Shown: piece by piece, positions 1 through 64,000 of the stretch
How positions within the stretch are numbered: the first letter of the stretch is position 1
How the letters are laid out: every line of letters begins with the position of its first letter
IMG/VR virus record: IMGVR_UViG_3300028394_002328
Location: 1 to 64,000 of that record
Direction: 5' to 3' (one strand)
DNA: 64,000 bases
Program-made: the position numbers and the translations under genes
Notes under the pieces: generated by a model
The model's database searches: none
Seen by the model: only the letters and a program-made list of their open reading frames with translations
Told to the model about the DNA's origin: nothing

Positions 1-2
1 CA

Positions 3-1082
3 GGGGATCAAGAAGCAATAGAAAATGAATCAAACAAAAAATTACGCTGGTATAATATATCCAGTGTATTGACCGAAGCAGCATGGGATCCTTTATTAAA
101 AGATTTTGCATATAAAATTACATATATCATTGTTCCTTATGAAATACCCATTATACTTTCTGCATATGCTGATAGAACTACTCCGTATTATGGCCCAGTG
201 AAAAGATATGATTATTGGTATACTGGTAAAAATACTGAAGTAATAAAATATGAACAAACACTTAACAATGCTTATTTTACAGTAAGCTTGGGTTCAGATG
301 GTATTAGTTCAAAGTCTACTGGCGGCGGCGCAGATGTTCCAATTAATACACAAGGTAAACGTCAATCTACTGCTAGACAAGGTAAATTAGATGTAGGATA
401 TGAAGCACAAAATAGCGTTACTACTAGTTTATATGAACCCGGAGCTTGGGCAAGTGCTAAGATTGAAATTTTAGGCGACCCTGATTGGTTAGCAGGTGAG
501 CCTCCAGGTGATCCAGCTTTATACACGCCCTTTCAGGGAACAGATTTTAGAGTAGATTTTAATGCAGGACAGGTATTTATTGAAATAGATTTCAAAGAAG
601 CATTAGACTATGTCCATAGTACTGGAACGCTGCGTATTAACGAAGATTTGTTATTGTGGGATTATCCACCTGAAATTAAAAAGAAAGTTACGGGAATTAG
701 TTTCAGAGTGATTGATATAACACATATGTTTAGAAATGGCAAATTTACTCAAGAATTAAATTGTGCTATTAATACTTTTGGATTTGATCAAGGATATGAA
801 GGCTCTAAACGAGAAACAGATGATAGAGCTAGATCACAAGAAAATCAAAGTGATGCTGAAACAAAGAGGTTAGCTTCAAAAGCTCCAGTTGGATTAGTAT
901 CGGATTCTCCCCCGCCTAATAGGGATACAAATGGCAATCTAAATAATCCTACAAGAAATACTGTAGTTAATAACCAAGAAACTATTAACACTAAAAATGG
1001 ACCAGTAGCTAATGATGATAGTGGTCTAGAACAACTATCATCGGGTACTACTCCAACTACAGGCGCCGGCAGGGAAAATTAA
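3..1082 (+). CDS. Baseplate hub/tail protein, C-terminal part (gp27/GpD-like); 5'-truncated by window edge
   Basis: The frame is open from position 3, upstream of the track start at 69. C-terminal 'AKIEILGDPDWL...FRVIDITHMFRNGKFTQEL' resembles hub proteins, and the gene lies directly upstream of the gp5-like gene. Confidence 0.6.
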   Translation, partial: GDQEAIENESNKKLRWYNISSVLTEAAWDPLLKDFAYKITYIIVPYEIPIILSAYADRTTPYYGPVKRYDYWYTGKNTEVIKYEQTLNNAYFTVSLGSDGISSKSTGGGADVPINTQGKRQSTARQGKLDVGYEAQNSVTTSLYEPGAWASAKIEILGDPDWLAGEPPGDPALYTPFQGTDFRVDFNAGQVFIEIDFKEALDYVHSTGTLRINEDLLLWDYPPEIKKKVTGISFRVIDITHMFRNGKFTQELNCAINTFGFDQGYEGSKRETDDRARSQENQSDAETKRLASKAPVGLVSDSPPPNRDTNGNLNNPTRNTVVNNQETINTKNGPVANDDSGLEQLSSGTTPTTGAGREN

Positions 1083-1083
1083 T

Positions 1084-4000
1084 ATGGAAAATGGATTTAA
1101 ACCACTAGGGCCTACAAAATCAAGTAAACCAAATTCTGGTGGAGGTGTAACCAGAGAAGTTCCTGTACTTGGCGTAGTTAAAAATAATATAGACCCTACT
1201 AGGTCTGGTAGACTACAAGTCTATATAAGTGATTTGGGAGATGACAACCCTGATGAATCTGAAAGTTGGGTAACAGTTTCGTACATGACGCCTTTTTACG
1301 GGTTTGTAACACCCAAAGCCCCTACTGAAGGGTTCGGAGATTATAAAGCGAATCCAAGTTCATATGGTATGTGGTATAGTCCACCTGACTTAGGCACAAC
1401 CGTTATATGTATCTTTATCAACGGTGACCCTAACTATGGATATTGGATTGGATGTGTGCCCAAGCCTGAAGCATTATATATGGTGCCCGCAATTGGAGCC
1501 AGTCAAAATATTATTGCTAACACCGAGGGTGAAGCAGAAGGCTATGGTGGTGCAACTAGATTGCCCGTCACTAACATTAATACCAATAATGAATCAATTT
1601 CAGATACCGCAGATTTCTTAACGCAACCCAAGCCAGTTCATAGCTATAGTGCTATGATTCTTAACCAACAGGGTTTAATTAGAGACCCTGTTAGAGGAGC
1701 TATTAGTAGCAGCGCACAACGTGAAAGTCCAAGTAGAGTTGGTTGGGGAGTAAGTACTCCCGGACGTCCTATTTATGACGGTGGTTATGATGATGCGACT
1801 ATTGTAGATGCAGCCACTAGTGGTGCAGCAGATGAAGGATTGGTAGTAGTAGCAAGGCGTGGCGGTCATTCTATAGTTTTAGATGACGGTGACATTTTAG
1901 GACAGGACCAACTTATAAGAATTCGCAGTGCTGCTGGTCATCAAATTTTAATGAGTGATGATGCACAGACACTTTTCATCATTCATAGCAATGGACAAAG
2001 TTATATTGAATTAGGCAAAGAGGGTACAATAGACATGTACTCTACCAACAGTGTGAATATTAGAACTCAAGGAGATTTAAATTTACACGCAGATAATAAT
2101 ATCAACATTAATGCTAAGAAAAAATTAAACATTAAAGCTGAAGATATTAATATTGAATCTGAGAAAACTACTTCTCAAAAAGTAGGCACAAATAATAGTG
2201 TTTATACTATGGGCACGTTTACACACAAAGTAGATGGTGCAATGAGTATGGCAGCAGGCGGCGAAGGCTCATATGCTAGTGGCGGCGTAATGTATGTCAA
2301 TGGCGATAAGGTAAATTTAAATACAGGAGCTACTTCAACTACCCCACAGGTTGTCCCTGCGATACCTATTTTAGCACAGACTGACACATTATATGATTCA
2401 TCAAAAGGATATGTTGCCGCACCTGGTAAATTACAAACTATTGTGTCCAGAGCACCTGCACACTCTCCGTGGGCAAACGCAGGACAAGGTGTTGATGTTA
2501 AAACTAGTAGTAGTGCAAGTTCTGAATTACCTCCTGCTCCTAGTCCAGCTGTAGAAGCAACTAATACCGCAGCGGCTGCATCCACTACTGCTGCACCCGC
2601 AACACCGGCGACTATTGCTACAGTTCCTCCCGTAACTGCTGCCAGTGGTACGATGGATTCAAATACTACTGGAGCAATGGTTAGCGCATCGGCAACAACT
2701 GTGGCTGAAGGGCCGGCTAGTAGAGCGATTCAAGCAGGCGCAGGCGTTGTATCTTCTTCACAAGGACCGGTTGCGGCAGTGGGTGCATTGGCGCAAACTC
2801 CTGCACAATTAGAATCTGCTGGCATATTAAAACCAGGATCAGCAACTTTAGTTAACAGTTTAGTACAAGGTGGATCCAATGTACAGGCTGCAATGACTAA
2901 CAATTTATTCACAGGTGTTCCTGGCGCAGAAAATTTAAAGGCATTGACTAGTAATATCCCTGCTCAAGTCAACGCTAAAGTAACTACTTTCCAACAAGCT
3001 CAAACTGCCTTAACAGGTGCAGGTGTAATTACAGGAAAAGAAAGTCCGGTCGCTACAGCAGGATTAATAATGGCAGGTGCTTCGGCGGGTGTAGGGGCTA
3101 CACTTAACACAATGAGTTCTTTAGTTAGCTCTAGCACTATAAATTCTTTAGGAAAAACATTAGGAGCTGCTGCTAATTTATCAAATGCATTGGGTGCAGG
3201 TGGTTCAGCAAAAGCACTACTTAGCACTTCTAGTGCTATTACTAGCACATTAAAGGCAGGCAACTTAGCGGCTGGATTGGCTCAAACAGTTTCAGGCGGC
3301 CTTGGGTCAATTGCTGAAGCGTCTAAAGCGTTGAATCAATTACAGGGATTAAACAATGCAATAATAAGTGCATCTAGAGGACCCGCAGCACAGGCGTTTG
3401 GGGCGATATTAGGTACTCTTAAACCATTAAAAGTAGGTATCCCACAAAACTTATTCAGCATTGCAAGAAACGCATTAAAAACTGCTGATGCAGTTTCTAA
3501 AGGTGATTTAATTAAATCTGCTACTGGGGCATTGTCAACTATCGGGGCAATAGGGGGTCCAGGTACTAGTAAAATCACTGGTGCATTGTCTGGTACGGTA
3601 AATGCTATAGGTGTGCTTTCTTCTGCTACTACACCGGCTGCTGCATTCCGTGGGTTAACGGGCATAATAGGTGGTATAGGTAGCGTAGGATCTGCGACTG
3701 GCAATAAAAATGTTTCTCAAATTTCAAAACAAGTTAACTCTGCACTATCAGGTGCTAACAGAATATTACAGGCAGGAACACAATTATCAAAAGCTACTGA
3801 TATTGCTGGCTCACTAAATGCAACTGCAAATGCGGTGCGTGGAGCTAGTCAATTGAACACAGCATTAGGCGGAATATCCGCACTAGCTAGTGGAATCTCC
3901 AATCTACCCGGTGGACAAAAATCTATTTCTAGTGTAGTAAATAAATCAGCTAATTCATTGACCGCTGCATTACCTGCTGCATTAGCCGTAGGAGCATTAG

Positions 4001-4827
4001 TGTCTACTACATTGTCTGCTGCAAAAAATAATATATCACCTCAGTTAAGTTTGCAAGGTGCTACTGCGGGAATACAAGGAATAGCCGGCGGCGTGACAAA
4101 TGCAATAGCATCTAGTCCAATTGGAAAATTAGCATCTGCTATAGGTGGTACAGGATTGTCTAGTTTAACAGGCGGCGCCACTAGTGTTGCTAGTGCAGTA
4201 GGATTAAGTAATCCTGCATCAGCATTATCTACTGTGGCTAGTCTTGCCGGCACAGCAGCAGCATTTAGTAATCCTCTAACAGCATTAACAGCAGGCATAC
4301 CCGGCGGATTAACTGGAGGTATACCTGATATTGCTGGTCAACTCGGTGGTGCATTAGACAAGCTTAAATCAGGTTCTAGTAGTCTTTCATCATTGGCACT
4401 AAGTGGCCTACCCCCGGGTGCTGCGGCTGAGATAAATGCAGCAATGTCATCACTTGCGTCAGTTGGTGCTTCTCCTGTTAAACTCCCAACAGTAGCATCA
4501 AACACTTTTGATAGAAGTGAAATTACCGCACAAATAGGTTCACTATTAGGTGATCCAAAAATACCTAAACCAAACTTTACCGGCGAAATTCCAAGTGCAG
4601 CAAAAGCAGCACTACAAGCAGCGCAGGAAAAAGTTACAAAATCTACTATGGTAAGTTCAGAGGTAGCTACACTTTCTATAGACTTAAAACAAGCTCAATC
4701 ACAATTAGAAGCGGCCGAACAATCATTACCACCAGGCGATCCTCAACTAGAAACTACTAAAGAAAAGGTACTAGATTTAGTTGCTAAACTTGAAGCCAAG
4801 AGCCAAGAGCTATCTTCGTTGACATAA
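1084..4827 (+). CDS. Baseplate central spike, T4 gp5/VgrG-like, with long Ala/Gly/Ser-rich C-terminal extension
   Basis: N-terminal OB-fold motifs 'GVVKNNIDPTRSGRLQVYI' and 'PPDLGTTVICIFINGD'; 'GHSIVLDD...GHQILMSD' and beta-helix-like 'VNIRTQGDLNLHADNNININA'; located immediately before the gp25-like gene. Confidence 0.8.
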   Translation: MENGFKPLGPTKSSKPNSGGGVTREVPVLGVVKNNIDPTRSGRLQVYISDLGDDNPDESESWVTVSYMTPFYGFVTPKAPTEGFGDYKANPSSYGMWYSPPDLGTTVICIFINGDPNYGYWIGCVPKPEALYMVPAIGASQNIIANTEGEAEGYGGATRLPVTNINTNNESISDTADFLTQPKPVHSYSAMILNQQGLIRDPVRGAISSSAQRESPSRVGWGVSTPGRPIYDGGYDDATIVDAATSGAADEGLVVVARRGGHSIVLDDGDILGQDQLIRIRSAAGHQILMSDDAQTLFIIHSNGQSYIELGKEGTIDMYSTNSVNIRTQGDLNLHADNNININAKKKLNIKAEDINIESEKTTSQKVGTNNSVYTMGTFTHKVDGAMSMAAGGEGSYASGGVMYVNGDKVNLNTGATSTTPQVVPAIPILAQTDTLYDSSKGYVAAPGKLQTIVSRAPAHSPWANAGQGVDVKTSSSASSELPPAPSPAVEATNTAAAASTTAAPATPATIATVPPVTAASGTMDSNTTGAMVSASATTVAEGPASRAIQAGAGVVSSSQGPVAAVGALAQTPAQLESAGILKPGSATLVNSLVQGGSNVQAAMTNNLFTGVPGAENLKALTSNIPAQVNAKVTTFQQAQTALTGAGVITGKESPVATAGLIMAGASAGVGATLNTMSSLVSSSTINSLGKTLGAAANLSNALGAGGSAKALLSTSSAITSTLKAGNLAAGLAQTVSGGLGSIAEASKALNQLQGLNNAIISASRGPAAQAFGAILGTLKPLKVGIPQNLFSIARNALKTADAVSKGDLIKSATGALSTIGAIGGPGTSKITGALSGTVNAIGVLSSATTPAAAFRGLTGIIGGIGSVGSATGNKNVSQISKQVNSALSGANRILQAGTQLSKATDIAGSLNATANAVRGASQLNTALGGISALASGISNLPGGQKSISSVVNKSANSLTAALPAALAVGALVSTTLSAAKNNISPQLSLQGATAGIQGIAGGVTNAIASSPIGKLASAIGGTGLSSLTGGATSVASAVGLSNPASALSTVASLAGTAAAFSNPLTALTAGIPGGLTGGIPDIAGQLGGALDKLKSGSSSLSSLALSGLPPGAAAEINAAMSSLASVGASPVKLPTVASNTFDRSEITAQIGSLLGDPKIPKPNFTGEIPSAAKAALQAAQEKVTKSTMVSSEVATLSIDLKQAQSQLEAAEQSLPPGDPQLETTKEKVLDLVAKLEAKSQELSSLT

Positions 4828-4830
4828 ATA
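4823..4830 (+). promoter_or_regulatory. Putative late promoter (CATAAATA)
   Basis: T4-like TATAAATA variant overlapping the upstream stop codon, 4 nt before ATG 4835. Confidence 0.45.
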
Positions 4831-4834
4831 CATT

Positions 4835-5284
4835 ATGCCACAATATATAGGATTCAGCACTTTAGGTGCCAATTTACCTAAAACTACTAATGCCCCTACC
4901 GGCAATGATGGCGGAACAGGTAATATTGTTCGGCAAAATACTGTAGGTAAAAAGTTTAGACTAGTAGACGAACCTTTAGTAATACAAGATTTTGTAAACG
5001 CATTAAATATTAGGCAAGGACAAAAAGTAGGTCAGCCTGGATATGGAACTACTCTTTGGTCATTTATTTTTGAACCCAATACTAATGATACACAATTTAA
5101 ATTACAGACTGAAATCCAACGTGTGGCTAGTTTAGACCCTAGACTAATAGTAAACAGTGTGATAGCTTTCCCGCAAGAGCTTGGTATATTAATTGAAGTT
5201 GAAATAGCAGTGGCCCCGTTCAATGAAGCTCAAGTTCTTAGTTTATTTGCAGATACCAATCTTTCGCAGATTTTAATTCAATAA
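4835..5284 (+). CDS. gp25: Baseplate wedge subunit, gp25-like
   Basis: 'NALNIRQGQKVGQPGYGTTLWSFIFEP...IQRVASLDPRL' fits the GPW/gp25 pattern; synteny gp5-gp25-gp6. Confidence 0.88.
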   Translation: MPQYIGFSTLGANLPKTTNAPTGNDGGTGNIVRQNTVGKKFRLVDEPLVIQDFVNALNIRQGQKVGQPGYGTTLWSFIFEPNTNDTQFKLQTEIQRVASLDPRLIVNSVIAFPQELGILIEVEIAVAPFNEAQVLSLFADTNLSQILIQ

Positions 5285-5311
5285 TTCTTAAAAACCCGAG
5301 GTTTTAGGTAT

Positions 5312-5319
5312 GATAAATA
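5312..5319 (+). promoter_or_regulatory. Putative late promoter (GATAAATA)
   Basis: Intergenic motif upstream of the gp6-like gene. Confidence 0.55.
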
Positions 5320-5336
5320 CTTAAAAGAGAAAACAT

Positions 5337-8300
5337 ATGGCTACCAGCTCACGGCAATCAGCATTATTTGGAGTAAATGATTGGCAAGCAATTTACCAAA
5401 CATTTAGAGAAGCAGACTTTCGTAGTTATGACTATGAAACTTTGCGTAAAAGCTTTATTGACTATTTGCGTCTATACTACCCTGAAACTTTTAACGACTA
5501 TATTGAAAGTTCAGAATTCATTGCTCTATTAGACGTTGTTGCTTTTATGGGGCAAGGTCTTGCGTTCCGCAATGACTTAAATACCCGTGAAAATTTTATT
5601 GATACAGCAGAACGCAGAGATAGCGTTATCAAGTTAGCCAATTTGGTTAGCTATAATCCAAAGCGCAATTTAGCCGGACAGGGTTTTCTAAAAGTTATAA
5701 GCATACAAACTACACAGAACATCAACGACCTTAATGGAATCAATTTAGGAAATCTTCCTATACTATGGAATGACCCTGCTAACCCAAATTGGTTAGAACA
5801 ATTCAACACAATTATAAATGCAGCATTAGTTAATACTCAAAGAGTAGGTCGCCCGGGTAACGTAGCAGACTTGTTGGGTGTACTTACAAGTGAATACGCA
5901 TTAAAAATTCCTCAGGATACCTTGCCAATCGTGCCATTCACTAGCACGATAGATGGTATTACTATGAATTTTGAATTAGTAAGTGTTACCAGTGTAGATG
6001 AAGATTATGTTTACGAAATACCACCTGCACCAACAGGTACATTTAATATGGTATATCGTAATGACAAGTTAGGCTATGGTAGTCCTAACACCGGATATTT
6101 CTTTTATTTTAAGCAAGGGACATTACAAAATTACGATTTTATATTAGAACAACAAATTTCTAATCAAGTTGTTAACATTGGGGATATCCAAGGTGTTAAT
6201 AATACAGACACTTGGTTATATCAATTAAATGAAAACAATGGTACAAGATTAGCTTGGAGAAAAGTAGACAATGTATACGCAGATGCTTACCTTCAAACTG
6301 AAACAAGTCAACGTAAAATCTTTGCGGTAGCTTCTAGATTCAATGACCAAGTAGCATATACGTTCGGCGACGGCGTATTCAGTCAAATACCTGTAGGAAC
6401 TTATAGAGCATATGTTCGTGCAGGGAATGCATTAACATATACTATTGATCCAAATGAAATGCAAGGCATTTCAGTATCATTTAATTATGTTGATAGATTT
6501 GGAAAAACACAAATACTAACGGTAGCATTAGCTCTACAGTTACCTGTATCAAATGCTCAAGTTCGTGAACCATTAGCTCAAATTAAACAAAGAGCTCCTA
6601 CTAGGTATTACACACAGAACCGTATGGTAAATGGTGAAGATTATAATAACTTTCCGTATACCTTATATAGTTCTATTATAAAATCTAAAGCTATCAACAG
6701 AAGTTCAGTAGGTGTAAGTAAAAATTTAGACTTACTTGATCCTACAGGAAAATATTCAAGCATTAATTCATTTGCTACAGATGGCGCAATGTGGCAAGAT
6801 GATGCCAATGGTTATCTATCGTTAACTATAAACAACACCGGTAATATTATTACCTTTTTAACAGACACTCTTGGTTCGGTACTATCAAGCAATAGAACTA
6901 CTCAATACTACACACAAAATTATACTCAATACACTATTAACCAAGCATCTGGAGATGGAGTAGTTTATTGGCAAACTAGTTCAGTGGATGCGAATTCATT
7001 AACTGGATATTTTTACAACTTAGTTTCTAATACTGAAACGTCAATTCCAATTGGTACGTATTCTACTAACAACGTTAAGTATATTACACCTGGTGCATTG
7101 ATTAAATTTGTTGCGCCGAGTGGATATTACTTTGATGCTAATAATCGTCTAGTAGCCGGTATCCCTGGACCAAGCGAACAAACTTTTATTTGGACAACTG
7201 TACTAAGTGTTATCGGTGATGGATATAATAATGGTCAGGGTTCTTTTAGTAATGGATCAGGACCAGTTACATTGAATGGTTATGTTCCAGCTGGAGCACA
7301 AATAACTACTGTACTGCCTGCATTTGACAATTCATTATCTAATGCTATTATCCAAGAATGTATTATTAGAATGGAGTTACAACAAAATTTTAGTCTTGTT
7401 TTTAATAATGCATTGACTATTGCAGAAGATCGCTGGAGTATTAGACAGTATAATGATGCTAATTACTTTATCAATTTTTTAAGTTTAGGTAATACAAGAT
7501 ATACAATAAGTTATAGATCATTAAAGTATTACTTTGGTAGTGTACAAGATACTAGATTTACTTTTGACCGAGACAAGTTAGTTTATGATCCTTTTAGTGG
7601 AAAAATTTTACAAGATTTTGTAAAGGTATTAGCCACTAATACCCAGCCAAGTAATAACTATCCTTTAGCTAAAGATATTCAAGTAAATATTATTGGTCAA
7701 ACAGTTGAGAGTGATGGATATATTAATGATTTTGAAGTTGAAGTTGCTAGTACAGATATTAATAATCGTGGATTAATAATAAATCCTACATTTTTCCAAA
7801 CGGTTACTGGTTATACAACCGGCGGAGCAAATACTGGGATCTATGTATTTTTTGAATTAGTAGAAGATGCAATTAATCTTTCACGCTATCAACTTGTTCC
7901 TAGCTCAGAAGTAGTGCAATATCAAACTAAAACTCAGATTGAAGTTGTAAAATATGATTATCCATTAGGTCAATTATTCTATGCATATGGGGACAACTTA
8001 TTCTATACTTCGGTGCAGGATACTACAGTAACCACTCCATACTACTTACTAGTAGAGCAACCACAATATTCAATCAGACCAGGTAGACAGGGTTTACAGT
8101 TTCAATATAGACATAATAGTAACAATACAACTCGTATTGATCCTGCAACTACCAATATTATTGATTTATATGTAGTTACACAAGCATATTACACTAACTA
8201 TCAAAAATATATTCAAGATACGACGAACACAGTGCCCATGCCACCTAAACCAACTATCAGTGAACTAACGCAGGACTATGGGCAAGTAAATGATTATAAA

Positions 8301-8708
8301 ATGTTAACTGACAGCGTAATATTAAACAGTGTAATATTCAAGCCATTATTTGGACCTAAGGCGGCTGCTAACCTTAGAGGTACTATTAAAGTTATAAAAA
8401 ATAATAACGTAAATGCTAGTAATAGTGAGATTCGTACAGCAGTTCTTACTGCCATGAATGCTTATTTTAATATTAATAATTGGAATTTTGGAGATACTTT
8501 TTACTTCTCTGAATTGAGTGCTTATCTGCATGATCAGGTTGGAGAATTAATTAGTTCTGCTGTATTAGTTCCAAACGATCCTACAATGTCATTTGGCGAT
8601 CTATATGAAATTAAATGTGCGCCATATGAGATTTTCGTCAATGCTGCTACTGCCGATGATGTATTGGTTATTGCAGCGCTCACTCCCGCCGAGTTACAAA
8701 TTAGATAA
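5337..8708 (+). CDS. Baseplate wedge protein, gp6-like
   Basis: 'DYETLRKSFIDYLR...ENFIDTAERRDSVIKLANLVSYNP', 'YTFGDGVFSQIP' and 'QNRMVNGEDY' are typical of gp6/baseplate-J-like proteins. Confidence 0.85.
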   Translation: MATSSRQSALFGVNDWQAIYQTFREADFRSYDYETLRKSFIDYLRLYYPETFNDYIESSEFIALLDVVAFMGQGLAFRNDLNTRENFIDTAERRDSVIKLANLVSYNPKRNLAGQGFLKVISIQTTQNINDLNGINLGNLPILWNDPANPNWLEQFNTIINAALVNTQRVGRPGNVADLLGVLTSEYALKIPQDTLPIVPFTSTIDGITMNFELVSVTSVDEDYVYEIPPAPTGTFNMVYRNDKLGYGSPNTGYFFYFKQGTLQNYDFILEQQISNQVVNIGDIQGVNNTDTWLYQLNENNGTRLAWRKVDNVYADAYLQTETSQRKIFAVASRFNDQVAYTFGDGVFSQIPVGTYRAYVRAGNALTYTIDPNEMQGISVSFNYVDRFGKTQILTVALALQLPVSNAQVREPLAQIKQRAPTRYYTQNRMVNGEDYNNFPYTLYSSIIKSKAINRSSVGVSKNLDLLDPTGKYSSINSFATDGAMWQDDANGYLSLTINNTGNIITFLTDTLGSVLSSNRTTQYYTQNYTQYTINQASGDGVVYWQTSSVDANSLTGYFYNLVSNTETSIPIGTYSTNNVKYITPGALIKFVAPSGYYFDANNRLVAGIPGPSEQTFIWTTVLSVIGDGYNNGQGSFSNGSGPVTLNGYVPAGAQITTVLPAFDNSLSNAIIQECIIRMELQQNFSLVFNNALTIAEDRWSIRQYNDANYFINFLSLGNTRYTISYRSLKYYFGSVQDTRFTFDRDKLVYDPFSGKILQDFVKVLATNTQPSNNYPLAKDIQVNIIGQTVESDGYINDFEVEVASTDINNRGLIINPTFFQTVTGYTTGGANTGIYVFFELVEDAINLSRYQLVPSSEVVQYQTKTQIEVVKYDYPLGQLFYAYGDNLFYTSVQDTTVTTPYYLLVEQPQYSIRPGRQGLQFQYRHNSNNTTRIDPATTNIIDLYVVTQAYYTNYQKYIQDTTNTVPMPPKPTISELTQDYGQVNDYKMLTDSVILNSVIFKPLFGPKAAANLRGTIKVIKNNNVNASNSEIRTAVLTAMNAYFNINNWNFGDTFYFSELSAYLHDQVGELISSAVLVPNDPTMSFGDLYEIKCAPYEIFVNAATADDVLVIAALTPAELQIR

Positions 8709-8716
8709 TTATATAT

Positions 8717-11700
8717 ATGGCAACTAGAATCCGCACCCTAAACTTTCTACCAGAAATATTTCAAACTCCAACTAATGCTCAATTTTTAGCGGCTACTTTG
8801 GACCAACTTGTAGCTCAACCGCTGACTAAAACGATTGAAGGTTATGTAGGTAGTAGGTTTGGATATGGGGTTAATGCCAAAGATTATTATGTAACTGAAC
8901 CAACGAAAGTAAGAACAGATTATCAATTAGATCCAGGTGTAGTATTCACTAAAACTAATCAATCTACAGCACAAGATTTTATTAGTTACCCAGGTATACT
9001 TGATGCTCTTAAACTTGAAGGAGCATTAACTGACAATAATAGTAGACTTTTTAATAGTCAATTTTACTCATGGGATTCGTTTACTAATTTAGATAAGATT
9101 ATTAATTTTAATCAATACTATTGGATTCCTGAAGGCCCTGAACAAGTAGTAGTATCGTCTGATACAGTATTTGCTACTAACGATTACTTAGTAACTGATG
9201 TTATCAATGGGTATAATATTACACCTATTACTTCAACTGAGATAGGAACTACTAACCCAACATTAACATTGTTAAGAGGTGGTACATATACTTTTGCAGT
9301 TAATCAATCAGGTCAATTTTGGATTCAAGGTGCACCTGGTGTAACAGGGTATAGTCCAACTCAACCTAATTTACAAACTAGAGATGTATACGGTGTAGAT
9401 AATAATGGTGCAACTATAGGAACAGTTACATTCACAGTTCCTCCAAAAGACGCTCAAAATAATTATAATTTTCCTGGCAACAACTTAGTTGATGTAGTAA
9501 GCGATATTCCCTTCAATCAAGTCAACGGTGCTAGACTAAGTGATCTAGGTGGTATTGACGGTGTTACTGCGTTAAACGGCTTAACAGTGTTATTTTATAA
9601 TACAGGCATATCTAATGAAATTGGATTTACTTCAAATTTCTTTGACTACACAAATTATGATTACAATAATGATTTAGTAGCTACTGAAACTATTAATGTA
9701 ACCGCAACATCATCGACCGGCAATCTTATTACATGTGATTCAACTAGCAATTTAATAGTTGGAAATTCAATAGTATTCTCAGGAGTCGGTTTTGGTGGAT
9801 TGTCTATCTATTCTGAAACTTTACCTGATACATTATATTTCGTAGAAAGTATTTCAAGTCCTACTGAATTTTCAGTGTCATTATCAGTTGGTGGAGCGCA
9901 AGTACCTTTATCAAATGCTGCAGGTACATTAGTAGGTACAACTAATCAAGGACTGTTAGAAGAAGGTTTTTACACAACTGTTAACCAAAATTTCTATACA
10001 ATAGAATATATAGGAGATTTAACAGATCCTGTAATCAGATTAATACCTAGTTCTCTTATTCCTACTAATCAGAAAATAACAGCAAGTTTTGGTACACAAT
10101 GGATAAGCAGAGTTTTTTATAAAACTGCTTTTGGTATTATAAACATTGTTCCGTTTATAAGTGCCCCATTAGATACTCTATACTATCAAGATGGTACTAG
10201 TGCAAACAAAGTTGGTATAATTCGTATTATTGATAGTAATATAACGAATACGCTAGATGTAGAAACTGATATTTTAGGTCAGCCGCAATTCACTGCAACA
10301 AATGGTGTAGTGTTTACTAATGGATTAAAAGTAGTATTTCAGGGCGATGTAATTCCTGCAAGTTATAAAACTGGCGCATATTATGTTGAGGGCGTTGGTA
10401 GTAGCATAGAATTAATTCCAGTGAGTAATCTTATATCACCGGACCCCTTCACATCAAGTACATATGTACCATGGGATACTACAGCATGGGATATTGGTAA
10501 TTGGGAAGGAACTTCATATATTCCTGTAACTCCTGATTACATTACTATTGCAAGAAATAGTATTGACCGTAATGCTTGGTCAAGAAGTAATAGATGGTTC
10601 CATATTGACGTAATTAATGCTACGGCTGAATATAACAATGATCCTACATTAGTTACATTGTATGCTACATCAGAATATAAGGCTAAACGACCTATAATTG
10701 AATTTTATCCTAACTTGCGGTTATTTAATACCGGCATTGAAGGTAAAGCACCAGTAGACTTCATTGATTTTAGAACAACTGATGCATTTTCCCAAGTTGC
10801 AGGGCAGGAAAATTATTACCCTGATGTAACAGCATATACTGGGTATGACGCAGTTATTGGCACAGTAGCATCAAATACTACTACCACTATAGTTATTCCT
10901 ATTGAAAGTGTTCAGGGTACATTTGAAATAGGGCAATATGTTGCAGACTCTACAAATTTATTGCCTACTAATTCATATATTACCAATATCGTAACCACAA
11001 CTACGACCGTTACTTTAACTATAGAATGGGAATTCTCTACATCATTTACCGGTACTAGCGTAGCATCAGTGATAGGTACTGACACTACTGTAGATAATTA
11101 TGCTCTATTTGATGGATCACGCATAATATTTGCAGCCGATACTGACATAAATGTTAAAAACAAAATTTATGTATCTAGATTTTCTTCTATAAGTGGCTCT
11201 ACTCCAGTTATTACGTTAACTGAAGCAACTGATGGAGAAGTATTAGTTAATCAAGGAACAGTAATATTAAGAGGCTATGTTAATCAAGGTTTTGATTTTT
11301 ATTTTGATGGCTTAGAATGGATTGAGTCGCAAGAGAAAATAACGGTAAATCAACCCCCACTGTTTGATGTATTTGATGATAATGGAATTAGCTTTGGTAA
11401 TACTGATTTATATGTTGGTACTTCTTTCATAGGTAATAAATTATTTGCGTATGGTATTGGTGCAGGCATAAACGACATTGTATTAGGATTTCCAATAAGA
11501 TATAGTTCTGTAGATAATGTGGGTGATATATCATTTGACGTATCATTAAATTTAGATAAATTTAACTATGTGCAAGGTTCAACTCCTATTACGCAAAATG
11601 TTAATACTGGTTATGTGCATCAAGCAGTCAGCCGAACTGAATATATAAGACAAATTGGGTGGCAGACAGCAGTATCACCGAGTATTCAATATCAAATATT

Positions 11701-14700
11701 TGAATTTGAGTATGATGTATTAAATCCCACAACTACATTCACTTGCGATATCGCAATGATGAATACTATAGATACACAATGGCCTACTATTGAAGTTTAT
11801 ATTAATAATATTATACAAGATAATACTACCTATACTGTAACTGTAAATAGTAATTCTACGGTAGTGACTCTAAATGATACGATTATTGATAACACTGTAA
11901 TACAAATATTATTATTAAGTGACCAAGTAAGCAAAACGGCATATTATAGTATACCTATTAATTTAAATAATAATCCTTTTAATCAAGATATAACTGTAGC
12001 TAACGTTGGAGATATTCGCGGGCAATATAGAAGTATGTTCTATAACAACCCAAATACTACAGGACAAGTGTTTGGTTCAAACAACTTTAGAGATTTAGGT
12101 AATTTAGTTCCATGGGGCAACCGCATTATTCAAAATAGTGCATCATTGGTATTGCCTAGCGTATTTTTACGCAAACAAAATCACAATTTGTTTAACTCAT
12201 TATTGTTTAACAGCCGTGAATATATCAAATTTAAAACACTTTTAGTAGACACAGTTAATAATACAGATTATGTTCAACGTTATTCACCATCTGAAATTTT
12301 AGATAATGCACTAGATCAAATTACTTTTAGCAAAACGGATAATCAGCCCTTCTTTTGGAGCGATATGCTACCTAGTAAGGCAGCATATATTACTAACACA
12401 TACACATTTGCTAATAGTTTAGATGTAAGTATATATCCATTAAGTAGAATTTATGATTTTACTTCAGCAAATTATTACGGAGTACTTGTTTACTTAACTA
12501 GGACAGTTAATAATATTACAGTAACTAGACAGTTAATAATTAATCAAGATTACACGGTAAGTACAGATTCGCCGTCGTTGACAATAACTTTAGATTTGTT
12601 GCCCGGTGATATTATTACTATTAAAGAATATAATCAAACATATGGTTCATATGTACCCAATACACCAACTAAGTTGGGATTATACCCTGCATATATTCCT
12701 AGTGTAGCATTAGACATAAATTATTCACAATCTACTTATTTTATATTAGGGCATGATGGTTCGTATAACAAATTATACGGAGATTATTTTCCTGAAACAA
12801 ATATTTTGGTAGATTTTAGAGATCAGGCTCTACTAGAATATGAAACTCGTGTTTATAATAATTTAAAATTAAGTAGTGCTGTACCTGTACAAGAATATGA
12901 AGTATTGCCTGGTTTCTTCAGAGATACTGATTATTCATTTGACGAGTGGTTAGAGATATATAGTCCGGGGTTTTTAAATTGGGTAGGACAAAATCGTTTA
13001 GATTATAAGAGACAGATATATCAAACTAATAACGAATTTACTTACAATTATTGGCAGAGTGGTAACGCAATCAATAGAGAATCTATCTACCAAGGATATT
13101 GGAGAGGTATGTATCAATATTATTACGATACTTCAACTCCGAATACTAGTCCATGGGAGATGTTAGGATTTGTTAATAAGCCAAGTTGGTGGGAAACTAG
13201 ATATGGTCCTGCACCCTATACCAGTGACAACTTAGTATTATGGACAGATTTATCAGAAGGTATAGATTGGAATGATGGTAACCCAGTTGTAATTCCTGCT
13301 GCGGTTAGACCTGAATTGTTGCAAGTGATTCCTGTAGATAGTGAAGGAAATTTATTATCACCGTTAAGAAATATAGTTGGTAACTATAATTCAAACATTT
13401 TCCAACGTGATTGGAAAGTTGGTGATGAGGCTCCAGTTGAATTCAGCTACCGTAGAAGCAGTTCATACCCGTTTGATTTAATGCGTATATTAGCATTAAC
13501 TAAGCCTGCTGAATTCTTCAACCTAGGGGTAGACTTAGACAATTACAAATATAGCGAAGAATTTGGACAATATCTTGTTAATAACAGAAGTCACTTAGTA
13601 ATAAGCAACGTTGAAATTTATGGTTCAGGCACTGCTAAAACTAGTTATATTAACTGGATAATTGATTATGAAAAACAAGTAGGAGTAGATGCTACCGCTA
13701 ATATAACAACACTATTAGATAATTTAGATGTACGGTTAGTGTATCGCCTTGCAGGGTTTAGCGATAAAGCTTTACTAAAATTTTATGTTGAAAAAGGCAC
13801 ACCAAACAGTAGAAACGCATCGTTATTAATTCCTGATGAAAGTTATAGTGTTTTATTATATGATAATCAACCATTTAACCGTGTAATATATAGCGGGGTA
13901 ATAGTACAAATAACACAATACGGGTTTTCAGTATTTGGTAATTCACAAACGCAAACATATTTCAGAACATTAAAACCATATTATAATGGTAAGTATGACC
14001 GTATTACTATAGATAATTTAAATGTTAAAGTGTCACAGGATCACAGTGATGTTGAGGTAATTGTTCCATATAATACCGTGTTTGGTACTGTGCAGGAAGT
14101 AGCAACATTTTTATCTAACTATGGAGCATGGTTAACAAGCTTAGGGGTAACCTTTGAGCAACAAGAAAATGAATTAGAAATTAACTGGAATCAAATGATT
14201 GCCGAGTTCTTATATTGGGCGCAGACTGGTTGGGATGAAGGTAGTATCGTAACATTAAATCCTTCTGCAAGAACAATTTCATTTAATAAAGATAGTAATA
14301 TTGTACAACCATTAACTATTCAGCAAACTAATTTTATTTTAAATCAGAATTTATATCCAATTCAGAATAGAGATTTGGCTATTATTCGTGAAGAAACATT
14401 GTTTACTGCTACCGCATTAAATGATGGTGATACTATTTCTTATGCACAATTTAATATCAGTAATTTTGAACATGGTATTGTTTTTGACAATGTGACATTA
14501 TTCAATGATATAATATATAACCTAATTACTGGATTAAGACAAACTCGTATTACGGTCAGAGGTACTAAGAGTGCAGATTGGAACGGCACAGTTGATGCTC
14601 AAGGATTTATTTATAATCAAGACAATATTAAAGAATGGAACAATACTGTTACCTATACAAAAGGTGAAATAATATTGTACAAAAACAAGTATTGGGTAGC

Positions 14701-17700
14701 ATTAAAAATAGTTCAACCAAAACTTATATTTGATGAATTAGAATGGAAGCGTACAGATTACGATGAAATTCAAAAAGGATTGTTACCTAATAGTAGCACA
14801 AGAAGTTATGAAAGTACATTGTATTACGATGTAAATAAGGCTAATTTAGAAAATGATGCTGACTTATTAAGTTTCTCGTTGATCGGGTATCGTCCAAGAG
14901 ACTATTTAGCACTTGCTGATTTAACTGATATTACACAGGTAAATGTTTATAAAAACTTTATTAAGAATAAAGGAACACGAAATGCAACCGATGCATTTAA
15001 GGGAGCAAATCTTCCTCAAGGTGGCATTGACTATGACATTTACGAAAATTGGGCTATTAAGTCAGGTGAATTCGGTGGAGTTTTAAACAGTAATTTTGTT
15101 CAATTTAAAATTAATCAAAATTACATGACTGGAAATCCAAGTATAGTTGGACTTACAAATGGAGTATATAACGAAGGTGTTCAACAAGAAGTTCCTATAT
15201 ACTCATTGTTTAATTATGGTAGACCTATAAACACAGTAAACATATTACCTACTATATCATCACAAGAGCCATCTACAGTTTATCCTACAGCAGGCTATGT
15301 TAACTTCAATGATGTCAAGATGTCATCTTATTTTTATTCACAGCTTCCTTTAGCAGTGGATAGTAATAATTTGGTAGTGTTGTTATCACAATTTTATGTT
15401 CGTGATTATGTTTGGTTAGCAAATTACTTACAGCGTTGGGAAGTGTTTACTCCTAAGTCAATGGGTATAATATTAAATGTAAGTAACAACTTAAATGATA
15501 CTGCAACCGTTACATTTAAAACTCCTCACAATTTAACAAGATATGAACCTTTTGCAATTGTTAATTTTTCTGATGCAGTGAATGGGTACTATATCAGTAC
15601 AGTAATTGTAGACCAGTACAGAGTATTAATTACATTAAGTATTGACCCTTCTATTACTAATATTACTGGTCAAGGGGTAGGATTTAAATTCCAATCACAG
15701 CGTGTTGCTCAACCTAGTAACATTATAGATTTGCCATTATTAGATTCAGAATTTTTCAAAAATACCGTATGGGTAGATGAAAACACCGATGGCGGTTGGG
15801 CTGTTTATAGAAAAGGTATCAACTATCAATATCAAAATGAATTCACTAAATCTTCTTCAGTGACGTTTGGTAGTGCGGTAGCCACTAGTAGCCAACTAGG
15901 ATATTTAATAGGTGATGCTACTGCCGGTGCTGTGTACCGCTATACATTCAATGACTTAACACAAGCTTATGATTTAGGACAAACGTTAACTTCAGGTACT
16001 TCATTTGGTTCTACTATCTCTCATAATAGTGACATATATGTAATTTCTGAACCTACAACTACCCCGAGAATTTACATATACCAACTTCAAAGTAGTACTT
16101 TATCTGACGATTTAATTTTGTACCAAGCAGCAATTGCCGCACCAGGTGGAGTTACAAATTGGGGTAGTGCAGTAGCAATATCAGGCAATACAAATTGGAT
16201 TTATGTTTCTGATGTTGATAATAATACTGTACATGTATATAGAAAGTCAAACGTTGTTACTCCAGTAACCAATCTTACTGCAGGACAAACTTATATTATT
16301 ACAACAGTGGGCACTACTGATTTTACTACAGTGGGTGCTACATCAGATGATATAGGAACAGCATTCGTAGCCACTGGGGTAGGCACTGGTACAGGTACAG
16401 CAACAAAGAGTACATATCAAAAAGTAACAACTATAGACGGCGATGCATTGTCATTGACTGTAGCAGGAGATAATTTTGGTTATTCTTTAGCGACAGACTA
16501 TTATGGTGATACTTTAATTATTGGTACTCCTAATAAAGATTATAGCGTTACTATAGATAATTGGGGCTATGTATATGTGTTTGATCGTGCTGTACAAAAT
16601 ATCCAAGTACAAACTAATAGTGTCCCATTAACTCCGCAAATATTTAATTTAGCATGGACACCAACTTCATTATCAAAAACATTAACTGATACTAATAGCA
16701 CTGGTAATTTATTAACATTGAATAGTACATCAGGTATTACTGTTAATGATCCTATTATCTTTACAGGATCAGGCTTAGCAGGAACAGAAATTGTTTCAGA
16801 TCAAGTATATTATGTACGTTCAATTAGTGGAAGTGATATTACTATTAAAACTAGTAGATTTGCTACAGCGGCTGTAACTGTTGCTACCGTTTCTGCAATT
16901 ACAGTTACTACTATAGTACAAAATACTCCAATTTATGTTTCAGTAAATGGAAATTTAGTAGACGATAGTAACTATGCTATCATTTCTAATACTTTGGTAT
17001 ATACTAGTACATTAAATGCAGGCGACATTATTAATGTAAGTGGTCAAGAATTTACATTGATGCAAACACTTACTACTGAAAATACTCCAAAAGTTGGTGT
17101 ACATTTTGGTAACAGTGTAGATACAACTATCTATGCAAGTGAAATTATTGTCGGCGCGCCATATGAATTAGTTACACAAATTAAAGAAGGTGCGGTATAT
17201 CGTTACACCAACGGCGGTGGCAAATACGGTATGATAATTGGCACTAGTACTGTCAATGTAACTAGCGCTAGAAATTTATTAATTAATGGCTTCTTAGTCA
17301 CTGTTCCAATTGGCAATGCAACTACTGTAGCTAACGCTATTAATGCAGTGGCGATACCTAACATTGTTGCAACTGCAATTGATGGCAAGTTAATGTTATC
17401 ATTAGTTGATAATAATCTAGCACAGGTAAATGAAAAGATATTATTAAGTTCAACTAATAGTGCAACACTAGGTGAATTAGGTATAAACATATTCACTCAA
17501 ACACAGACAATAGAATGCCCGCATACTAATAGTCGCACACAGTTTGGTACTGTAGTTAAATTTAATGAGTACGGTAGCTTTGTTGCTAGTGCACCAGTTG
17601 GAACAAGATTTAGCAGTACTACTTTTGATTTTATAGATGATGAAAATCAAGATAATGACACTGTGTTTGATAACAATACCACTACATGGTTAGATACCTT

Positions 17701-20700
17701 CCCTAATGCAGGTGCGGTATACATGTTTGATTATTTGTCTAACTACAATGAGACTTTAATAAATTGTGGTAAGTTTGTTTATGCTCAAAACGTAAACAGT
17801 CAAGATTTAGAATATGGTCTACAACCAAACTATGGTACTGCTTTAGACTTTTATAATTATTCCGTAATTATAGGAACACCTGGATTTAGTCCTAGTAACG
17901 GTCAAGCAATAACATATACTAATACATTAAATCAGAAAGATTGGTCTGTTTATAGAAGCTCTTCTCCTGTAGTTGATATTACTAGTATTGGGAACATTCA
18001 ATTGTTTAGTGCTCAAACTAATGAAACTCTAATTAACATGGATTACATTGATCCATTGCAGGGTAAGATATTAGGTGCAGCCAGAGAAAATATTGATTAT
18101 GTAGCTAATACCGATCCTGCTACTTATAATAATGGGGATCTTGTTCCGAGTAATTTGGTATGGGGCGTAACACAAGTTGGTCAAGTTTGGTTTAACACAA
18201 CTAATATTCGTTATGTTAACTATCACCAAAACAGTAATACTTATAACTGTAAATATTGGGGCACATTGTTCCCTAATAGTGATGTTGCAGTTTATACTTG
18301 GATAACATCTGAAGTACTACCTATTAATTATATTGGTTCAGGTACTGTTTACGATCCAACAAAATATTCAATACAATATATTATTAATCCAGCTGGTGCT
18401 CTAACTCCGATATATTTCTATTGGGTAAGAGATACAGGTATTATATCTCCTAATTTAGGCAAAACATTAGCAGATAGTATCATTGCTGCCTATATAGCTA
18501 ATCCAAGAAATTCAGGGATAAGTTACTTTGCCCCGTTGTTACCTAGCGTATATGCTCTATATAATGCTGGAGATTACATAAACGCAAACGACTCAGTATT
18601 AAATATTGGGTTTGGCACTGGAACAAGTACTGATGTTGTTCATAACCAATACGATCTAATTAGAGCAAATTTTGCCGATGACTATTTGCCAGGACTGCCA
18701 AATACATATTTAGGTGAAACAGAACCTTACTCATTATATGCTAGATTATTAGACAGTTTATCGGGAACTGACACTTCAGGGCAAGTTGTACCTGATCCAT
18801 TCTTACCACTAGCGGTGCAGACTGGTGTTCTTGTTAGACCCAGACAAAGTTTCTTCTACAATAGATTAGGTGCTGTTAAAAACTTCTTTGAAACATTAAA
18901 CGAAATAGTAAAACAGTATCCACTTTTTGAAATTTCTGATGCAACATTTACATATGCTTCAGGTGAGTTTTTTGACACTACCAATTATTGGGAAACAATT
19001 AATTGGTGGGCTCCGAGGTATAATGACAATACTAAATCTACAATTCAGGTTGCTATCTATTCTGATTTAGCCACACTAAGTGTTACAGAAGGTACAATTG
19101 TAACCGTCGCAACAAATGGTATAGGTTTAGCTGAAACTTACATATTTACTAATAGTGAATGGATAAGAATAGGACTTACTAACGGGACAATACAATTTAA
19201 GAGTTCACTTTGGGATTATGCTTCAGCAAGAATAGGATTTGGTGATAACTTTTTTGACACTACCCCATACGATTCATATCCTAGCGAAGAAACTCGTTAC
19301 TTAGTAAGAGCATTAACTGAGCAACTACCTTCTGAATTATTAATATATAGAAATAGAATATTGATTCTTCTCTTTGAATATATCGTTAGTGAAACAATTG
19401 AAACTCAAAATTATCTCCCGTGGTTAAATAAAACATCATTTGTTGATGTTGGGCATACTATACGAGAATTGTTACCTATTGAAGTTTTCCAAAGTGATAA
19501 TCAAAACTTCTTAGAGGGTTATTTAAACGAAGTTAAACCTTATCATGTAGTCATTAAAGATTTCTTATTTAAATATACCGGTATTAATGTTTATCAGGGC
19601 AACATAACTGATTTTGATGTGCCCGCACAGTATAATACAAGTATACAGCGTTGGGTATCTCCTCAACTAGTGTATAGTAATCCTAGTGATGTTAATCAAT
19701 ATTTACCAACTGATCCGATATGGCAAGAACCTGAATATATTAATTGGTTTGAGAATTACGGCGTAAGTTTAACTGGTCAAGATGGTGTACAAATAACAAC
19801 ATTGACTTCTTATTTGGCACTTAACTCAGGTGAAATGTCAGTAAACAATGCACAAGGCTTTCCAATTAATGGTATAGTGCAAATTGGTACTGAACAAATT
19901 GGATTCTCCTCAGTAGATAGAAATCTAAATGTTTTAGTTGGCTTAACTAGGGGTGTTAACGGTACACCAATAACTAATCATATTCCTGGTGAACTAATTT
20001 ATATTAATCTCCCTGCGGTATTGGTATTAGATGGTGGTAGAGGTTATACTGAACCTCCTAAAGTTGTAGCATATATTGATCCTACATTATATCCTGCACC
20101 AACTGTACCTGCTGTACTAACCGCAGTAATGAGTTTAGACTCAGTGCTGCGTGTTGATGTAATTAACCCTGGACAAGGATATGCTGTATTACCTAAGATA
20201 ATCATTGATCCTTCTACTGTAATCTTTTTTGAAGGTAGCGCCGTAAGTACAACATATAATACAATTATATTGTATGCGCCGTTATTACAAACTGGAGATT
20301 TAGTGCAGTATAACGTTGCTCCCGGTGGAACTCAAATCGGTGGATTAGAAAGTAATCAATGGTATTATGTTAATTTATTAGAGACAGTGCCTACAGTTGT
20401 TGTAGCATTATATTCTAATTATACTGATGCAATTTATGATGTTAACCGTGTTAAATTATTAAGTACAGGATCAGGGGACCAATCATTAAGCGTAGGAGCA
20501 AAAGCATCGGCTATTTCTTCTGCTGCTCCAGCAAGAGAAAATAATATTACTTTAAGATTTGATAGAACTACTTACAATTCACAGGTTATAGATTGGCAAG
20601 CAGGTGCATACTACGGAGCGTTCTATGCAGGCGATTACTTCAATAGCGAAGCCGTATCAAGTTCATCAATTAAATTACAAAGCACTCAACCACTAATAAG

Positions 20701-23700
20701 TTCTATTTTAGCTAGTGCTCAAGGAGTAGCTTTTGAAATTGAAGATGTCAGAAATGACAGAGTAGTAACTTATTCGTCATTGATTCGTCAAGTAGCAAGT
20801 ACACAAGCATCAGATGATTCAATTACTTTAACTACTTTCAGTAACAATCCATCGGATGTAAACGCATCAGGTTCTACAATTGGTTTTTATATTGGCATGC
20901 CAATTAAATTTAATGGTGCTGTAGTGGGAGGATTAGTAAACGGTACTGTATATTATGTAAACAGCATAATTGATGATACTAATTTTACAATATCAGAAAA
21001 TAGCACTGGCAGTCCTATTAAAGCTCTATCAGACGGAACTGTTAGTGTTGCAGGGCTAGAATGTTTTGTAGGTGAAGTAACTGATACTGCAATATTATCA
21101 GTAATATATCCGGGTATTACAAATGTCACTGCTACTCATGCAGATACAAATACACTTACCATACCATTGAATCCAACTGGTACTGGTGGTACTATTGGAT
21201 TTTATATTAACTTGCCTGTATTTTTTACAGGAACAATGTTAGATGGTGTAGTAGAAAATCAAGTATATTATATAACAACCGTTGTAGACAATCAGACATT
21301 TACAATGTCCGAAGAACAGAACCCAACAACATTAAACATTGTTTCTACAGATGGATCATCTGATTATATTACTACTAGCGATGATACTTCAGTACTGTCA
21401 ATTAACGAACCGGTAATTTTTAATACCATGGTAATTGCTGGAGCAGAGTCTACTTCGTTTGGTGGATTAGTATCAGGAACAACCTACTATATTTCAAACA
21501 TCGTGAATGCTAGTACATTCCAAGTATCTTCTAATATTAACGGGGCTTCACTAAATTTATCCACTGTAGCTGCATCTACAACTACTAGCGCATTGTTAAC
21601 TAGTCAGAAAAATGTGGTTCAGTTATCTGACGATACTGGCAATGATATGATTATTAATATTAATTTACCAGTGAGCCCAGGTCAAGTAAATGGTCAAAGA
21701 TTCACTCTATATCAAACTTCTGAACAATATGTTGGATTAACAGGCACAGACGGGGCATTAATAGATAGAACGATCGGCGCAGTAATAGGTACACCTGATA
21801 TTATTGCGTTGACTACTTTAAGTGGCGGATTGACTGACATATACATTAATATGCCATTAGAGATATCTCAGGATATTGGATCATTAACAACTGGAACAAC
21901 CTATTATGTAATTGATACTGGCACTATAGAAATTGAATGTACTTCAACTTCATCATCAACAAATGAAATAACATGTGATACTACAGAATCATTATATGTT
22001 GATATGCCTATCGTATTCAATGGAGTGGGTTTAGGTGGTATTCAAATTAATGTTGAGTACTATGTACATACTATAGTTGATGGGACACATTTCAAAATTT
22101 CTGAGTCTATAAATGGGACGGTAAAAACTCTACAAAATAGTAATGGCACAATGAATGGTGTGGGGGAACCATATATCCAAGTATCTACAACACTTAGTGG
22201 GTCGGTTGAACCAACAGGTGATTCACAACAGGCTGCATCAATTTCAGTTGCAAGCCCGGCTGTAATTACTGTAGCTGTAGCGCCTGCTGATGGTACAAAA
22301 GTTGAATTCAGAAGTACTGGAGCACTACCTACAGGACTATTAGAAGACACTACATATTATGTAGTAAATTCATCTGGCACTACTTTTGAAGTAGCATATT
22401 TACCTAGCGGATCACCTATTGATACTACCGCTAGCGGTTCAGGTACTAATATTGTCATTGTGACTGATACAATAACCATCAATCAAACTATATTGACTAC
22501 TCCTGTATTTGATGTAAGTTATATTTTGGGAGGATACCGAGTTATAATAACTGATCCAGGGTTAGGATATGCTGTTAATAATACTATTACTATAGTGGGA
22601 ACAGATATGGGCGGTGCTACTACATTGAATGATTTAACATTAACAGTTGAGTCAGTCAATAGCACAGGAGAAATCACAAGTGTGATTTGTTATGGTACCC
22701 CTCCCGGTGCAACAGAAAATTATTACTTAAAAGTTATATCACCAAACGAGTTTGCCGTATATTCAAATCCATTATTGACCGTGCCAGTAAGTGGTATTGG
22801 ATTCTCTTATACAGGAATAGTTACAACAACTGTTACTGCTACTAATTTAAGCACTGATATTATAACAGTAGATGACACCAGTGAGTTCTCAGTTAATGAT
22901 CCGATTGTATTTACAGGAACAGTAGTTGGCGGATTGGTAGTAGGACAAACTTATTATATCTTAGACAATGTAAATTTCACACCTACTACACTTCAAGTAA
23001 GTGAAACTCCAAATGGTTCAGTATTTAACCTAACAGTTACTACTTCACTTCAAGACTTTACTATGGCTAAGGTTGGAGATTTTGCTTTATTACCTGAGCC
23101 CTTTGTCTTTAGTCAAAGTATAGTTAAGTATAATAACCGTGTATATGTTTGTGTTGTGAGTAATAGTGATCAAGAATTTATTTTTGGTAAGTGGGAACTG
23201 TTAACTAGTGGTGATCGCAGATTAAATGCATTAGACAGAATCATTGGATATTATCAGCCTACTATAAACATGCCTGGGATAGACCTTACTCAATTAGTAG
23301 ATGGCATAATATATCCTAATAGTACATATTTAGGCAATGCATTTGCACCTGATCAACAGTTTGAAATTGATACCTATTTACAAGATCAGCTTTTCTATCC
23401 TACTGAAGTGCAATCTAAATCTGTAGTTTGGAATGGCACTAATTATTTTGTAGTAGCAGATACTTCTTCGTATTCTACTATATTATACAGTACAACCGGC
23501 GATGATTGGGCATTTAATAAATTAGCTAATTCTAACCTAACAACCACTGATTTAACCTATGTTAATGAAAAATATTTAATCACTACTAATAATCCGGCTA
23601 CTCCAATATTACTAAGTGAAGATGGCGTTGAATGGACAGCTTCAGAAAATTATATTGGTTTAGGTGAAGTTACTGCAAAACCAATTTCTGATGGACAGTT

Positions 23701-26700
23701 AATATTAAATTCTATCAATTACTTTAATGGGGTCTATGTAGCAGTTGGTCAAAATATTAACACAAGTACCAATGGTGTATTATGGAGAGAAAGATTTAAG
23801 TTTACTAATGGATTAACAAACGAATTATACTCAGTATTCGGATCAACTATTACGCTAAGTGCTCCGTATATTGCAGTTGGTAAAGGTCAATTTATTGATT
23901 ATTCTACTGGTTTACAAACAATTAGAGATATTAACCTAGTATATACCTCATATGATAGTATAAACTGGAATCAGGCTACTCCGGTAACTAATAAAGGTTT
24001 TTATGGTATTACATATGACACTAATATTTTTATTGCTGTGGGTGAAGATGGGGTCATATACACTTCTCAGAACGGTGATTCTTGGTTTGGTATTAATGAA
24101 ACAACTATTACCAGTGTAAACTCCTCTAGTAATATATTGAATGTGGCTGCGACTGCAGGATTTAATGTAAATGATATAGTAAGATTTACTGAATCATTTA
24201 ACGTTATTTCTTCATCTACAACTTATTATATTGTTAGTATACCATCATTAACTCAGGTACAAGTTAGTACAACATTAGGTGGATCACCTATCACTCTAAC
24301 TTCAGTCGATCCAACTACTACTACATATATGTATCTATATCCTAGAACACAGGATCTTAATGATGTACATTATGCTAACGGTAAATTTATAGCAGTAGGT
24401 AATGTAGGAACAATAAAAACTTCTACAACAGGTTATGCATGGACATCAGTTGCGTCAGGTGTAACTGAAAATTTACTCGGTATTAATTATAATGCAGATG
24501 ATGGTGTTTGGATAGCAGTAGGAGACAATAATACTATTATCACCAGTGACAACAACGGTGCATCATGGACTAATAGTTCAGTGTTAATCGTAGATCCTAC
24601 AGTTTACAATGTGCAGGGTGCTGAATTCTCATATGGATATGGTCCTGAAGAATTAGTTCCAGGTGTAGTTACTGATAATATAATGTTAACCGTAGCTACT
24701 CGTCCGGGTACTAATTGGCCAGCAGTAGAATATCAACATGTGGGATACAATGTAGTAACGGTTGAACTTACCCCTGAATCAGAACAACAAAGATATTATA
24801 GTTTCCTTTATGCAGTTACTACTCCCGCACAATTAACAGTTTCAGTCATTGATGGCACTACAGGCGTAAGCACTACAATATATCCTGATGCAAGTTATTA
24901 TGTAGATTGGGTTAACAGTGTTGTAGTATTAAATAATCCATTGACTTTCTCTCCTGTTGCAGACAGATTAAGAATTGATGTGTATGAAGTTGGTAATGGT
25001 AATCAGTTAGTAAAATCTAGCACAAAATCTGATCCAATTATAACTAATACAACTACTGGATGGAATGAGATTAACTTAAATTGTAATTACTCTGCTACCA
25101 TATTCACCGGCAGCGGTGTAATTAGCCCAGGCACAGTACCTAAAGAAACTGTAGCGATTGCTACAACCAGTGGCACAAACACTATTTCTTGTGAAAGTGT
25201 TAGAGACTTTGTGCTAAATAGTCCTATCACTTTCCAAGGAACAACGTTTGGCGGAATATTAGAAGACACAATATATTATGTAAAAACCATTAGTTATATA
25301 ACTAATAGTATTACTGTTTCTACGACATATAATATAGGTACTGGCACAGCAGGCCCTACACTAGTGCTTTCAAGTGATACAGGTTCAATGGTGGTCATTA
25401 TTCAAGTTGGTTCGGGTGCAGAGTGGACTCCTCCAATATGCTATTTAAATGGAAATAAATTAGTCTTTGGAACTACAGAAACAGTAACTAAAACCAATGG
25501 TATTACTAATACAGTTACGTGCCATACAACTGGCACATTGATACCGGGGCAAAATATTACCTTTAGCGATACAATGTTTGGGGGAGTTATAATACCACAA
25601 ACTGTGTATAATATATTAAGTATCAGTGATGCTAATGAATTTATATTAGAAGATCCTGATAATCCGGGTAATCCATTAGCATTAACTACAGCAACCGGAG
25701 GAGCCGAATTAATTACAAATGATTATGCTTTTGGAATCTCAGAAAATGGCATAACAGCAAAAATAATATTTGCAGTTGGTACTTATAACACTCAAAGTGA
25801 TTATTTGTCATATGCAGTATTTGGAGAAACAGTTCCAACTCAATACGGATATACTATACCTGAAACTCAAATTATATTGAGTGACGGCACTAGTACTTAT
25901 GAATTAACTAATTTTGTAGGTAATGATAATGTTACTAATGCAATTGTTGAAGTTAATGGTTTAAGGGTCTTAGATACAGATTATACCATTGATTCTAATT
26001 TAAATGAAATTACTTTTGTGTCTAGTCCAAGTTTAGGTGATACTATTGCGGTTACTTCTTATAATTTAACTGATAGACAATATCTAAGCACAATGTACGA
26101 TGTAAACTCGGCGTCAAGTACAGTAGCAAATATTATATCTGTTAACAATACTATTAGTCCTTATCTTGCTATAACTAATGTAACATCATGTACTTCAGTT
26201 GGTAATTTAATTACATGTGTTAGTACTACTGGATTTGTAATAGGACAAACCATTATATTTAAGGGCACTGGATTTGGTAATATTCTTACTGACGGAACAG
26301 TGTATTATATTGATTCTATACCTGGCTTAACTACATTTACCATCAGTCAGACTAATGGAGGAGGTATTTTTGATCCAGGAACAGGCTCGGGATTAATGAT
26401 ATCATATATAGGAGGCACGCCGACTGTTCGTGTTACCACTGGTGTCCCCCATGATTTAACTACTAATGATATCGTAAGAATTGATGGTACTTTAGGTTCT
26501 ACCCAACTTAATAATGTTACTTTTTATGTACATGTGATAAACGATACTCAAATTGATTTATATTCACAAGCATATGATCCTGCTTTTACTGCAACTAATT
26601 ATCCGATAACTACTGTTTCTACTTATATAAGTGGCGGATATGTATGGATTGATACTATTTTCACACTGGTTACTGTAGATGCAACTGCAACCTCAACTGA

Positions 26701-27751
26701 TCCAATAGATGGAAATAGAATTACGGTATCATCTACTGATAATTTAGTATTAGAAACCCCTGTAATATTTACTGACTTTGGGGTAGATTTAGGCGATCCT
26801 GTACTAGGTGGCTTGATCGCAGGAACTACATATTATATTAAAGATATTTTTAATTCAACTGAATTTTCAGTATCAAGTGAAAGAAACGGTGACGAATTTG
26901 TTTTAACTAATGATTCAGGAACAATGAACGTAACACAGTGGGAACAGGTTAATGTTGATCGTTTATGGGTAACTGTTAATGGTTATCGTGTACCATCAAG
27001 TTCATTACGCATAAATCCTGCTAATAATTTAAGCATACTAGCTACAATTCAAGCTGGTGACGTTGTAATCATTACTAGCATGATGCCTTCTCCGACTCCA
27101 AATGAACAAGTATTCTTACTCAATGTTAATACAATTAATCAGGGTACAGTGTATAGAGCAAATACACAAACTAGAACTTGGTTAGTAGAGCCATTATATA
27201 ATATACATGATACGATATATGTTAATGATGTAACTAGATTGACCGATACTGTAATACAAAATGTTACAGCACCTGCTCCGGTCGATGGAATTTATAGTAT
27301 TGGATTAACCGCTGATAAAAATCTGATTTCTAATATTACTGTATTCAATGTGAGTACTAATAGTATTATTAGCAGTGATTACTACTACATTTTAGTGGAG
27401 AATTTATCTCCCATACTTAAGATTACATCAGGTGTTACTACAGGAAACAGTTTATTAATTACAGTGTTAGAAGGTAATACATTGTTTATTAATGGGGAAC
27501 AGATTAAATTTACTACAGTAGATATTGATCTTAACAGCATAACAGGGCTACAGCGTGGAGCAAATGGCACAGGCGAGCAGGTCTATATTCCGCAATATAC
27601 TGAAGTATTTGGGTTGTTATCGTCTAATAGAATGACTAATATACTATATAATCAGACTTGGAACTCATATGATTATAATGAAACTTTAGGAGATCCGTTG
27701 CAAATAAGTAATACACAAGCAGCAGTTTTCTTAAATGGCGATGTTAATTAA
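8717..27751 (+). CDS. Giant (6,344 aa) modular virion/baseplate protein with FG-GAP-like and BNR-like propellers and many repeated beta domains
   Basis: Uninterrupted 19-kb ORF in the gp7-like position after gp6; 'YLNEVKPYHVVI' motif; Thr/Ser/Asn-rich; repeated 'G..YY(V/I)..I...F.VS' modules. Confidence 0.75.
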   Translation: MATRIRTLNFLPEIFQTPTNAQFLAATLDQLVAQPLTKTIEGYVGSRFGYGVNAKDYYVTEPTKVRTDYQLDPGVVFTKTNQSTAQDFISYPGILDALKLEGALTDNNSRLFNSQFYSWDSFTNLDKIINFNQYYWIPEGPEQVVVSSDTVFATNDYLVTDVINGYNITPITSTEIGTTNPTLTLLRGGTYTFAVNQSGQFWIQGAPGVTGYSPTQPNLQTRDVYGVDNNGATIGTVTFTVPPKDAQNNYNFPGNNLVDVVSDIPFNQVNGARLSDLGGIDGVTALNGLTVLFYNTGISNEIGFTSNFFDYTNYDYNNDLVATETINVTATSSTGNLITCDSTSNLIVGNSIVFSGVGFGGLSIYSETLPDTLYFVESISSPTEFSVSLSVGGAQVPLSNAAGTLVGTTNQGLLEEGFYTTVNQNFYTIEYIGDLTDPVIRLIPSSLIPTNQKITASFGTQWISRVFYKTAFGIINIVPFISAPLDTLYYQDGTSANKVGIIRIIDSNITNTLDVETDILGQPQFTATNGVVFTNGLKVVFQGDVIPASYKTGAYYVEGVGSSIELIPVSNLISPDPFTSSTYVPWDTTAWDIGNWEGTSYIPVTPDYITIARNSIDRNAWSRSNRWFHIDVINATAEYNNDPTLVTLYATSEYKAKRPIIEFYPNLRLFNTGIEGKAPVDFIDFRTTDAFSQVAGQENYYPDVTAYTGYDAVIGTVASNTTTTIVIPIESVQGTFEIGQYVADSTNLLPTNSYITNIVTTTTTVTLTIEWEFSTSFTGTSVASVIGTDTTVDNYALFDGSRIIFAADTDINVKNKIYVSRFSSISGSTPVITLTEATDGEVLVNQGTVILRGYVNQGFDFYFDGLEWIESQEKITVNQPPLFDVFDDNGISFGNTDLYVGTSFIGNKLFAYGIGAGINDIVLGFPIRYSSVDNVGDISFDVSLNLDKFNYVQGSTPITQNVNTGYVHQAVSRTEYIRQIGWQTAVSPSIQYQIFEFEYDVLNPTTTFTCDIAMMNTIDTQWPTIEVYINNIIQDNTTYTVTVNSNSTVVTLNDTIIDNTVIQILLLSDQVSKTAYYSIPINLNNNPFNQDITVANVGDIRGQYRSMFYNNPNTTGQVFGSNNFRDLGNLVPWGNRIIQNSASLVLPSVFLRKQNHNLFNSLLFNSREYIKFKTLLVDTVNNTDYVQRYSPSEILDNALDQITFSKTDNQPFFWSDMLPSKAAYITNTYTFANSLDVSIYPLSRIYDFTSANYYGVLVYLTRTVNNITVTRQLIINQDYTVSTDSPSLTITLDLLPGDIITIKEYNQTYGSYVPNTPTKLGLYPAYIPSVALDINYSQSTYFILGHDGSYNKLYGDYFPETNILVDFRDQALLEYETRVYNNLKLSSAVPVQEYEVLPGFFRDTDYSFDEWLEIYSPGFLNWVGQNRLDYKRQIYQTNNEFTYNYWQSGNAINRESIYQGYWRGMYQYYYDTSTPNTSPWEMLGFVNKPSWWETRYGPAPYTSDNLVLWTDLSEGIDWNDGNPVVIPAAVRPELLQVIPVDSEGNLLSPLRNIVGNYNSNIFQRDWKVGDEAPVEFSYRRSSSYPFDLMRILALTKPAEFFNLGVDLDNYKYSEEFGQYLVNNRSHLVISNVEIYGSGTAKTSYINWIIDYEKQVGVDATANITTLLDNLDVRLVYRLAGFSDKALLKFYVEKGTPNSRNASLLIPDESYSVLLYDNQPFNRVIYSGVIVQITQYGFSVFGNSQTQTYFRTLKPYYNGKYDRITIDNLNVKVSQDHSDVEVIVPYNTVFGTVQEVATFLSNYGAWLTSLGVTFEQQENELEINWNQMIAEFLYWAQTGWDEGSIVTLNPSARTISFNKDSNIVQPLTIQQTNFILNQNLYPIQNRDLAIIREETLFTATALNDGDTISYAQFNISNFEHGIVFDNVTLFNDIIYNLITGLRQTRITVRGTKSADWNGTVDAQGFIYNQDNIKEWNNTVTYTKGEIILYKNKYWVALKIVQPKLIFDELEWKRTDYDEIQKGLLPNSSTRSYESTLYYDVNKANLENDADLLSFSLIGYRPRDYLALADLTDITQVNVYKNFIKNKGTRNATDAFKGANLPQGGIDYDIYENWAIKSGEFGGVLNSNFVQFKINQNYMTGNPSIVGLTNGVYNEGVQQEVPIYSLFNYGRPINTVNILPTISSQEPSTVYPTAGYVNFNDVKMSSYFYSQLPLAVDSNNLVVLLSQFYVRDYVWLANYLQRWEVFTPKSMGIILNVSNNLNDTATVTFKTPHNLTRYEPFAIVNFSDAVNGYYISTVIVDQYRVLITLSIDPSITNITGQGVGFKFQSQRVAQPSNIIDLPLLDSEFFKNTVWVDENTDGGWAVYRKGINYQYQNEFTKSSSVTFGSAVATSSQLGYLIGDATAGAVYRYTFNDLTQAYDLGQTLTSGTSFGSTISHNSDIYVISEPTTTPRIYIYQLQSSTLSDDLILYQAAIAAPGGVTNWGSAVAISGNTNWIYVSDVDNNTVHVYRKSNVVTPVTNLTAGQTYIITTVGTTDFTTVGATSDDIGTAFVATGVGTGTGTATKSTYQKVTTIDGDALSLTVAGDNFGYSLATDYYGDTLIIGTPNKDYSVTIDNWGYVYVFDRAVQNIQVQTNSVPLTPQIFNLAWTPTSLSKTLTDTNSTGNLLTLNSTSGITVNDPIIFTGSGLAGTEIVSDQVYYVRSISGSDITIKTSRFATAAVTVATVSAITVTTIVQNTPIYVSVNGNLVDDSNYAIISNTLVYTSTLNAGDIINVSGQEFTLMQTLTTENTPKVGVHFGNSVDTTIYASEIIVGAPYELVTQIKEGAVYRYTNGGGKYGMIIGTSTVNVTSARNLLINGFLVTVPIGNATTVANAINAVAIPNIVATAIDGKLMLSLVDNNLAQVNEKILLSSTNSATLGELGINIFTQTQTIECPHTNSRTQFGTVVKFNEYGSFVASAPVGTRFSSTTFDFIDDENQDNDTVFDNNTTTWLDTFPNAGAVYMFDYLSNYNETLINCGKFVYAQNVNSQDLEYGLQPNYGTALDFYNYSVIIGTPGFSPSNGQAITYTNTLNQKDWSVYRSSSPVVDITSIGNIQLFSAQTNETLINMDYIDPLQGKILGAARENIDYVANTDPATYNNGDLVPSNLVWGVTQVGQVWFNTTNIRYVNYHQNSNTYNCKYWGTLFPNSDVAVYTWITSEVLPINYIGSGTVYDPTKYSIQYIINPAGALTPIYFYWVRDTGIISPNLGKTLADSIIAAYIANPRNSGISYFAPLLPSVYALYNAGDYINANDSVLNIGFGTGTSTDVVHNQYDLIRANFADDYLPGLPNTYLGETEPYSLYARLLDSLSGTDTSGQVVPDPFLPLAVQTGVLVRPRQSFFYNRLGAVKNFFETLNEIVKQYPLFEISDATFTYASGEFFDTTNYWETINWWAPRYNDNTKSTIQVAIYSDLATLSVTEGTIVTVATNGIGLAETYIFTNSEWIRIGLTNGTIQFKSSLWDYASARIGFGDNFFDTTPYDSYPSEETRYLVRALTEQLPSELLIYRNRILILLFEYIVSETIETQNYLPWLNKTSFVDVGHTIRELLPIEVFQSDNQNFLEGYLNEVKPYHVVIKDFLFKYTGINVYQGNITDFDVPAQYNTSIQRWVSPQLVYSNPSDVNQYLPTDPIWQEPEYINWFENYGVSLTGQDGVQITTLTSYLALNSGEMSVNNAQGFPINGIVQIGTEQIGFSSVDRNLNVLVGLTRGVNGTPITNHIPGELIYINLPAVLVLDGGRGYTEPPKVVAYIDPTLYPAPTVPAVLTAVMSLDSVLRVDVINPGQGYAVLPKIIIDPSTVIFFEGSAVSTTYNTIILYAPLLQTGDLVQYNVAPGGTQIGGLESNQWYYVNLLETVPTVVVALYSNYTDAIYDVNRVKLLSTGSGDQSLSVGAKASAISSAAPARENNITLRFDRTTYNSQVIDWQAGAYYGAFYAGDYFNSEAVSSSSIKLQSTQPLISSILASAQGVAFEIEDVRNDRVVTYSSLIRQVASTQASDDSITLTTFSNNPSDVNASGSTIGFYIGMPIKFNGAVVGGLVNGTVYYVNSIIDDTNFTISENSTGSPIKALSDGTVSVAGLECFVGEVTDTAILSVIYPGITNVTATHADTNTLTIPLNPTGTGGTIGFYINLPVFFTGTMLDGVVENQVYYITTVVDNQTFTMSEEQNPTTLNIVSTDGSSDYITTSDDTSVLSINEPVIFNTMVIAGAESTSFGGLVSGTTYYISNIVNASTFQVSSNINGASLNLSTVAASTTTSALLTSQKNVVQLSDDTGNDMIININLPVSPGQVNGQRFTLYQTSEQYVGLTGTDGALIDRTIGAVIGTPDIIALTTLSGGLTDIYINMPLEISQDIGSLTTGTTYYVIDTGTIEIECTSTSSSTNEITCDTTESLYVDMPIVFNGVGLGGIQINVEYYVHTIVDGTHFKISESINGTVKTLQNSNGTMNGVGEPYIQVSTTLSGSVEPTGDSQQAASISVASPAVITVAVAPADGTKVEFRSTGALPTGLLEDTTYYVVNSSGTTFEVAYLPSGSPIDTTASGSGTNIVIVTDTITINQTILTTPVFDVSYILGGYRVIITDPGLGYAVNNTITIVGTDMGGATTLNDLTLTVESVNSTGEITSVICYGTPPGATENYYLKVISPNEFAVYSNPLLTVPVSGIGFSYTGIVTTTVTATNLSTDIITVDDTSEFSVNDPIVFTGTVVGGLVVGQTYYILDNVNFTPTTLQVSETPNGSVFNLTVTTSLQDFTMAKVGDFALLPEPFVFSQSIVKYNNRVYVCVVSNSDQEFIFGKWELLTSGDRRLNALDRIIGYYQPTINMPGIDLTQLVDGIIYPNSTYLGNAFAPDQQFEIDTYLQDQLFYPTEVQSKSVVWNGTNYFVVADTSSYSTILYSTTGDDWAFNKLANSNLTTTDLTYVNEKYLITTNNPATPILLSEDGVEWTASENYIGLGEVTAKPISDGQLILNSINYFNGVYVAVGQNINTSTNGVLWRERFKFTNGLTNELYSVFGSTITLSAPYIAVGKGQFIDYSTGLQTIRDINLVYTSYDSINWNQATPVTNKGFYGITYDTNIFIAVGEDGVIYTSQNGDSWFGINETTITSVNSSSNILNVAATAGFNVNDIVRFTESFNVISSSTTYYIVSIPSLTQVQVSTTLGGSPITLTSVDPTTTTYMYLYPRTQDLNDVHYANGKFIAVGNVGTIKTSTTGYAWTSVASGVTENLLGINYNADDGVWIAVGDNNTIITSDNNGASWTNSSVLIVDPTVYNVQGAEFSYGYGPEELVPGVVTDNIMLTVATRPGTNWPAVEYQHVGYNVVTVELTPESEQQRYYSFLYAVTTPAQLTVSVIDGTTGVSTTIYPDASYYVDWVNSVVVLNNPLTFSPVADRLRIDVYEVGNGNQLVKSSTKSDPIITNTTTGWNEINLNCNYSATIFTGSGVISPGTVPKETVAIATTSGTNTISCESVRDFVLNSPITFQGTTFGGILEDTIYYVKTISYITNSITVSTTYNIGTGTAGPTLVLSSDTGSMVVIIQVGSGAEWTPPICYLNGNKLVFGTTETVTKTNGITNTVTCHTTGTLIPGQNITFSDTMFGGVIIPQTVYNILSISDANEFILEDPDNPGNPLALTTATGGAELITNDYAFGISENGITAKIIFAVGTYNTQSDYLSYAVFGETVPTQYGYTIPETQIILSDGTSTYELTNFVGNDNVTNAIVEVNGLRVLDTDYTIDSNLNEITFVSSPSLGDTIAVTSYNLTDRQYLSTMYDVNSASSTVANIISVNNTISPYLAITNVTSCTSVGNLITCVSTTGFVIGQTIIFKGTGFGNILTDGTVYYIDSIPGLTTFTISQTNGGGIFDPGTGSGLMISYIGGTPTVRVTTGVPHDLTTNDIVRIDGTLGSTQLNNVTFYVHVINDTQIDLYSQAYDPAFTATNYPITTVSTYISGGYVWIDTIFTLVTVDATATSTDPIDGNRITVSSTDNLVLETPVIFTDFGVDLGDPVLGGLIAGTTYYIKDIFNSTEFSVSSERNGDEFVLTNDSGTMNVTQWEQVNVDRLWVTVNGYRVPSSSLRINPANNLSILATIQAGDVVIITSMMPSPTPNEQVFLLNVNTINQGTVYRANTQTRTWLVEPLYNIHDTIYVNDVTRLTDTVIQNVTAPAPVDGIYSIGLTADKNLISNITVFNVSTNSIISSDYYYILVENLSPILKITSGVTTGNSLLITVLEGNTLFINGEQIKFTTVDIDLNSITGLQRGANGTGEQVYIPQYTEVFGLLSSNRMTNILYNQTWNSYDYNETLGDPLQISNTQAAVFLNGDVN

Positions 27752-27753
27752 AT

Positions 27754-27765
27754 GATAAATAAATA
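27754..27765 (+). promoter_or_regulatory. Putative late promoter (GATAAATAAATA, two overlapping motifs)
   Basis: Intergenic, directly before ATG 27768. Confidence 0.5.
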
Positions 27766-27767
27766 TT

Positions 27768-27920
27768 ATGAAAGAAAAATCTTCAGAAAGTCAAGAAAAT
27801 AAGGTGACAGCACCCGAAAAAAAACCCAATGAAAATGGTGGTTTCTATTTTTCCTCGCACCTCAAAATTTCAGATCCAAATACTAAACAAGTTCTAGTGC
27901 AAAAAAGAGGCGATAACTAA
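27768..27920 (+). CDS. Small unannotated ORF (50 aa), paralogous to the N-terminus of the downstream gene
   Basis: Translated by hand: MKEKSSESQENKVTAPEKKPNENGGFYFSSHLKISDPNTKQVLVQKRGDN*. It fills the gap and is coupled to the next gene by TAATG. Confidence 0.75.
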   Translation: MKEKSSESQENKVTAPEKKPNENGGFYFSSHLKISDPNTKQVLVQKRGDN

Positions 27921-28540
27921 TGTCGGTGATTACATTATCCTATAAAATAGAAGGTTTTTTGAAAATCTACGATCCAAATAATGGTCAAATATTTGTAGAT
28001 AAGAAAAACGCTATTAATTATGAAAACATGTCAGAAGCTATTGCTAACACACTAAGCAGTCGTGGGTATGGTGAAATTTATGAAATGGCATTTGGTAATG
28101 GCGGCGCAAGCGTAGACGAAACCGGGGTGATTACATATCTACCTCCAAATACTACTGGAATAAATGCAGCATTATATAATCAAACTTATGCTAAAATTGT
28201 AGATGATACTAGCGTTTTTAACTTAGATCCTACAAGAAATAAAATGACTGTTACACATGTAACTGGTAAGGTTTATACTGACATTTTAGTTCAATGCTTA
28301 CTAGACTACGGCGAGCCTGCAGGACAAGATGCATTTGATAATAGTACACAAACGGATGGACAATATGTATTTGATGAATTGGGATTATTGGCTAATTATG
28401 GAACGGATAATAATGGGCAAGTAATAACACGATTATTAACTCATGTCATTTTTCATCCAGTTCAAAAAAGTTTAAATAGACAAATCCAAATAGATTACAC
28501 TGTAAGAATACAAAGTCTTACAAACTTGGTAACTATTTAA
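27920..28540 (+). CDS. Virion structural protein (putative baseplate/tail-fibre attachment)
   Basis: 'MAFGNGG...YVFDELGL...LLTHVIFHPVQKSLNRQIQIDYTVRI' resembles baseplate-associated proteins; structural context. Confidence 0.6.
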   Translation: MSVITLSYKIEGFLKIYDPNNGQIFVDKKNAINYENMSEAIANTLSSRGYGEIYEMAFGNGGASVDETGVITYLPPNTTGINAALYNQTYAKIVDDTSVFNLDPTRNKMTVTHVTGKVYTDILVQCLLDYGEPAGQDAFDNSTQTDGQYVFDELGLLANYGTDNNGQVITRLLTHVIFHPVQKSLNRQIQIDYTVRIQSLTNLVTI

Positions 28541-28548
28541 GATAAATA
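28541..28548 (+). promoter_or_regulatory. Putative late promoter (GATAAATA)
   Basis: Intergenic, followed by GGAG RBS and ATG 28573. Confidence 0.55.
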
Positions 28549-28572
28549 AAAAGATATCGGAGTAATTGAAAA

Positions 28573-29799
28573 ATGGCATATACAATTGTTAAAAGTGATG
28601 GTACAGTATTAACGACCATTCCTGATGGTACAATTAATACAACTAGCACTTCTATTGGACTGCCGGGTAGAAACTACGCAGGATACGGTCAAACACTAGA
28701 TACAAATTTTGTACATCAACTAGAAAATTTTGCCGATACTACTCCTCCAGCAAATCCGTTAAGAGGTCAACTTTGGTATAATACTAACAATCAGACTCTA
28801 TATGTCTGTCCAACTGACGGGGAGGCTAATTCATTAGCATGGTTGGCACTAACATCTACTTCTAGCGGTGGAACAACAACCTTCGGCGCAGTAACCGTAA
28901 CTGGAAATTTACAAGCAAATAATATTTCTGCTACTAATAACAGCAATGCAAATGCTGCTACATTTAGCTATCTTACTGTTTCTGCAAATGCTAATATTGC
29001 GGACGCTAACATTACTACTAGTAACATTGGCGGGTTAATAACAACTACTATATCTACTGGTTCAGCAACTACAGCCGGTACATTAACAGGAGTTTGGACA
29101 GTTTCAGGCGGTGCAGGTGGTTCTGGCGCAAACGCTGTAATTTTTAACAGTGGTGGAATTTATATTAGTAATTCTGCCGGCGCTAACTTATACGGTATTA
29201 AAACAGACAAGTACATGTACGCAAACGGAGACCCTATCTCTTTTGCAGGAACTTATAGCAATTCAAATGTTTCTAGCTTTTTACCTACTTATAATGGTAA
29301 TATTCTTGCTGCAAATGTGCAAACTCCTATACTTACTACAGGAGCGAACTCTACTGCGGGTACGATAACAGGTAATTGGACATTAACAACTGGCTCAAGA
29401 TTTAATGCAACATATGCTGATTTGGCTGAAAGATTTGAAGCTGATGCGCCATATGATGCAGGTACTGTGGTTGAATTGGGCGGGGAAAGAGAAATAACCG
29501 CAGTTAAGTATGAACTAAGTGAAGATGTATTTGGAGTAATATCAAATAGTGTTGCGTACTTAATGAATTCAGGCGCAGGTTCAGATTCTACACACCCTGC
29601 TGTAGCAGTAGGTGGGCGTGTGCATGTTAAAGTCATTGGTAAAATACATAAAGGTCAACGATTAGTAAGTGCTGGTCAAGGTATTGCTAGAGGTGCCCTA
29701 GAGGGAGAAGCGACTGCATTTAACACAATTGGTCGTGCATTAGCTGACAAAGAATCGTCTGGTGTAGGTACTGTAGAAGCTATTGTTATCATACGATAA
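28573..29799 (+). CDS. Tail fibre protein with C-terminal intramolecular chaperone/auto-cleavage (peptidase G2 IMC-like) domain
   Basis: N-terminal 'GRNYAGYG...LENFA...P.NPLRGQLWY'; C-terminal 'YADLAERFEAD...GTVVELGG...AVGGRVHVKV.GKI.KGQRLV'. Confidence 0.75.
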   Translation: MAYTIVKSDGTVLTTIPDGTINTTSTSIGLPGRNYAGYGQTLDTNFVHQLENFADTTPPANPLRGQLWYNTNNQTLYVCPTDGEANSLAWLALTSTSSGGTTTFGAVTVTGNLQANNISATNNSNANAATFSYLTVSANANIADANITTSNIGGLITTTISTGSATTAGTLTGVWTVSGGAGGSGANAVIFNSGGIYISNSAGANLYGIKTDKYMYANGDPISFAGTYSNSNVSSFLPTYNGNILAANVQTPILTTGANSTAGTITGNWTLTTGSRFNATYADLAERFEADAPYDAGTVVELGGEREITAVKYELSEDVFGVISNSVAYLMNSGAGSDSTHPAVAVGGRVHVKVIGKIHKGQRLVSAGQGIARGALEGEATAFNTIGRALADKESSGVGTVEAIVIIR

Positions 29800-29808
29800 G
29801 GATAAAAA

Positions 29809-30762
29809 ATGACTTACGCACAATATGGAACGGTACAAGCATCTGATTTTAACACGCTAGTTGGTGGTAATCCCACTACAACTTCAGGAACTTTAAATGC
29901 AGTTTGGGCAACAGGTGGCACAAATGCAGGGTATGGTCAAACAGCGGTAGCCAATGTGGCAGCCGGCGGGTCCATAGCCGCATCTAGTCAATGGGCTAGT
30001 TTAGTAAGCAATACTGCGAACGCTGCCTCGCATCAAGGCACCTCTATTACTTCAGTTGCTACTCCTGTATCAGGTGGCACAATTACATATCTTTCCGCTA
30101 TCCCTACAAATTTAACAACAATTTATACTAGTAGACTAAATGCTGCAACACAAGGTTCTACTACATCAAACACTGCTACATATGGTAGTACATGGTCAAC
30201 GGCTATAACATTTACTCATACTGTTACTTTTAGTTCAGGTGACGCGGCCCGTTACTTTTTTAACGCTGGTGGTCAGTTAAAAGTTACATGTGCTCATGCG
30301 AACAATACTGCAGGTATTAACTTATTGTTAAATGATTTAGCAAGTAATGTGGGAACCGTTGCACTAAGTTCTCCAATAACAGGTTCTGTTACTATTGCAG
30401 GTACTTCATATAACGGGGTGACTAAGGTAGGTGGAGGTGGCAATGCGCCAACTATTTCTACAAATTCAGGCTATTATGCATTGGGTGTAGCTAATACTAC
30501 ATTGTTTACACAAACAGCCAGCACAGGCCCAGCTGGTTATCTAGCTACATTTATTAGAGTAATTGCTAAAACAAATGGTACTCAGGGCTCAAATGGTGAT
30601 GTAGGCAACGTCATTACTCTTTATACAATTTGGGACGAAGTTCCAGATGGTTTAACTGCTGGTACAGGTTCTGCAACTACTGTTACTATAGTACCACCCG
30701 AAAATGTTTATTTACCAACTGCTAGCTGGGGAACACCCACAGTTACTGGCACCGTAGTATAA
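29809..30762 (+). CDS. Virion structural/tail-fibre-associated protein
   Basis: T/G/A/S-rich; 'VTFSSGDAARYFFNAGG' motif; follows the tail fibre gene. Confidence 0.6.
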   Translation: MTYAQYGTVQASDFNTLVGGNPTTTSGTLNAVWATGGTNAGYGQTAVANVAAGGSIAASSQWASLVSNTANAASHQGTSITSVATPVSGGTITYLSAIPTNLTTIYTSRLNAATQGSTTSNTATYGSTWSTAITFTHTVTFSSGDAARYFFNAGGQLKVTCAHANNTAGINLLLNDLASNVGTVALSSPITGSVTIAGTSYNGVTKVGGGGNAPTISTNSGYYALGVANTTLFTQTASTGPAGYLATFIRVIAKTNGTQGSNGDVGNVITLYTIWDEVPDGLTAGTGSATTVTIVPPENVYLPTASWGTPTVTGTVV

Positions 30763-30787
30763 TTTTATACCACTGACTCGTATCCAT

Positions 30788-30794
30788 CTAAATA
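30788..30794 (+). promoter_or_regulatory. Putative late promoter (CTAAATA) heading the enzyme operon
   Basis: Intergenic, followed by AGGAG RBS and ATG 30811. Confidence 0.45.
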
Positions 30795-30810
30795 CTCGTA
30801 GGAGAGTATT

Positions 30811-31116
30811 ATGGATACTAAAACACTAATTGCAGATGCTAAAGCTAGATTTAGTCATAATGCAGCCAAATCTTATTTGAAAGACAAGTATGACAGCAAA
30901 TTTATTGTTGCTGATCAAGGTGGACTTTGGCGCGCCAATTTAGAAACGATTAATTTTTTAAATTCTGTAACCGATGAAACGGTTATTTTAATTGATACAT
31001 TTAATAATCCTGTACAAGTAAATAGACAGGAATTGAAAGATAAATTGTATGCTACATACAATGATGGTATGTCTAGTTGGTATCAAGAATGGGTTGAATT
31101 AGAGAATAAACGATGA
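30811..31116 (+). CDS. Hypothetical protein (possible tail-assembly chaperone-like)
   Basis: 101-aa ORF with AGGAG RBS; ATGA overlap with the next gene. Confidence 0.55.
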   Translation: MDTKTLIADAKARFSHNAAKSYLKDKYDSKFIVADQGGLWRANLETINFLNSVTDETVILIDTFNNPVQVNRQELKDKLYATYNDGMSSWYQEWVELENKR

Positions 31117-31913
31117 GAGGTGTTCTCTTATTTGCGTTTAACAGCCCAAAATTTAATTACTATGATATGGCTGTGGCTACGGCTAAACGTGCTAATCACT
31201 TTTTAAATTTACCAGTAACATTAGTTACGGATAATGAATCATTGCCTGAGAATCCTACTTACACTTTTGATAAGGTTATAATCACCGAGCCTGACAGAAA
31301 TAATAAGCGTGATTGGGGAGTATGGATAAACAAGGGAAGATATCGTGCATATGAGTTCAGTCCTTATGATGAGACTATACTCTTAGATGCAGATTATGTT
31401 ATTAATTCTAATAAATTATTAGATACTTTTAATTTACCTACAGATTTCTGTTGCCACGATACTACAAGTTTTTTAATGAATCCTGACGCTACCCAAGAGG
31501 TATTGAGTGGATATAGTTTTAAAACTCTATGGGCTACTGTTATTACTTTTAAAAAAGATATTAGGGCCCGTCAAGTTTTTGATTGCCTTAAAATGGTTCA
31601 GGATAATTTTGACCATTACTCAAATATACATGGGTTTATCGCAAATACTTTTAGAAACGATTACGCATTGACACTAGCACTAAGAATAGTTAATGGACAT
31701 TTAGATAAAAAGGAAGATATTATACCATGGAATTTAGTACACATTGGAAAGAATACGACTATCTATCCTGATACCGATGATGAATTTAATGTAGAATACA
31801 CTGTCATGTTTGATAATTGGAAAAGAGGAAAAATTCGTAAAGAATTTATTACAATTAAAGATACTGACTTCCATGTCATGAATAAAGAAAACATGTTGGG
31901 GTTAATTAAATGA
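31113..31913 (+). CDS. GT-A fold glycosyltransferase-like protein (GT8/nucleotide-diphospho-sugar transferase-like)
   Basis: 'SPYDETILLDADY' DxD motif; 'RNDYALTLA'; 'DFHVMNK'. Confidence 0.7.
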   Translation: MRGVLLFAFNSPKFNYYDMAVATAKRANHFLNLPVTLVTDNESLPENPTYTFDKVIITEPDRNNKRDWGVWINKGRYRAYEFSPYDETILLDADYVINSNKLLDTFNLPTDFCCHDTTSFLMNPDATQEVLSGYSFKTLWATVITFKKDIRARQVFDCLKMVQDNFDHYSNIHGFIANTFRNDYALTLALRIVNGHLDKKEDIIPWNLVHIGKNTTIYPDTDDEFNVEYTVMFDNWKRGKIRKEFITIKDTDFHVMNKENMLGLIK

Positions 31914-32707
31914 GTCAAGGGTTTGTTATAATGGCACAGAATACCAGTGAAGTAGATTATGTGAAGTGTGCCGAAACATTAGCAATAAGTATTCATAAAG
32001 TAATGCCATATGCGAATGTTTCTATTGTAACCAATGATTCTGTGAATTATTCTAAATTTGATCAGGTTATCCCATTACCACATGGTGACTTAGATATAAA
32101 TGGTAAATGGAAACTAATCAATGATTGGCAAGTGTATGAAGCTAGTCCATATGATGAGACCATTAAATTAGAATCAGATATGATTATTCCCCGTAATATC
32201 ATGCATTGGTTTGATGTGTGTGGACAACAGGATATGGTTCTGTGTACTACTATTAGAAATTTAAAACAAGAAATTTCAAAAGTGCGAGGGTATCGTAGGT
32301 TCATTGATGAAAATAAATTACCTGACGTTTATAATGCTATTACCTATTTCAAAAAATCTACTACTGCTAAAACTTTTTTTGAAATTGTAAGAGATATTTT
32401 TGAAAATTGGGAAGATTATAAAAGTACGTTGAAGTGTAACCCGCAAGAGCCAGTTAGCACTGATTGGGTGTACAGCATAGCGGCACACATAATCGGTAAA
32501 GAAAAAACTACTATACCTTCATTTACTGAAATGAGTATGATACATATGAAACAATTTATAAATGGTAACCCAACTGAAAATTGGACAGATACTTTTGTAT
32601 ATGAATGCTTACCTAATCAAATAAGAATACAAACAGTGCCACAAGTTTATCCACTTCATTATCATGTTAAGAACTTTTGTGATAAAATTATGCGAGGATA
32701 TGAATGA
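31910..32707 (+). CDS. GT-A fold glycosyltransferase-like protein, paralog of the preceding gene
   Basis: 'SPYDETIKLESDM' (ExD variant); 'STDWVYSIA'; 'PLHYHVK'. Confidence 0.65.
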   Translation: MSQGFVIMAQNTSEVDYVKCAETLAISIHKVMPYANVSIVTNDSVNYSKFDQVIPLPHGDLDINGKWKLINDWQVYEASPYDETIKLESDMIIPRNIMHWFDVCGQQDMVLCTTIRNLKQEISKVRGYRRFIDENKLPDVYNAITYFKKSTTAKTFFEIVRDIFENWEDYKSTLKCNPQEPVSTDWVYSIAAHIIGKEKTTIPSFTEMSMIHMKQFINGNPTENWTDTFVYECLPNQIRIQTVPQVYPLHYHVKNFCDKIMRGYE

Positions 32708-33033
32708 GCGACGATGTAGTTATTATTTGGGAAGCACCCAAAATCATACCTCCTGAATTTCGGTTATATTACGACGAAAAGGGTAATGTTATTTGCTATA
32801 GTTGTCAACAGTTAGAAGGCAATTATATTGTAATTGATGCATTAACTTATGCTATAGCAAGACCTGATGTAAGAATCATTGATGGAAAAATTTCAACAGT
32901 AGCACCTGATGCAGTAGTATATAAATTAATGCCATCAGATGATGGTACTGCTTGTGCTTCAGAAGATATTAGCATTATTTCAGACGGGTCAATAGAAACA
33001 ACTAAGTGGAAATTAAGAATTTATGAGTTATGA
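32704..33033 (+). CDS. Hypothetical protein
   Basis: 109-aa ORF overlapping both neighbours. Confidence 0.6.
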   Translation: MSDDVVIIWEAPKIIPPEFRLYYDEKGNVICYSCQQLEGNYIVIDALTYAIARPDVRIIDGKISTVAPDAVVYKLMPSDDGTACASEDISIISDGSIETTKWKLRIYEL

Positions 33034-33973
33034 TATAGTTGATGTAGCTGATTTAGATTGCGTATATCTTAGCTATGATGAGCCACAGAAAGAAGAATTT
33101 TGGCTCAAAATTAAAAATATGATTCCATGGGCTAAAAGAGTTGACGGAGTAAAAGGTAGTGATGCAGCACATAAAGCAGCAGGCGAGGCTAGTGATACTG
33201 AAAGATTCATTCTAATCGACGGGGATAATATGCCTGATGAATCATTTTTTAATCTTCAATTAGACTTTACTGACAAAGATCCTAAATATCATCAAGCACA
33301 GTTTCGTTGGAAAGCAATTAACGCTGTCAATGGATTACGGTATGGCAATGGTGGTATGAGCAGTTGGACAAAAACTTATGTCAGGGACATGCAAACACAT
33401 GAACACCAAAAAAACGGTGATCTATCTCGTGTTGCTGATTTTTGTTTAGATAGTGCTGACAATTTGTATTGGGCTATGTATGATTGCTATAGTACTACAT
33501 ACCCTAACTATACTCCTTTCCAAGCATGGCGTGCTGGTTTCCGCGAAGGTGTTAAGATGTGCTTGAATCGGGGTGCAGTCCCAACTATAGATGAGTTTAA
33601 AGAAACAGTAGCAAGTAGAAATTTAAACAATCTTACTATATGGCACAATGTTGGTGCAGACGTTGATAATGGTATGTGGGCAATATATGGCGCAAGACTT
33701 GGTACATATATGACTATGCTAACTGCTTGGGAACATATTAATGTGCAGTGGTTTGACAACTACCCAGTACTATGGGAAGAACATAAAGATAAAGACCCAG
33801 AGCGTGAATCAACGTTACTAGGAGTTGCTCTACACGATAAACTTGGATTGCCTATGTGTACTCTAGGAAAAGAGCAAAGCAAATTTTTCAAACGTCATTA
33901 TAACGCAGATAAACATAATTTAGGTCCTTTGATTACTGAAATGGATGTGATTCGTAGAATCGAAGGATGGTGA
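33023..33973 (+). CDS. GT-A-like (glycosyltransferase-related) protein
   Basis: 'VYLSYDEP...KRVDGVKGSDAAHKAA...FILIDGDN': Rossmann-like start with a DxD motif; 'QAWRAGFREGVKM'. Confidence 0.6.
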   Translation: MSYDIVDVADLDCVYLSYDEPQKEEFWLKIKNMIPWAKRVDGVKGSDAAHKAAGEASDTERFILIDGDNMPDESFFNLQLDFTDKDPKYHQAQFRWKAINAVNGLRYGNGGMSSWTKTYVRDMQTHEHQKNGDLSRVADFCLDSADNLYWAMYDCYSTTYPNYTPFQAWRAGFREGVKMCLNRGAVPTIDEFKETVASRNLNNLTIWHNVGADVDNGMWAIYGARLGTYMTMLTAWEHINVQWFDNYPVLWEEHKDKDPERESTLLGVALHDKLGLPMCTLGKEQSKFFKRHYNADKHNLGPLITEMDVIRRIEGW

Positions 33974-35373
33974 TGAGTAACGAACAAAAACGAATAAAAG
34001 ACATTAAAATTAAAATAGAAAATGAAGTAGGTCCTACTTTTTGTCTAGCCAAATGGCATCATGTCACAATGTATCTACAATCAGGTGAAACACACAGTTG
34101 TTATCACCCTCAACCACACAAAATTCCATTAAGCGAAATAATTGATAACCCTTCAGCACTTCATAATACTAGTGAAAAAAAAGAAGAACGCAAGTTAATG
34201 TTAGATGGTGGTAAACCCAGTGGTTGCCAATATTGTTGGAACATTGAAGCAATGGGTCCTGACTATATTAGCGACAGGCATATTCGTAATGCCAGTATTT
34301 TTACTGAAGAAAGATATGAGCAGACTACCAAAGGTCTTTGGAATCAAAACATAAACCCAGAATACATTGAAATTAACTTTGGAAACGAATGTAATTTTAA
34401 ATGTGGTTACTGTCATCCAAAATATAGTACTAGTTTTTATAAAGAGATTGAAAAGTATGGTCCTGTGACCACAGTGCAAAATCATCGTTGTGATGTAGAT
34501 TGGATGAAACTTTATCAACGTGAAGATGACAATCCATATGTTGACGCATTTTGGAAATGGTGGCCCGAACTTCGCAAAACACTAACCATTATGCGTATTA
34601 CAGGTGGTGAGCCAACTCTACACAAGTCTACATGGCAATTGTTAGATTCAATTGAACAGGACCCTATGCCATGGTTAGAATTAAACATTAATAGTAACTT
34701 AGGAACCAAACCACTACTTATAGAAAGACTATCTGAAAAAGTTAAAAATCTTACTGACAGTGGTAAAATTAAAAGTTTTAAGTTGTTCACCAGCATGGAT
34801 ACTTGGGGCAAGCGAGCCGAGTATATTCGTACTGGGTTAGACTTAGAGTTATGGGAACAAAACTTTCATACCTACCTTAAAAACACTGATAGTCCTATTA
34901 CTTTTATGATTACATTTAATATCTTTAGTGTAACTACTTTTAAAAGTTTCCTTGAAAAATTTATTGAATGGCGTAAAATTTATGGTTGGTATGATGATCC
35001 GGCTAACCCACAACACCGTGTAAGATTTGATACCCCTTATCTCAGAGATCCTATTCAGTATGATATGAATATTTTACCTAAAGAAGAGTTTATGCCATAT
35101 ATGCATGAAGCATTATCTTATATGAAAGATAATACCGATGACACTAGAGCAGATGCGTTTAGTACGATTGAATATGAAAAATTCAAACGTGTAGTAGATT
35201 ATATGGCTGAAACAGCCTATTCAGAGGAAAAATTGTTACAAGGACGTAGAGACTTTTATAATTGGTTCAATGAGTTAGATGAGCGTAGAGAAACGGATAT
35301 GCTATCTATCTTCCCTGAATACTTGGGTTTCTATCGCATGTGTCAAGAAATAAATTCACTTAATCCACTATGA
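33973..35373 (+). CDS. Radical SAM enzyme with N-terminal twitch-like domain (variant, copy 1)
   Basis: CNFKCGYC motif, 'ITGGEP', N-terminal 'FCLAKW...SCYH...CQYC'. Start 33973 (TGATG overlap, GAAGGA RBS) preferred over 33967. Confidence 0.9.
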   Translation: MSNEQKRIKDIKIKIENEVGPTFCLAKWHHVTMYLQSGETHSCYHPQPHKIPLSEIIDNPSALHNTSEKKEERKLMLDGGKPSGCQYCWNIEAMGPDYISDRHIRNASIFTEERYEQTTKGLWNQNINPEYIEINFGNECNFKCGYCHPKYSTSFYKEIEKYGPVTTVQNHRCDVDWMKLYQREDDNPYVDAFWKWWPELRKTLTIMRITGGEPTLHKSTWQLLDSIEQDPMPWLELNINSNLGTKPLLIERLSEKVKNLTDSGKIKSFKLFTSMDTWGKRAEYIRTGLDLELWEQNFHTYLKNTDSPITFMITFNIFSVTTFKSFLEKFIEWRKIYGWYDDPANPQHRVRFDTPYLRDPIQYDMNILPKEEFMPYMHEALSYMKDNTDDTRADAFSTIEYEKFKRVVDYMAETAYSEEKLLQGRRDFYNWFNELDERRETDMLSIFPEYLGFYRMCQEINSLNPL

Positions 35374-36626
35374 ATAAAGAACATTTACTAAAAGAAAGCA
35401 AATCATTTTGCATGTTACCTTGGGTTCATTTCACTACTAGTCCTAGTGGTGATGCACTACCGTGTTGTATAGCAAAAACACCTATTGATGAGTTTGGATT
35501 TCATCGTCCGTTGGGTAATACTACTAGAGAAAGTATGATAGAAATTGTCAATTCTAAAGGAATGAACCAACTTAGACTTGACATGCTATCAGATGTTAAG
35601 AATCCTATGTGTTCGACCTGTCACGCACATGATGATTTATTATTGGGAAGTTTTCGTTCTAGTTCAAATAAACAATACAGTAAACATTTTGATAATGTAA
35701 TTGCTTCTACAAACGAAGATGGTTCTTTATCTGAATTTAAGATGAGATATTTTGATATTAGGTTTAGTAACATATGTAACTTTAAATGTAGAACATGTGG
35801 ACCTGACTGGAGTAGTCAATGGGAACAAGAAAACATTAAAAATAATATTTACCAACATAATATTATTAAAAATAATAAAAAAGAATTTTTAGAAGAAGTA
35901 ATCAATCAAATCCCTAATATTGAAGAAGCATACTTTGCAGGAGGTGAACCTCTTATTACAGAAGAGCACTATATTCTGTTAGAAGAAATGATTAGGCAAG
36001 GTAGAACGGACACCGTGTTAAGGTATAATACAAATCTAAGTAATTTAAAATTTAAAAACAAAGACTTAATGAGTCTTTGGAAACAGTTTACAAATAATAT
36101 ACAAATTTACGCCAGTGTAGATCATTATGGGGAACGTGCTGAATATATACGACATGGGACAGATTGGACTGTAATAGAAGAAAACTTTTTATTAGCTAAA
36201 AAATCACCATATATTCAGTTACAAATGAATACAGTGTTAAGTTTGTATAATTATAAAACTTTTTTAGAATTTTATCAGTATTTGTTTGATAAAGGGCTAT
36301 ATTCATCAACAGACAATACATATTCAATATATACTATGAGTTCACCTGAATTTCTTACTTCGAATATTTTACCACAGCACCATAAAGAAGAGGGTAAAAT
36401 TAAAATATTAAAGTTGATAGATATTATGAAGTCTATGGGATTTACAAAAAAACCCAACACTCTACATTTAGTGCAGGGCATCATTGATTGGACTATAGCA
36501 CCTAGCCAAAATACATGGGAAAAATATAAAGAAGAGTTTCAAGTTAATACTGAACAACGAGATTCTCTTAGAGGGGAAAGTTTTGTTAAAACTTTCCCAG
36601 AACTTGCTGATTTAATGGGGGATTAA
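35370..36626 (+). CDS. Radical SAM enzyme with N-terminal twitch/SPASM-like domain (copy 2)
   Basis: 'FCMLPW...PCC...CSTC', CNFKCRTC, 'FAGGEP'. Confidence 0.9.
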   Translation: MNKEHLLKESKSFCMLPWVHFTTSPSGDALPCCIAKTPIDEFGFHRPLGNTTRESMIEIVNSKGMNQLRLDMLSDVKNPMCSTCHAHDDLLLGSFRSSSNKQYSKHFDNVIASTNEDGSLSEFKMRYFDIRFSNICNFKCRTCGPDWSSQWEQENIKNNIYQHNIIKNNKKEFLEEVINQIPNIEEAYFAGGEPLITEEHYILLEEMIRQGRTDTVLRYNTNLSNLKFKNKDLMSLWKQFTNNIQIYASVDHYGERAEYIRHGTDWTVIEENFLLAKKSPYIQLQMNTVLSLYNYKTFLEFYQYLFDKGLYSSTDNTYSIYTMSSPEFLTSNILPQHHKEEGKIKILKLIDIMKSMGFTKKPNTLHLVQGIIDWTIAPSQNTWEKYKEEFQVNTEQRDSLRGESFVKTFPELADLMGD

Positions 36627-37856
36627 ATGGCACACGATACTGAATACTTATTAAAGAAAAGTGAAACATTTTGCATGTTTCCGTGGGTTCATTTTATGAC
36701 TACACCAAAAGGCGATGTATTTCCTTGTTGTGTTGGTGTAACCGAAACTCCTATGACTACCCTTACACCTAGCTCTACATTTGAAACTATTATTAATAGC
36801 GATAATTTTAAAAAATTACGCAGAGATATGTTATCAGAAACAAAAAATTCAACCTGCACTCATTGCTATAACACAGAAAAATACACTGAAGGCAGTTGGC
36901 GATCTTTTGGAAATTCTAATTTTGGTTCAAATATTGATGAGGTATTATTGAATACCAAAGAGGATGGAACTGTTAACAACTTTAAAATGAAATATTACGA
37001 TATTAGATTTAATAATATTTGTAATTTTAAGTGTAGAATGTGCGGCCCAGACTACAGCACATTGTGGGCTCAAGAAGAAAATAATAGGCTAAAACCATAT
37101 CATCAAATACCTGTTTATAATTTATCCAAAACTACAAAATTATTATCAGAATTTTTGTCACATGTTGATGATGTAGAATTTGTTTATTTTGCAGGTGGTG
37201 AACCATTAATTACTGAAGAACATTATATTATTTTAGAAGAGTTAATTAGGAAAAATAAAACTCATGTTAAAATAAGATATAATACCAACTGTAGTGTATT
37301 ATCATATAAAGATAAAAATATATTTGATTTGTGGAAGCATTTTGATCATATTGATATATCGGCAAGCATAGACCATATAGGTGAACGTGCGGAATATATT
37401 AGAACTGGTACTGATTGGGGAACAGTTGAGACCAATTTAAAAAAGTTTAATAGCACGGAAAATGTGTCATTGTCTATTAACACTGTACTCAGTATCTATA
37501 ACTATACTACATTACCTTTATTATATGAGTATTTTATTGATTTTGGAATAATTAACAATAAATCAAGTAACAGTTTAATATGTACAACAACACCTGAATA
37601 TTTTGCTTCTACGGTATTGCCTAAAATACTAAAAGAACGGGCTTTGCCAAATATTCTGAAGTTGGTTGAGAAAATGACAACCTTAAATTCGGGATACTTA
37701 ATTGAACCGGCTATTAATTTTACACATTCAAGCAATGATTGGGAAGCACAAAAAGAAAACTTTTTGAAAGAAACATTAATGCGAGATGAACTTAGAAACG
37801 ACTCTTTTGAAAAAACTTTTCCTGAATTGATTACTATGATAGACGGTTCTATATGA
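36627..37856 (+). CDS. Radical SAM enzyme with N-terminal twitch/SPASM-like domain (copy 3)
   Basis: 'FCMFPW...PCC...CTHC', CNFKCRMC, 'FAGGEP'. Confidence 0.9.
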   Translation: MAHDTEYLLKKSETFCMFPWVHFMTTPKGDVFPCCVGVTETPMTTLTPSSTFETIINSDNFKKLRRDMLSETKNSTCTHCYNTEKYTEGSWRSFGNSNFGSNIDEVLLNTKEDGTVNNFKMKYYDIRFNNICNFKCRMCGPDYSTLWAQEENNRLKPYHQIPVYNLSKTTKLLSEFLSHVDDVEFVYFAGGEPLITEEHYIILEELIRKNKTHVKIRYNTNCSVLSYKDKNIFDLWKHFDHIDISASIDHIGERAEYIRTGTDWGTVETNLKKFNSTENVSLSINTVLSIYNYTTLPLLYEYFIDFGIINNKSSNSLICTTTPEYFASTVLPKILKERALPNILKLVEKMTTLNSGYLIEPAINFTHSSNDWEAQKENFLKETLMRDELRNDSFEKTFPELITMIDGSI

Positions 37857-39085
37857 TTATGGACAAAAATTATTTACTAAATGAAAGTAAAGTGTTTTGT
37901 ATGTTTCCGTGGATGCATTTAAATGTTACTCCTAAGGGAGATATATATCCTTGTTGTAGTAATGACTACACAGTCCCGTTTGGTAATACAAAGCAATCTA
38001 CTCTAAAAGATGCATTCAATAGCAGTCAAATGAAGCAATTACGACTAGACATGTTGGCTGACAAACCAAACAAGATATGTAACTTTTGCTATAAACATGA
38101 AGAAGCAGGGCCGCATAGTTTCAGAAACTATAGTAAAGAACAGTTTGGTAAGCATTTTGATGAGATTATACCCACTACCCTTGAAGATGGTACTGTTCCT
38201 GAATTCAAAATGCATTACTTTGATATTAGGTTTAGTAATATATGTAATTTCAAATGCAGAACATGTGGAAGTGAATTTAGTAGCCAATGGGGAGCAGAAA
38301 TGCGAGCCAATCATGATCCTAAACATCCCATAGTTATTCATGCTGATGAGAAAGGCAATTTACTGCGTGAAGTATTGGATCAGGTAGAACATATTGACTT
38401 GGCATATTTTGCAGGTGGCGAGCCTACTCTGACTGAAGAACACTATATTATGCTGGAGGAAATGATTCGCAAAAAGCGTACGGATATTACACTTAGGTAT
38501 AATACTAATGCTAGTAATATTAAGTTCAAAGACTATGATTTGTTAGACATGTGGAAACACTTTAAAAAGATTGAACTAAGTTGTAGCATAGATCATTATG
38601 GAGAACGAGCAGAATGGTTACGCCATGGCACTGATTGGGGTCTAGTTGAAAGTAACTTATTAAAATTTAGAGAATTAGATTATATTTCATTCCAATTGAA
38701 CACTGTTTTTTCATTGTTTAACTACTTGACTATTGGAGAATTCTACTCATACCTAAAAAGTAAAGGATTGGTTCGTACTCATGATTGGTATCATAGTTTA
38801 TACTTAGCAGTGCATCCTAGTCACTATAGTGGTAAGAGTTTGCCCAAAGAATTAAAAATTGAGGCTGCAAATAAAGCATTGGCTTGGGCAAATCAACACC
38901 ATGATGATGGGACATCGTTATCACGTTTAGTAACGGATTCAGTTAACTTTGCAAAAGATTCTGATACTTGGGCTGCTAATAAAGAAACGTTTATGATGCA
39001 CACTGGATCAGGGGATAAGATACGAGGCGAAAATTTTTGGAAAACATTCCCTGAATTAAATAAACTACAAGATTTGACGGAGTAA
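37853..39085 (+). CDS. Radical SAM enzyme with N-terminal twitch/SPASM-like domain (copy 4)
   Basis: 'FCMFPW...PCC...CNFC', CNFKCRTC, 'FAGGEP'. Confidence 0.9.
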   Translation: MIMDKNYLLNESKVFCMFPWMHLNVTPKGDIYPCCSNDYTVPFGNTKQSTLKDAFNSSQMKQLRLDMLADKPNKICNFCYKHEEAGPHSFRNYSKEQFGKHFDEIIPTTLEDGTVPEFKMHYFDIRFSNICNFKCRTCGSEFSSQWGAEMRANHDPKHPIVIHADEKGNLLREVLDQVEHIDLAYFAGGEPTLTEEHYIMLEEMIRKKRTDITLRYNTNASNIKFKDYDLLDMWKHFKKIELSCSIDHYGERAEWLRHGTDWGLVESNLLKFRELDYISFQLNTVFSLFNYLTIGEFYSYLKSKGLVRTHDWYHSLYLAVHPSHYSGKSLPKELKIEAANKALAWANQHHDDGTSLSRLVTDSVNFAKDSDTWAANKETFMMHTGSGDKIRGENFWKTFPELNKLQDLTE

Positions 39086-39087
39086 AA

Positions 39088-40365
39088 ATGCAAAACCCAC
39101 TAGTAATAGAAAATTTAGTTAAGTTTGGCAAACACTTTTGTGTATTACCTTGGGTGCATTTTCATTCATGGCCAGACGGTAAAGTAATGCCTTGCTGTGT
39201 TGCTGACAGTGATATGCCAGTTGCAAACATTAATAATGGCGAATCTATTATTCAGATGATGAATAGTGATGACTATAAAAAAATGCGTGAAGCAATGTTA
39301 GTTGATGAACCTGTTGAAGCATGTAGAAGATGCTATGATTTAGAATTATTAGGCACGTGGACTATGCGTAAAAGTCATAATAAGCGCAGAGGTCTTGAAT
39401 ATGTTGACATGATTGCAAAGACTACCGATAATGATGGAACTATTTCTGAATTTCAAATGAAGTATATGGATTTGCGTTTCAGTAATATGTGCAACATGAA
39501 ATGTCGCAGTTGCGGTCCAGGGTGTAGTAGTCTTTGGGCACAAGAATATATTGAAGAAAAAGGCTCGGTTGAATATGAAAAGCATTTTAAAACTAAAAAG
39601 ATAGTAGTCAATACCGCAGAAGAAATGAGTTTTATGAATAAATTAAAACCATATCTCGCGGATGTATTAGAAGTTTATTTCGCAGGTGGAGAAATTATTA
39701 TTACTCCTGAACACTATGAGTGTTTAGATTATTGGGTTGAGAATGGGTTGACTGATCAGGTTGAATTAACTTACACAACCAATTTTAGTGCTATGAAATA
39801 TAAAGATAAAGACTTACTTGGTTATTGGAAGAAGTTCCCGCAATTAAAAATTTGGGCTAGCCTAGATGCTCACGGAGACGTAGCGGAAGTTATACGCAAG
39901 GGCACAGATTGGGAAAGAATTGTAAAAAACATTAGAACATTAAAAGAACAAGTACCTCATGCACAATTTCAAATCACACCAACCCTTAGTATTTGGAATA
40001 TATTTGATTTTCCTGATTTTTTTGATTATCTGATTAAAGAAAATCTAATAGATGATAAGACAACTAGCCCTAGATTTAATCTAGCAACTAACCCATGGTA
40101 CGCAAACATTATGATATTGCCTGTGTCTGTTAAACACAGATTGATAGAACTGTACCGTGTGTATGCAGATAGATATGAAAATGTGAACATTGAACTACAC
40201 AATGGCTTTAAAATGATAATTTATAATCTAAGTGTAGGTGAAGAAAACAAGGGTGGCATTTTAGAGTTTAAAAAGTTCAATGATGAATTAGATCAATTTA
40301 GAAATGAAAAGATAGAAGATATTATTCCTGAACTCAAAGAGATTTATCAGTGGGCCGAAAGTTAA
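39088..40365 (+). CDS. Radical SAM enzyme with N-terminal twitch/SPASM-like domain (copy 5)
   Basis: 'FCVLPW...PCC...CRRC', CNMKCRSC, 'FAGGEI'. Confidence 0.9.
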   Translation: MQNPLVIENLVKFGKHFCVLPWVHFHSWPDGKVMPCCVADSDMPVANINNGESIIQMMNSDDYKKMREAMLVDEPVEACRRCYDLELLGTWTMRKSHNKRRGLEYVDMIAKTTDNDGTISEFQMKYMDLRFSNMCNMKCRSCGPGCSSLWAQEYIEEKGSVEYEKHFKTKKIVVNTAEEMSFMNKLKPYLADVLEVYFAGGEIIITPEHYECLDYWVENGLTDQVELTYTTNFSAMKYKDKDLLGYWKKFPQLKIWASLDAHGDVAEVIRKGTDWERIVKNIRTLKEQVPHAQFQITPTLSIWNIFDFPDFFDYLIKENLIDDKTTSPRFNLATNPWYANIMILPVSVKHRLIELYRVYADRYENVNIELHNGFKMIIYNLSVGEENKGGILEFKKFNDELDQFRNEKIEDIIPELKEIYQWAES

Positions 40366-41327
40366 TCGCTATAGAGGCTCCCCAGCCTTACTTGGCCGTT
40401 ACTTGGCAAGTTAATAACTATTGTAACTTTAGGTGTAGTTATTGTAACCCGGGCAATTGGGGAGGCACTGACATCAATGATGGCAATCTAGACTTATACA
40501 TCAACAATCTAGATATTATCATTAATCGTTATAGAGAGATAGGTTATAAGAATTTTAAATTTTTCTTTAGTGGTGGTGAGCCCACTGCTTGGCGTAACTT
40601 TATTCCAATATGTGAATGGTTGTACAAAGAACTACCCCATGCTACATTAGCAGTCAATACTAATTTAAGTCGCCCGTTAAAATGGTGGGAGAAAAATCAT
40701 TATTTATTTGATGATGTAGTTGCTAGTTTTCATGTAGAGTTTGCTGATAAAAAACGGTATGAAGAAAATAGTATATTCTTATGCGATAAGGTAAACTATT
40801 TGGCTACTAAGATGTTACTACATGAGGAAAGATTTTGGGAAGTAGTAGAGTTTGGTAAGCATTTGAAAACTGTAATGCCAAACTACTTCTTAGAATGGAC
40901 TCCGCTATTTGATGAAATGACAGTCAATGCTGGCCCTTGGGAATACAAAGATCCTGCAAAAACTCAGTTCATTAATGATTGTACATCAGAGCATCAACAA
41001 ATCAAGCCAAAGCCTGATAAAAGATCAAACTACAATGTTAGTTATAATAGATATGATGATAATCATACAGAAGTGTGTAACAGTAATGAGGTAATTGTTG
41101 CAGGTAATAATTACTTCAGTAGTTGGCGCTGCAATGTAGGTGATGCTATCTTTATCAATCCAGTGGGCGAGATTAGTTTAGCAAGTTGTGGTATGGGTGG
41201 CAATGCGGGTCATATATTAAAGGATATTTCTCGTGTTGGACCTAAACAAATCATTTGCAAAAAAGAACATTGCCACTGTGGCACAGATATTATAATCCCT
41301 AAATTTATAAACAATGGCAATCCTTAA
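40350..41327 (+). CDS. Radical SAM enzyme with C-terminal Cys-rich (SPASM/twitch-like) domain
   Basis: N-terminal CNFRCSYC, 'FSGGEP', C-terminal 'WRCNVG...SCG...ICKKEHCHC'. Confidence 0.88.
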   Translation: MGRKLIAIEAPQPYLAVTWQVNNYCNFRCSYCNPGNWGGTDINDGNLDLYINNLDIIINRYREIGYKNFKFFFSGGEPTAWRNFIPICEWLYKELPHATLAVNTNLSRPLKWWEKNHYLFDDVVASFHVEFADKKRYEENSIFLCDKVNYLATKMLLHEERFWEVVEFGKHLKTVMPNYFLEWTPLFDEMTVNAGPWEYKDPAKTQFINDCTSEHQQIKPKPDKRSNYNVSYNRYDDNHTEVCNSNEVIVAGNNYFSSWRCNVGDAIFINPVGEISLASCGMGGNAGHILKDISRVGPKQIICKKEHCHCGTDIIIPKFINNGNP

Positions 41328-42543
41328 TAGAGACTCTTATCCTAAGATTAATACTAGTTTTGAAAAAGTAGGTACACCGCATTGGACAGCACCTGTTAAC
41401 AAGACTGTTACAGAAGGAAATGTAACTTTTCAAGTATATTACTTTGATGAAAATAAAGATTATTGGTTCATTGACATATATAACGGAAATGCATTTGAAT
41501 GTTACCCTATAGAAACTATTCTTCCTGAAGAAATATTAAGAAAAGTTTACAATAAGGAAGTAATATTATTAATTTCAAATACTCATGAAACTTATCACAG
41601 TTGTATTACTGGAATATATAGAGATTTGGTAGTTAGGGCTAATATCCCTATAGAGCAGATAATATTTCTAACCGAGTCTGCTGATATAATAGAAGAAGTA
41701 GACATTGTAAGACAAAAATATAATTTAGAACGAATCAATGTTGAATGGATAAGAACATTTGAGTTCAACGCAAAAAGTCAATTTTTACATATGTTTACTA
41801 ATCCACCGTTGACGCTAGAAAATAAACAGTATGATAAAAAGTTTTTAAGTTTTAATCGGCATATGATGACTCATGGTAGATTGCACCGCGGAGGACTTAT
41901 AGCATTGCTATGCTCAATGAATTTATTAGACAAGGGGTTTGTCAGCGCAGGGATGTTTTATGAATACCCAACTTGGAATGACATTTTAACCGAGTTAAAA
42001 AGTTACCATCGTGACAATGAAGAGTTCATTCAATTATTAACGACTAATGAACAACGAATTTTAAATATCGGTGATCTCTCTGTAGATGTAGATAGCACAA
42101 TGTTAAAAGAACGAGACAATGCTTATCTCTTACCTTCTATTTCTAAATTTTATGCGGATTCTTACTTTAGTGTAGTAACCGAAACAAACTGTTTTGCTAA
42201 AGGAATAATGCAGGGTGATATAACTCCACCTGGCAGACTCCTAAGTGAAAAAACTTTTAAAACTATTGCGGTTAAGCATCCATTTATTATAGTAGCCAAA
42301 GCCAAAACACTTGAATTGCTTAGAGAGATAGGATATAGAACATTTAGTCCATGGATAGACGAAAGTTATGACAATGAATTAAATGAATCAACTAGAATGT
42401 TGATGATAGTTAAAGAAATAAAAAGATTATGTGAACTATCTCCTAATCAATTAACTGATTTTTTAAACAATGTTAGAGAGATTTGCGAGCACAACCATCA
42501 AATATTATTGAGTAAAAATAAATGGACAACACAGCTAAATTAA
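41314..42543 (+). CDS. Putative glycosyltransferase (GT10-like C-terminal domain), copy A
   Basis: 'KKFLSFNR...HR', 'SYFSVVTET...SEKTFK...HPFI...GYRTF...DESYD' recalls the GT10 'EN...Y.TEK...P' motif. Confidence 0.55.
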   Translation: MAILNRDSYPKINTSFEKVGTPHWTAPVNKTVTEGNVTFQVYYFDENKDYWFIDIYNGNAFECYPIETILPEEILRKVYNKEVILLISNTHETYHSCITGIYRDLVVRANIPIEQIIFLTESADIIEEVDIVRQKYNLERINVEWIRTFEFNAKSQFLHMFTNPPLTLENKQYDKKFLSFNRHMMTHGRLHRGGLIALLCSMNLLDKGFVSAGMFYEYPTWNDILTELKSYHRDNEEFIQLLTTNEQRILNIGDLSVDVDSTMLKERDNAYLLPSISKFYADSYFSVVTETNCFAKGIMQGDITPPGRLLSEKTFKTIAVKHPFIIVAKAKTLELLREIGYRTFSPWIDESYDNELNESTRMLMIVKEIKRLCELSPNQLTDFLNNVREICEHNHQILLSKNKWTTQLN

Positions 42544-43172
42544 AATATGATATAATATATTTTGTAGGTGACAGTGTAACATTTGCGGTGAATCAAGGGG
42601 ATGACCTATATAGAACAGTCAATGAACAAAATAGATTTAGTACATTAATTGGTAATTATTATAATTTACCTGTTATTAATAATGCTCTTCCCGGCTGTTC
42701 AAATGAGTATATATTAAGAACCGTATATACTGATATAAGGGAGTTTCGACGTAATGGGATTAACCCATTAGTATTTTGCAGTTATACCGACATAAATAGG
42801 AAAGAATTTTTCTGTGAAGGAGTCAAAAAGCAGGTTTCAACTATTGATGATGGTAACCGAGTTTTTGATTCAGAATTTGTTAAAGAATATTTTACAAAGC
42901 ATTTCAATTGGGCGTTTGCACATCATGTGTCATGTATTCAAGTAGACGCTTGCAAAACATTATTTAAATACCTAAAAATTGATTTTATTGATGTATTTTC
43001 TAATGTAATTCTTGATTATGATTTTGTTACTTCTCGTGAGTGCTTAGGTAGTATTAATAAATTTGTTGGTCCAACTAACATGTTTAATGGTTGTGGTCAT
43101 TTAACTGTTAATGGTAACAAAGTAGTTGCTGATTGGGCTATTGCTAAATTCAATGAACTATATTTTAAATGA
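42522..43172 (+). CDS. SGNH/GDSL hydrolase-like protein
   Basis: 'FVGDSVT', 'PGCSNEYI' and C-terminal 'GHLTVNGN' blocks. Confidence 0.65.
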   Translation: MDNTAKLKYDIIYFVGDSVTFAVNQGDDLYRTVNEQNRFSTLIGNYYNLPVINNALPGCSNEYILRTVYTDIREFRRNGINPLVFCSYTDINRKEFFCEGVKKQVSTIDDGNRVFDSEFVKEYFTKHFNWAFAHHVSCIQVDACKTLFKYLKIDFIDVFSNVILDYDFVTSRECLGSINKFVGPTNMFNGCGHLTVNGNKVVADWAIAKFNELYFK

Positions 43173-43891
43173 AAACACTTTATGTATGTGGTGATAGTTT
43201 TTTAACACCCAGTGCATTATATCCCAACACGCATTTTACAGAAATTATTTCAAAAAAATTAGGGTATGATTTAAAAGTATTGGCTCATGGGGGAATGAGT
43301 AATAACGGAATATGTCTTCAAATTGAAGCAGCAATTGCTAATAATGCATCATTTGTAATAGCATCTCCTACCTATTACGATAGAACTGAAATTCCAATAA
43401 TAGACAAATTAACAAATTATAATGCTACCGATTTATTTTATTATGGTAATACTTACAGTAATTATGATAATAAAGTTGATCATTCTCTATTTTCTGACTC
43501 AATTAATTCACTATTATCTGCCGATAATAAGGAAAGGTTTAAAAAAATACCAAATATGATAGAAAAAGTTAACACATTGAAAGATTATCTAGTTAATTTA
43601 TATAATATAAATTGGAAGCAGCAACAAGATATATGGGCTTTATATGCAACATTTCATAAATTGCATATGTCTAATATACCCTATATCATGGTATTAGACA
43701 GAATGAATATCGCATCAGAATTTAATTGGTTAACTGAAAAAAATAATACTTTACCATATGGTGATATTGCACACTTAGTTAACGATGGTACTATTAAAGT
43801 AGATCCTGGGTATCATACATTTCCCGAGGATCAACTTTATATAGCAGATAAAATTTTAGAACATATTGAAAAATTTAATATATTAAATTAA
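43169..43891 (+). CDS. SGNH/GDSL hydrolase-like protein
   Basis: 'VCGDSF', 'GGMSNNGI' and C-terminal 'DPGYHT'. Confidence 0.65.
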   Translation: MKTLYVCGDSFLTPSALYPNTHFTEIISKKLGYDLKVLAHGGMSNNGICLQIEAAIANNASFVIASPTYYDRTEIPIIDKLTNYNATDLFYYGNTYSNYDNKVDHSLFSDSINSLLSADNKERFKKIPNMIEKVNTLKDYLVNLYNINWKQQQDIWALYATFHKLHMSNIPYIMVLDRMNIASEFNWLTEKNNTLPYGDIAHLVNDGTIKVDPGYHTFPEDQLYIADKILEHIEKFNILN

Positions 43892-44238
43892 CCATACTTC
43901 TTCATTTCTCTTACTGGGTCATTTAGTTTTTCTGCCATACTATTTTTTAAATCGTACCGTTTATGCATTACATCTCTGACATGCAATGCTCTACGACCCA
44001 CTTCTGCTAAATCGTATAAATGTTCAATACGGAATTTTTTAAAATCATCTTCTAAATCCCACACTTCCGCGTGTACTTCATATAATTGATCAAGTTCGTC
44101 CTTTATTAGTTCAAAATCAATGTCATGTAATTGTTCAGTGTAGAAGTCTAGTTCTTCTTTATTATTGCCTAATTTTGCAAATTTTAATTTGGCAATGCAA
44201 TAACGGTCTACTAATTCAATAACGGGAAATTTATACAT
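43888..44238 (-). CDS. Hypothetical helical protein (DUF6165/DUF4254-like)
   Basis: 'ELVDR.CI..LK...LYEVH..VWDLED...R...KN...E.K.Y' pattern; last gene of the inverted cassette. Confidence 0.55.
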   Translation of the reverse strand: MYKFPVIELVDRYCIAKLKFAKLGNNKEELDFYTEQLHDIDFELIKDELDQLYEVHAEVWDLEDDFKKFRIEHLYDLAEVGRRALHVRDVMHKRYDLKNSMAEKLNDPVREMKKYG

Positions 44239-45439
44239 TTATTATTTCTACCTTTGGAAAATATTTTAAGAAAATGTCTTGCTCAATATTACGCACTGTT
44301 TTAATTCTTTTACTAATCTCTGTAAAAAAGTTCCAAGCCAATGGCATAAACACAAGCCGATCATTTGAACTAAACTCTTTGATAGCATCAGGTCCTTTTA
44401 TAAGAATATTTGTTCCTGGCGTATACAAATTATGCTTTAATGGGTTGTCATCTATAATCAAATCTAACTTCATATCTAAGAAATTCAATAGTGTATTACC
44501 TTTTGCGGCTGCACCGTAGCCAATTATTTTATAGCCGTTAAACTTATAGGACTCTATAGTACGCTTTAACTCGTCCATATTACTTTTGACATTTTTTTCC
44601 CATATAGTATACGTTTTTATGTTTAGTAAGGCTTTCTCTGTTTTGATTTTGTCATCGATGGTCGATGAATCATCCTTAGTACTTAATATGAATAAGTAAC
44701 TGTTACCGTGTACAGGAGTTTTGATAGCGTCAATCAAGTATAGCCCTGCTCTTTTGGCTAACTCATACAGACTGTTGATATTAAAGAAATTAATATGCTC
44801 ATGGTATATAGTATCAAACTCATTATTCAGAACCATATCTGCTTGACTAGTCTGAATGAATAATAGTGTATGGTTACTCATCAACTTTTTACAAGTTTGT
44901 AAGAATTCTAGTGGGTTAGGATTATGTGCAAAAACATTTTGGGCAGTTATAGCATCAAATTCATATTTAATTTTATCTACCACATCAGGACCAAAAAAGT
45001 CACATATGACATTATGTTTTGCTGAACTAGTAGGATAGATATTTTCTGCTGGATCTACGCCAAACGTGTTAAACCCTCTAGACTTGAAAGAATCTAATTG
45101 AGTTCCGTCATTGCATCCAATATCTAATACATTGGATGTTTGTTTGTTTAGTTTTTCAATGACATAATTAGCAAACCATTCGCTATAATCTTTTAGGGTT
45201 TTGCTAGTACCGCTTACATACAAGTAGTTTTTATAGATTGTTTTTGGATCAACCGTATGAGTTAATTGAAGATGATAGCAGATTCTGCATAAATTTACTG
45301 CTAGAGGATACCGATCTTCAATCCCATCTTTAAGATTGAGATAACTGTTAGCCAATGGTTGAATACCTAGGTCAAGCGCCAATGACAAATTTTTATTACC
45401 ACACGCTAAACACGCATGATTGTATTCTATTTTACTCAT
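44231..45439 (-). CDS. SAM-dependent NDP-hexose C-methyltransferase-like protein (Zn-binding N-terminus)
   Basis: 'CLACG...LGIQPLAN...C..C..LQL', 'LDIGCNDG', 'NVFAH', 'FDTIYHEH', 'GYGAAAKGNT'. Confidence 0.88.
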   Translation of the reverse strand: MSKIEYNHACLACGNKNLSLALDLGIQPLANSYLNLKDGIEDRYPLAVNLCRICYHLQLTHTVDPKTIYKNYLYVSGTSKTLKDYSEWFANYVIEKLNKQTSNVLDIGCNDGTQLDSFKSRGFNTFGVDPAENIYPTSSAKHNVICDFFGPDVVDKIKYEFDAITAQNVFAHNPNPLEFLQTCKKLMSNHTLLFIQTSQADMVLNNEFDTIYHEHINFFNINSLYELAKRAGLYLIDAIKTPVHGNSYLFILSTKDDSSTIDDKIKTEKALLNIKTYTIWEKNVKSNMDELKRTIESYKFNGYKIIGYGAAAKGNTLLNFLDMKLDLIIDDNPLKHNLYTPGTNILIKGPDAIKEFSSNDRLVFMPLAWNFFTEISKRIKTVRNIEQDIFLKYFPKVEIINV

Positions 45440-46337
45440 ATGGTATGAACTGGTTTCTATTGCTAAAGGTTGTCTGATCTATCTTAGATACAATATCATT
45501 GACAATTGAGTCAATAGTCTCTTTAAACTGAAAGTTATAAGTATGCTTAAATTTTTGAGTGTTCATAATAAAATCATAAACGCCTGTTACGCTAGGTTGT
45601 ATTTTTATATTTGAAGTAGTTAAACTACTAACCATTAGGCTAATGTTATCAACAGTGTCATAGAAGCTAGCCAAGTTGTATATTCCAACTTTTGGATTCT
45701 GTAGTACACTATTAACTGCAAGACCAATATCAGCGATACCCAATATTGGTCTTGTTATTTCTTTATTATTAATAAAAATGGTACCCAACTCAATTGATTT
45801 TTTAGTCATTGAATTAATCATTAGGTCTTCCCGCATGTTTGGACTCCATCCATTCACTGTTCCAAATCTAAATCCAATTATATTATACCCATCTTGAATA
45901 AACTTTAGTGCATGTGTATCAAGCGTGTATTTGGTTAGATCATAGTTGTTTATGGGTTTAAATAGCAAATTACTATCTTCGCTCGTTTCTTTGGCAGAGT
46001 TACCGTACACACTTCCGCTGCTTGCATAAATCAATGTTTGTTTTTTGTCAATCATTGATACCAAATTGACAAAGTTATTAACATTGTTGTTAAAACTTGA
46101 AGTAATATCGCCGTTACACATATTCACTGAACTATGACCGGCAAGTAGAATTATGGCATCAAACTTACCTAGGAATTCTTTGGAAAGAGTATTGTAATCC
46201 TGTGTAATACTAGTACCTAGATTTCTTTCAAACCAACAAAGGTCAACACTCTGCATTTGGTATTGATATTGAAGGTCATGTATTAGTCTAGATCCTATAT
46301 ATCCATTGCCTCCCAAAATTAAGACTGTTTTAGCCAT
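45432..46337 (-). CDS. NAD-dependent epimerase/dehydratase (extended SDR)
   Basis: 'LGGNGYIG', 'YASSGSVYG', YxxxK 'YDLTK', 'RFGTVNG'. Confidence 0.88.
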   Translation of the reverse strand: MAKTVLILGGNGYIGSRLIHDLQYQYQMQSVDLCWFERNLGTSITQDYNTLSKEFLGKFDAIILLAGHSSVNMCNGDITSSFNNNVNNFVNLVSMIDKKQTLIYASSGSVYGNSAKETSEDSNLLFKPINNYDLTKYTLDTHALKFIQDGYNIIGFRFGTVNGWSPNMREDLMINSMTKKSIELGTIFINNKEITRPILGIADIGLAVNSVLQNPKVGIYNLASFYDTVDNISLMVSSLTTSNIKIQPSVTGVYDFIMNTQKFKHTYNFQFKETIDSIVNDIVSKIDQTTFSNRNQFIPYE

Positions 46338-46344
46338 TGTGATT

Positions 46345-46352
46345 TATTTATA
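46345..46352 (-). promoter_or_regulatory. Putative late promoter, perfect TATAAATA on the minus strand
   Basis: The plus strand reads TATTTATA; the motif ends 7 nt before the minus-strand ATG at 46337. Confidence 0.6.
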
Positions 46353-46368
46353 TGGTAATATAGTCTAC

Positions 46369-46376
46369 AATAAATA
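46369..46376 (+). promoter_or_regulatory. Putative late promoter (AATAAATA), divergent partner
   Basis: Ends 5 nt before ATG 46382. Confidence 0.5.
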
Positions 46377-46381
46377 ATGCA

Positions 46382-47524
46382 ATGATTGTGAATAATCTTA
46401 AATTCTATTATATAGATACTGTATCTGCCTCAGATAATGAAGTCCCTTCAATTAGGTACGCCAGTGCTTATCAATCGTTGCCGATATATTCTAACCATAA
46501 TTATTATTACATAGAATTTAAACGGTCTCTTTCTAGTTTATCTGAATGTTTGATTAAGGACAATGTATTACATCAGCTAGTACACGGTGACTTATACCTT
46601 GCGCTATGTAATAGTCATGAAGCCTTTCATTCTGTAGTTGATGAAGTATATGAACACGCTGTAATAGAATTAGCCATTCCTGAACATAAGATTATATTAA
46701 TAAGCGAATCAGCGGATATAGTCACTGAAGTTAACGATGTGGCATTACAATTGGGTAAACATCCTATTAAAACTCTTTGGGCTAGAATTTTTGAATGGGC
46801 AGGTAATAGATATATTAATTCCGTTTTAAACGGTAAAACTAATCCCAAATTAATAGACAAATCTTTTGGTAAAGCTTTTTTAAATTTTAATAGGAGATGG
46901 AGAACACACAGACCTGCTTTAGTAGCATTATTATTTGCTAATAATTTATTAGATAGGGGTTATGTAAGTTTGGCTCCGGTAGAGGGAACGAATTGGGAAC
47001 TGATTTGGTGGTCATTAGTATCGTATCATAATGAAGAGATATCTACATTGTTAACAATGTACAAAGACGATATATGCAACATACCTCCTTTATTTTTAGA
47101 CGCCGAAAATATGGAAGTCAACCGAGTTGAACATAGTGAGTCAGTAGCATATTTGTATAATGACAGTTATTTTAGCATAGTGACTGAAACAAATTATTAT
47201 GCCAATCAACCGGGACGATTCTTCAGTGAAAAAGTTTTTAAACCAGTTGTTATGGAACATCCATTTATAATAGTATCTAGGCCACATTCACTAGCAAAAT
47301 TTAAAGAATTGGGCTATAAATCATTTAGTCCATATATTGATGAATCATACGATGAAGTAGAAGATGACTCGGAAAGATTACTAGCGATAGTAAACGAAAT
47401 AAAAAGATTGTCTCTTTTATCCCCTACAGAATTGTCAGAATTTTTAATCAATGTAAAGCCTATATGCGATTATAATTTTAAAATTTTGTTAACTAAAAAA
47501 AATTTTATTACCCATTTAAATTAA
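46382..47524 (+). CDS. Putative glycosyltransferase (GT10-like C-terminal domain), copy B
   Basis: 'KAFLNFNRRWRTHR', 'SYFSIVTET...FFSEKVFKP...HPFI...DESYD'; full-length paralog of 41314..42543. Confidence 0.55.
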   Translation: MIVNNLKFYYIDTVSASDNEVPSIRYASAYQSLPIYSNHNYYYIEFKRSLSSLSECLIKDNVLHQLVHGDLYLALCNSHEAFHSVVDEVYEHAVIELAIPEHKIILISESADIVTEVNDVALQLGKHPIKTLWARIFEWAGNRYINSVLNGKTNPKLIDKSFGKAFLNFNRRWRTHRPALVALLFANNLLDRGYVSLAPVEGTNWELIWWSLVSYHNEEISTLLTMYKDDICNIPPLFLDAENMEVNRVEHSESVAYLYNDSYFSIVTETNYYANQPGRFFSEKVFKPVVMEHPFIIVSRPHSLAKFKELGYKSFSPYIDESYDEVEDDSERLLAIVNEIKRLSLLSPTELSEFLINVKPICDYNFKILLTKKNFITHLN

Positions 47525-47526
47525 CT

Positions 47527-48336
47527 ATGACAGATTTATCTAACATTGATTTTGGTAAATATAAACGCTTCTTTGCGTTTGGATGCAGTTTTACTTCATA
47601 TCATTGGCCTACTTGGGCTGATGTATTAGCATCTGAAATGCCTAATGCTGAATTTTACAATTTTGGACATTGCGGTGGTGGTAATTCAATGATATCTAAT
47701 CGCATTGCTGAAGCAAATTGTAGATATAAATTTACCGATACTGATTTAGTTGTGCCGATGTGGACTACATTTTGTAGAGAAGATAGGTATAGAACTGGTC
47801 AATGGATGAGTACTGGTAATATGTTTAGCCAAAATGAATTTGATGAAGAATTTGTGAGAAAATATTGCGACCCAATTGGATATTTGTTAAGAGATTTAGC
47901 AATAATTACTGTTACAAGTACCTATCTTAAATCCTTGCCTTCTGATTCATTCATGTTAAATGGAGTACCTTATACTTATCAAATGGATATTGAAACCGCA
48001 CCATATCCAAAATTAAAAGAAATTTTGGAATTATATAAAGACACTATTAGCTTAACTCCACCTGCATTAGTTGATTTAGAATTAGGAGGTGAATTTAAAC
48101 ACGGTCATGAATACTCAAGGACGCATAATGGTGATTGGTACTTAGACTATCATCCAAACACATTGCATTATAATGGATACCTTAAAAAAATAGGTCTACC
48201 GTTAACATCTAAATCTTCAATGTATACAGAACATTCAATGACATTGTTAAAATCAACTAAAACAGAAGCACAATTGATCATCGCCTTTAATAAAATGGTT
48301 GACGATAGAAATACAAAATTAAAAAATCTTTTTTGA
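47527..48336 (+). CDS. SGNH/GDSL hydrolase-like protein
   Basis: 'FGCSFT', 'GGGNSMI' and 'DYHP' blocks. Confidence 0.6.
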   Translation: MTDLSNIDFGKYKRFFAFGCSFTSYHWPTWADVLASEMPNAEFYNFGHCGGGNSMISNRIAEANCRYKFTDTDLVVPMWTTFCREDRYRTGQWMSTGNMFSQNEFDEEFVRKYCDPIGYLLRDLAIITVTSTYLKSLPSDSFMLNGVPYTYQMDIETAPYPKLKEILELYKDTISLTPPALVDLELGGEFKHGHEYSRTHNGDWYLDYHPNTLHYNGYLKKIGLPLTSKSSMYTEHSMTLLKSTKTEAQLIIAFNKMVDDRNTKLKNLF

Positions 48337-48350
48337 ACTTAGGAATATTA

Positions 48351-50705
48351 ATGAAAAAAGTAACAATGATTGGAGTAGGCAAATTAGGACAAGACTGTGC
48401 TGAGGTAATGGCAGACGCGGGCTATGATGTAATCGGTTATGATATAGAACCTAGGTCACCTAAGTTTCCTATGATGAATACTATTAAAGAAGCAGTCATT
48501 GACCGTGATATTATTTTTATTGCTGCACCAACACCACATGATCCTATATACGGCGGTGAAACTCCTACTAGTCATTTACCTAATAAAGACTTTAATTATA
48601 ATATAGTAATCAATATACTCAATGAGGTAAACATATTCGTTAATAAAAAGCAACTAGTTGTACTTATAAGCACCGTGTTACCCGGGACAGTTCGTAATCA
48701 TTTAGAACCTTGTATTACTAACGCTAGATTCATTTACAACCCATACTTGATTGCAATGGGCACGGTCAAATGGGACATGGTAAACCCTGAAATGATTATC
48801 ATTGGAACAGAAGATGGTAGTATTACAGGTGATGCACAAGAGTTGATTGATTTTTATAATGTGTTTATGAATAATAATCCTAGGTACGAAGTAGGTACTT
48901 GGGATGAAGCAGAATCAATAAAGATTTTTTATAATACTTTTATTAGTACTAAGTTAGCACTAGTGAATATGGTTCAAGACGTAGCCGAAACAAACGGCAA
49001 CATTAATGTAGACATTGTTACCAAAGCATTAGCAAATAGTACACAGCGTATTATGGGCCCTGCATATATGCAAGCTGGCTTAGGAGATGCAGGAGCGTGT
49101 CATCCTAGAGATAATATTGCATTAAGGTATTTAGCCGATAGATTAGACTTGGGCTATGATCTGTTTGATTGCATAATGACCGCTAGAGAAGTACAAGCAG
49201 AGCGTATGGCACTCAGATGTTTAAAGAATGGTAAGAACGTCACTATTATCGGTAAAGCATATAAACCTAAAGTACCTTACACAAATGGTAGCGCTAGCAT
49301 GTTGGTCGGTTATTATATTGAAAAACATGGAGGCTATATTAATTATTACGATGAAAATACAGGTGATTTAGATTTAAAAACAGAATGGACTGAAGTATAT
49401 TTAATTGGATATTGGGAAGATTGGGTGCATCATGCATTAAATAATATTCCATGTGATTATAGGTCAGTAGTTATAATTGATCCATGGAGGAAGATTTCTG
49501 ACCATAATGCATCTTATAAGTTTGAAACTATCGAATACGGTAATACTAGACCAAAAAATATATATGGTGTAGAAAACTCTCAATATCTAATTTATCAAAC
49601 CGGTCATTTAAAGAATTTGTTTGGGTTATGGCCTGAAATGGAAAAACATAAAGATATTATTCATCTCATTGATGCTGAATCAGGTCCAACAAAATTTCAT
49701 TTGAGACCCACGGAATTGATTGTAGAAGAAATATTAGAGGCTTCTAAGAATGGAAAAATTAAATTTTTATTTAATAATTTAGCTGAAGGATATCAAATTC
49801 CAGCAGTAGACAAAATTCACCGCATTGCAAATATATTAGAAAATCAAATTGATTCCAAGAATCTTATATATTTGACATCTTCGCCCGGAGTAGAACAAAT
49901 ATATGAAGATTTGTTTTCCAGTAAAAAGAATAAAAATTGGAAAAATAAAATTTCAATATTGTCTGCCCATGCTTTTCATTTATATACTCAGTGGAGTATG
50001 TTAGAGCTTAAAGAGTTAACTAATTATATAATTAAAGAAAAATCTAAAGATTTTTTATGTTTCAACAAAGTTCCTCGTGAGCATCGAATCAGACTACTTA
50101 ATAGAGTGCTAGAGCATAATATGCTAGATAAAGGTTATTATTCGTTTGAAGGGTTACCAAATTGGTTAGAATTCTTACCATACGAATTTACTAGTATTAA
50201 ATTAAATAAACATAAATTTCCAATAAAATTAAATATAACCCCTGAAAGACCAAATCCGTTAATGGTAGAAGTTCAGGATCTTAAATATTTTGATGATAGT
50301 TATTTTAGTATAGTTACCGAAACAACTTTTTATAATAATGACCATCCGCGTATTGTTAGATATGGGACCTTAGATAATATTTTTATTACTGAAAAGACTT
50401 TTAAATGTTTTCCTGCAATGCACCCGTTCATTGTATTTGCTTATCCTAATTTATTATCTGAATTAAGAAAACTTGGGTATAAAACGTTTGCACCCTTTAT
50501 AGATGAATCATATGATACTATTATCAATGATGATGATAGATTTGAAGCAATATGGAAAGAAATAACTAGATTATTACATAAAACACCTGAAGAATGGATT
50601 CAATGGCAATCTGGCATCAAAGAAATCGTTGAATTTAATAAAAATCATTTTTATTCAAATACAAATTATTCTTCTACCCCTATTGACGATATTTTTGGAG
50701 ACTAA
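48351..50705 (+). CDS. UDP-glucose/GDP-mannose dehydrogenase family protein fused to a GT10-like domain
   Basis: 'IGVGKLG', 'STVLPGT', 'AESIKIFYNTF', 'GACHPRD', 'GKAYKP'; C-terminal 'SYFSIVTET...TEKTFK...HPFI...DESYD'. ATG 48351 preferred over TTG 48333. Confidence 0.85.
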   Translation: MKKVTMIGVGKLGQDCAEVMADAGYDVIGYDIEPRSPKFPMMNTIKEAVIDRDIIFIAAPTPHDPIYGGETPTSHLPNKDFNYNIVINILNEVNIFVNKKQLVVLISTVLPGTVRNHLEPCITNARFIYNPYLIAMGTVKWDMVNPEMIIIGTEDGSITGDAQELIDFYNVFMNNNPRYEVGTWDEAESIKIFYNTFISTKLALVNMVQDVAETNGNINVDIVTKALANSTQRIMGPAYMQAGLGDAGACHPRDNIALRYLADRLDLGYDLFDCIMTAREVQAERMALRCLKNGKNVTIIGKAYKPKVPYTNGSASMLVGYYIEKHGGYINYYDENTGDLDLKTEWTEVYLIGYWEDWVHHALNNIPCDYRSVVIIDPWRKISDHNASYKFETIEYGNTRPKNIYGVENSQYLIYQTGHLKNLFGLWPEMEKHKDIIHLIDAESGPTKFHLRPTELIVEEILEASKNGKIKFLFNNLAEGYQIPAVDKIHRIANILENQIDSKNLIYLTSSPGVEQIYEDLFSSKKNKNWKNKISILSAHAFHLYTQWSMLELKELTNYIIKEKSKDFLCFNKVPREHRIRLLNRVLEHNMLDKGYYSFEGLPNWLEFLPYEFTSIKLNKHKFPIKLNITPERPNPLMVEVQDLKYFDDSYFSIVTETTFYNNDHPRIVRYGTLDNIFITEKTFKCFPAMHPFIVFAYPNLLSELRKLGYKTFAPFIDESYDTIINDDDRFEAIWKEITRLLHKTPEEWIQWQSGIKEIVEFNKNHFYSNTNYSSTPIDDIFGD

Positions 50706-50708
50706 TAA

Positions 50709-52958
50709 TTGGATTTTAACCTAACGTCATTAGCAGTAGATAAGTTAGTTCCTAAAGAACGGCCTACAGAAGATATTGCCGATGCCCGACATCGTAATAT
50801 GATGGAGGCTATAGCGCCCTATGCAAAGAAAACAGAACAAAAAAATCTAACACCTGTATATGTTAATTATAAAACCCGCAATACTAAATTAGTATTGGTA
50901 TTATGTCCTGAATGGAGTCCGTATATGCCGCCCTTTAGTCTAGCTAGACTAAGTGGTATAGCAAAAAGTGCAGGATATGAAACTACTATTATGGATTTGA
51001 ATGTTAGAGCCTATAACGAATATCGTAACGATTGGCAACCTAATAAAAAACTCCCATTCAGACTATGGGATCCTAGTAGCAGTTGGCACTGGCTAGGCGA
51101 GACTTATATGAATGATATTCATCCCGTATTAGAGCCTGTACTTAGTAAAGCAATAGATGATATAGTTGAACTAAATCCTGAAGTAGTTGGCTTTAGTATA
51201 TATTATATTAGTGAAGAGCCAACTAAGTGGATGTGTAAAGAACTCAAACGTAGACTGCCCAATGTAAAAATTGCAGTAGGTGGACCCAACGTACACAAGA
51301 GTTGGTTTAAAGTAGAACCATATTATGATTATGCAGTTGTGGGTGAAGGTGAGGCAAACTTATTAGTATTACTTGAAGAAGTAGAAAACGGTATCAACCA
51401 CAGTGAACCTAAGATTCTAGATCAACCCGAAGAGCAGCGTATCAACATAAATGGCTTGCCTATGCCAGACTATGAGTCTATAGATTTTAGTCAATATGAA
51501 TTGCCTAACGGAGTAAACACAGAAATTAGTAGGGGCTGTACAGCAAAATGTACTTTTTGCGAAGAGACACATTTTTGGCGATATCGTCAGCGTCAATCTG
51601 TTGATTTGATTACGGAAATCGAATGGCTATACTATAATAAGGGTACAGATGTTGTTTGGTTCATTGATAGTTTAGTCAATGGCAACTTAAAAGAGTTGAG
51701 GGCTTTTGTCAAAGGAGTCGCCGCTAAAGGTCTTAAGATTAAGTGGACAGGATATGCCCGCTGTGACGGCCGAATGGATCTAGAATACATGAAAGATTTA
51801 GCTGCCGGTGGTTGTATCATGTTTAACTATGGGATAGAATCCGGTAGTCAAAAAGTATTGGACGATATGGCTAAAGGCGTCACGATTGCAGAGATGGAAC
51901 AAAACTTCATCGATGGTAAAAAGGTGGGTATATGGGCTGCTACAAACTGGATTGTAGGATTCCCCACTGAAAATTTTCAAGACTATGCCGATAGCATGAC
52001 ACTACTATGGCGTATGCGTAATAATAATATTAATAACGCCGGCTTGGGAGTAGGTTATGGCTTGGGCCCTGAAACTATAGTAGGTCAAAATCCGCATAAA
52101 TTTAATATTAGTTGGCACAAGTATCAAGGACATTGGATTACAAAAGACTTGACAATGGGCGGTACTCATGTCATGACTAGAGTAAAAACGTTTCATATGT
52201 TTGCCGATTTTATACAGGGGTGTAGTGAAGTTCCAATTGGTTATCCAGTGAGACACAGTTTAGCAAGAGAACATTATAAAATAGAATTGAATGATCCTAA
52301 GTGTATCAAAGAAATTGAATATGAAAAATTTGATTATAATATTATTAAAGTAGATATTAATCCATTTGCTAATACATTAGTAAATGAAATGTGGCCATTC
52401 TTTCGAATGCTTTGGAAAACTAGAGGTGGATATAAAGCTGTAGTGAAATTTCATCCTGACATTGATTTAAAAGAGTTTGGCAGTCAGTTTGGACCCGGCA
52501 TGTATTATGCTACTTATAAGTTTGATATCACGGATGACGGCAAGTGGGATGCCGATTTTGATATTATTTTTAATCAAGTAGATAATATATTTGACGATAG
52601 AGAACGTCCGCCTCTAGGTAGAAAAGGTCCTTTTTACGCACAAGACTATAGTAGAATTCAAGCTAATACAGCCAAACGTGCCCGTAAATTAGCAAAGCCA
52701 ACATGGAGCGATGAAGAAGGTAGAGATGGACAAGATTTTACAGACTTGTTAAATGAAGAACAAATGTTAAATGAAACTATTGATTTCTCATTTAAGCTAC
52801 ATTGGGTTGAGTCAGGTGATTGGGGCAACTATGCCGACTATGAAGTTAAAGTTTCTGATACTACTACCGTTGTGATTCCTGAAAAGAAAGCAATGTCGGC
52901 TACAGAATTTGCTACAATTGACGTAACATCTATTAAAAAACGTGAACCCAATACTTGA
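50709..52958 (+). CDS. B12-binding-domain radical SAM enzyme (class B methyltransferase-like)
   Basis: 'PPFSLARL...VVGFS...IAVGGP...VVGEGE' cobalamin-binding domain; 'RGCTAKCTFC'; 'GIESGSQKVL..M.KG'; 'IVGFPTE'. Confidence 0.9.
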   Translation: MDFNLTSLAVDKLVPKERPTEDIADARHRNMMEAIAPYAKKTEQKNLTPVYVNYKTRNTKLVLVLCPEWSPYMPPFSLARLSGIAKSAGYETTIMDLNVRAYNEYRNDWQPNKKLPFRLWDPSSSWHWLGETYMNDIHPVLEPVLSKAIDDIVELNPEVVGFSIYYISEEPTKWMCKELKRRLPNVKIAVGGPNVHKSWFKVEPYYDYAVVGEGEANLLVLLEEVENGINHSEPKILDQPEEQRININGLPMPDYESIDFSQYELPNGVNTEISRGCTAKCTFCEETHFWRYRQRQSVDLITEIEWLYYNKGTDVVWFIDSLVNGNLKELRAFVKGVAAKGLKIKWTGYARCDGRMDLEYMKDLAAGGCIMFNYGIESGSQKVLDDMAKGVTIAEMEQNFIDGKKVGIWAATNWIVGFPTENFQDYADSMTLLWRMRNNNINNAGLGVGYGLGPETIVGQNPHKFNISWHKYQGHWITKDLTMGGTHVMTRVKTFHMFADFIQGCSEVPIGYPVRHSLAREHYKIELNDPKCIKEIEYEKFDYNIIKVDINPFANTLVNEMWPFFRMLWKTRGGYKAVVKFHPDIDLKEFGSQFGPGMYYATYKFDITDDGKWDADFDIIFNQVDNIFDDRERPPLGRKGPFYAQDYSRIQANTAKRARKLAKPTWSDEEGRDGQDFTDLLNEEQMLNETIDFSFKLHWVESGDWGNYADYEVKVSDTTTVVIPEKKAMSATEFATIDVTSIKKREPNT

Positions 52959-53526
52959 GTTTGAAACGGTTATAAAAGAATATTATAACAGCCCATATGC
53001 GGTTACAACTGATTGTTGTACCCACGCTATTGAACTATGTATTAGGTTATTAAAGCCAACTGAGGTATCATGTCCAAAACACACCTACCTAAGTGTTCCA
53101 ATGACATTTGAAAAATTAAATCTAGATTGGAGATTTAAAAATTTTAAATGGAATGATTATTATTATATAACTAATAATATTATTGATGCGGCAGTATATT
53201 GGAAGCCCGATGGATATATCCCTAATACATATATGTGCTTGTCATTTCAATTTAAAAAGCATTTAAATGTGGGTAGAGGTGGCATGATATTAACCGACGA
53301 TTATGAATCTTATAAAAAATTAAAAAAGATGAGTTATGATGGTAGGCTTCCCGATATTGCATGGGCTGAACAAGACGTAGACACATTGGGTTATCATTAT
53401 TATATGACACCTGAAACTGCTGAGTTGGGTTTAGATAGATTTCACGAAGTAAAGGACATTGAACCTAGACAATGGTCTTGGAAAGACTATCCCGACTTAA
53501 CAACAATGAGTGTATTCAAATGCTAA
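52942..53526 (+). CDS. DegT/DnrJ/EryC1/StrS-like PLP aminotransferase (short form)
   Basis: 'DCCTHAI', 'IIDAA', 'SFQFKKHL..GRGGMILTDD', 'GYHYYM'. Confidence 0.8.
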   Translation: MNPILEFETVIKEYYNSPYAVTTDCCTHAIELCIRLLKPTEVSCPKHTYLSVPMTFEKLNLDWRFKNFKWNDYYYITNNIIDAAVYWKPDGYIPNTYMCLSFQFKKHLNVGRGGMILTDDYESYKKLKKMSYDGRLPDIAWAEQDVDTLGYHYYMTPETAELGLDRFHEVKDIEPRQWSWKDYPDLTTMSVFKC

Positions 53527-54482
53527 GTAAAAACGAGTGGGATCCACTTAAAACCGTGATTGTTGGTATAGCAGATAATGCTACTAGACCAATTATATCT
53601 ACAAGCGTTAGGACTGTTAACTATGCTGATGTAAAAGATGTGAGTACGATTGAATGTGGTCCATATCCTGTACAAGTCATAGAAGAAGCGAATCAGGATT
53701 TAGAAACACTATGTGATTTTCTTAAGAAAGAAAACATTAAGGTATTACGCCCTGAAGCAAATCATCCTAGGTATTATAACTATTGCCCAAGAGATACGGT
53801 ATTAATACATGATGAATTAGTATTGGCTACACCAACTGCACTAAGTGAACGACGCCATGAATGGACTAGTTCTGCGAAGCATTTAAATATAGTTACAGTA
53901 GCACCTATACCAAATGATGATATAATTTATAATACTGAATGTATAGGTAATCCTGATATTTTAGCATTAAATGAAATAGATCCTTGTTTTGATGCTGCTA
54001 ATATTATTAGAGCAAATGAAGACCTTTATTATCTAGTTAGTAATACTGGTAATAAAAAAGGTGCAGAATACTTAAGGTCATTGGGCAAAACTGTACATAC
54101 TATTGAAAACGTATATAGTTATATTCATATTGATAGTACTATTGCATTTTTGCGTGAGGGTTTAATGTTGTTAAACCCAAAAAGAATTACGAATGTCAAA
54201 GAACAATTACCCAAATCATTGCATAATTGGGATATAATATGGGCTACTGAGCCAATAGATATTGGACATTACCCCGGTATATGCAATGCTAGTGTTTGGA
54301 TAAATGTAAATTTGTTATCTATCAATCCTAACTTAGTAGTTCTAGAAGAACACCAACACAATTTACGAATAGAATTAGAAAAATACGGTATTGAATCAGC
54401 AATGTTACCAATGCGTCATGCTAGAACATTAGGTGGTTGTTTTCACTGTGTGACATTAGATTTAGTTAGAGATGATAAATGA
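53520..54482 (+). CDS. Amidinotransferase (glycine/inosamine-phosphate amidinotransferase family)
   Basis: 'NEWDPLKTVIVG', 'CPRD', 'FDAAN', 'HIDST', 'GGCFHCVTLD' with Asp/His/Cys catalytic residues. Start 53520 preferred over 53472. Confidence 0.9.
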   Translation: MLSKNEWDPLKTVIVGIADNATRPIISTSVRTVNYADVKDVSTIECGPYPVQVIEEANQDLETLCDFLKKENIKVLRPEANHPRYYNYCPRDTVLIHDELVLATPTALSERRHEWTSSAKHLNIVTVAPIPNDDIIYNTECIGNPDILALNEIDPCFDAANIIRANEDLYYLVSNTGNKKGAEYLRSLGKTVHTIENVYSYIHIDSTIAFLREGLMLLNPKRITNVKEQLPKSLHNWDIIWATEPIDIGHYPGICNASVWINVNLLSINPNLVVLEEHQHNLRIELEKYGIESAMLPMRHARTLGGCFHCVTLDLVRDDK

Positions 54483-56200
54483 GTAAATGGCGTCGAGGAC
54501 ATGTTGGTAGATTTTGGTATACTGAAGAGGTTAAAAATCTTACATATATTAAACAACCGATAACTCAAGATGAAGTTGACCAATGGGTATCTAAAGGTTA
54601 TGATTACGTAAAGAGCTTTACGGGCAGCATGTATGATAATAAAAACCCAATGCCTGAATTTATTAATAGACTTAAAGATATCTTTTACAACTATAAAAAT
54701 CTTACGTTTACTTTTTATAAAATGAGTACATTGGAAATTATGCCTGAGCATTCTGATCACTATAATACATATATGAAATTATATGGGGCAGATTACAAAA
54801 ATGTACACCGCATCTTATTAATGTTAGAAGATTGGAAACCCGGACATTATTTAGAAATAGATGGCACTGGTATTATTAATTGGGTAGCAGGTGATTACTT
54901 TATTTGGGAAAATGATTGCAAACATGCTGCTGCTAATATAGGTGTAGAAGATAGATATACTTTACAGATTACGGCTGAAATACTTAGCGACAACTCAACT
55001 GACTATAAACTACATTGGTATAATATTCCTGATAGAGAATCAAAAACCGAATCATCTCAATACTATATGAATAGGGTACTAAACGGAGTAACTGATAATA
55101 TAAGAAATGAACCATTGTATATTTACATGCTTAATCAACAAATTGTTGAACTAGAAACAATAATACATGATCAAAGTACAGTACAGTATTTAAATGAAAA
55201 GGGTATTACATTTTATCTAACAGAACCATTATGCGGCTATACAAGATTACCTAGGAAACATACACTATCAATTTATTCAGAATTTAAAGGTGATGAAGAT
55301 TCTTCTGCTTTACGGGCAGACGAGTTAGATAGCATTAAAGAATATGTTATCAGAAATAAATTAACTAATGTTAATGTTTATACATGTGATTATGACGCTA
55401 AAACATATTATCCTTACTATAAATCTTTTATGAATATAGAAACAGATGATTTGTTTATTAGAACCATACCACAAAAAACAGTATTCCATACCAATGTCAA
55501 AGCTGCTTTTAATAAAAAATTTATTTGTTTAAATTGGAGATTTACTCCTCATAGGCAATTATTAGCCGCATACTTGTCTCAAAAATCTAGCACTATTAGT
55601 TGGTATTTTAGGGGAGATTTGCCTGTTGTAGGGCACTATAATTGGATTAGTATTTTTTCACTTAGAGACCCTAAATATTTTAATACTTTAATAGATGGCA
55701 TCACATATCTAAATGCTAACGCACCTCTGAGTGTTGACTTACCTGATGTAGAATCTATCTCTTTATATGATACTGCTCATGGCGAATTTATTCCTAATAG
55801 TCAAATACTGAATAATAGTTCCAATGAGATAATAGAAAATGCTTATTTGAATGTGTTTTGTGATATAGTTACTGAGTCTAGATTCGCTCAGCCAACTGGT
55901 AACTTTAGCGAAAAGGTATTTCACCCTATATGGTATAAAAAGCCTTTCGTATTGGCAGCGCCTCCTCATACACTAAAATATTTAAAAGAAGAAGGGTATA
56001 AAACCTTCAATGAATTTTGGGATGAAAGTTATGATGACTGTGAAAATCATGAAGAAAGATTAATGAAAATATTTGATGTAATAGATTTCATTGATAGTAA
56101 ATCTATAGACGAATTGCGTGAAATGTATGAGCAAATGAAGCCAATACTAAAACATAATTATGATTTAATAAAGCAAAAACTGCCCACAGTAGAAAAGTAA
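54479..56200 (+). CDS. 2OG-Fe(II)/cupin-type oxygenase-like domain fused to a GT10-like domain
   Basis: HxD...H motif ('MPEHSD...KHAAANIG..DRYTLQIT'); C-terminal 'DIVTES...FSEKVFHP...KPFV...DESYD'. Confidence 0.7.
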   Translation: MSKWRRGHVGRFWYTEEVKNLTYIKQPITQDEVDQWVSKGYDYVKSFTGSMYDNKNPMPEFINRLKDIFYNYKNLTFTFYKMSTLEIMPEHSDHYNTYMKLYGADYKNVHRILLMLEDWKPGHYLEIDGTGIINWVAGDYFIWENDCKHAAANIGVEDRYTLQITAEILSDNSTDYKLHWYNIPDRESKTESSQYYMNRVLNGVTDNIRNEPLYIYMLNQQIVELETIIHDQSTVQYLNEKGITFYLTEPLCGYTRLPRKHTLSIYSEFKGDEDSSALRADELDSIKEYVIRNKLTNVNVYTCDYDAKTYYPYYKSFMNIETDDLFIRTIPQKTVFHTNVKAAFNKKFICLNWRFTPHRQLLAAYLSQKSSTISWYFRGDLPVVGHYNWISIFSLRDPKYFNTLIDGITYLNANAPLSVDLPDVESISLYDTAHGEFIPNSQILNNSSNEIIENAYLNVFCDIVTESRFAQPTGNFSEKVFHPIWYKKPFVLAAPPHTLKYLKEEGYKTFNEFWDESYDDCENHEERLMKIFDVIDFIDSKSIDELREMYEQMKPILKHNYDLIKQKLPTVEK

Positions 56201-56203
56201 ATA
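56197..56203 (+). promoter_or_regulatory. Putative late promoter (GTAAATA)
   Basis: Overlaps the upstream stop; followed by AAGGAG RBS and ATG 56222. Confidence 0.45.
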
Positions 56204-56221
56204 CTTATAAGGAGCACATTT

Positions 56222-56320
56222 ATGTTTATATTTAAATGGATTAAGAATATTATCCGAGAATACAAATACCGTAAAAGAATTAAAGAATTACGCAAACGGG
56301 ATCCTTTCATATACAAATGA
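56222..56320 (+). CDS. Small basic peptide (32 aa) coupled to the carbamoyltransferase
   Basis: Translated by hand: MFIFKWIKNIIREYKYRKRIKELRKRDPFIYK*. AAGGAG RBS at 56209-56214; ATGA overlap with 56317. Confidence 0.75.
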   Translation: MFIFKWIKNIIREYKYRKRIKELRKRDPFIYK

Positions 56321-57798
56321 ACTATATAGGAATATCAGCAGGATTCCATGACGCTGCTATTAGTGTGGTAGACAATTCAGGCGACATACTATTTGCTGGG
56401 CATAGTGAACGGTATAGTAAGAAAAAACATGATAAAGACTTATGCCAAAAGTTACTTACGGACGCATTAAGTTACTGTAATTCAGAATCAATAGAGTATC
56501 ATTACTACGAAAGACCATGGTTAAAAGCACTTAGACAGTTACGTAGTGGTGAGGGTTTTGTTTGGCCAAGTTGGAAAAACTTATTAGGTCCCATCTATAA
56601 TCAAATGGGTAAACCAAAGATACATGTACATGGTCATCATCTATGCCATGCAGCAGCAGGATTTCAAACCAGTCCTTATAGTGACGCCACAGTTGTAATA
56701 ATTGACGCTATAGGTGAGTTTGACACTATGACGATTTGGGATGCTAGATATGACCTTATAACTGGCAAGGCTGCCTATGAGAAACTATGGAGTATGCAAT
56801 ATCCAAACAGTGTTGGCTTGTTCTATTCGGCCATGACTGAGCGAGTCGGATTGCGTCCACTAGATGAAGAATATATTCTTATGGGCATGGCTGCATATGG
56901 TCATCCTCATCATGTTGATAATATGTTTGATGCGTTAATAGATGACGATGACATATTGACCTTTAAACAGAACCTACATGTTGGGGTGAGCAAAGAATTT
57001 TTGAAAGATGCTAAAGAAACAGACATTGCTAGTAGTAGTCAACAGATAGCAGAGTATATGATAACTCTAGTTGTAAGCAAGGCTAAACGTTTAGGTAGAA
57101 GTAGAAATCTAGTATACGGTGGCGGTGTAGCATTGAACTGTTTAGCCAACAGATTATTAGGAAATATATATGAAAATATTTGGATTATGCCGAACCCTGG
57201 TGATGCAGGTAATAGCCTTGGTGCAGCATGTCTTGGCTATGGCACTAAACTTAATTGGAGTAATGCTTTTCTTGGCTATGATATCACTGGGGATTATCCT
57301 GTTCACAGGTTACTTGATAGTTTACTTACTGATAGGATGGTTGGTGTTGCGTCCGGTAGGGCAGAATTTGGACCGAGGGCCTTAGGTAATCGTAGTTTGT
57401 TGGCAGATCCTCGAGGTGATGATATCAAAGATAGAGTAAATGAAATTAAGCGTAGACAAAAGTTTAGACCATTCGCCCCTATCATTCTTGAGGAATATGT
57501 ACATGATTACTTTGACATGCCAAAGTCTTGGGGGAATAGTAGGTATATGCAAGTGATTGCTAACTGTAAATACCCTGATCAATTTCCTGCTATCGCACAT
57601 GCCGACAATACTAGTAGGGTACAAACAGTGCCCAAAGATGGATCGGGTATTAGAGAGTTATTAGAGAAATGGTACGTTATAACTGAATGTCCAATGTTGT
57701 TGAATACTAGTCTGAACATTCGTGGTGAGCCAATGGTCAATGACAGGACCGATGCTGACAGATTTGAAAAACTGTATGGGGTCAAAGTTCTGTCATAA
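56317..57798 (+). CDS. Carbamoyltransferase (NodU/CmcH/TobZ family)
   Basis: 'GFHDAA', 'HHLCHAA', 'DAIGE', 'MGMAAYG', 'GGVALNCLAN', 'EFGPRALGNRS', 'RQKFRPFAP', 'LLNTSLN'. Confidence 0.93.
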   Translation: MNYIGISAGFHDAAISVVDNSGDILFAGHSERYSKKKHDKDLCQKLLTDALSYCNSESIEYHYYERPWLKALRQLRSGEGFVWPSWKNLLGPIYNQMGKPKIHVHGHHLCHAAAGFQTSPYSDATVVIIDAIGEFDTMTIWDARYDLITGKAAYEKLWSMQYPNSVGLFYSAMTERVGLRPLDEEYILMGMAAYGHPHHVDNMFDALIDDDDILTFKQNLHVGVSKEFLKDAKETDIASSSQQIAEYMITLVVSKAKRLGRSRNLVYGGGVALNCLANRLLGNIYENIWIMPNPGDAGNSLGAACLGYGTKLNWSNAFLGYDITGDYPVHRLLDSLLTDRMVGVASGRAEFGPRALGNRSLLADPRGDDIKDRVNEIKRRQKFRPFAPIILEEYVHDYFDMPKSWGNSRYMQVIANCKYPDQFPAIAHADNTSRVQTVPKDGSGIRELLEKWYVITECPMLLNTSLNIRGEPMVNDRTDADRFEKLYGVKVLS

Positions 57799-57809
57799 GT
57801 AATTACATC

Positions 57810-60800
57810 ATGAGAGATGTATTTTATTACGGCGAAAAACCCAACGTTCATCCAAAAGAAAAATTTGCAACTTCAATAGAAGATGCTAGGCGTCAATCAA
57901 CGACAGAACATTTTTGGATAATCAATGAATTCTGTGACTATCGCAATTTTGATTGGGATTTTGATTTTGAATTCCTGCCCGATGAAGATGTATGGGCAGA
58001 AGACCATAACAATGTATGGCCTAGTCAACATCAAAAAGACAGTGGCACTTGGCTATGTTCAAAGAAAAACAGTGATATAATTATCTATCGTGCTGATGTT
58101 GACCCTGTTATTCGTAAGAATATAAAGAACGATCACTGGGTATTATTAGATTTAATTGATGAAAATAAATTTGATTTTAGTTGGCACCCTGATCCAACTG
58201 ATCCTCCTTATAATTATAAATGGGGATGTAAGTTTTTTCCAGTAGAATTACAGGCATGTTTAGAATATCGTATTGATGGTGCGTTCAAAACAAAATACAT
58301 GAAAGAAATTGTAGAATTGTTACCACAGTATGATAGATGGGTAGAAGTACAAGAGATAGATAAATTAGCATTTGATATGTCATGGAGACCCAATCCATTG
58401 GATCCCCCTATGAATTATATATGGGGTAACAAATATATTGATGGTAATCTACGTTCAACTCTAGAATACCGTATACCAGGTGCAATTGATACAAAATACA
58501 TGCCTGATTTAATTTCGGTAGTACCTGAATGGGATAAGTGGGTAGAAGTACAAAAAGTAAATAAGTCTACATTTGATTTTACATGGAGACCTGATCCACG
58601 TGAACCTGCGTATATCTATACTTGGGGTAACAAATATATCGATTCTGAGCTAAGGCCAACACTTGAATACCATTGTGAAGGGGCTACTGAACGCAAGTAT
58701 ATGTCTAATGATGTAGAGGTATTACCTGAATGGGATAAGTGGGAAATACTTCATCCTATAGATAAATCTACATTTAATTTTACATGGAGACCTGACCCTA
58801 GAGAACCAAATTTAAATTATGTATTTGGTAATAATCAGTATGACAGTACAAAAATGCCTACCATTATTTACAAAATGGAAGGTGCTACCGATGAAAAGCA
58901 TATGCCGAGTAATGCTAAATTGTTACCACAGCCTAACAGGTTTCAACATTTAGAAGATAGTTATGGCATAGATTATTCTTGGGTTCCTGATCCTACTAGT
59001 CCTCCTTATATATATGTTTGGGGTAATCAATGGAATAACCCTCAAGATAAAATATCTATTCAATATGTAGTTGAAGGAGCAACAGAATACAATTATATGG
59101 CAGAACGTGCTATTCGTAAGCCATGTAAAGATAATTGGGAAATACCTAACAATGTGGATATTACTGGGTTTGATTTTAGTTGGGAACCTAGTCCAGCAGA
59201 TCAACCTTATATCTATCAATTTGGCACTCAATGGCAAAAGACAGGTGGACCAAGATATCTAACACCTGGCGTACATAAAAATAGTGATGTTAAGTATGTT
59301 GATTTACAAAAAGTAAAAATGTTACCTAGTAAAGATAACTTCATTATCTTAGACAATGTTGTTGTAGATGATTTTGATTATAGTTGGCATTCCGATGAAA
59401 CAGAAGAGCCATACATATATGTATTTGGTAATAATTTATACTCTGCTGAAATTATGCCAACTATTCAGTATGTACCTAAAAATGCAGTCAGAGCAGCATC
59501 AGGCAAATCAATTGGACAAATAAAATATGTCAATGATATTATCGCTACGTTAGGAGAGAATAGAAATAATTGGGTAATTAATCAACCAATAGATGAAACT
59601 AAATTTGATTTTAGTTGGGTACCCAACCCCAAAGACCCAGCTTACATATACCGTTGGGGTAACAAATATATTTCTAATGTATATAAACCAACTATTGAAT
59701 ATATAGTTGAAGGTGCAACTGAAATAAAATACATGGACGACAGTGTTGCTGTATTACCCGAGTTTGATCGTTGGTATATCCCATCTAATATTGATGATAC
59801 TGGTTTTGATTATACATGGAGACCTGATCCACTAGAACCTGTATTAATTTGGCAATTTGGTACACAATGGCAAAAGACGGGCGGACCTAGATATACCATG
59901 CCTGGTGCCATTGAAGTCAAATATGTTAGTATACACAAGGTAAAAGCATTGCCTAATAAAGACAATTGGACTATACCTAAAAATATAGATATATCTAATT
60001 TTGATTTCAGTTGGCATCCTGATGATACTTCACCTCCTTACATATATAGGTTTCCCACTCAGTGGGCAATGAGTGGTGGTCCTATTTACACTGTAGTTGG
60101 AGCAACAGAAGTAAAGTATATAGATACCTTTAGGGCTAAAGCACTACCTAGTATAGATAATTGGGAATTCGATTCTAATAATATTGATTTGTCTAACTTT
60201 GACTTTAGTTGGCATCCATACGCAGAAGACGAGCCGTTCATATACCAATTTGGTACTCAATGGCAAAAGACAGGTGGTCCTAGATATTTAACTCCAGGAG
60301 TTCATAAAAATAGTCCTGTAAAATATATTGATACACGCATTATAAAAGCAAAAAGATTACCTAATAAAAATAATTTTATAATCATTGATAATAATGTAAT
60401 TGACAATTTTGACTACTCATGGCATCCTGATGAAACAGAGGAGCCATTTGTTTATATATTTGGTAACACTCAATATCCAGCCGAGATAATGCCTACAATA
60501 AAATATGTTGTAGAAGGTGCTACTCAAATAAAATATATTAATGATGTAGTTGCTGTACTAGGTGAAAATAAGAAAGTTTGGCATATCCCTGATAATATTG
60601 ATGATAGTTCATTTGATTATACTTGGGTGCCTAATCCCAAGGACCCGCCGTATATATACGAATTTGGTACGCACTGGCAAAAAACTGGTGGTCCAATCTA
60701 TGCTGTTAAAGATGCCACTGAAGTCAAATATATTGATTATCAAAAAGTAACCGCATTGCCTAATAAAGATAATTGGACTATACCTGGTAACGTGGATATA

Positions 60801-63800
60801 TCTGAATTTGATTTTAGTTGGCATCCAGATTCTACAAGTCCACCATATATCTATAGATTTCCCACTCAGTGGGCAATCAGTGGTGGTCCAACATATACTA
60901 TAATTGGTGCAACAGAGATAAAATATTTGGATACGATTAAGGTCAAAGCGCTACCTTGCAAAGATAATTGGGAATTTGATTCCAATATTATTGACAATGA
61001 AAACTTTGACTTTAGTTGGCATCCATATGCGGAAGACGAACCTTTTATATACCAATTTGGAACCCAGTGGCAAAAAACAGGTGGACCAAGGTATTTAACA
61101 CCTGGTATACATAAAAATAGCCCTGTAAAATATATTGACACTAGAATTATAAAAGCAAATAGATTACCTAATAAAGATAATTTTATCATCATTGATAATA
61201 ATGTAATTGATAGCTTTGATTACTCATGGCACCCTGATGAAACCGAAGAGCCATTTGTGTATATATTTGGTAACAATCAGTATCCAGCTGAGATAATGCC
61301 TACACTAAAATATGTTGTAGAAGGTGCTACAAAAATAAAGTATGTTAATGATATAGTTGCTATACTAGGTGAAAACAAAACTTATTGGGAAATACCTGAA
61401 GGTGTAGATGTAATTGAGTTTGATTTTAGTTGGGTACCTAATCCTAAAGATCCTGCATACATTTATGAATTTGGTACACAATGGAATGATAGGGGAGGTC
61501 CAAAATATGTTCCACCTAATAAAGGGCTTAGATTGGGTTCGGGTAAGATCATTGGTCAATATAAGTATGTCAGTGATCAAATTGCTACCTTGGGGGAAAA
61601 TAAAACAAATTGGATTATACCTGATAATATTGATATTACGGATTTTGATTTTAGTTGGGTTCCGCATCCCGATGACCCACCGTATATATATGAGTTTGGT
61701 ACACAGTGGCAAAAAACAGGTGGTCCAAAGTATGTAGTTTCAGGTTATACTGAAGTTAAATATGTTGCTACCCTTAAAGCTAGAATATTACCTAACAAAG
61801 ATAATTGGGAAGTACCTGAAAATATTGACAGTGCGAGTTTTGATTTTAGTTGGCATCCAGATGCAACTGAAGAACCCTATGTATATAAATTTGGAACCCA
61901 GTGGCAAAAAACAGGTGGACCAAGGTATTTAACACCTGGTATACATAAAAATAGCCCTGTAAAATATATTGATCCTAAAGTTCTTAGTAGTAAGAGATTG
62001 CCTAATAAAGAAAATTTTACTATAATAGATAATATTATTGTTGCTCATTTTGACTATAGTTGGCATCCTGACGAAACCGAAGAACTATATGTATATGTAT
62101 TTGGTAATAATTATTATCCAGCAGAGATAATGCCAACTGTTCAATACATACCTAAAGGTGCGATAATATCGGCATCAGGTAACCCCATTGAACAAATAAA
62201 ATATGTTAGTGGTGTGGTCGCTATACTAGGTGAAAATAAAACCAATTGGATAATACCTAAAGATATTGATCAACCCTCTTTTGATTTTAGTTGGGTTCCG
62301 CACCCAAACGATGAACCTTACATATATCAATTTGGTACACAACATCAAAAAACAGGTGGGCCGCAGTATGTACCAACTGCTATACCTAGGTTAGCATCAG
62401 GTTCTGCAATTGGTCAGGTTAAATATGTTGATGGTATAAAGGCTAAAAAGCTACCTAATAAAACTAATTGGACTAATCCTAGCAAAGTGGACGTTAGTAC
62501 ATTTGATTTCAGTTGGCACCCGGATGATACGTCACCTCCTTACATATATCAATTTGGTACATTATTAGATAGAGAAGATGGACCTAGGTATATGACTCCA
62601 AAGACTAATGGAGTGATTGTTTATTTGGAAAAAGTTGAAAAGGAAATTGAGGAAGTAGTAGAAGAAATTGTAAAAGACACTTTTCCCAAATATTATATTA
62701 CTACTACACTTGATGATTTAGTAAAACAACATCCAAATGAAATGTTTTGGGCATTAAACCCTGATTTGGATTATAGTGAATTTGATTTTGATTGGAGACC
62801 CAATATTGACAGATCACAATATGAGTCTGAATACGTTCATGCATTTGGTTCGAGTGAAAGTGAAAAAACACAAACTTATCTAGTTAATAGTACAATGTGG
62901 GAGAAAGGTCTTAGAGAATTAAATTGGGTTGTTGATAAAAAACTTGATGATGAAACCTTGTTTAAAATGTTCAAAAAGCCTGACATATTCTTCGTAGATA
63001 AAAGCAACCTAGAATCTCAAGCAAGGTACGAACAACTTAAAACTAAGTTTCCCAACATACAAAAAACACGTTACCTAAACAGTTGGGTCGATACTATCAA
63101 TCGTTGCATCAACAGGGCAAGTAATAACTTGTGTTGGATATTAAACAGCGAGCTAGACTATACTAATTTTGATTTTGATTATTATCCTAATCCATGGCAA
63201 ATGAAAATGGTCCATGTATTTGGAACACAATGGAGTCATTGGGGAACTACATTCATGATCAACCGTGAGACATTTGCTGAAGATACCAAGTGGATTAAAA
63301 TAATAGAGCATTTGAATAATCTTAATTTCGTAAAAGATAGAACTGCAATTGCTACTGATAATATATATGACATATATGTAGTAGACCATGGTAATAAAGA
63401 AACTGCAAAAGTTGTTCAACAATTAACCAATAAAGCATCAGGTAAATTAGTTAATACTATACCATACTCTGAAAATTATCTACTGACCTTTAAGAAATTA
63501 TTAAAACAACTTCTAGAAAAGAAAGAACACTATATTTGGATATGCAGTAGCATATGTGATTATAGCGATTTTGATTTTAGTTATGTTTGTGATCCTTTTG
63601 CCCGTGAGCAATTACATGTATTTCCTAGCGATAAACAAAAGTTAGGTGATACCTTTTTAGTTAATATTAATAAGTTTCGTGAATTAATTGATAATATGAC
63701 TTTATTAAATGAGTATAATAAAATCAATTATAACCAACATCAAACCGTTAAAAGATTAGATTCACCTACTATAATTACTAATTACGATTCGCATGTATTA

Positions 63801-64000
63801 AGTGTAATGGAAGACTTTGACTTCCCGTATGCTGTATTCTTATCAGAAGATAATAAAGATTTAAAAGTTACCGATGAAGAACCAATTAGTTTATGGAGTA
63901 GTGATACTAAGAACATTGTTATTACTAGTACTGGTGGAACAAGAATAGTAGTTCCTAAAGAAGCTAAAAATTATGTAGACACACAATTGTATGATTATCC
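57810..64000 (+). CDS. Giant tandem-repeat protein (>2,060 aa, 3'-truncated) with degenerate GT-A-like C-terminal domains; absent from the ORF track
   Basis: Translated by hand from ATG 57810 (MRDVFYYGEKPNVHPKEK...); I found no in-frame stop before the window end (...KNYVDTQLYDY). Confidence 0.88.
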   Translation, partial: MRDVFYYGEKPNVHPKEKFATSIEDARRQSTTEHFWIINEFCDYRNFDWDFDFEFLPDEDVWAEDHNNVWPSQHQKDSGTWLCSKKNSDIIIYRADVDPVIRKNIKNDHWVLLDLIDENKFDFSWHPDPTDPPYNYKWGCKFFPVELQACLEYRIDGAFKTKYMKEIVELLPQYDRWVEVQEIDKLAFDMSWRPNPLDPPMNYIWGNKYIDGNLRSTLEYRIPGAIDTKYMPDLISVVPEWDKWVEVQKVNKSTFDFTWRPDPREPAYIYTWGNKYIDSELRPTLEYHCEGATERKYMSNDVEVLPEWDKWEILHPIDKSTFNFTWRPDPREPNLNYVFGNNQYDSTKMPTIIYKMEGATDEKHMPSNAKLLPQPNRFQHLEDSYGIDYSWVPDPTSPPYIYVWGNQWNNPQDKISIQYVVEGATEYNYMAERAIRKPCKDNWEIPNNVDITGFDFSWEPSPADQPYIYQFGTQWQKTGGPRYLTPGVHKNSDVKYVDLQKVKMLPSKDNFIILDNVVVDDFDYSWHSDETEEPYIYVFGNNLYSAEIMPTIQYVPKNAVRAASGKSIGQIKYVNDIIATLGENRNNWVINQPIDETKFDFSWVPNPKDPAYIYRWGNKYISNVYKPTIEYIVEGATEIKYMDDSVAVLPEFDRWYIPSNIDDTGFDYTWRPDPLEPVLIWQFGTQWQKTGGPRYTMPGAIEVKYVSIHKVKALPNKDNWTIPKNIDISNFDFSWHPDDTSPPYIYRFPTQWAMSGGPIYTVVGATEVKYIDTFRAKALPSIDNWEFDSNNIDLSNFDFSWHPYAEDEPFIYQFGTQWQKTGGPRYLTPGVHKNSPVKYIDTRIIKAKRLPNKNNFIIIDNNVIDNFDYSWHPDETEEPFVYIFGNTQYPAEIMPTIKYVVEGATQIKYINDVVAVLGENKKVWHIPDNIDDSSFDYTWVPNPKDPPYIYEFGTHWQKTGGPIYAVKDATEVKYIDYQKVTALPNKDNWTIPGNVDISEFDFSWHPDSTSPPYIYRFPTQWAISGGPTYTIIGATEIKYLDTIKVKALPCKDNWEFDSNIIDNENFDFSWHPYAEDEPFIYQFGTQWQKTGGPRYLTPGIHKNSPVKYIDTRIIKANRLPNKDNFIIIDNNVIDSFDYSWHPDETEEPFVYIFGNNQYPAEIMPTLKYVVEGATKIKYVNDIVAILGENKTYWEIPEGVDVIEFDFSWVPNPKDPAYIYEFGTQWNDRGGPKYVPPNKGLRLGSGKIIGQYKYVSDQIATLGENKTNWIIPDNIDITDFDFSWVPHPDDPPYIYEFGTQWQKTGGPKYVVSGYTEVKYVATLKARILPNKDNWEVPENIDSASFDFSWHPDATEEPYVYKFGTQWQKTGGPRYLTPGIHKNSPVKYIDPKVLSSKRLPNKENFTIIDNIIVAHFDYSWHPDETEELYVYVFGNNYYPAEIMPTVQYIPKGAIISASGNPIEQIKYVSGVVAILGENKTNWIIPKDIDQPSFDFSWVPHPNDEPYIYQFGTQHQKTGGPQYVPTAIPRLASGSAIGQVKYVDGIKAKKLPNKTNWTNPSKVDVSTFDFSWHPDDTSPPYIYQFGTLLDREDGPRYMTPKTNGVIVYLEKVEKEIEEVVEEIVKDTFPKYYITTTLDDLVKQHPNEMFWALNPDLDYSEFDFDWRPNIDRSQYESEYVHAFGSSESEKTQTYLVNSTMWEKGLRELNWVVDKKLDDETLFKMFKKPDIFFVDKSNLESQARYEQLKTKFPNIQKTRYLNSWVDTINRCINRASNNLCWILNSELDYTNFDFDYYPNPWQMKMVHVFGTQWSHWGTTFMINRETFAEDTKWIKIIEHLNNLNFVKDRTAIATDNIYDIYVVDHGNKETAKVVQQLTNKASGKLVNTIPYSENYLLTFKKLLKQLLEKKEHYIWICSSICDYSDFDFSYVCDPFAREQLHVFPSDKQKLGDTFLVNINKFRELIDNMTLLNEYNKINYNQHQTVKRLDSPTIITNYDSHVLSVMEDFDFPYAVFLSEDNKDLKVTDEEPISLWSSDTKNIVITSTGGTRIVVPKEAKNYVDTQLYDY
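58140..62620 (+). repeat. ~22 tandem coding repeats of ~195-231 bp (consensus W.IP..ID...FDFSWHP....PYIY.FG.QWQKTGGP.Y......KY......LP.K)
   Basis: FD(F/Y)(S/T)W motif starts at about 58170, 58371, 58572, 58773, 58968, 59169, 59373, 59604, 59805, 60000, 60198, 60408, 60612, 60807, 61005, 61215, 61419, 61644, 61839, 62049, 62280 and 62502. Confidence 0.88.
61054..61972 (+). repeat. 85-bp perfect direct repeat (61054-61138 and 61888-61972)
   Basis: Identical sequence 'aatttggaacccagtggcaaaaaacagg...ccctgtaaaatatattga' at both sites. Confidence 0.85.

What the first reader, a model, noticed from the sequence alone, without database searches (positions are those of the whole stretch)
4823..57810. 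One TAAATA late-promoter motif heads both structural and enzyme operons
Seen: TAAATA occurs in most non-overlapping gene junctions (4823, 5312, 27754, 28541, 30788, 46345 on minus, 46369, 56197; variant ATAAGTA at 57795). Known: T4-like late promoters are TATAAATA, read with a gp55-type sigma factor. Inference: the enzyme cluster belongs to the morphogenesis programme. Caveat: the hexamer is common in AT-rich DNA.
Basis: partly seen in the sequence, partly recalled or inferred. Interest (0 to 1): 0.6.

Follow-up and report, generated by a model that had tools for sequence, protein, structure and literature searches.

The report
Late promoter motif of a jumbo phage
The short sequence TAAATA in front of most gene blocks in this uncultured 335-kb phage is very probably its late-gene promoter, of the kind known from T4 and RaK2-like phages; it also heads sugar- and radical-SAM-enzyme operons, and at almost half of the sites genome-wide it lies so close to the start codon that the mRNAs should have no leader.

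Summary
In the window, 278 nt of gene junctions hold 8 of the 42 plus-strand TAAATA (Fisher p = 1e-11), although the hexamer is depleted in the window overall (84 found, 169 expected). Across the 335-kb genome TAAATA is the top hexamer upstream of genes: 96 of 208 upstream regions in sense, 28.6 in shuffles. No -35 element accompanies it. It heads the terminase, portal, tail-fibre and baseplate genes. A separate TTGACA-N17-TATAAT class heads clusters of small ORFs elsewhere in the genome.

Dozens of IMG/VR relatives keep the motif at the orthologous junctions while the flanking DNA diverges. The gp55-type sigma is missing from this contig only because its left end is cut. The nearest long relative and 19 fetched loci encode it at the RaK2/Atu_ph07 syntenic position. 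No gp33 or gp45 homologue was found.

The same motif heads the p101/radical-SAM operon, a divergent sugar-enzyme pair and the carbamoyltransferase. So the enzymes are probably co-expressed with virion genes, but timing was not measured. Some distant relatives drive the same operon from a sigma-70-type promoter.

New here: spacing to the ATG is bimodal, 4-5 nt without a Shine-Dalgarno sequence or 16-24 nt with one. This predicts many leaderless late mRNAs. RaK2 shows no such class.

The parts
4825..4830 (+). Late-promoter core (CATAAATAC). It overlaps the hub gene's stop codon and lies 4 nt before the ATG of the gp25-like baseplate gene (4835-5284). No Shine-Dalgarno (SD) sequence, so it is a predicted leaderless start.
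   Evidence: In about 50 relatives ATAAATA is kept while the upstream coding sequence diverges. It is either 4-5 nt from the same ATG or about 16 nt upstream with an AGGA SD.
5314..5319 (+). Late-promoter core (GATAAATACT), 17 nt before the ATG of the gp6-like wedge gene (5337-8708). An AAAGAGA ribosome-binding site lies between them.
   Evidence: The string GATAAATACTTAAAAGAGA is kept in nearly all of more than 50 relatives, with rare single-base changes, while the flanks vary. The gene matches phrog_10646, baseplate wedge.
27756..27765 (+). Two overlapping cores (GATAAATAAATA), 6 and 2 nt before the ATG of a conserved 50-aa ORF (27768-27920). That ORF overlaps the 206-aa gene at 27920-28540.
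   Evidence: GATAAATAA followed by 2-5 nt and ATG is conserved in relatives.
28543..28548 (+). Late-promoter core (AGATAAATAA), 24 nt before the ATG of the 408-aa virion-protein-like gene (28573-29799). A CGGAG SD lies between them.
   Evidence: AAGATAAATAA, about 8 nt, then CGGAG is conserved in about 55 relatives, including loci with a different upstream gene. PHROG hits to virion structural proteins.
30789..30794 (+). Late-promoter core (TCTAAATACT, the CTAAATA variant), 16 nt before the ATG of p101 (30811). p101 is the first gene of the 13-gene overlapping operon 30811-43891, which holds the radical SAM array.
   Evidence: ATCTAAATACT followed by TAGGAG is nearly invariant in about 55 relatives. 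In three of them (L142, L146, L155) the SD is lost and the motif sits 3-5 nt from the ATG. In at least 20 relatives this is the only gap of 12 nt or more between p101 and the radical SAM genes.
30811..43891 (+). The p101/radical SAM operon. It holds p101, two paralogous genes of about 265 aa, a 109-aa and a 316-aa gene, five tandem N-terminal-twitch radical SAM paralogues (33967-40365), a sixth radical SAM gene (40350-41327) and three genes of unknown function. Starts and stops overlap throughout.
   Evidence: NF033640, 314-365 bits. Sigma-70-like matches in the region are at chance level, 114 against 105.6.
46345..46350 (-). Late-promoter core on the minus strand (ATATAAATAA), 7 nt before the ATG of the epimerase/dehydratase gene. 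It heads the minus-strand genes 45432-46337, 44231-45439 (sugar C-methyltransferase) and 43888-44238.
   Evidence: The divergent pair of motifs is kept in the few relatives that carry these genes (L165, L166, L168).
46371..46376 (+). Late-promoter core (CAATAAATAA), 5 nt before ATG 46382, so a predicted leaderless start. It heads 46382-56200, which includes a UDP-glucose dehydrogenase fusion, a B12-binding radical SAM gene and others.
56198..56203 (+). Late-promoter core (AGTAAATACT). It overlaps the upstream stop codon and lies 18 nt before the ATG of a 32-aa micro-ORF (56222-56320), with an AAGGAG SD between them. The micro-ORF overlaps the carbamoyltransferase gene (56317-57798) by ATGA.
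   Evidence: The motif is kept only in the closest relatives (L208; L217 has ATAAATACTT). This is the weakest of the TAAATA sites.
57796..57801 (+). Variant core TAAGTA (CATAAGTAAT), 8 nt before ATG 57810 of a protein of more than 2063 aa and unknown function.
   Evidence: [A/C]TAAGTA followed by 4-8 nt and ATG occurs in most of the roughly 55 distinct relatives, including some with unrelated upstream genes. Three have TAAATA instead, and eight have no motif and a TAA/ATG coupling to the carbamoyltransferase.
3..27751 (+). Virion/baseplate block. It holds the C-terminal part of a structural protein cut by the contig end, the gp5-like hub (1084-4827), a gp25-like gene, the gp6-like wedge and a 6344-aa virion protein (8717-27751).
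   Evidence: Same gene order as RaK2 ORF070w-081w.

Best explanation
The TAAATA box (consensus [G/C]ATAAATA[C/A]T; A is preferred but not required before the core) is the -10-type promoter of the phage's late transcription class. It is read by host core RNA polymerase carrying a phage gp55-family sigma, as in T4 and RaK2-like jumbo phages. It needs no -35 element. In the window it starts at least eight transcription units: three virion blocks, the p101/radical SAM operon, a divergent pair of sugar-nucleotide-enzyme operons, the carbamoyltransferase unit and the large gene at 57810. The enzyme genes are therefore probably made together with virion proteins, and their likeliest role is a glycan or other modification of late products (inferred). 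Genome-wide the sites fall into two layouts. In about 45 genes the box is followed 16-24 nt later by the ATG, usually with a GGAG-like ribosome-binding site between them (34 of 45). In about 38 genes the ATG lies 4-5 nt after the box with no ribosome-binding site. T4 late promoters start transcription 6 nt after the box, so in the second layout the A of ATG is at or next to +1 and the mRNA should be leaderless (inferred, not shown).
For: Enrichment and strand bias are. Information content is near zero from -40 to -11, so there is no -35 element. Flanking bases separate junction sites from coding copies, with mean scores of +1.23 and -1.74. Ten sampled motif-headed genes outside the window include the large terminase, the portal, tail fibres, and baseplate and virion proteins; in the window they are the hub, gp25-like, wedge and giant virion protein. 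A distinct TTGACAATAAAT-N11-TATAAT class clusters at 84.6-88.5, 98, 231-250 and 267-281 kb, and none lies in a window junction. Phylogenetic footprints hold at five junctions in 45-55 relatives each. A gp55-family sigma is found in the nearest long relative G001 at 82884-83729 (E = 5e-72) and in 19 other loci. It is followed by a gp47-like gene and is divergent from the baseplate operon, as in RaK2 and Atu_ph07. An ATAAATA late motif is reported at 35 sites in CBB and also precedes structural genes in GAP32 (PMC5259590). T4 TATAAATA lies at -13 to -6, and Aeh1 uses CTAAATA (PMC1524935). For the leaderless layout: spacing is bimodal. ATG, but not GTG or TTG, is enriched at 4-5 nt (45 against about 17 expected), and 30 of those 45 open ORFs of at least 50 aa. 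The two layouts replace each other at the same orthologous ATG. The same peak appears in the relatives.
Against: No transcription start or timing data exist; no RNA run was listed. The window's own contig has no gp55 homologue. This is explained by the cut left end, but it means the sigma of this exact genome is unseen. No gp33 or gp45 homologue was found, so the T4 activation mechanism may not apply. Sites 4825 and 56198, and the TAAGTA variant at 57796, share bases with the upstream stop codon. Site 56198 is conserved only in close relatives. For the 4-5 nt class, a box at that distance occupies the place where a ribosome-binding site would sit, so a translational role cannot be excluded from sequence alone.
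Confidence: 0.85

Rival explanations
1. At least in the 4-5 nt class, the box acts on the RNA rather than on the DNA. It would be an A/U-rich translation-initiation element replacing the Shine-Dalgarno sequence, for example by binding ribosomal protein S1, or else a processing site. Those genes would then be translated from longer polycistronic transcripts.
For: The box sits where a ribosome-binding site normally lies, and none of the 38 short-spacing sites has a GGAG-like sequence. Many of these genes follow another co-directional gene with no detectable terminator.
Against: The same box with the same flanking preferences lies 8-10 nt upstream of a genuine GGAG in 34 of 45 long-spacing sites, where it cannot be the ribosome-binding site. 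At orthologous genes the box is kept and only the SD-containing spacer comes and goes. Divergent junctions carry one box per strand. The match to the T4, Aeh1 and CBB late promoters and the presence of a gp55-family sigma fit a DNA signal.
Confidence: 0.08
2. The box is a weak -10 element for the host's primary sigma factor. The motif-headed genes would then be transcribed by unmodified host polymerase, with no dedicated late class.
For: TAAATA is A/T-rich and resembles a -10 element. This contig shows no phage sigma.
Against: The same genome has textbook TTGACA-N17-TATAAT promoters in front of a different set of genes. Box sites have no -35 or TG extension. The clade does encode a gp55-family sigma. 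The box heads classic late genes.
Confidence: 0.05
3. The pattern is chance: TAA stop codons followed by A/T-rich spacers in an AT-rich genome.
For: Two of the nine TAAATA sites in the window, and the TAAGTA variant, overlap a TAA stop codon. The genome is 63% A+T.
Against: Dinucleotide shuffles, composition-matched expectations, strand asymmetry and conservation in relatives, including loci with unrelated upstream genes, all reject it.
Confidence: 0.01

Closest known systems
T4 late promoters (TATAAATA, read by gp55 with gp33 and the gp45 clamp)
   Same: An A/T box containing TAAATA in the -10 position, with no -35 element, in front of virion and packaging genes. A gp55-family sigma is encoded next to a gp47-like gene (PMC1524935).
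   Different: The T at the first position is not conserved; G or C precedes ATAAATA. The clade's sigma is about 300 aa, against 185 aa in T4. No gp33 or gp45 homologue was found. Nearly half of the sites are 4-5 nt from the ATG.
ATAAATA late motif of RaK2-like jumbo phages (CBB, GAP32)
   Same: Same heptamer upstream of structural genes. A gp55-like sigma is present and gp33/gp45 are not detectable (PMC5259590). Same synteny of the sigma gene and the baseplate block. The wedge protein is 31-33% identical.
   Different: In 50 kb of RaK2 the box lies 26-36 nt from the ATG, always with an SD, and there is no 4-5 nt class. Here the box also heads large enzyme operons.
Aeromonas phage Aeh1 late promoters (CTAAATA)
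   Same: C instead of A before TAAATA, as at 30789 in front of p101 (PMC1524935).
   Different: In Aeh1 the C is the rule. Here it is a minority variant, but it is fixed at this one junction across the clade.
Leaderless middle and late mRNAs of Thermus phages (phiYS40, P23-45). This comparison is recalled from memory and was not checked here.
   Same: -10-only phage promoters placed so that transcription starts at the start codon.
   Different: A different phage lineage with different factors. No gp55-type sigma is involved there as far as I recall.

Membership tests
T4-type (gp55-dependent) late promoter | Short A/T box related to TATAAATA at the -10 position, with no -35 element | tested here: met
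   The consensus is A-TAAATA-[C/A]-T. Information content is near zero from -40 to -11 in 83 sites.
T4-type (gp55-dependent) late promoter | Found upstream of late (virion and packaging) genes, in sense orientation | tested here: met
   Terminase, portal, tail fibres, baseplate hub and wedge, and virion proteins. 96 sense against 31 antisense upstream regions.
T4-type (gp55-dependent) late promoter | gp55-family sigma encoded in this very genome record | tested here: not met
   No hit with T4 gp55, Atu_ph07 gp694, phrog_234, phrog_12791, PF04542, PF04545 or an 8-member HMM. The contig starts inside a structural gene, about 3-4 kb short of where the gene lies in G001. The gp46/47 homologues expected next to it are missing too.
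T4-type (gp55-dependent) late promoter | gp55-family sigma encoded by the phage clade, at the syntenic site | tested here: met
   G001, whose proteins in the 27.8-32.7 kb block are 87-97% identical to the window's, has a hit at E = 5e-72. Nineteen loci have E = 1e-38 to 1e-43. L016 matches phrog_12791 at 1e-71 and is 37% identical to Atu_ph07 gp694.
T4-type (gp55-dependent) late promoter | gp33 co-activator and gp45 sliding clamp | tested here: not met
   No match to phrog_254, phrog_223 or T4 gp45 in the genome. The 225-aa gene next to the clamp loader is a Bax1-I/YccA-type membrane protein. These small, fast-evolving proteins may escape detection, and part of the genome is missing.
T4-type (gp55-dependent) late promoter | Transcription starts about 6 nt downstream of the box, late in infection and dependent on the sigma | not testable with these tools
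   No RNA run was listed for the stretch, and the phage is uncultured.
RaK2-like ATAAATA late motif | ATAAATA upstream of structural genes, with an SD-containing leader | tested here: inconclusive
   The heptamer and the gene class match. But 38 of 85 sites have no room for a leader, unlike RaK2, where the distance is 26-36 nt.
Leaderless mRNA start | Start codon at +1, AUG only, no Shine-Dalgarno sequence | tested here: inconclusive
   The sequence fits. ATG, not GTG or TTG, peaks 4-5 nt after the box. 0 of 38 sites have an SD. 30 of 45 open ORFs of at least 50 aa. The transcription start itself is not mapped.

The most novel reading that the evidence does not exclude
In this abundant freshwater clade of jumbo phages the gp55-type late programme makes leaderless mRNAs on a large scale. 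About 40% of late promoters are placed so that the A of ATG is the transcription start. The leadered (box, GGAG, ATG) and leaderless (box, 4-5 nt, ATG) states have interconverted repeatedly at orthologous genes. An accessory radical SAM/glycan-enzyme operon has moved between the late and the sigma-70 promoter class in different lineages. I found no paper in the searched library that links gp55-type promoters to leaderless mRNAs.
Probability: 0.55. Interest if true: 0.6.

Novelty: new member of a known kind. Interest (0 to 1): 0.42.

Why it matters
The result gives an uncultured but very common phage clade a working transcription map: which junctions are promoters, which genes form operons, and which accessory enzymes are likely made with the virion. 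More than 590 relatives of the wedge gene were found in IMG/VR. It shows that the T4/RaK2 late-promoter logic reaches this distant branch. It also suggests a testable variant, leaderless late mRNAs, that would change how gene starts and expression are predicted in such genomes. The late-type promoters on radical SAM, sugar-modifying and carbamoyltransferase genes point to a virion or late-product modification pathway worth testing.

Tried and rejected
- A weak T4 gp55 hit at 291298-292452 (minus strand, E = 5e-4) carries an SGGxDS-type PP-loop motif and has no PHROG or Pfam sigma match. It is spurious.
- The neighbours of the two metallophosphoesterases (251 kb and 304 kb) were checked as possible gp47/gp55 pairs. 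Neither is one.
- The 225-aa gene upstream of the gp44-like clamp loader was tested as a positional gp45 candidate. It is a Bax1-I/YccA-family membrane protein (PF01027).
- Megablast of 8 kb against cultured phages found nothing.
- The search for RNA sequencing runs listed none.
- Sigma-70-type matches between 27 and 47 kb are at chance level, 114 against 105.6. Intrinsic-terminator-like matches are about twice the shuffle mean (17 against 8.6), but all 17 stems lie inside genes and none marks an operon end.
- Internal plus-strand TAAATA copies in the radical SAM operon (31019, 33283, 39057, 42062, 42793, 42965) have poor flanking scores. I did not count them as promoters.
- No fold prediction or complex prediction was run, because none was needed for the claim.
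Full report
**What the window is.** The window is the first 64 kb of a single 335,035-bp IMG/VR phage contig. The contig is 37% G+C, linear, and estimated to be about 95% complete. Its gp6-like wedge protein is 31-33% identical to those of RaK2-like and Atu_ph07-like jumbo myoviruses. More than 590 IMG/VR contigs encode relatives at 75-88% identity.

The genes in the window run in this order:
- the C-terminal part of a structural protein, cut by the contig end;
- a gp5-like hub, a gp25-like protein, the wedge and a 6344-aa virion protein;
- four genes at 27.8-30.8 kb, including a 408-aa virion-protein-like gene;
- a 13-gene overlapping operon (30811-43891) with five tandem N-terminal-twitch radical SAM paralogues and a sixth radical SAM gene;
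- a minus-strand trio with a sugar C-methyltransferase and an epimerase/dehydratase;
- a plus-strand block with a UDP-glucose dehydrogenase fusion and a B12-binding radical SAM gene;
- a carbamoyltransferase;
- a protein of more than 2063 aa with no family match.

**The observation.** Every listed site is present within 0-2 nt of the stated coordinate. The window has ten junctions with a gap of at least 4 nt. Seven carry a correctly oriented TAAATA and one carries TAAGTA. The other two have gaps of only 8-9 nt. The 278 nt of junction zone hold 8 of the 42 plus-strand copies (Fisher p = 1.2e-11), where local composition predicts 1.2. The hexamer is not common here. It is depleted twofold in the window, with 84 copies against 169 +/- 13 in shuffles, as expected for a signal that is avoided where it is not wanted.

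**Genome-wide behaviour.**
- With a simple ORF map (362 genes), TAAATA is the most frequent hexamer in upstream regions. It occurs in 96 of 208 in sense and 31 in antisense, against 28.6 in dinucleotide shuffles.
- GATAAATA occurs in 27 upstream regions in sense and 1 in antisense, against 1.5 in shuffles.
- ATAAATA is 29 times denser in intergenic than in coding DNA.
- Aligned sites show A before the core in about 65% of cases and C/A then T after it. There is no information from -40 to -11, so there is no -35 element.
- Flanking bases alone separate junction copies from coding copies.

A second, clearly different class, TTGACAATAAAT-N11-TATAAT, clusters at 84.6-88.5, 98, 231-250 and 267-281 kb in front of short ORFs and in the tRNA region. 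No good match of this class lies in a window junction.

**Which genes the box heads.** In the window it heads the gp25-like gene, the wedge and the virion-protein-like gene. Ten further box-headed genes were sampled. They include the large terminase, the portal, two tail-fibre-like proteins, and baseplate and virion proteins. This is the classic late set.

**Conservation.** At five junctions I compared 45-55 distinct relatives each.
- Upstream of the wedge, GATAAATACTTAAAAGAGA is kept in nearly all of them while the neighbouring sequence drifts.
- Upstream of the 408-aa gene, AAGATAAATAA, about 8 nt, then CGGAG is kept, even where the upstream gene differs.
- Upstream of p101, ATCTAAATACT plus TAGGAG is nearly invariant.
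- Upstream of the gp25-like gene, ATAAATA is kept although the hub's C-terminus is very variable.
- Upstream of the gene at 57810, [A/C]TAAGTA followed by 4-8 nt and ATG is kept in most relatives, including some with unrelated upstream genes. Three relatives have TAAATA instead. Eight have no box and a direct TAA/ATG coupling to the carbamoyltransferase.

Site 56198 is supported only in the closest relatives.

**The sigma factor.** The contig itself has no detectable gp55, gp47 or gp46 homologue. The reason is positional. In RaK2 and Atu_ph07 the late sigma gene, followed by gp47 and gp46, is divergent from the baseplate operon. The window's first ORF is only the C-terminal 359 aa of a protein of about 750 aa, so the contig ends before that locus.

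Nineteen relatives' loci with enough upstream flank hold a gp55-family gene there (E = 1e-38 to 1e-43 against my HMM). The copy in L016 matches phrog_12791 at 1e-71, is 37% identical to the Atu_ph07 late sigma, and is followed by an SbcD/gp47-like gene. The nearest long relative, G001, whose proteins in the 27.8-32.7 kb block are 87-97% identical to the window's, has it at E = 5e-72. That is roughly 3-4 kb left of the point that corresponds to window position 1.

No gp33 or gp45 homologue was found. The same is reported for RaK2-like phages (PMC5259590).

**Comparison with known systems.** T4 late promoters are TATAAATA at -13 to -6, the first T is poorly conserved in relatives, and Aeh1 uses CTAAATA (PMC1524935). 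CBB and GAP32 have an ATAAATA motif in front of structural genes, plus a gp55-like sigma. The element here is therefore a new member of a known kind.

**The enzyme operons.** The p101 operon is headed by the conserved CTAAATACT box. In at least 20 relatives that gap is the only intergenic space between p101 and the radical SAM genes. The divergent junction at 46338-46381 carries one box per strand, and the few relatives with these genes keep that layout. The carbamoyltransferase unit and the gene at 57810 follow the same pattern.

Co-expression of the enzymes with virion genes is the best reading. It remains an inference about timing and says nothing direct about function. There is also a caveat. 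In seven more distant relatives, a 114-115-aa gene at the head of the radical SAM block is preceded by a clean TTGACA-N17-TATAAT plus GGAG instead of the box. Six of the seven proteins align with p101 at 25-26% identity, with E values from 3e-9 to 6e-3; the seventh, L318, gave no hit to p101 and is placed with them by its resemblance to L317 and L320. Neighbouring junctions in the same loci still carry TAAATA. The operon's promoter class has therefore changed during evolution.

**Two layouts.** The distance from the box to the ATG is bimodal. There are 27 genes at 4-5 nt (38 at 2-8 nt) and about 34 at 16-24 nt.
- None of the short-spacing sites has a GGAG-like sequence, whereas 34 of 45 long-spacing sites do.
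- Counting all TAAATA copies, ATG peaks at +4 and +5 (17 and 28, against about 8 elsewhere). GTG and TTG do not peak. 30 of the 45 such ATGs open ORFs of at least 50 aa, against 21% for random ATGs.
- With the T4 geometry, a 5-nt spacer puts the A of ATG at +1.
- At the gp25-like gene and at p101 the two layouts replace each other in different relatives while the same ATG is used.
- The peak recurs in the relatives' loci and is absent from 50 kb of RaK2, where the distances are 26-36 nt.

The portal, tail-fibre and gp25-like genes, and the plus-strand sugar block at 46382, are in the short-spacing class. I read this as widespread leaderless late mRNAs, with a probability of about 0.55. The main alternative is an RNA-level role of the box in translation.

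**Limits.**
- No transcript data could be obtained.
- Gene starts outside the window come from a longest-ATG ORF rule.
- The comparison sets are related sequences, so the counts of relatives are not independent events.
- The functions of the enzymes and of the large protein at 57810 are unknown.

Noticed in passing
window 33967-41327: Five tandem paralogues of the N-terminal-twitch radical SAM family (NF033640, 314-365 bits) are followed by a sixth radical SAM gene. They sit inside a gapless 13-gene operon, and relatives of the 37853-39085 paralogue were found in 63 IMG/VR loci. Their substrate is unknown. The neighbouring genes are sugar-nucleotide enzymes.
   Followed up: partly
loci L289, L290, L293, L302, L317, L318, L320 (upstream of the 114-115-aa gene at the head of the radical SAM block): In these more distant relatives that gene, which is p101-like in six of the seven, is headed by TTGACA-N17-TATAAT plus GGAG instead of the late box. 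Nearby junctions keep TAAATA. This is a swap of promoter class at an orthologous operon.
   Followed up: partly
window 56222-56320: A 32-aa micro-ORF ends in a very conserved basic motif (YRKRIKELRKRDPFIYK) and overlaps the carbamoyltransferase start by ATGA. The motif can be read upstream of the carbamoyltransferase in about 35 of the 45 distinct relatives compared. Its function is unknown.
   Followed up: partly
window 27768-27920: A conserved 50-aa ORF lies directly after a double late box and overlaps the next gene by one base at TAATG (the last A of its stop codon is the A of the next ATG). It would be missed with a 60-aa cut-off.
   Followed up: partly
L016:2272-2400, L330:2360-2480 and 14 other relatives (upstream of the gp55-like gene): A third promoter-like class lies in front of the late sigma gene: a GTTGC-N6-GCAAC palindrome plus an extended -10 of the TGnTAnAAT / TGTTACACT type. 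Similar TGTTACA[A/C]T boxes lie in gaps of the window's own genome near 146.6, 228.0, 235.6 and 305.0 kb. They may be middle promoters. The same intergenic region carries back-to-back late boxes on both strands.
   Followed up: partly
window 5291-5306: A short hairpin followed by a T-run lies just upstream of the wedge promoter. In relatives the stem changes on both sides while the pairing is kept. It may be a weak terminator or insulator between the gp25-like and wedge genes.
   Followed up: no
window 1-1082 and G000 contig ends: The contig starts inside a structural gene and lacks the gp55/gp47/gp46 block found in relatives. The record is therefore truncated at its left end, so 'absent' genes may lie in the missing part.
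   Followed up: yes
G000:C1:148270-148947 (L266:4270-4947): A Bax1-I/YccA-type integral membrane protein ('FtsH-binding') is encoded immediately upstream of the gp44-like clamp loader.
   Followed up: partly
G000:C1:290403-292452 (L002): A TctC-family solute-binding protein gene lies next to a 384-aa protein with a PP-loop-like SGGxDS motif. Both are unusual cargo for a phage.
   Followed up: no
window 8717-27751: A single 6344-aa ORF matches the RaK2-type giant virion structural protein family (phrog_10938, E = 3e-260) and is about twice the length of the RaK2 protein. It is separated from the wedge gene by only an 8-nt gap with no box.
   Followed up: partly

What the first reader, a model, noticed from the sequence alone, without database searches (positions are those of the whole stretch)
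8717..27751. 6,344-aa virion protein built by repeated, nested insertion of one ~70-aa beta module
Seen: at least 15 copies of 'T.T....(N/D).IT...T....N.PI.F.G...GG...G..YY(V/I)..I....F.VS....G....L'. Some copies sit inside other copies: ~21325-21600 within the unit spanning ~21120-21660, and ~21920-22165 between '...YYVIDTG' and 'EPYIQVSTTLSG'. Another (~24100-24340) interrupts a BNR-like propeller. Inference: a self-inserting module creates a branched surface, and its Thr/Ser richness makes it a plausible acceptor for the neighbouring glycosylation pathway.
Basis: partly seen in the sequence, partly recalled or inferred. Interest (0 to 1): 0.62.

Follow-up and report, generated by a model that had tools for sequence, protein, structure and literature searches.

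The report
Giant phage baseplate protein, nested barrels
A 6,344-residue tail-baseplate protein of a freshwater jumbo phage really is built in part from about 15 copies of one small beta-barrel, some of them sitting inside loops of other copies or of a propeller. The arrangement is old and conserved rather than actively self-inserting, and nothing found here links it to glycosylation.

Summary
Window 8717-27751 (+) is one intact 6,344-aa ORF. It carries 13 strong copies, one split copy and one weak copy of an ~80-aa Thr/Ser-rich module.

AlphaFold2 models the module as a six-stranded beta-barrel (pLDDT 96). Its closest solved folds are the E1 FCCH domain and the insertion domains of phage tail and capsid proteins. 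It has no Pfam model but matches 3,329 metagenomic cluster representatives.

Support comes from split HMM coordinates, strand continuity in the model, one discontinuous fold match, and an ortholog with an empty propeller site.

The ORF follows gp5-like and gp6-like baseplate genes. Its core is shared with PA5oct gp355 (detected in virions) and Atu_ph07 gp180, both of which lack the module.

More than 300 orthologs of about 6.4 kaa keep the same module positions. Copies resemble their positional orthologs (50-73%) more than their paralogs (median 33%), so the insertions are ancient. A separate ~50-aa mini-module is the element that varies between orthologs.

No glycosyltransferase was found nearby. 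The glycan-acceptor idea is untested.

Verdict: a new variant of a known kind (recursive same-fold domain insertion, as in cyanobacterial RpoC2 Si3).

The parts
8717..27751 (+). Giant ORF, 6,344 aa: virion structural protein in the gp7 position of the baseplate gene block
   Evidence: intact ORF; phrog_10938 'virion structural protein', E 7e-225; gene order gp5-like, gp6-like, this ORF, as in T4, PA5oct and Atu_ph07.
8717..9286 (+). Conserved N-terminal core (aa 1-190), shared with PA5oct gp355 and Atu_ph07 gp180
   Evidence: BLASTP: 29-33% identity, E 1e-21 to 1e-23. It is the most conserved stretch among orthologs (0.76 mean identity).
11114..15196 (+). Conserved central core (aa ~800-2160)
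   Evidence: matches phrog_10938 and jumbo phages PA5oct, Atu_ph07, SCTP-2 and RaK2-like phages at 23-31% identity.
17888..19696 (+). Second conserved core block (aa ~3058-3660)
9701..9955 (+). Module copy 1 (aa 329-413), an insertion into the N-terminal core
   Evidence: E 8e-23. Absent, with conserved flanks, in orthologs P0057 and P0110. The isolate orthologs have no module copy anywhere.
15524..17911 (+). FG-GAP-like propeller region (aa ~2270-3065). The blade motifs are interrupted by the mini-module, module copy 2 and another insert.
   Evidence: FG-GAP_2 at aa 2583-2622, 22.5 bits against a cut-off of 23. Blade motifs were read directly from the translation and found by regex. No structure model was made.
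16259..16414 (+). Mini-module (~50 aa, aa 2515-2566): the element whose number and position vary among orthologs
   Evidence: E 8e-18. There are 0-9 copies at differing sites in orthologs. It is absent here in 3 of 20 orthologs.
16685..16939 (+). Module copy 2 (aa 2657-2741), between FG-GAP-like blades
   Evidence: E 1e-18.
20786..21076 (+). Module copy 3 (aa 4024-4120)
   Evidence: matches E1 FCCH at Z 7.1 over model residues 21..120.
21116..21325 (+). Host barrel A, strands 1-5 (aa 4134-4203)
21326..21613 (+). Inner barrel A (aa 4204-4299), inserted in the strand 5-6 loop of host A
   Evidence: rows 1-2: Z 8.0 and 7.9 over model residues 204..300.
21614..21664 (+). Host barrel A, closing strand 6 (aa 4300-4316; strand at 4306-4315)
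   Evidence: an extra strand with the module's 'G-x-M' strand-6 motif follows a complete inner barrel. row 23: one compact barrel aligns over 133..321.: +4.8 bits over the tandem reading.
21764..21922 (+). Host barrel B, strands 1-4 (aa 4350-4402)
   Evidence: HMM positions 12-46, E 6.5e-7; the same split in orthologs..
21923..22165 (+). Inner barrel B (aa 4403-4483), inserted in the strand 4-5 loop of host B
   Evidence: E 4e-29; single-domain model, pLDDT 95.9; fold matches.
22166..22246 (+). Host barrel B, strands 5-6 (aa 4484-4510)
   Evidence: excising the inner barrel raises the junction-spanning score from 15.7 to 33.4 bits, against 0-5 bits at the seven control sites that have no adjacent copy. 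HMM positions 50-76 in orthologs; continuous strands at aa 4396-4412 and 4475-4490.
22259..22486 (+). Module copy (aa 4515-4590), tandem; a polymorphic unit
   Evidence: A precise 77-79-aa absence in 12 of 20 orthologs.
22820..23092 (+). Module copy (aa 4702-4792)
23429..24586 (+). BNR/Ycf48-like beta-propeller (aa ~4905-5290), about seven blade motifs
   Evidence: PSII_BNR E 0.0018, 18 bits, below the cut-off of 27. Blade motifs were read. JGI names orthologs 'photosystem II stability/assembly factor-like'.
24110..24340 (+). Module copy (aa 5132-5208), inserted in the propeller between blade motifs
   Evidence: The site is empty in ortholog P0057, with both blades kept.
25160..25414 (+). Module copy (aa 5482-5566)
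25487..25729 (+). Module copy (aa 5591-5671)
26183..26425 (+). Module copy (aa 5823-5903)
   Evidence: This is the copy that gave the weak Pfam E1_FCCH hit.
26423..26635 (+). Degenerate module copy (aa 5903-5973)
   Evidence: E 1.5e-5. Detected more strongly in orthologs.
26684..26953 (+). Module copy (aa 5990-6079)
5337..8708 (+). gp6-like baseplate wedge subunit, immediately upstream
   Evidence: phrog_10646, E 4e-258. RaK2, Atu_ph07 and others; far more conserved than the giant ORF.
1084..4827 (+). gp5-like baseplate hub / tail lysozyme
   Evidence: phrog_13211 and Phage_base_V.

Best explanation
The ORF encodes the giant structural protein that occupies the gp7 position (directly after the gp6-like wedge gene) in the baseplate gene block. 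The phage is an uncultured 335-kb freshwater jumbo myovirus of the RaK2 / PA5oct / Atu_ph07 supergroup.

Shown:
- The conserved core (aa 1-190, ~800-2160, ~3058-3660) is shared with the isolates' 3.9-4.4 kaa proteins.
- The isolates lack the module.
- The rest of the protein is elaboration: two propellers, repeated small domains, and about 15 copies of an ~80-aa six-stranded beta-barrel.
- There are split-host arrangements at two barrel sites and one propeller site.
- The arrangement is conserved across more than 20 orthologs.
- The periphery is more variable than the core.

Inferred: how the insertion works.
- The barrel's first and last strands are the longest in the single-module model, and at both junctions of nest B they run on without a break from the host's strands.
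- I take them to pair, so that the chain enters and leaves the barrel at one point. I could not read this off coordinates.
- On that reading a whole barrel can sit in a surface loop of another domain on a two-stranded stalk without unfolding its host.
- In this protein a barrel is used in the strand 4-5 loop of one barrel, in the strand 5-6 loop of another, and between blades of the propellers. The remaining copies are tandem.
- The result is a branched, Thr/Ser-rich beta structure.

Inferred: role.
- The core anchors the protein in the baseplate wedge beside the gp6-like protein.
- The module-rich C-terminal ~2,700 aa projects from the baseplate periphery as a multivalent host-surface (probably glycan) adhesion scaffold. 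It would be present in six or a multiple of six copies per virion.

Inferred: history.
- The insertions arose by ancient intragenic duplication and in-frame insertion and have since been fixed.
For: Gene order and family:
-.
- PA5oct gp355 is marked ESI-MS/MS in its record.
- The PA5oct paper names the neighbouring baseplate proteins (PMC7318152).

Core against elaboration:
- BLASTP blocks; no module in the isolates.

Module and fold:
- copies.
- pLDDT 95.9, six strands.
- E1 FCCH Z 8.2, rmsd 2.5 A over 76 aa. Phage Mystique tail-tube insert Z 8.1. Phage FCWL1 head-to-tail protein Z 8.0. EF-Tu domain-2-type barrels Z 6-6.7. P22 I-domain Z 5.4.
- endosialidase barrel.
- near-identical folds (TM 0.9+) in phage proteins carrying CBM5/12, He_PIG, tail-collar, baseplate-wedge, ConA-like and pectate-lyase domains.

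Nesting:
- excision test, 33.4 bits against 0-5 at the seven control sites that have no adjacent copy.
- orthologs show HMM positions [2-45][1-74][51-76].
- model pLDDT 84, with continuous strands across both junctions.
-, row 23: a discontinuous barrel over residues 133..321.
- empty propeller site in P0057.
- the same split-host pattern in six unrelated module proteins, at two loops.

Ancient origin:
-.

Peripheral and fast-evolving:
- gp6-like orthologs are 75-96% identical, where the module region is 40-83%.
- Mean identity is 0.72-0.76 in the core windows and 0.47-0.58 in the C-terminal windows.

The module belongs to the adsorption apparatus:
- Two of the three other ORFs with the module directly follow a 2,620-aa collagen-like tail fibre gene.
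Against: - No sequence similarity to T4 gp7 was detectable (hhalign probability <1%). The gp7 role rests on gene order alone.
- The predicted-complex test with the gp6-like protein could not be run.
- I could not read model coordinates. Barrel closure by distant strands is inferred from strand order, from one discontinuous fold alignment and from HMM coordinates, not from a contact map.
- For nest A the sequence support is only +4.8 bits.
- The fold matches (Z about 8) are in the range the tool itself calls 'common arrangement'.
- The adhesion function has no direct evidence. CBM5/12 and BNR matches in this protein are below Pfam thresholds.
Confidence: 0.7

Rival explanations
1. Plain tandem array with strand-swapped or mis-modelled boundaries. 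The barrels follow one another along the chain, and the apparent host halves are degenerate partial copies or linkers.
For: - For nest A, the host HMM match already reaches position 78 when it uses the residues that follow directly, and the gain from the distant strand is small.
- Most other copies are tandem.
- AlphaFold2 was run with only 24 aligned sequences.
Against: - For nest B, the N half stops at HMM position ~46 and a C half resuming at ~50 follows a complete copy. The same holds in many orthologs and in unrelated proteins.
- The excision test gives 33 bits against 0-5 at the seven control sites that have no adjacent copy.
- Long unbroken strands cross both junctions at pLDDT >90.
- The propeller insertion has an empty-site ortholog.
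Confidence: 0.12
2. An actively spreading ('self-inserting') module. The barrel coding unit still copies itself into new loops, which drives rapid diversification of this gene.
For: - Module-sized insertions and deletions exist between orthologs at about 16 sites.
- Some mini-module pairs inside one ortholog are 80-86% identical at distant sites.
- The same nesting pattern recurs in unrelated proteins.
Against: - In this window the barrel copies are 24-51% identical to each other and closer to their positional orthologs.
- Both nestings are fixed in all 24 orthologs compared.
- No long DNA repeats or flanking repeats were found.
- The variable element is mainly the ~50-aa mini-module, of which the window has one copy.
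Confidence: 0.1
3. Glycan acceptor scaffold. The Thr/Ser-rich barrels are O-glycosylated by the products of the neighbouring sugar pathway, giving a glycan coat on the baseplate.
For: - Modules are 27.7% Thr+Ser.
- The window carries nucleotide-sugar enzymes: C-methyltransferase, epimerase, UDP-Glc/GDP-Man dehydrogenase, DegT aminotransferase and carbamoyltransferase.
- Virion glycosylation is known in mycobacteriophages (Freeman et al. 2023, as cited in PMC12619734).
Against: - No glycosyltransferase family was detected in the window ORFs scanned, even at E 0.1.
- The conserved Thr/Ser positions lie within the predicted strands and the conserved motif, so they may be structural rather than acceptor sites.
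- Such clusters in phages more often modify DNA or host surface glycans (background knowledge; PMC12619734).
- Nothing here tests glycopeptides.
Confidence: 0.08

Closest known systems
PA5oct gp355 (gp128 in the original numbering) and Atu_ph07 gp180: 'virion structural protein', phrog_10938
   Same: - Same gene position, directly after the gp6-like wedge gene.
- Shared core blocks at 25-33% identity.
- The PA5oct protein is marked as detected in virions by ESI-MS/MS.
   Different: - 3,857 and 4,449 aa against 6,344 aa.
- No copy of the barrel module or of the mini-module.
- No FG-GAP-like blade motifs were found by the blade regex.
- The window's C-terminal ~2,700 aa has no counterpart.
T4 gp7 baseplate wedge protein (and its P2 gpI / TssG equivalents)
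   Same: - Gene order gp5, gp6, gp7.
- Large multi-domain wedge protein that carries the peripheral baseplate. The T4 part rests on established knowledge of the T4 baseplate.
   Different: - No detectable sequence similarity.
- Six times longer.
- The (gp6)2-gp7 interaction was not tested.
Cyanobacterial RNA polymerase RpoC2 Si3: recursive insertion of sandwich-barrel hybrid motif domains
   Same: One small beta domain is duplicated and inserted into loops of its own copies, giving nested A1-B-A2 architectures up to six levels deep (PMC13114784; PMC10895346).
   Different: - A different fold and a different cellular machine.
- Here the depth is two levels in the window. In some orthologs a third element sits inside the inner barrel, or two barrels share one host loop.
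- Here the same barrel is also inserted into propellers.
Six-stranded beta-barrels used as insertion domains: E1 FCCH domain, P22 coat I-domain, phage tail-tube and capsid insertion domains, endosialidase beta-barrel
   Same: - Same strand number and a similar size (~80 aa here), and they superpose structurally: Z 8.2 for FCCH, 8.1 for the Mystique tail tube, 5.4 for the P22 I-domain.
- The endosialidase matches are Foldseek rows with TM 0.55-0.57.
- From background knowledge, each of these is itself an insertion into another domain, the endosialidase barrel into a propeller.
   Different: - No significant sequence relationship. Pfam E1_FCCH gives 21 bits against a cut-off of 29.5, in one copy only.
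- The P22 I-domain match is E 0.011 with 13 sequences but 0.57 with 65.
- Here the barrel is inserted into itself and is repeated about 15 times.

Membership tests
phrog_10938 / PA5oct gp355-type jumbo-phage virion structural protein | Significant match to the family profile over the core | tested here: met
   E 7e-225 (aa 1019-1968) and 5e-56 (aa ~3077-3402)..
phrog_10938 / PA5oct gp355-type jumbo-phage virion structural protein | Gene lies directly downstream of the gp6-like baseplate wedge gene | tested here: met
   for the window. for Atu_ph07 and PA5oct.
phrog_10938 / PA5oct gp355-type jumbo-phage virion structural protein | Incorporated in the virion | not testable with these tools
   Known only for PA5oct, from the record note (ESI-MS/MS).
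T4 gp7 baseplate wedge subunit | Sequence or profile similarity to gp7 | tested here: not met
   hhalign of three ortholog profiles against T4 gp7, probability 0.1-0.2%.
T4 gp7 baseplate wedge subunit | Position in the gene order gp5 - gp6 - gp7 | tested here: met
T4 gp7 baseplate wedge subunit | Forms the (gp6)2-gp7 wedge core | not tested
E1 FCCH-like / translation-protein-type six-stranded beta-barrel (fold level) | About 80 residues, six antiparallel strands, superposes on FCCH | tested here: met
   six strands, pLDDT 95.9; 4p22_B Z 8.2, rmsd 2.5 A, 76 aligned. Z about 8 is at the edge of what the tool regards as more than a common arrangement.
Pfam PF16190 E1_FCCH (sequence family) | Score above the gathering threshold | tested here: not met
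   21.1 bits against 29.5, one copy only; no copy matches when scanned alone.
P22 coat protein I-domain | Sequence or structural relationship | tested here: inconclusive
   Profile E 0.011 falls to 0.57 with the deeper alignment. Structure Z 5.4, 20% identity.
BNR / Ycf48-like beta-propeller | Pfam PSII_BNR above threshold; about seven blades | tested here: inconclusive
   E 0.0018, 18 bits against 27. Seven blade-like motifs were read.
Domain-insertion (A1-B-A2) architecture | Host domain is discontinuous in sequence, with a complete domain between its two parts | tested here: met
   Nest B. Propeller. Nest A: (row 23), with weaker sequence support.
O-glycosylated virion protein | Glycopeptides, and a cognate glycosyltransferase | not testable with these tools
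   No glycosyltransferase family in the window ORFs scanned by Pfam. Two short ORFs, 42522-43172 and 43169-43891, were scanned only at E 0.001.

The most novel reading that the evidence does not exclude
The barrel and its ~50-aa companion mini-module could be a general 'insertable cassette' system of aquatic jumbo phages. In this reading the units are repeatedly copied within a gene and dropped in frame into surface loops of barrels and propellers. Orthologs show a further element inside an already inserted barrel, and two barrels in one host loop. This would give baseplate and fibre proteins a recursive, branching architecture. It would be a way of diversifying host-binding surfaces distinct from tip swapping or diversity-generating retroelements.
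Probability: 0.2. Interest if true: 0.7.

Novelty: new variant of a known kind. Interest (0 to 1): 0.5.

Why it matters
- It defines an undescribed family of more than 300 baseplate proteins of about 6.4 kaa in freshwater jumbo phages.
- It defines a widespread phage barrel module (3,329 cluster representatives) that has no Pfam model.
- It gives a second clear natural example, after cyanobacterial RpoC2 Si3, of one small beta domain inserted recursively into itself. Here the example sits in a virion protein whose periphery evolves much faster than its core.
- Comparing orthologs yields filled and empty sites, which makes this a usable system for studying which loops tolerate whole-domain insertion.
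- The module model would improve annotation of phage receptor-binding proteins.

Tried and rejected
- Megablast of two 6-kb pieces against isolated phages: no match. This phage has no close cultured relative.
- Sequence search of aa 1-4100 against the PDB: nothing.
- Foldseek with the whole 831-aa model: only meaningless low-TM rows.
- P22 I-domain homology: suggested by a 13-sequence profile (E 0.011). Not upheld with 65 sequences (E 0.57), and structurally only Z 5.4. I keep it as a fold analogy only.
- hhalign of ortholog profiles against T4 gp7: no signal.
- ESM Atlas feature search of aa 1-320: best score 0.81, below the level the tool treats as evidence. One search was a size slip.
There is no verdict either way.
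- Blade-motif regex for an uninserted FG-GAP propeller in PA5oct and Atu_ph07 as an 'empty' comparator: no blades found.
- The 'moraphage' lineage paper (PMC12619734) describes a different phage group (200-307 kb, distinct from the T4 group). I used it only for background on phage glycosyltransferases.
- Read laying was not used. No genetic code other than table 11 was needed.
Full report
**The object**

Window 8717-27751 (+) is a single ORF of 6,344 codons with no stop under table 11. This is in DNA of about 34% G+C. The window is the first 64 kb of a 335,035-bp IMG/VR virus record estimated 95% complete.

- The same stretch occurs at 100% identity on an independent 28-kb contig (L011).
- At least half of its sampled 31-mers are held by 12 sequencing runs, all metagenomes and most labelled freshwater. 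19 runs from 16 studies hold at least part of it.
- More than 300 proteins, most of those listed 6.0-6.8 kaa long, match its module-rich region at E<=0.001.

The ORF is real and not an assembly artefact.

**Context and identity**

The three genes run in this order:
- 1084-4827: a gp5-like hub/lysozyme (phrog_13211, Phage_base_V).
- 5337-8708: a gp6-like wedge subunit (phrog_10646, E 4e-258).
- 8717-27751: the giant ORF, which matches phrog_10938 'virion structural protein' at E 7e-225.

tblastn of the core and of the gp6-like protein finds the RaK2 / PA5oct / Atu_ph07 / SCTP-2 group of jumbo myoviruses at 23-33% identity.

In PA5oct and Atu_ph07 the ortholog (gp355, 3,857 aa; gp180, 4,449 aa) also lies directly after the gp6-like gene. 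The PA5oct record marks it as found in virions by ESI-MS/MS. The PA5oct paper lists the adjacent baseplate proteins and calls gp128 one of the two largest proteins (PMC7318152).

T4 has the order 5, 6, 7, so this is the gp7 position. Homology to T4 gp7 itself could not be shown (hhalign probability below 1%). The gp7 role is therefore an inference from gene order.

**The module**

- A profile from seven seed copies found six further copies. Iteration settles on 13 strong copies.
- A broader profile trained on about 2,900 copies from orthologs adds a half-copy at aa 4355-4407 and a degenerate copy at 5900-5973. That gives 15 in all.
- Modules are 27.7% Thr+Ser against 18.1% elsewhere in the protein.
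- A single module folded with 65 aligned copies gives pLDDT 95.9 and six strands.
- The best solved matches are the E1 FCCH barrel (Z 8.2, rmsd 2.5 A, 76 residues), the insertion domain of a phage tail-tube protein (Z 8.1) and a phage head-to-tail protein (Z 8.0).
- Next come EF-Tu domain-2-type barrels (Z 6-6.7) and the P22 coat I-domain (Z 5.4). Foldseek also lists the endosialidase barrel.
- Predicted viral structures contain near-identical barrels (TM above 0.9). They sit in proteins with CBM5/12, He_PIG, tail-collar, baseplate-wedge, ConA-like and pectate-lyase domains.
- No Pfam family covers the module.
- Its profile matches 3,329 cluster representatives at E<=0.001, some with more than 30 tandem copies. 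All ten clusters looked up are unnamed metagenomic proteins.
- In this genome the module also occurs in three smaller ORFs. Two of them directly follow a 2,620-aa collagen-like tail-fibre gene.

It is thus a new sequence family of a known fold, used in phage adsorption structures.

**Nest B (reader: ~21920-22165)**

- The profile matches aa 4355-4402 only up to position ~46. A complete copy follows (4403-4483). In many orthologs a third match covering positions ~50-76 comes next.
- Removing 4402-4481 in silico raises the junction-spanning score from 15.7 to 33.4 bits. The same operation gives 0-5 bits at the seven control sites that have no adjacent copy; sites with an adjacent copy are uninformative.
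- In the AlphaFold2 model of aa 4000-4830 (24 orthologs, mean pLDDT 84, above 90 here) two long unbroken strands cross the junctions.
- Strand 4396-4412 runs from host strand 4 into inner strand 1. Strand 4475-4490 runs from inner strand 6 into host strand 5.

This is an insertion into the strand 4-5 loop.

**Nest A (reader: ~21325-21600 within ~21120-21660)**

- The model gives the host five strands (4134-4198), then a complete six-strand barrel (4205-4296), then one more strand (4306-4315). That last strand carries the module's strand-6 motif.
- A single 103-residue barrel from the PDB aligns 81 residues over model positions 133..321. That range brackets the inner barrel (row 23).
- Sequence support is small, +4.8 bits over the tandem reading.

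I rate nest A as likely and nest B as firmly supported.

I could not inspect coordinates, so barrel closure is inferred.

**Propeller insertion (reader: ~24100-24340)**

- The copy at aa 5132-5208 lies between two blade motifs. About seven such motifs lie between aa 4905 and 5290.
- The Pfam PSII_BNR match is weak (E 0.0018).
- Ortholog P0057 lacks 61 residues exactly here while keeping both blades.

- The copy at aa 329-413 interrupts the conserved N-terminal core. It is absent in P0057 and P0110, and the isolate orthologs carry no module copy at all.
- The copy at aa 2657-2741 and a ~50-aa mini-module at aa 2515-2566 lie between FG-GAP-like blade motifs. This was read from the translation, with a weak FG-GAP_2 hit.

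**Age and dynamics**

- Module positions are the same in 105 full-length orthologs, with 11-16 copies each.
- Both nestings are present in all 24 orthologs aligned.
- Each copy resembles its positional ortholog (typically 50-73%) more than any paralog (median 33%, maximum 51%).
- DNA repeats inside the ORF are at most 57 nt, most of them at the conserved GG...YY motif.

So the barrel insertions are ancient.

Module-sized changes between orthologs do exist:
- There are 45 insertions and 19 deletions of 35 aa or more among 20 orthologs, at about 16 insertion sites. Most inserted pieces are recognisable as the barrel or the mini-module.
- The 4515-4590 copy is missing as a unit in 12 of 20 orthologs.
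- The mini-module ranges from 0 to 9 copies at varying sites.
- Some mini-module pairs within one protein are 80-86% identical.
- The mini-module occurs inside host B, inside inner B and inside host A in different orthologs.
- One ortholog (P0061) has two barrels in the host A loop.
- Split-host triples also occur in six unrelated module proteins, at a second loop position.

**Core against periphery**

- gp6-like orthologs are 75-96% identical.
- The giant protein's module region is 40-83% identical across orthologs.
- Along the protein, mean identity is 0.72-0.76 in the core windows and 0.47-0.58 in the C-terminal windows.

This fits an anchored core with an exposed, faster-evolving exterior.

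**Glycosylation**

The window holds six paralogous radical-SAM genes and nucleotide-sugar-modifying genes. No glycosyltransferase family was found in the ORFs scanned, even at E 0.1. Virion glycosylation exists in other phages (cited in PMC12619734). Nothing here connects this protein to it.

**Comparison and verdict**

Recursive insertion of one small beta domain into itself is known from cyanobacterial RpoC2 Si3 (PMC13114784; PMC10895346). Single barrels of this fold are known as inserts in E1 enzymes, P22 coat protein and endosialidases.

What appears new here:
- the sequence family of the module;
- its use as self-insert, propeller-insert and tandem unit all in one baseplate protein;
- the large uncharacterised family of orthologs of about 6.4 kaa.

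'Self-inserting' should be read as an ancient evolutionary process. The glycan-acceptor idea remains speculation.

**Limits**

- Only table 11 was used.

Noticed in passing
window 33967-41327 (+): Six consecutive paralogous radical-SAM ORFs. In four of them the SPASM iron-sulfur domain lies N-terminal (aa ~14-85) to the radical-SAM core (aa ~126-300), the reverse of the usual order.
   Followed up: no
window 44231-57798: A cluster of nucleotide-sugar-modifying genes with no recognisable glycosyltransferase. It holds a C-methyltransferase, an NAD epimerase/dehydratase and a 790-aa UDP-Glc/GDP-Man dehydrogenase fusion. It also holds a 749-aa B12-binding radical-SAM protein, a DegT aminotransferase fragment and a NodU/CmcH-type carbamoyltransferase.
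   Followed up: partly
window 57810-64000 (ORF continues to genome position 64706): A second giant ORF (2,298 aa) with no Pfam hit and only a marginal PHROG hit (E 0.006). It has 11.4% Thr+Ser and no module copies.
   Followed up: partly
window 16259-16414, and orthologs (e.g. L013, L015, L016, L024, P0061): A ~50-aa mini-module whose conserved core motif is roughly G-Q-T-Y-x-I...G-T-T-D-F-T...G-A...F-x-A-T-G-x-G-T-G-T-A. It is present 0-9 times per ortholog at differing loop sites. Some intra-protein pairs are 80-86% identical. The barrel HMM also weakly matches some of the inserted segments that carry it.
   Followed up: partly
genome C1:133516-145824 (L055) and C1:114624-116015 (L054): A 2,620-aa collagen-like tail-fibre gene is followed by two ORFs (839 and 424 aa) carrying the barrel module. 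A third ORF (463 aa) carries two barrels plus a mini-module.
   Followed up: partly
window 5337-8708: The gp6-like wedge protein is unusually well conserved. More than 7,500 metagenomic homologs score at E<=1e-20, and the 120 listed are 75-100% identical and nearly all 1,121-1,132 aa long. This contrasts with the fast-evolving neighbour.
   Followed up: no
window aa ~3770-3830 and ~4597-4660 of the giant ORF (nt ~20025-20205 and ~22505-22695): Repeated short 'G-x-G-Y...P-x-(V/I)' beta units (D12; strands). They form another small domain type between the barrels. Two CBM5/12-like motifs (aa ~1973-2012 and ~4795-4830) are below the Pfam threshold here, but PF02839 is listed for some orthologs.
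   Followed up: no

What the first reader, a model, noticed from the sequence alone, without database searches (positions are those of the whole stretch)
30788..64000. Phage-encoded ~27-kb glycan build-and-tailor pathway next to the tail genes (candidate virion glyco-hypermodification system)
Seen: directly after the tail fibres come ~25 tightly coupled genes. They encode 3 GT-A-like and 4 GT10-like domains, a nucleotide-sugar dehydrogenase, an epimerase, a C-methyltransferase, a DegT aminotransferase, an amidinotransferase, a carbamoyltransferase, an oxygenase, 3 SGNH proteins and 7 radical SAM enzymes, and end in a giant repeat protein. Known: these families supply, transfer and decorate sugars. 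Inference: they form one pathway producing a heavily modified glycan. The late-type promoters, adjacency to S/T/N-rich virion proteins and lack of nucleotide kinases, thymidylate-synthase-like genes or exporters in the window favour virion decoration over DNA modification or a secreted metabolite.
Basis: partly seen in the sequence, partly recalled or inferred. Interest (0 to 1): 0.92.

Follow-up and report, generated by a model that had tools for sequence, protein, structure and literature searches.

The report
Hypervariable sugar-tailoring island in jumbo phage
An uncultured giant phage carries, right after its tail-fibre genes, about 26 genes for soluble sugar-building, sugar-decorating and radical enzymes. 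The island is shared but heavily reshuffled among hundreds of related phages, it most likely makes an elaborate glycan on a phage protein, and its target is unproven.

Summary
Most of the gene inventory is real. Seven radical SAM genes have intact Cys motifs. Five of them belong to the uncharacterised N-terminal-twitch family NF033640. Also confirmed are a StrB1-like amidinotransferase, a NodU/TobZ-type carbamoyltransferase, an NDP-hexose C-methyltransferase, an SDR epimerase and a nucleotide-sugar dehydrogenase. The DegT-like protein is conserved but only half the usual length.

The four "GT10-like" domains are paralogous GT-B-fold glycosyltransferases of an unnamed viral family, and GT10 membership is not shown. 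Two GT-A-like genes are GT8-like. The third (p316) and the SGNH and oxygenase labels have only weak support.

The last gene encodes a 2298-aa protein that ends at contig position 64,706, beyond the window. It has 22 tandem repeats and a C-terminal p316-like domain without the DxD motif.

A conserved anchor (fibre genes, two GT8-like genes, p316) is present in 80 of 80 related contigs. Downstream content varies widely: 1-7 twitch radical SAM copies, optional amidino, amino and C-methyl genes, and a terminal protein of 451-3084 aa. No cluster protein has a membrane segment, and no thymidylate-synthase-like gene is linked.

Best reading: cytoplasmic synthesis of a strain-specific, heavily tailored glycan on a phage (probably virion) protein. 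The target is inferred, and DNA glycosylation or a radical SAM protein-modification role remain open.

The parts
27920..30762 (+). Conserved anchor, part 1: three virion or fibre-like proteins (206, 408 and 317 aa). The 317-aa protein is 28% Ser+Thr and is a candidate acceptor.
   Evidence: PHROG virion-structural hits. Homologues lie beside the tail sheath and a structural protein in RsoM2USA. Present in 75-79 of 80 related loci. Composition.
30811..31116 (+). 101-aa conserved protein of unknown function (p101).
   Evidence: No family hit. Present in 79 of 80 loci.
31113..32707 (+). Two paralogous GT8-like GT-A glycosyltransferases (266 and 265 aa) with a DxD motif.
   Evidence: 25% identical to each other. 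The family has 2218 representatives at 50% identity. A profile of 56 of them hits glycogenin at E 6e-5 with DxD aligned. A few members hit Pfam Mannosyl_trans3 or Nucleotid_trans. Present in 80 of 80 loci. Homologues are RsoM2USA ORF353 and ORF352.
32704..33033 (+). 109-aa conserved protein (p109), fused to p316 in some relatives.
   Evidence: Present in 80 of 80 loci. Fused as a 421-aa ORF in L089.
33023..33973 (+). p316: the most conserved gene of the island. Possible GT-A-like enzyme with a DGD motif, and a paralogue of the C-terminal domain of the terminal giant protein.
   Evidence: 77-94% identical in 80 loci, with 432 IMG/VR hits. AF2 pLDDT 66 with a beta-alpha-beta-alpha-beta-DGD start. 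Weak Foldseek hits, all to nucleotide-diphospho-sugar transferase folds, E >= 0.16. No Pfam, NCBIfam or PDB sequence hit. RsoM2USA is the only GenBank phage record that carries it.
33967..40365 (+). Tandem array of five N-terminal-twitch radical SAM paralogues (468, 418, 409, 410 and 425 aa).
   Evidence: NF033640, E 1e-93 to 1e-109, 314-365 bits against a cut-off of 170. N-terminal SPASM/twitch followed by the radical SAM domain. Conserved Cys residues. CX3CX2C present. Copy number is 1-7 in relatives.
40350..41327 (+). Short radical SAM protein (325 aa).
   Evidence: Pfam Radical_SAM E 5e-6. Weak MoaA similarity. Found with N_Twi radical SAM genes in phages and Bdellovibrionota at 39-41% identity.
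41314..42543 (+). GT-B-fold glycosyltransferase paralogue 1 (409 aa).
   Evidence: 42% identical to 46382-47524, whose fold was modelled.
42522..43891 (+). Two SGNH-like proteins (216 and 240 aa) with a GDS motif. Accessory genes.
   Evidence: Block I G-D/C-S and a G-x-N block are present. Profile against an SGNH hydrolase, 8zbc, gives E 0.018. Replaced by other ORFs in the near-identical contig L002.
43888..46337 (-). Minus-strand accessory operon: 116-aa unknown protein, NDP-hexose C-methyltransferase (402 aa) and SDR epimerase/dehydratase (301 aa).
   Evidence: Pfam Methyltransf_13, _23 and _14, and Epimerase, all above threshold. Closest NCBIfam is ADP-heptose 6-epimerase, below its cut-off. 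ATAAATAA lies at 46344 on the minus strand, just upstream. Absent from L007 and L011.
46382..47524 (+). GT-B-fold glycosyltransferase paralogue 2 (380 aa), the one modelled.
   Evidence: AF2 pLDDT 92, pTM 0.90. Foldseek PDB hits to OtsA/TPS, SdgB and glycogen synthase at E 1e-4, probability 1.0. BFVD hits to uncultured phage proteins at E 2e-18 and to a Mimivirus-clade protein at 7e-16. More than 386 homologues, none with a Pfam domain. No match in 50,697 phage records.
47527..48336 (+). SGNH-like protein (269 aa, GCS motif). Core gene that follows the GT-B gene.
   Evidence: Conserved next to the GT-B gene in L007, L010 and L011.
48333..50705 (+). Fusion of a nucleotide-sugar dehydrogenase (N-terminal ~410 aa) with GT-B paralogue 3 (C-terminal ~350 aa).
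   Evidence: Pfam UDPG_MGDP_dh_N and the central domain. TIGR03026 E 6e-38, below its cut-off. C-terminal half aligns in A1. Split into two genes in L007 and L011.
50709..52958 (+). Class-B (B12-binding) radical SAM enzyme, 749 aa, probable methyltransferase, with a ~300-aa unassigned C-terminal extension.
   Evidence: Pfam B12-binding and Radical_SAM above threshold. NCBIfam similarity to radical SAM C- and P-methyltransferases, below the equivalog cut-offs. 73-88% identical in L007, L010 and L011.
52942..53526 (+). Short DegT-like PLP aminotransferase homologue (194 aa). Accessory gene.
   Evidence: Pfam DegT E 2e-15, covering only profile positions ~165-240 of 360. Weak LegC/PseC similarity. 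Same length in relatives. Absent from L003.
53472..54482 (+). Amidinotransferase of the StrB1/AGAT type. Accessory gene.
   Evidence: PDB 1bwd E 1e-53 over the full length, with the C-terminal FHC motif aligned. Also HsvA, AGAT and SxtG. Absent from L003.
54479..56200 (+). 573-aa protein: N-terminal weak cupin or Asp/Arg-hydroxylase-like region plus GT-B paralogue 4. Accessory gene.
   Evidence: Asp_Arg_Hydrox E 0.004, below threshold. C-terminal half aligns in A1. Absent from L003.
56317..57798 (+). Carbamoyltransferase of the NodU/CmcH/TobZ family. Core gene that almost always abuts the terminal protein.
   Evidence: Pfam Carbam_trans_N and _C, E 7e-35 and 1e-46. Lies immediately upstream of the terminal protein in 23 of 28 loci where the 5' end of that gene is present.
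57810..64000 (+). Terminal modular protein of 2298 aa, ending at contig position 64,706. It has an N-terminal domain, 22 tandem repeats of 65-77 aa (residues 110-1624), and a C-terminal ~650 aa that ends in a p316-like domain in which DGD is replaced by WGK or FAK.
   Evidence: Repeat profile against a PKD domain gives only E 0.038. C-terminal domain against p316: 26% identity and hhalign E 5e-55. DxD is lost across the family. Length is 451-3084 aa in relatives. No match in GenBank phage records.

Best explanation
The island is a late-expressed, entirely cytoplasmic glycosylation system of a clade of uncultured T4-like jumbo phages.

Proposed order of events (inferred except where marked):
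1. Host nucleotide sugars are converted into unusual donors. The enzymes are the nucleotide-sugar dehydrogenase, the SDR epimerase/dehydratase, the NDP-hexose C-methyltransferase and the DegT-like aminotransferase.
2. At least six glycosyltransferase domains assemble an oligosaccharide directly on a soluble phage protein. These are two GT8-like GT-A domains and four GT-B domains, with p316 as a possible seventh.
3. Tailoring enzymes decorate the sugar or glycan. The StrB1-like amidinotransferase makes guanidino groups on amines. The NodU/TobZ-like carbamoyltransferase makes O-carbamates. The B12 radical SAM enzyme adds methyl groups. The SGNH-like proteins add or remove acyl groups.
4. The five N-terminal-twitch radical SAM paralogues and the short radical SAM enzyme carry out radical oxidation, epimerisation or C-C/C-H chemistry.

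The conserved anchor (fibre proteins, two GT8-like genes, p316, first radical SAM) would lay down the base of the glycan. The hypervariable downstream genes would give each phage strain a different decoration, much as O-antigen loci do for bacteria.

The most likely acceptors are the adjacent Ser/Thr-rich fibre proteins or the terminal modular protein. The variable-length repeat stalk and DxD-less GT-like head of that protein suggest a displayed fibre or a glycan/nucleotide-sugar-binding arm.

Shown: the enzyme families, their solubility, their linkage and variability, and the late-promoter-like motifs. Inferred: the substrates of every enzyme, the protein acceptor and the virion location.
For: Families.

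Glycosyltransferase folds: GT-B. GT8-like.

Position: the island follows gp5/gp25/gp6 and the fibre genes on the same strand. RsoM2USA has the same order, baseplate, 2541-aa virion protein, sheath, structural protein, fibre-like, GT-A x2, p316, radical SAM, with the structural proteins confirmed by mass spectrometry (PMC8504454).

Conservation and variability: anchor in 80 of 80 loci, downstream region variable. Near-identical contigs differ by whole accessory modules. The minimal version in L089 still has a kinase and nucleotidyltransferase pair, typical of sugar or head-group activation.

Other: no membrane segment in any product. ATAAATA(A/C) motifs lie before both structural genes and cluster operons, while the motif is depleted elsewhere. 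No thymidylate-synthase-like gene in 1.87 Mb of window plus related loci.

Precedents: virus-encoded virion glycosylation in mycobacteriophages (Freeman 2023, cited in PMC12619734). The precedent of clade-specific glycosylation clusters in giant viruses is from my own knowledge.
Against: - No glycan, acceptor site or virion proteome is available for any member.
- RsoM2USA mass spectrometry covered only the ten most abundant bands.
- The N_Twi radical SAM family has no characterised member. Its nearest solved relatives match only around the cluster-binding motif.
- In Bdellovibrionota and in RsoM2USA the radical SAM-carbamoyltransferase module occurs without neighbouring glycosyltransferases, so it may act on something other than a glycan.
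- SPASM/twitch radical SAM enzymes often modify peptides.
- p316, the most conserved gene, could not be assigned a fold with confidence.
- The DegT homologue is half-length.
- Phage DNA-glycan clusters can also neighbour structural genes.
Confidence: 0.5

Rival explanations
1. DNA hypermodification: the glycosyltransferases and tailoring enzymes build a decorated glycan on a modified base of the phage genome, to block host nucleases.
For: Phage GTs of both GT-A and GT-B folds put mono- to trisaccharides, including uronic and ulosonic acids, on DNA. Such clusters are found in neighbourhoods with structural genes, and partner epimerases supply the donors (bioRxiv 10.1101/2023.12.21.572611; PMC13326640). 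All products here are soluble. RsoM2USA encodes two thymidylate-synthase-like genes elsewhere in its genome (PMC8504454).
Against: No 5mC dioxygenase, C5-methyltransferase, thymidylate-synthase-like hydroxymethylase or nucleotide kinase domain was hit among the cluster ORFs that Pfam scanned. No thymidylate-synthase-like gene lies in the window or within 10 kb in 95 related loci. Six to seven GT domains exceed the one to three sugars known on DNA. Strong linkage to fibre genes and to a giant modular protein is not a feature of the known DNA pathways. Only 64 kb of a 335-kb genome was seen.
Confidence: 0.13
2. Protein (RiPP-like) modification: the N-terminal-twitch radical SAM paralogues cross-link, epimerise or otherwise modify residues of a phage protein. 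The aromatic-rich tandem repeats of the terminal protein are the most attractive substrate. The sugar enzymes would be a separate co-located module.
For: SPASM/twitch radical SAM enzymes are typically peptide maturases; weak NCBIfam similarities include DynA, PqqE, YydG and CcpM. The terminal protein always closes the cluster. It carries 22 repeats with invariant or nearly invariant Trp, Tyr and Phe. In four cases, more radical SAM copies go with a longer protein: window 5 copies and 2298 aa, L003 1982 aa, L011 1823 aa, L089 1 copy and 898 aa.
Against: RsoM2USA and the Bdellovibrionota loci have N_Twi radical SAM genes but no detectable homologue of the repeat protein. In relatives the terminal protein can be as short as 451 aa, too short to hold more than a few repeats. 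The radical SAM genes are interleaved with sugar enzymes. No leader-peptide-like gene or RiPP recognition element was identified, though this was not searched systematically. The n=4 trend is confounded by overall cluster size.
Confidence: 0.12
3. A diffusible or nucleotide-bound small molecule: the enzymes make an aminoglycoside- or nucleoside-antibiotic-like compound, or a modified nucleotide sugar, used against host defences or competing microbes.
For: The family set (StrB1-type amidinotransferase, TobZ/NodU-type carbamoyltransferase, B12 radical SAM methyltransferase, twitch radical SAM, DegT, NDP-sugar C-methyltransferase, GT-B) is the one used in aminoglycoside and nucleoside antibiotic pathways (pathway knowledge is my own). 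The bacterial radical SAM-carbamoyltransferase-methyltransferase islets lack obvious GTs.
Against: No cyclitol synthase, resistance gene or exporter is present. Expression appears to run with late structural genes. Tight conservation next to fibre genes in hundreds of phages and the terminal giant protein are unexplained by this reading.
Confidence: 0.1
4. Host-envelope remodelling: the soluble phage GTs and tailoring enzymes act on the host's lipid-linked O-antigen or capsule intermediates, to mask receptors and so prevent superinfection or loss of progeny on debris.
For: Cytoplasmic GTs of O-antigen pathways are also soluble or peripheral. Phage-encoded serotype-converting GTs are known (reviewed in Markine-Goriaynoff 2004, cited). 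A Bdellovibrionia N_Twi radical SAM locus ends with a polytopic membrane protein that might be a GT-C-type transferase.
Against: No initiating phosphoglycosyltransferase, flippase, polymerase or acyl-carrier component is present, and there is no membrane segment at all. The phage is lytic-type and T4-like, with late-promoter-like signals. The cost is ~34 kb. The function would depend on a compatible host pathway across very diverse hosts (freshwater, marine, Ralstonia).
Confidence: 0.07

Closest known systems
Virion glycosylation of mycobacteriophages (Freeman et al. 2023, Cell Host Microbe; cited in PMC12619734)
   Same: Phage-encoded soluble glycosyltransferases lie beside structural genes and glycosylate virion proteins in the cytoplasm. 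The glycans shield the particle.
   Different: Those systems have one to a few GTs and no sugar-tailoring suite. Here there are at least six GT domains, seven radical SAM enzymes, and amidino-, carbamoyl- and C-methyl-transferases. The locus is hypervariable and ends in a giant modular protein. Glycosylation is unproven here.
Clade-specific glycosylation gene clusters of giant viruses (chlorovirus capsid glycans; Mimivirus fibril glycans). From my own knowledge.
   Same: These viruses encode both nucleotide-sugar synthesis and GTs that act independently of host membrane machinery. Cluster content differs between clades. The fibril or fibre proteins are the targets. A Mimivirus-clade protein is a structural relative of the GT-B family (E 7e-16).
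   Different: Those are eukaryotic viruses. No radical SAM arrays are reported in them. The sugars known there are made by classical NDP-sugar enzymes.
Phage DNA glycan hypermodification clusters (Pyle et al., bioRxiv 10.1101/2023.12.21.572611; glycosylated 5-hydroxycytosine, PMC13326640)
   Same: GT-A and GT-B enzymes are paired with sugar epimerases. They are soluble and sometimes lie near structural genes.
   Different: Those clusters are defined by a neighbouring 5mC dioxygenase with a C5-methyltransferase, or by a thymidylate-synthase-like hydroxymethylase or hydroxylase with a nucleotide kinase. None of these is linked here. Their glycans are no longer than three sugars.
Aminoglycoside-type tailoring enzymes: StrB1, TobZ, GenK-like B12 radical SAM enzymes, BtrN-like twitch radical SAM enzymes, DegT-family aminotransferases. 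Family knowledge is my own.
   Same: The same enzyme families co-occur and act on amino sugars or cyclitols. StrB1 is the best solved match of the amidinotransferase.
   Different: There is no inosose or cyclitol synthase, resistance gene or export gene. The twitch domain is N-terminal here (family NF033640), not C-terminal as in BtrN or MoaA. The setting is a phage structural-gene context.
NCBIfam NF033640 'twitch domain-containing radical SAM protein' in Bdellovibrionota and Bacteroidota
   Same: The five paralogues are clear members. The bacterial homologues also form tandem arrays and also sit with a short radical SAM gene, a carbamoyltransferase and B12 radical SAM genes.
   Different: The bacterial loci examined lack the GT8-like, p316 and GT-B genes and the giant protein. 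The family has no known function in either setting.

Membership tests
NCBIfam NF033640 N_Twi_rSAM (five genes, 33967-40365) | Whole-protein score above the curated cut-off of 170 bits | tested here: met
   314-365 bits, E 1e-93 to 1e-109, covering the full profile.
NCBIfam NF033640 N_Twi_rSAM (five genes, 33967-40365) | N-terminal Cys-rich twitch/SPASM-like domain followed by a radical SAM core with CX3CX2C | tested here: met
   Pfam SPASM at residues ~14-85 before Radical_SAM at ~130-300 in four of the five; the 468-aa protein gave no SPASM hit. Cys16, 34, 76, 79, 131, 135 and 138 are invariant. The motif is present in all five.
GT10 alpha-1,3-fucosyltransferases (the four 'GT10-like' domains) | GT-B two-Rossmann fold | tested here: met
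   AF2 pLDDT 92. Foldseek probability 1.0 to GT-B enzymes.
GT10 alpha-1,3-fucosyltransferases (the four 'GT10-like' domains) | Specific sequence or structure similarity to GT10 members | tested here: not met
   No Pfam hit of any kind. H. pylori FucT 2nzy is only rank 34, E 9e-3, probability 0.60, behind GT20, GT4 and GT3 enzymes. A profile search against PDB sequences found nothing.
GT8 / GT-A retaining glycosyltransferases (31113-32707) | N-terminal nucleotide-binding Rossmann-like half with an aligned DxD motif | tested here: met
   A family profile (56 representatives found at E <= 1e-39 with the window genes' profile) hits glycogenin-1 at E 6e-5 over residues 6-115, with DaD aligned to DAD. 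The C-terminal half is not matched.
GT-A / GT2-like (p316, 33023-33973) | GT-A fold with DxD | tested here: inconclusive
   A DGD motif follows the third strand of a beta-alpha-beta-alpha-beta start. The model is only pLDDT 66. The best Foldseek E is 0.16, although the top hits are all nucleotide-diphospho-sugar transferase folds. No sequence-profile hit.
Amidinotransferase (StrB1/AGAT) (53472-54482) | Full-length homology and the C-terminal catalytic Cys motif | tested here: met
   1bwd E 1e-53 over residues 20-333. The FHC motif is aligned.
NodU/CmcH/TobZ carbamoyltransferase (56317-57798) | Both Carbam_trans_N and Carbam_trans_C domains above the Pfam thresholds | tested here: met
   121.5 and 158.6 bits against cut-offs of 24 and 27. 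It is not a NodU equivalog: 126 bits against a cut-off of 1000.
Class B (cobalamin-dependent) radical SAM methyltransferase (50709-52958) | B12-binding domain followed by a radical SAM domain with CX3CX2C | tested here: met
   Pfam 42.2 and 55.9 bits, both above threshold. Motif at residue 277. No equivalog cut-off was reached, so the substrate is unknown.
Nucleotide-sugar dehydrogenase (48333-49560) | N-terminal NAD, central and C-terminal UDP-binding domains | tested here: inconclusive
   The N and central domains are above the Pfam thresholds. The C-terminal domain was not detected. TIGR03026 scores 130.6 bits against a cut-off of 189.8.
NDP-hexose C-methyltransferase (44231-45439) | Zn-binding Methyltransf_13, SAM-binding and Methyltransf_14 domains | tested here: met
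   All three are above the Pfam thresholds.
DegT/DnrJ/EryC1 aminotransferase (52942-53526) | Full-length fold-type-I PLP enzyme of ~360-400 aa | tested here: not met
   The domain score is above threshold, but the protein is 194 aa and matches only profile positions ~165-240. The short length is conserved and is not a frameshift.
SGNH/GDSL hydrolase (42522-43891, 47527-48336) | Blocks I (GDS), III (GxN) and V (DxxH), with family-level similarity | tested here: inconclusive
   Blocks I and III are visible. Block V is plausible in two of the three proteins of the window. Best PDB profile hit is the SGNH hydrolase 8zbc at E 0.018, over block I only.
PKD/Ig-like domain (repeats of the terminal protein) | Profile similarity to PKD domains | tested here: inconclusive
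   6aem E 0.038 over 44 residues. No Pfam hit. No structure prediction was possible.
Virus-encoded virion glycosylation system | Glycan demonstrably attached to a virion protein and dependent on the viral GTs | not testable with these tools
   This needs virions. RsoM2USA is the only cultured carrier of the core genes.
Phage DNA glycan hypermodification cluster | GT linked to a 5mC dioxygenase with a C5-methyltransferase, or to a thymidylate-synthase-like enzyme with a nucleotide kinase | tested here: not met
   No such Pfam domain was hit among the cluster ORFs that were scanned. tblastn with two thymidylate-synthase-like proteins of RsoM2USA found nothing in the window plus 95 related loci, 1.87 Mb in all. 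The remaining 271 kb of the genome was not examined.

The most novel reading that the evidence does not exclude
The tandem, rapidly diversifying arrays of N-terminal-twitch radical SAM enzymes (1-7 copies per phage) are a previously unrecognised radical 'editing' toolkit. They would act after or during glycan assembly, or directly on the repeat protein, so that each phage strain gets a unique, chemically exotic virion surface carrying guanidino, carbamoyl, C-methyl and radical-derived groups. The terminal protein would be a ruler-like fibre whose pseudo-glycosyltransferase head holds or presents that glycan. This would be a new enzyme function for an uncharacterised family. It would also be the most complex glycosylation machinery known in a bacteriophage.
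Probability: 0.3. Interest if true: 0.9.

Novelty: new variant of a known kind. Interest (0 to 1): 0.78.

Why it matters
Virus-encoded glycosylation is known from giant eukaryotic viruses and, in simple form, from mycobacteriophages. This would be a far larger, modular and hypervariable version in tailed phages that are abundant in metagenomes. p316 gives 432 hits in IMG/VR, and the GT8-like family has more than 4,400 protein clusters at 90% identity.

It points to three sizeable protein families with no annotation at all: the viral GT-B family, p316 and the repeat protein. It also gives the uncharacterised radical SAM family NF033640 a testable context.

The strain-level reshuffling next to the fibre genes suggests that surface chemistry is under diversifying selection, which would bear on host range, grazing and immune or defence evasion. 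Ralstonia phage RsoM2USA carries the conserved core and is culturable, so the question can be tested directly.

Tried and rejected
- Nucleotide search of the island against 50,697 phage records found no match.
- Alternative genetic code or read-through, as an explanation for the odd SPASM-before-radical-SAM order. Rejected: a 6344-aa ORF is open under code 11, and the order is the defining feature of NF033640.
- DegT as a frameshifted pseudogene. Rejected: the 194-aa length is conserved.
- Profile searches of the GT-B paralogues and of p316 against PDB sequences gave only spurious hits, MetN and BamA. A two-sequence GT-A profile also failed. The GT8 link appeared only with 56 diverse representatives.
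- The word-index homologue search with the GT-A profile returned only close relatives and no annotation.
- Idea that the 65-77-aa repeats derive from the DxD-proximal segment of p316. hhalign against p316 is not significant (probability 1.8%). Against the terminal protein's own C-terminal domain it is only suggestive (probability 67%, 23 columns).
- The T4 late promoter consensus TATAAATA is depleted rather than enriched. The sigma-70 scan is no different from shuffled sequence.
- Literature searches found nothing relevant. The term sets were radical SAM + jumbo phage + glycosyltransferase, twitch domain + phage, and radical SAM + carbamoyltransferase + phage. The 'moraphage' paper describes a different lineage.

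Full report
**Origin and setting**

The window is the first 64 kb of JGI metagenome contig Ga0304730_1000008, also IMG/VR UViG_3300028394_002328, which is 335,035 bp long. Gene coordinates are identical in window and contig. The island has no nucleotide-level match among 50,697 GenBank phage records.

The left part of the window encodes T4-type baseplate proteins. These are a gp5-like hub at 1084-4827, a gp25-like protein at 4835-5284 and a gp6-like wedge at 5337-8708. The gp6 homologue is 31-33% identical to those of jumbo myoviruses such as Rak2, Atu_ph07, XbC2 and Phosso.

A 6344-aa ORF follows at 8717-27751. After it come three virion or fibre-like proteins at 27920-30762. This is a distant, low-GC (about 33%) member of the T4-like jumbo phages.

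**What is in 30811-64000**

There are 26 ORFs, nearly all overlapping by a few bases. Three (43888-46337) are on the minus strand.

Assignments with significant support:
- Five paralogous radical SAM proteins at 33967-40365. The SPASM/twitch-like Cys domain lies before the radical SAM core. This unusual order is the defining trait of NCBIfam NF033640 'twitch domain-containing radical SAM protein'. All five match it at 314-365 bits against a cut-off of 170.
- A short radical SAM protein (40350-41327) and a B12-binding class-B radical SAM protein (50709-52958). All seven radical SAM genes keep CX3CX2C.
- A three-domain NDP-hexose C-methyltransferase and an SDR epimerase/dehydratase.
- A nucleotide-sugar dehydrogenase, with N and central domains detected.
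- A NodU/CmcH/TobZ-type carbamoyltransferase.
- An amidinotransferase whose best solved relative is StrB1 of streptomycin biosynthesis (E 1e-53, active-site FHC aligned).

A confident AF2 model (pLDDT 92) has a GT-B fold. Its closest solved structures are trehalose-phosphate synthases, SdgB and glycogen synthase (E about 1e-4). A GT10 fucosyltransferase ranks only 34th. The family has more than 386 members with no Pfam domain. It is absent from deposited phage genomes. It has structural relatives among uncultured phages and a Mimivirus-clade virus. 'GT-B fold, family unassigned' is the defensible label.

The genes at 31113-32707 are GT8-like. Their family has 2218 representatives at 50% identity. 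A profile of 56 of them hits glycogenin at E 6e-5 with the DxD aligned.

The third 'GT-A-like' gene, p316 (33023-33973), could not be placed. It has no sequence hit. Its AF2 model is mediocre, with a beta-alpha-beta-alpha-beta-DGD start. Foldseek matches are only sub-significant, though all are to nucleotide-diphospho-sugar transferase folds.

The SGNH labels rest on motifs and one E 0.018 hit. The 'oxygenase' rests on a sub-threshold hit. The DegT homologue is half-length, and that length is conserved.

No product has a hydrophobic segment compatible with a membrane helix.

**The terminal protein**

The last ORF continues beyond the window to contig position 64,706 and encodes 2298 aa. It has:
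- an N-terminal domain;
- 22 tandem repeats of 65-77 aa with invariant or nearly invariant Trp, Tyr, Phe, Pro and Gly, which resemble PKD domains only weakly (E 0.038);
- a C-terminal ~650 aa whose last ~230 aa are homologous to p316 (26% identity; hhalign E 5e-55).

In this domain the DGD of p316 is replaced by WGK or FAK throughout the family. It is therefore probably not a metal-dependent transferase.

Across 28 related loci where the 5' end of this gene is present, the protein ranges from 451 to 3084 aa. In 23 of them the carbamoyltransferase gene abuts it. The repeats thus behave as an expandable spacer between conserved ends.

**Conservation and variability**

p316 gives 432 hits in IMG/VR. 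The 80 best are 77-94% identical. In all 80, the block of fibre-like proteins, p101, the two GT8-like genes, p109 and p316 is present in the same order.

Downstream content differs sharply:
- N_Twi radical SAM copies range from 1 to 7 within 10 kb (52 loci).
- The first radical SAM gene is at least 70% identical in 19 loci, 30-50% identical in 18, and replaced in 15.
- The short radical SAM, the GT-B genes, B12 radical SAM genes and the carbamoyltransferase come and go.

Contigs that share an identical GT-B protein with the window still differ by whole modules. L003 lacks the DegT, amidinotransferase and 573-aa genes. L002 lacks two SGNH-like genes.

More distant jumbo contigs of 230-355 kb, 45-60% identical, keep the core order. 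They swap accessories such as extra B12 radical SAM genes, a Methyltransf_21 gene, and split rather than fused dehydrogenase and GT-B genes.

A minimal version (L089) has p316, one radical SAM, a 271-aa protein, an APH-type kinase, an NTP_transf_3 nucleotidyltransferase, the carbamoyltransferase, an 898-aa terminal protein and a methyltransferase.

Marine relatives are present among contigs mis-binned into bacterial MAGs.

**A cultured relative**

Ralstonia phage RsoM2USA is the only GenBank phage record with p316. Its gene order runs from the baseplate and ORF361, a 2541-aa virion protein seen by mass spectrometry, through the sheath and structural protein ORF356. A fibre-like protein follows, then ORF353 and ORF352 (GT8-like), ORF350 (p316, 39% identical), ORF349 (N_Twi radical SAM, 36%) and ORF348, a p316 paralogue (PMC8504454).

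A second locus about 90 kb away holds another N_Twi radical SAM gene and the carbamoyltransferase (44% identical), two genes apart. The GT anchor and the radical SAM-carbamoyltransferase module are therefore separable units.

**Bacterial homologues**

N_Twi radical SAM genes 30-37% identical occur mainly in Bdellovibrionota and Bacteroidota, often in tandem. They sit with the short radical SAM gene (39-41% identical), carbamoyltransferases and B12 radical SAM genes.

One Bdellovibrionia islet also holds an SDR, a methyltransferase, a classical radical SAM-SPASM protein and a polytopic membrane protein, but no recognisable GT. No solved structure is close to the family.

**Expression signals**

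The T4 late consensus TATAAATA is strongly depleted, at 2 sites against 19 expected. The variant ATAAATA(A/C) occurs nine times. Six of these lie, correctly oriented, just upstream of gene starts. They are at 4824 (gp25), 5313 (gp6), 27755 (before a small ORF ahead of the 206-aa gene), 28542, 46344 (minus) and 46370 (plus). Near-variants lie at about 30789 and 56199.

This fits co-expression with late structural genes, but it is inference.

**Interpretation**

The enzyme families are those that make, transfer and decorate sugars. There are at least six GT domains. Everything is soluble. The unit is linked to fibre genes in hundreds of phages. Its variable part behaves like a surface-antigen locus.

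I therefore favour cytoplasmic assembly of a strain-specific, heavily tailored glycan on a phage protein, probably a fibre or the terminal modular protein (confidence 0.5). The target is not shown.

The main rivals are:
- DNA glycan hypermodification (0.13). Published clusters can neighbour structural genes, but their defining base-activating enzymes are absent here and in 95 related loci.
- A RiPP-like role of the twitch radical SAM enzymes on the aromatic-rich repeat protein (0.12).
- An aminoglycoside-like small molecule (0.10).
- Remodelling of the host envelope (0.07).

**Novelty**

No paper in the searchable library links radical SAM arrays, carbamoyltransferases and glycosyltransferases in jumbo phages. 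The components belong to known superfamilies, and virus-encoded glycosylation is a known kind. The scale, the radical SAM expansion, the hypervariability and the terminal pseudo-GT fibre make this a new variant worth experimental follow-up. RsoM2USA is the practical entry point.

Noticed in passing
window 8717-27751 (+): A single 6344-aa ORF directly follows the gp6-like wedge gene. It is 20% Ser+Thr and has only sub-threshold FG-GAP and E1_FCCH hits. It occupies the same position as the 2541-aa virion protein ORF361 of RsoM2USA, which was confirmed by mass spectrometry.
   Followed up: partly
window, whole: The T4 late-promoter consensus TATAAATA is strongly depleted (2 sites against 19 +/- 4 expected). 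The variant ATAAATA(A/C) is placed before gene starts. This suggests a shifted late-promoter consensus in this clade.
   Followed up: partly
window 56222-56317 (+) and 27768-27920 (+): Two small ORFs (~31 aa, very basic; ~50 aa) fill the only sizeable intergenic gaps. Each is preceded by a late-promoter-like motif and overlaps the next gene's start codon. They fall below the length limit used in the ORF lists here.
   Followed up: no
L115, L123, L125, L159, L166 (GTDB genome collection): Contigs binned as Verrucomicrobia, Rickettsiales and Betaproteobacteria MAGs (TMED/MED series) carry the fibre, GT8-like, p316 and radical SAM block. They are almost certainly marine phage contigs mis-binned into bacterial genomes.
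   Followed up: partly
L100, L103, L135, L138 and others (Bdellovibrionota contigs of 0.1-0.9 Mb): Predatory bacteria carry tandem N-terminal-twitch radical SAM arrays with a short radical SAM gene, a carbamoyltransferase, a methyltransferase and (in L135) a polytopic membrane protein. These form small islets between unrelated housekeeping genes. Their function is unknown.
   Followed up: partly
window 48333-50705 compared with L007:15588-17908 and L011:12049-14386: The nucleotide-sugar dehydrogenase and a GT-B domain are fused in the window and in a UniProt 'uncultured Caudovirales phage' protein of 788 aa. They are separate adjacent genes in other relatives. The fusion suggests that the two act in sequence.
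   Followed up: partly
L016 (Vibrio phage K566, 161.5-168.3 kb): A 255-kb Vibrio phage has four N_Twi-like radical SAM genes (~23% identical) clustered among hypothetical genes, near PagP-like, PnuC and nicotinamide phosphoribosyltransferase genes and not next to recognised tail genes.
   Followed up: no
window 43888-44238 (-): A 116-aa acidic helical protein always travels with the C-methyltransferase (73-97% identical in relatives). It has no family assignment.
   Followed up: no
PMC5332604 (Nishimura et al. 2017): A marine T4-like environmental genome of 183 kb was reported to carry 12 radical SAM genes together with Fe-S assembly genes. It may be a marine counterpart of the radical SAM expansion seen here.
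   Followed up: no
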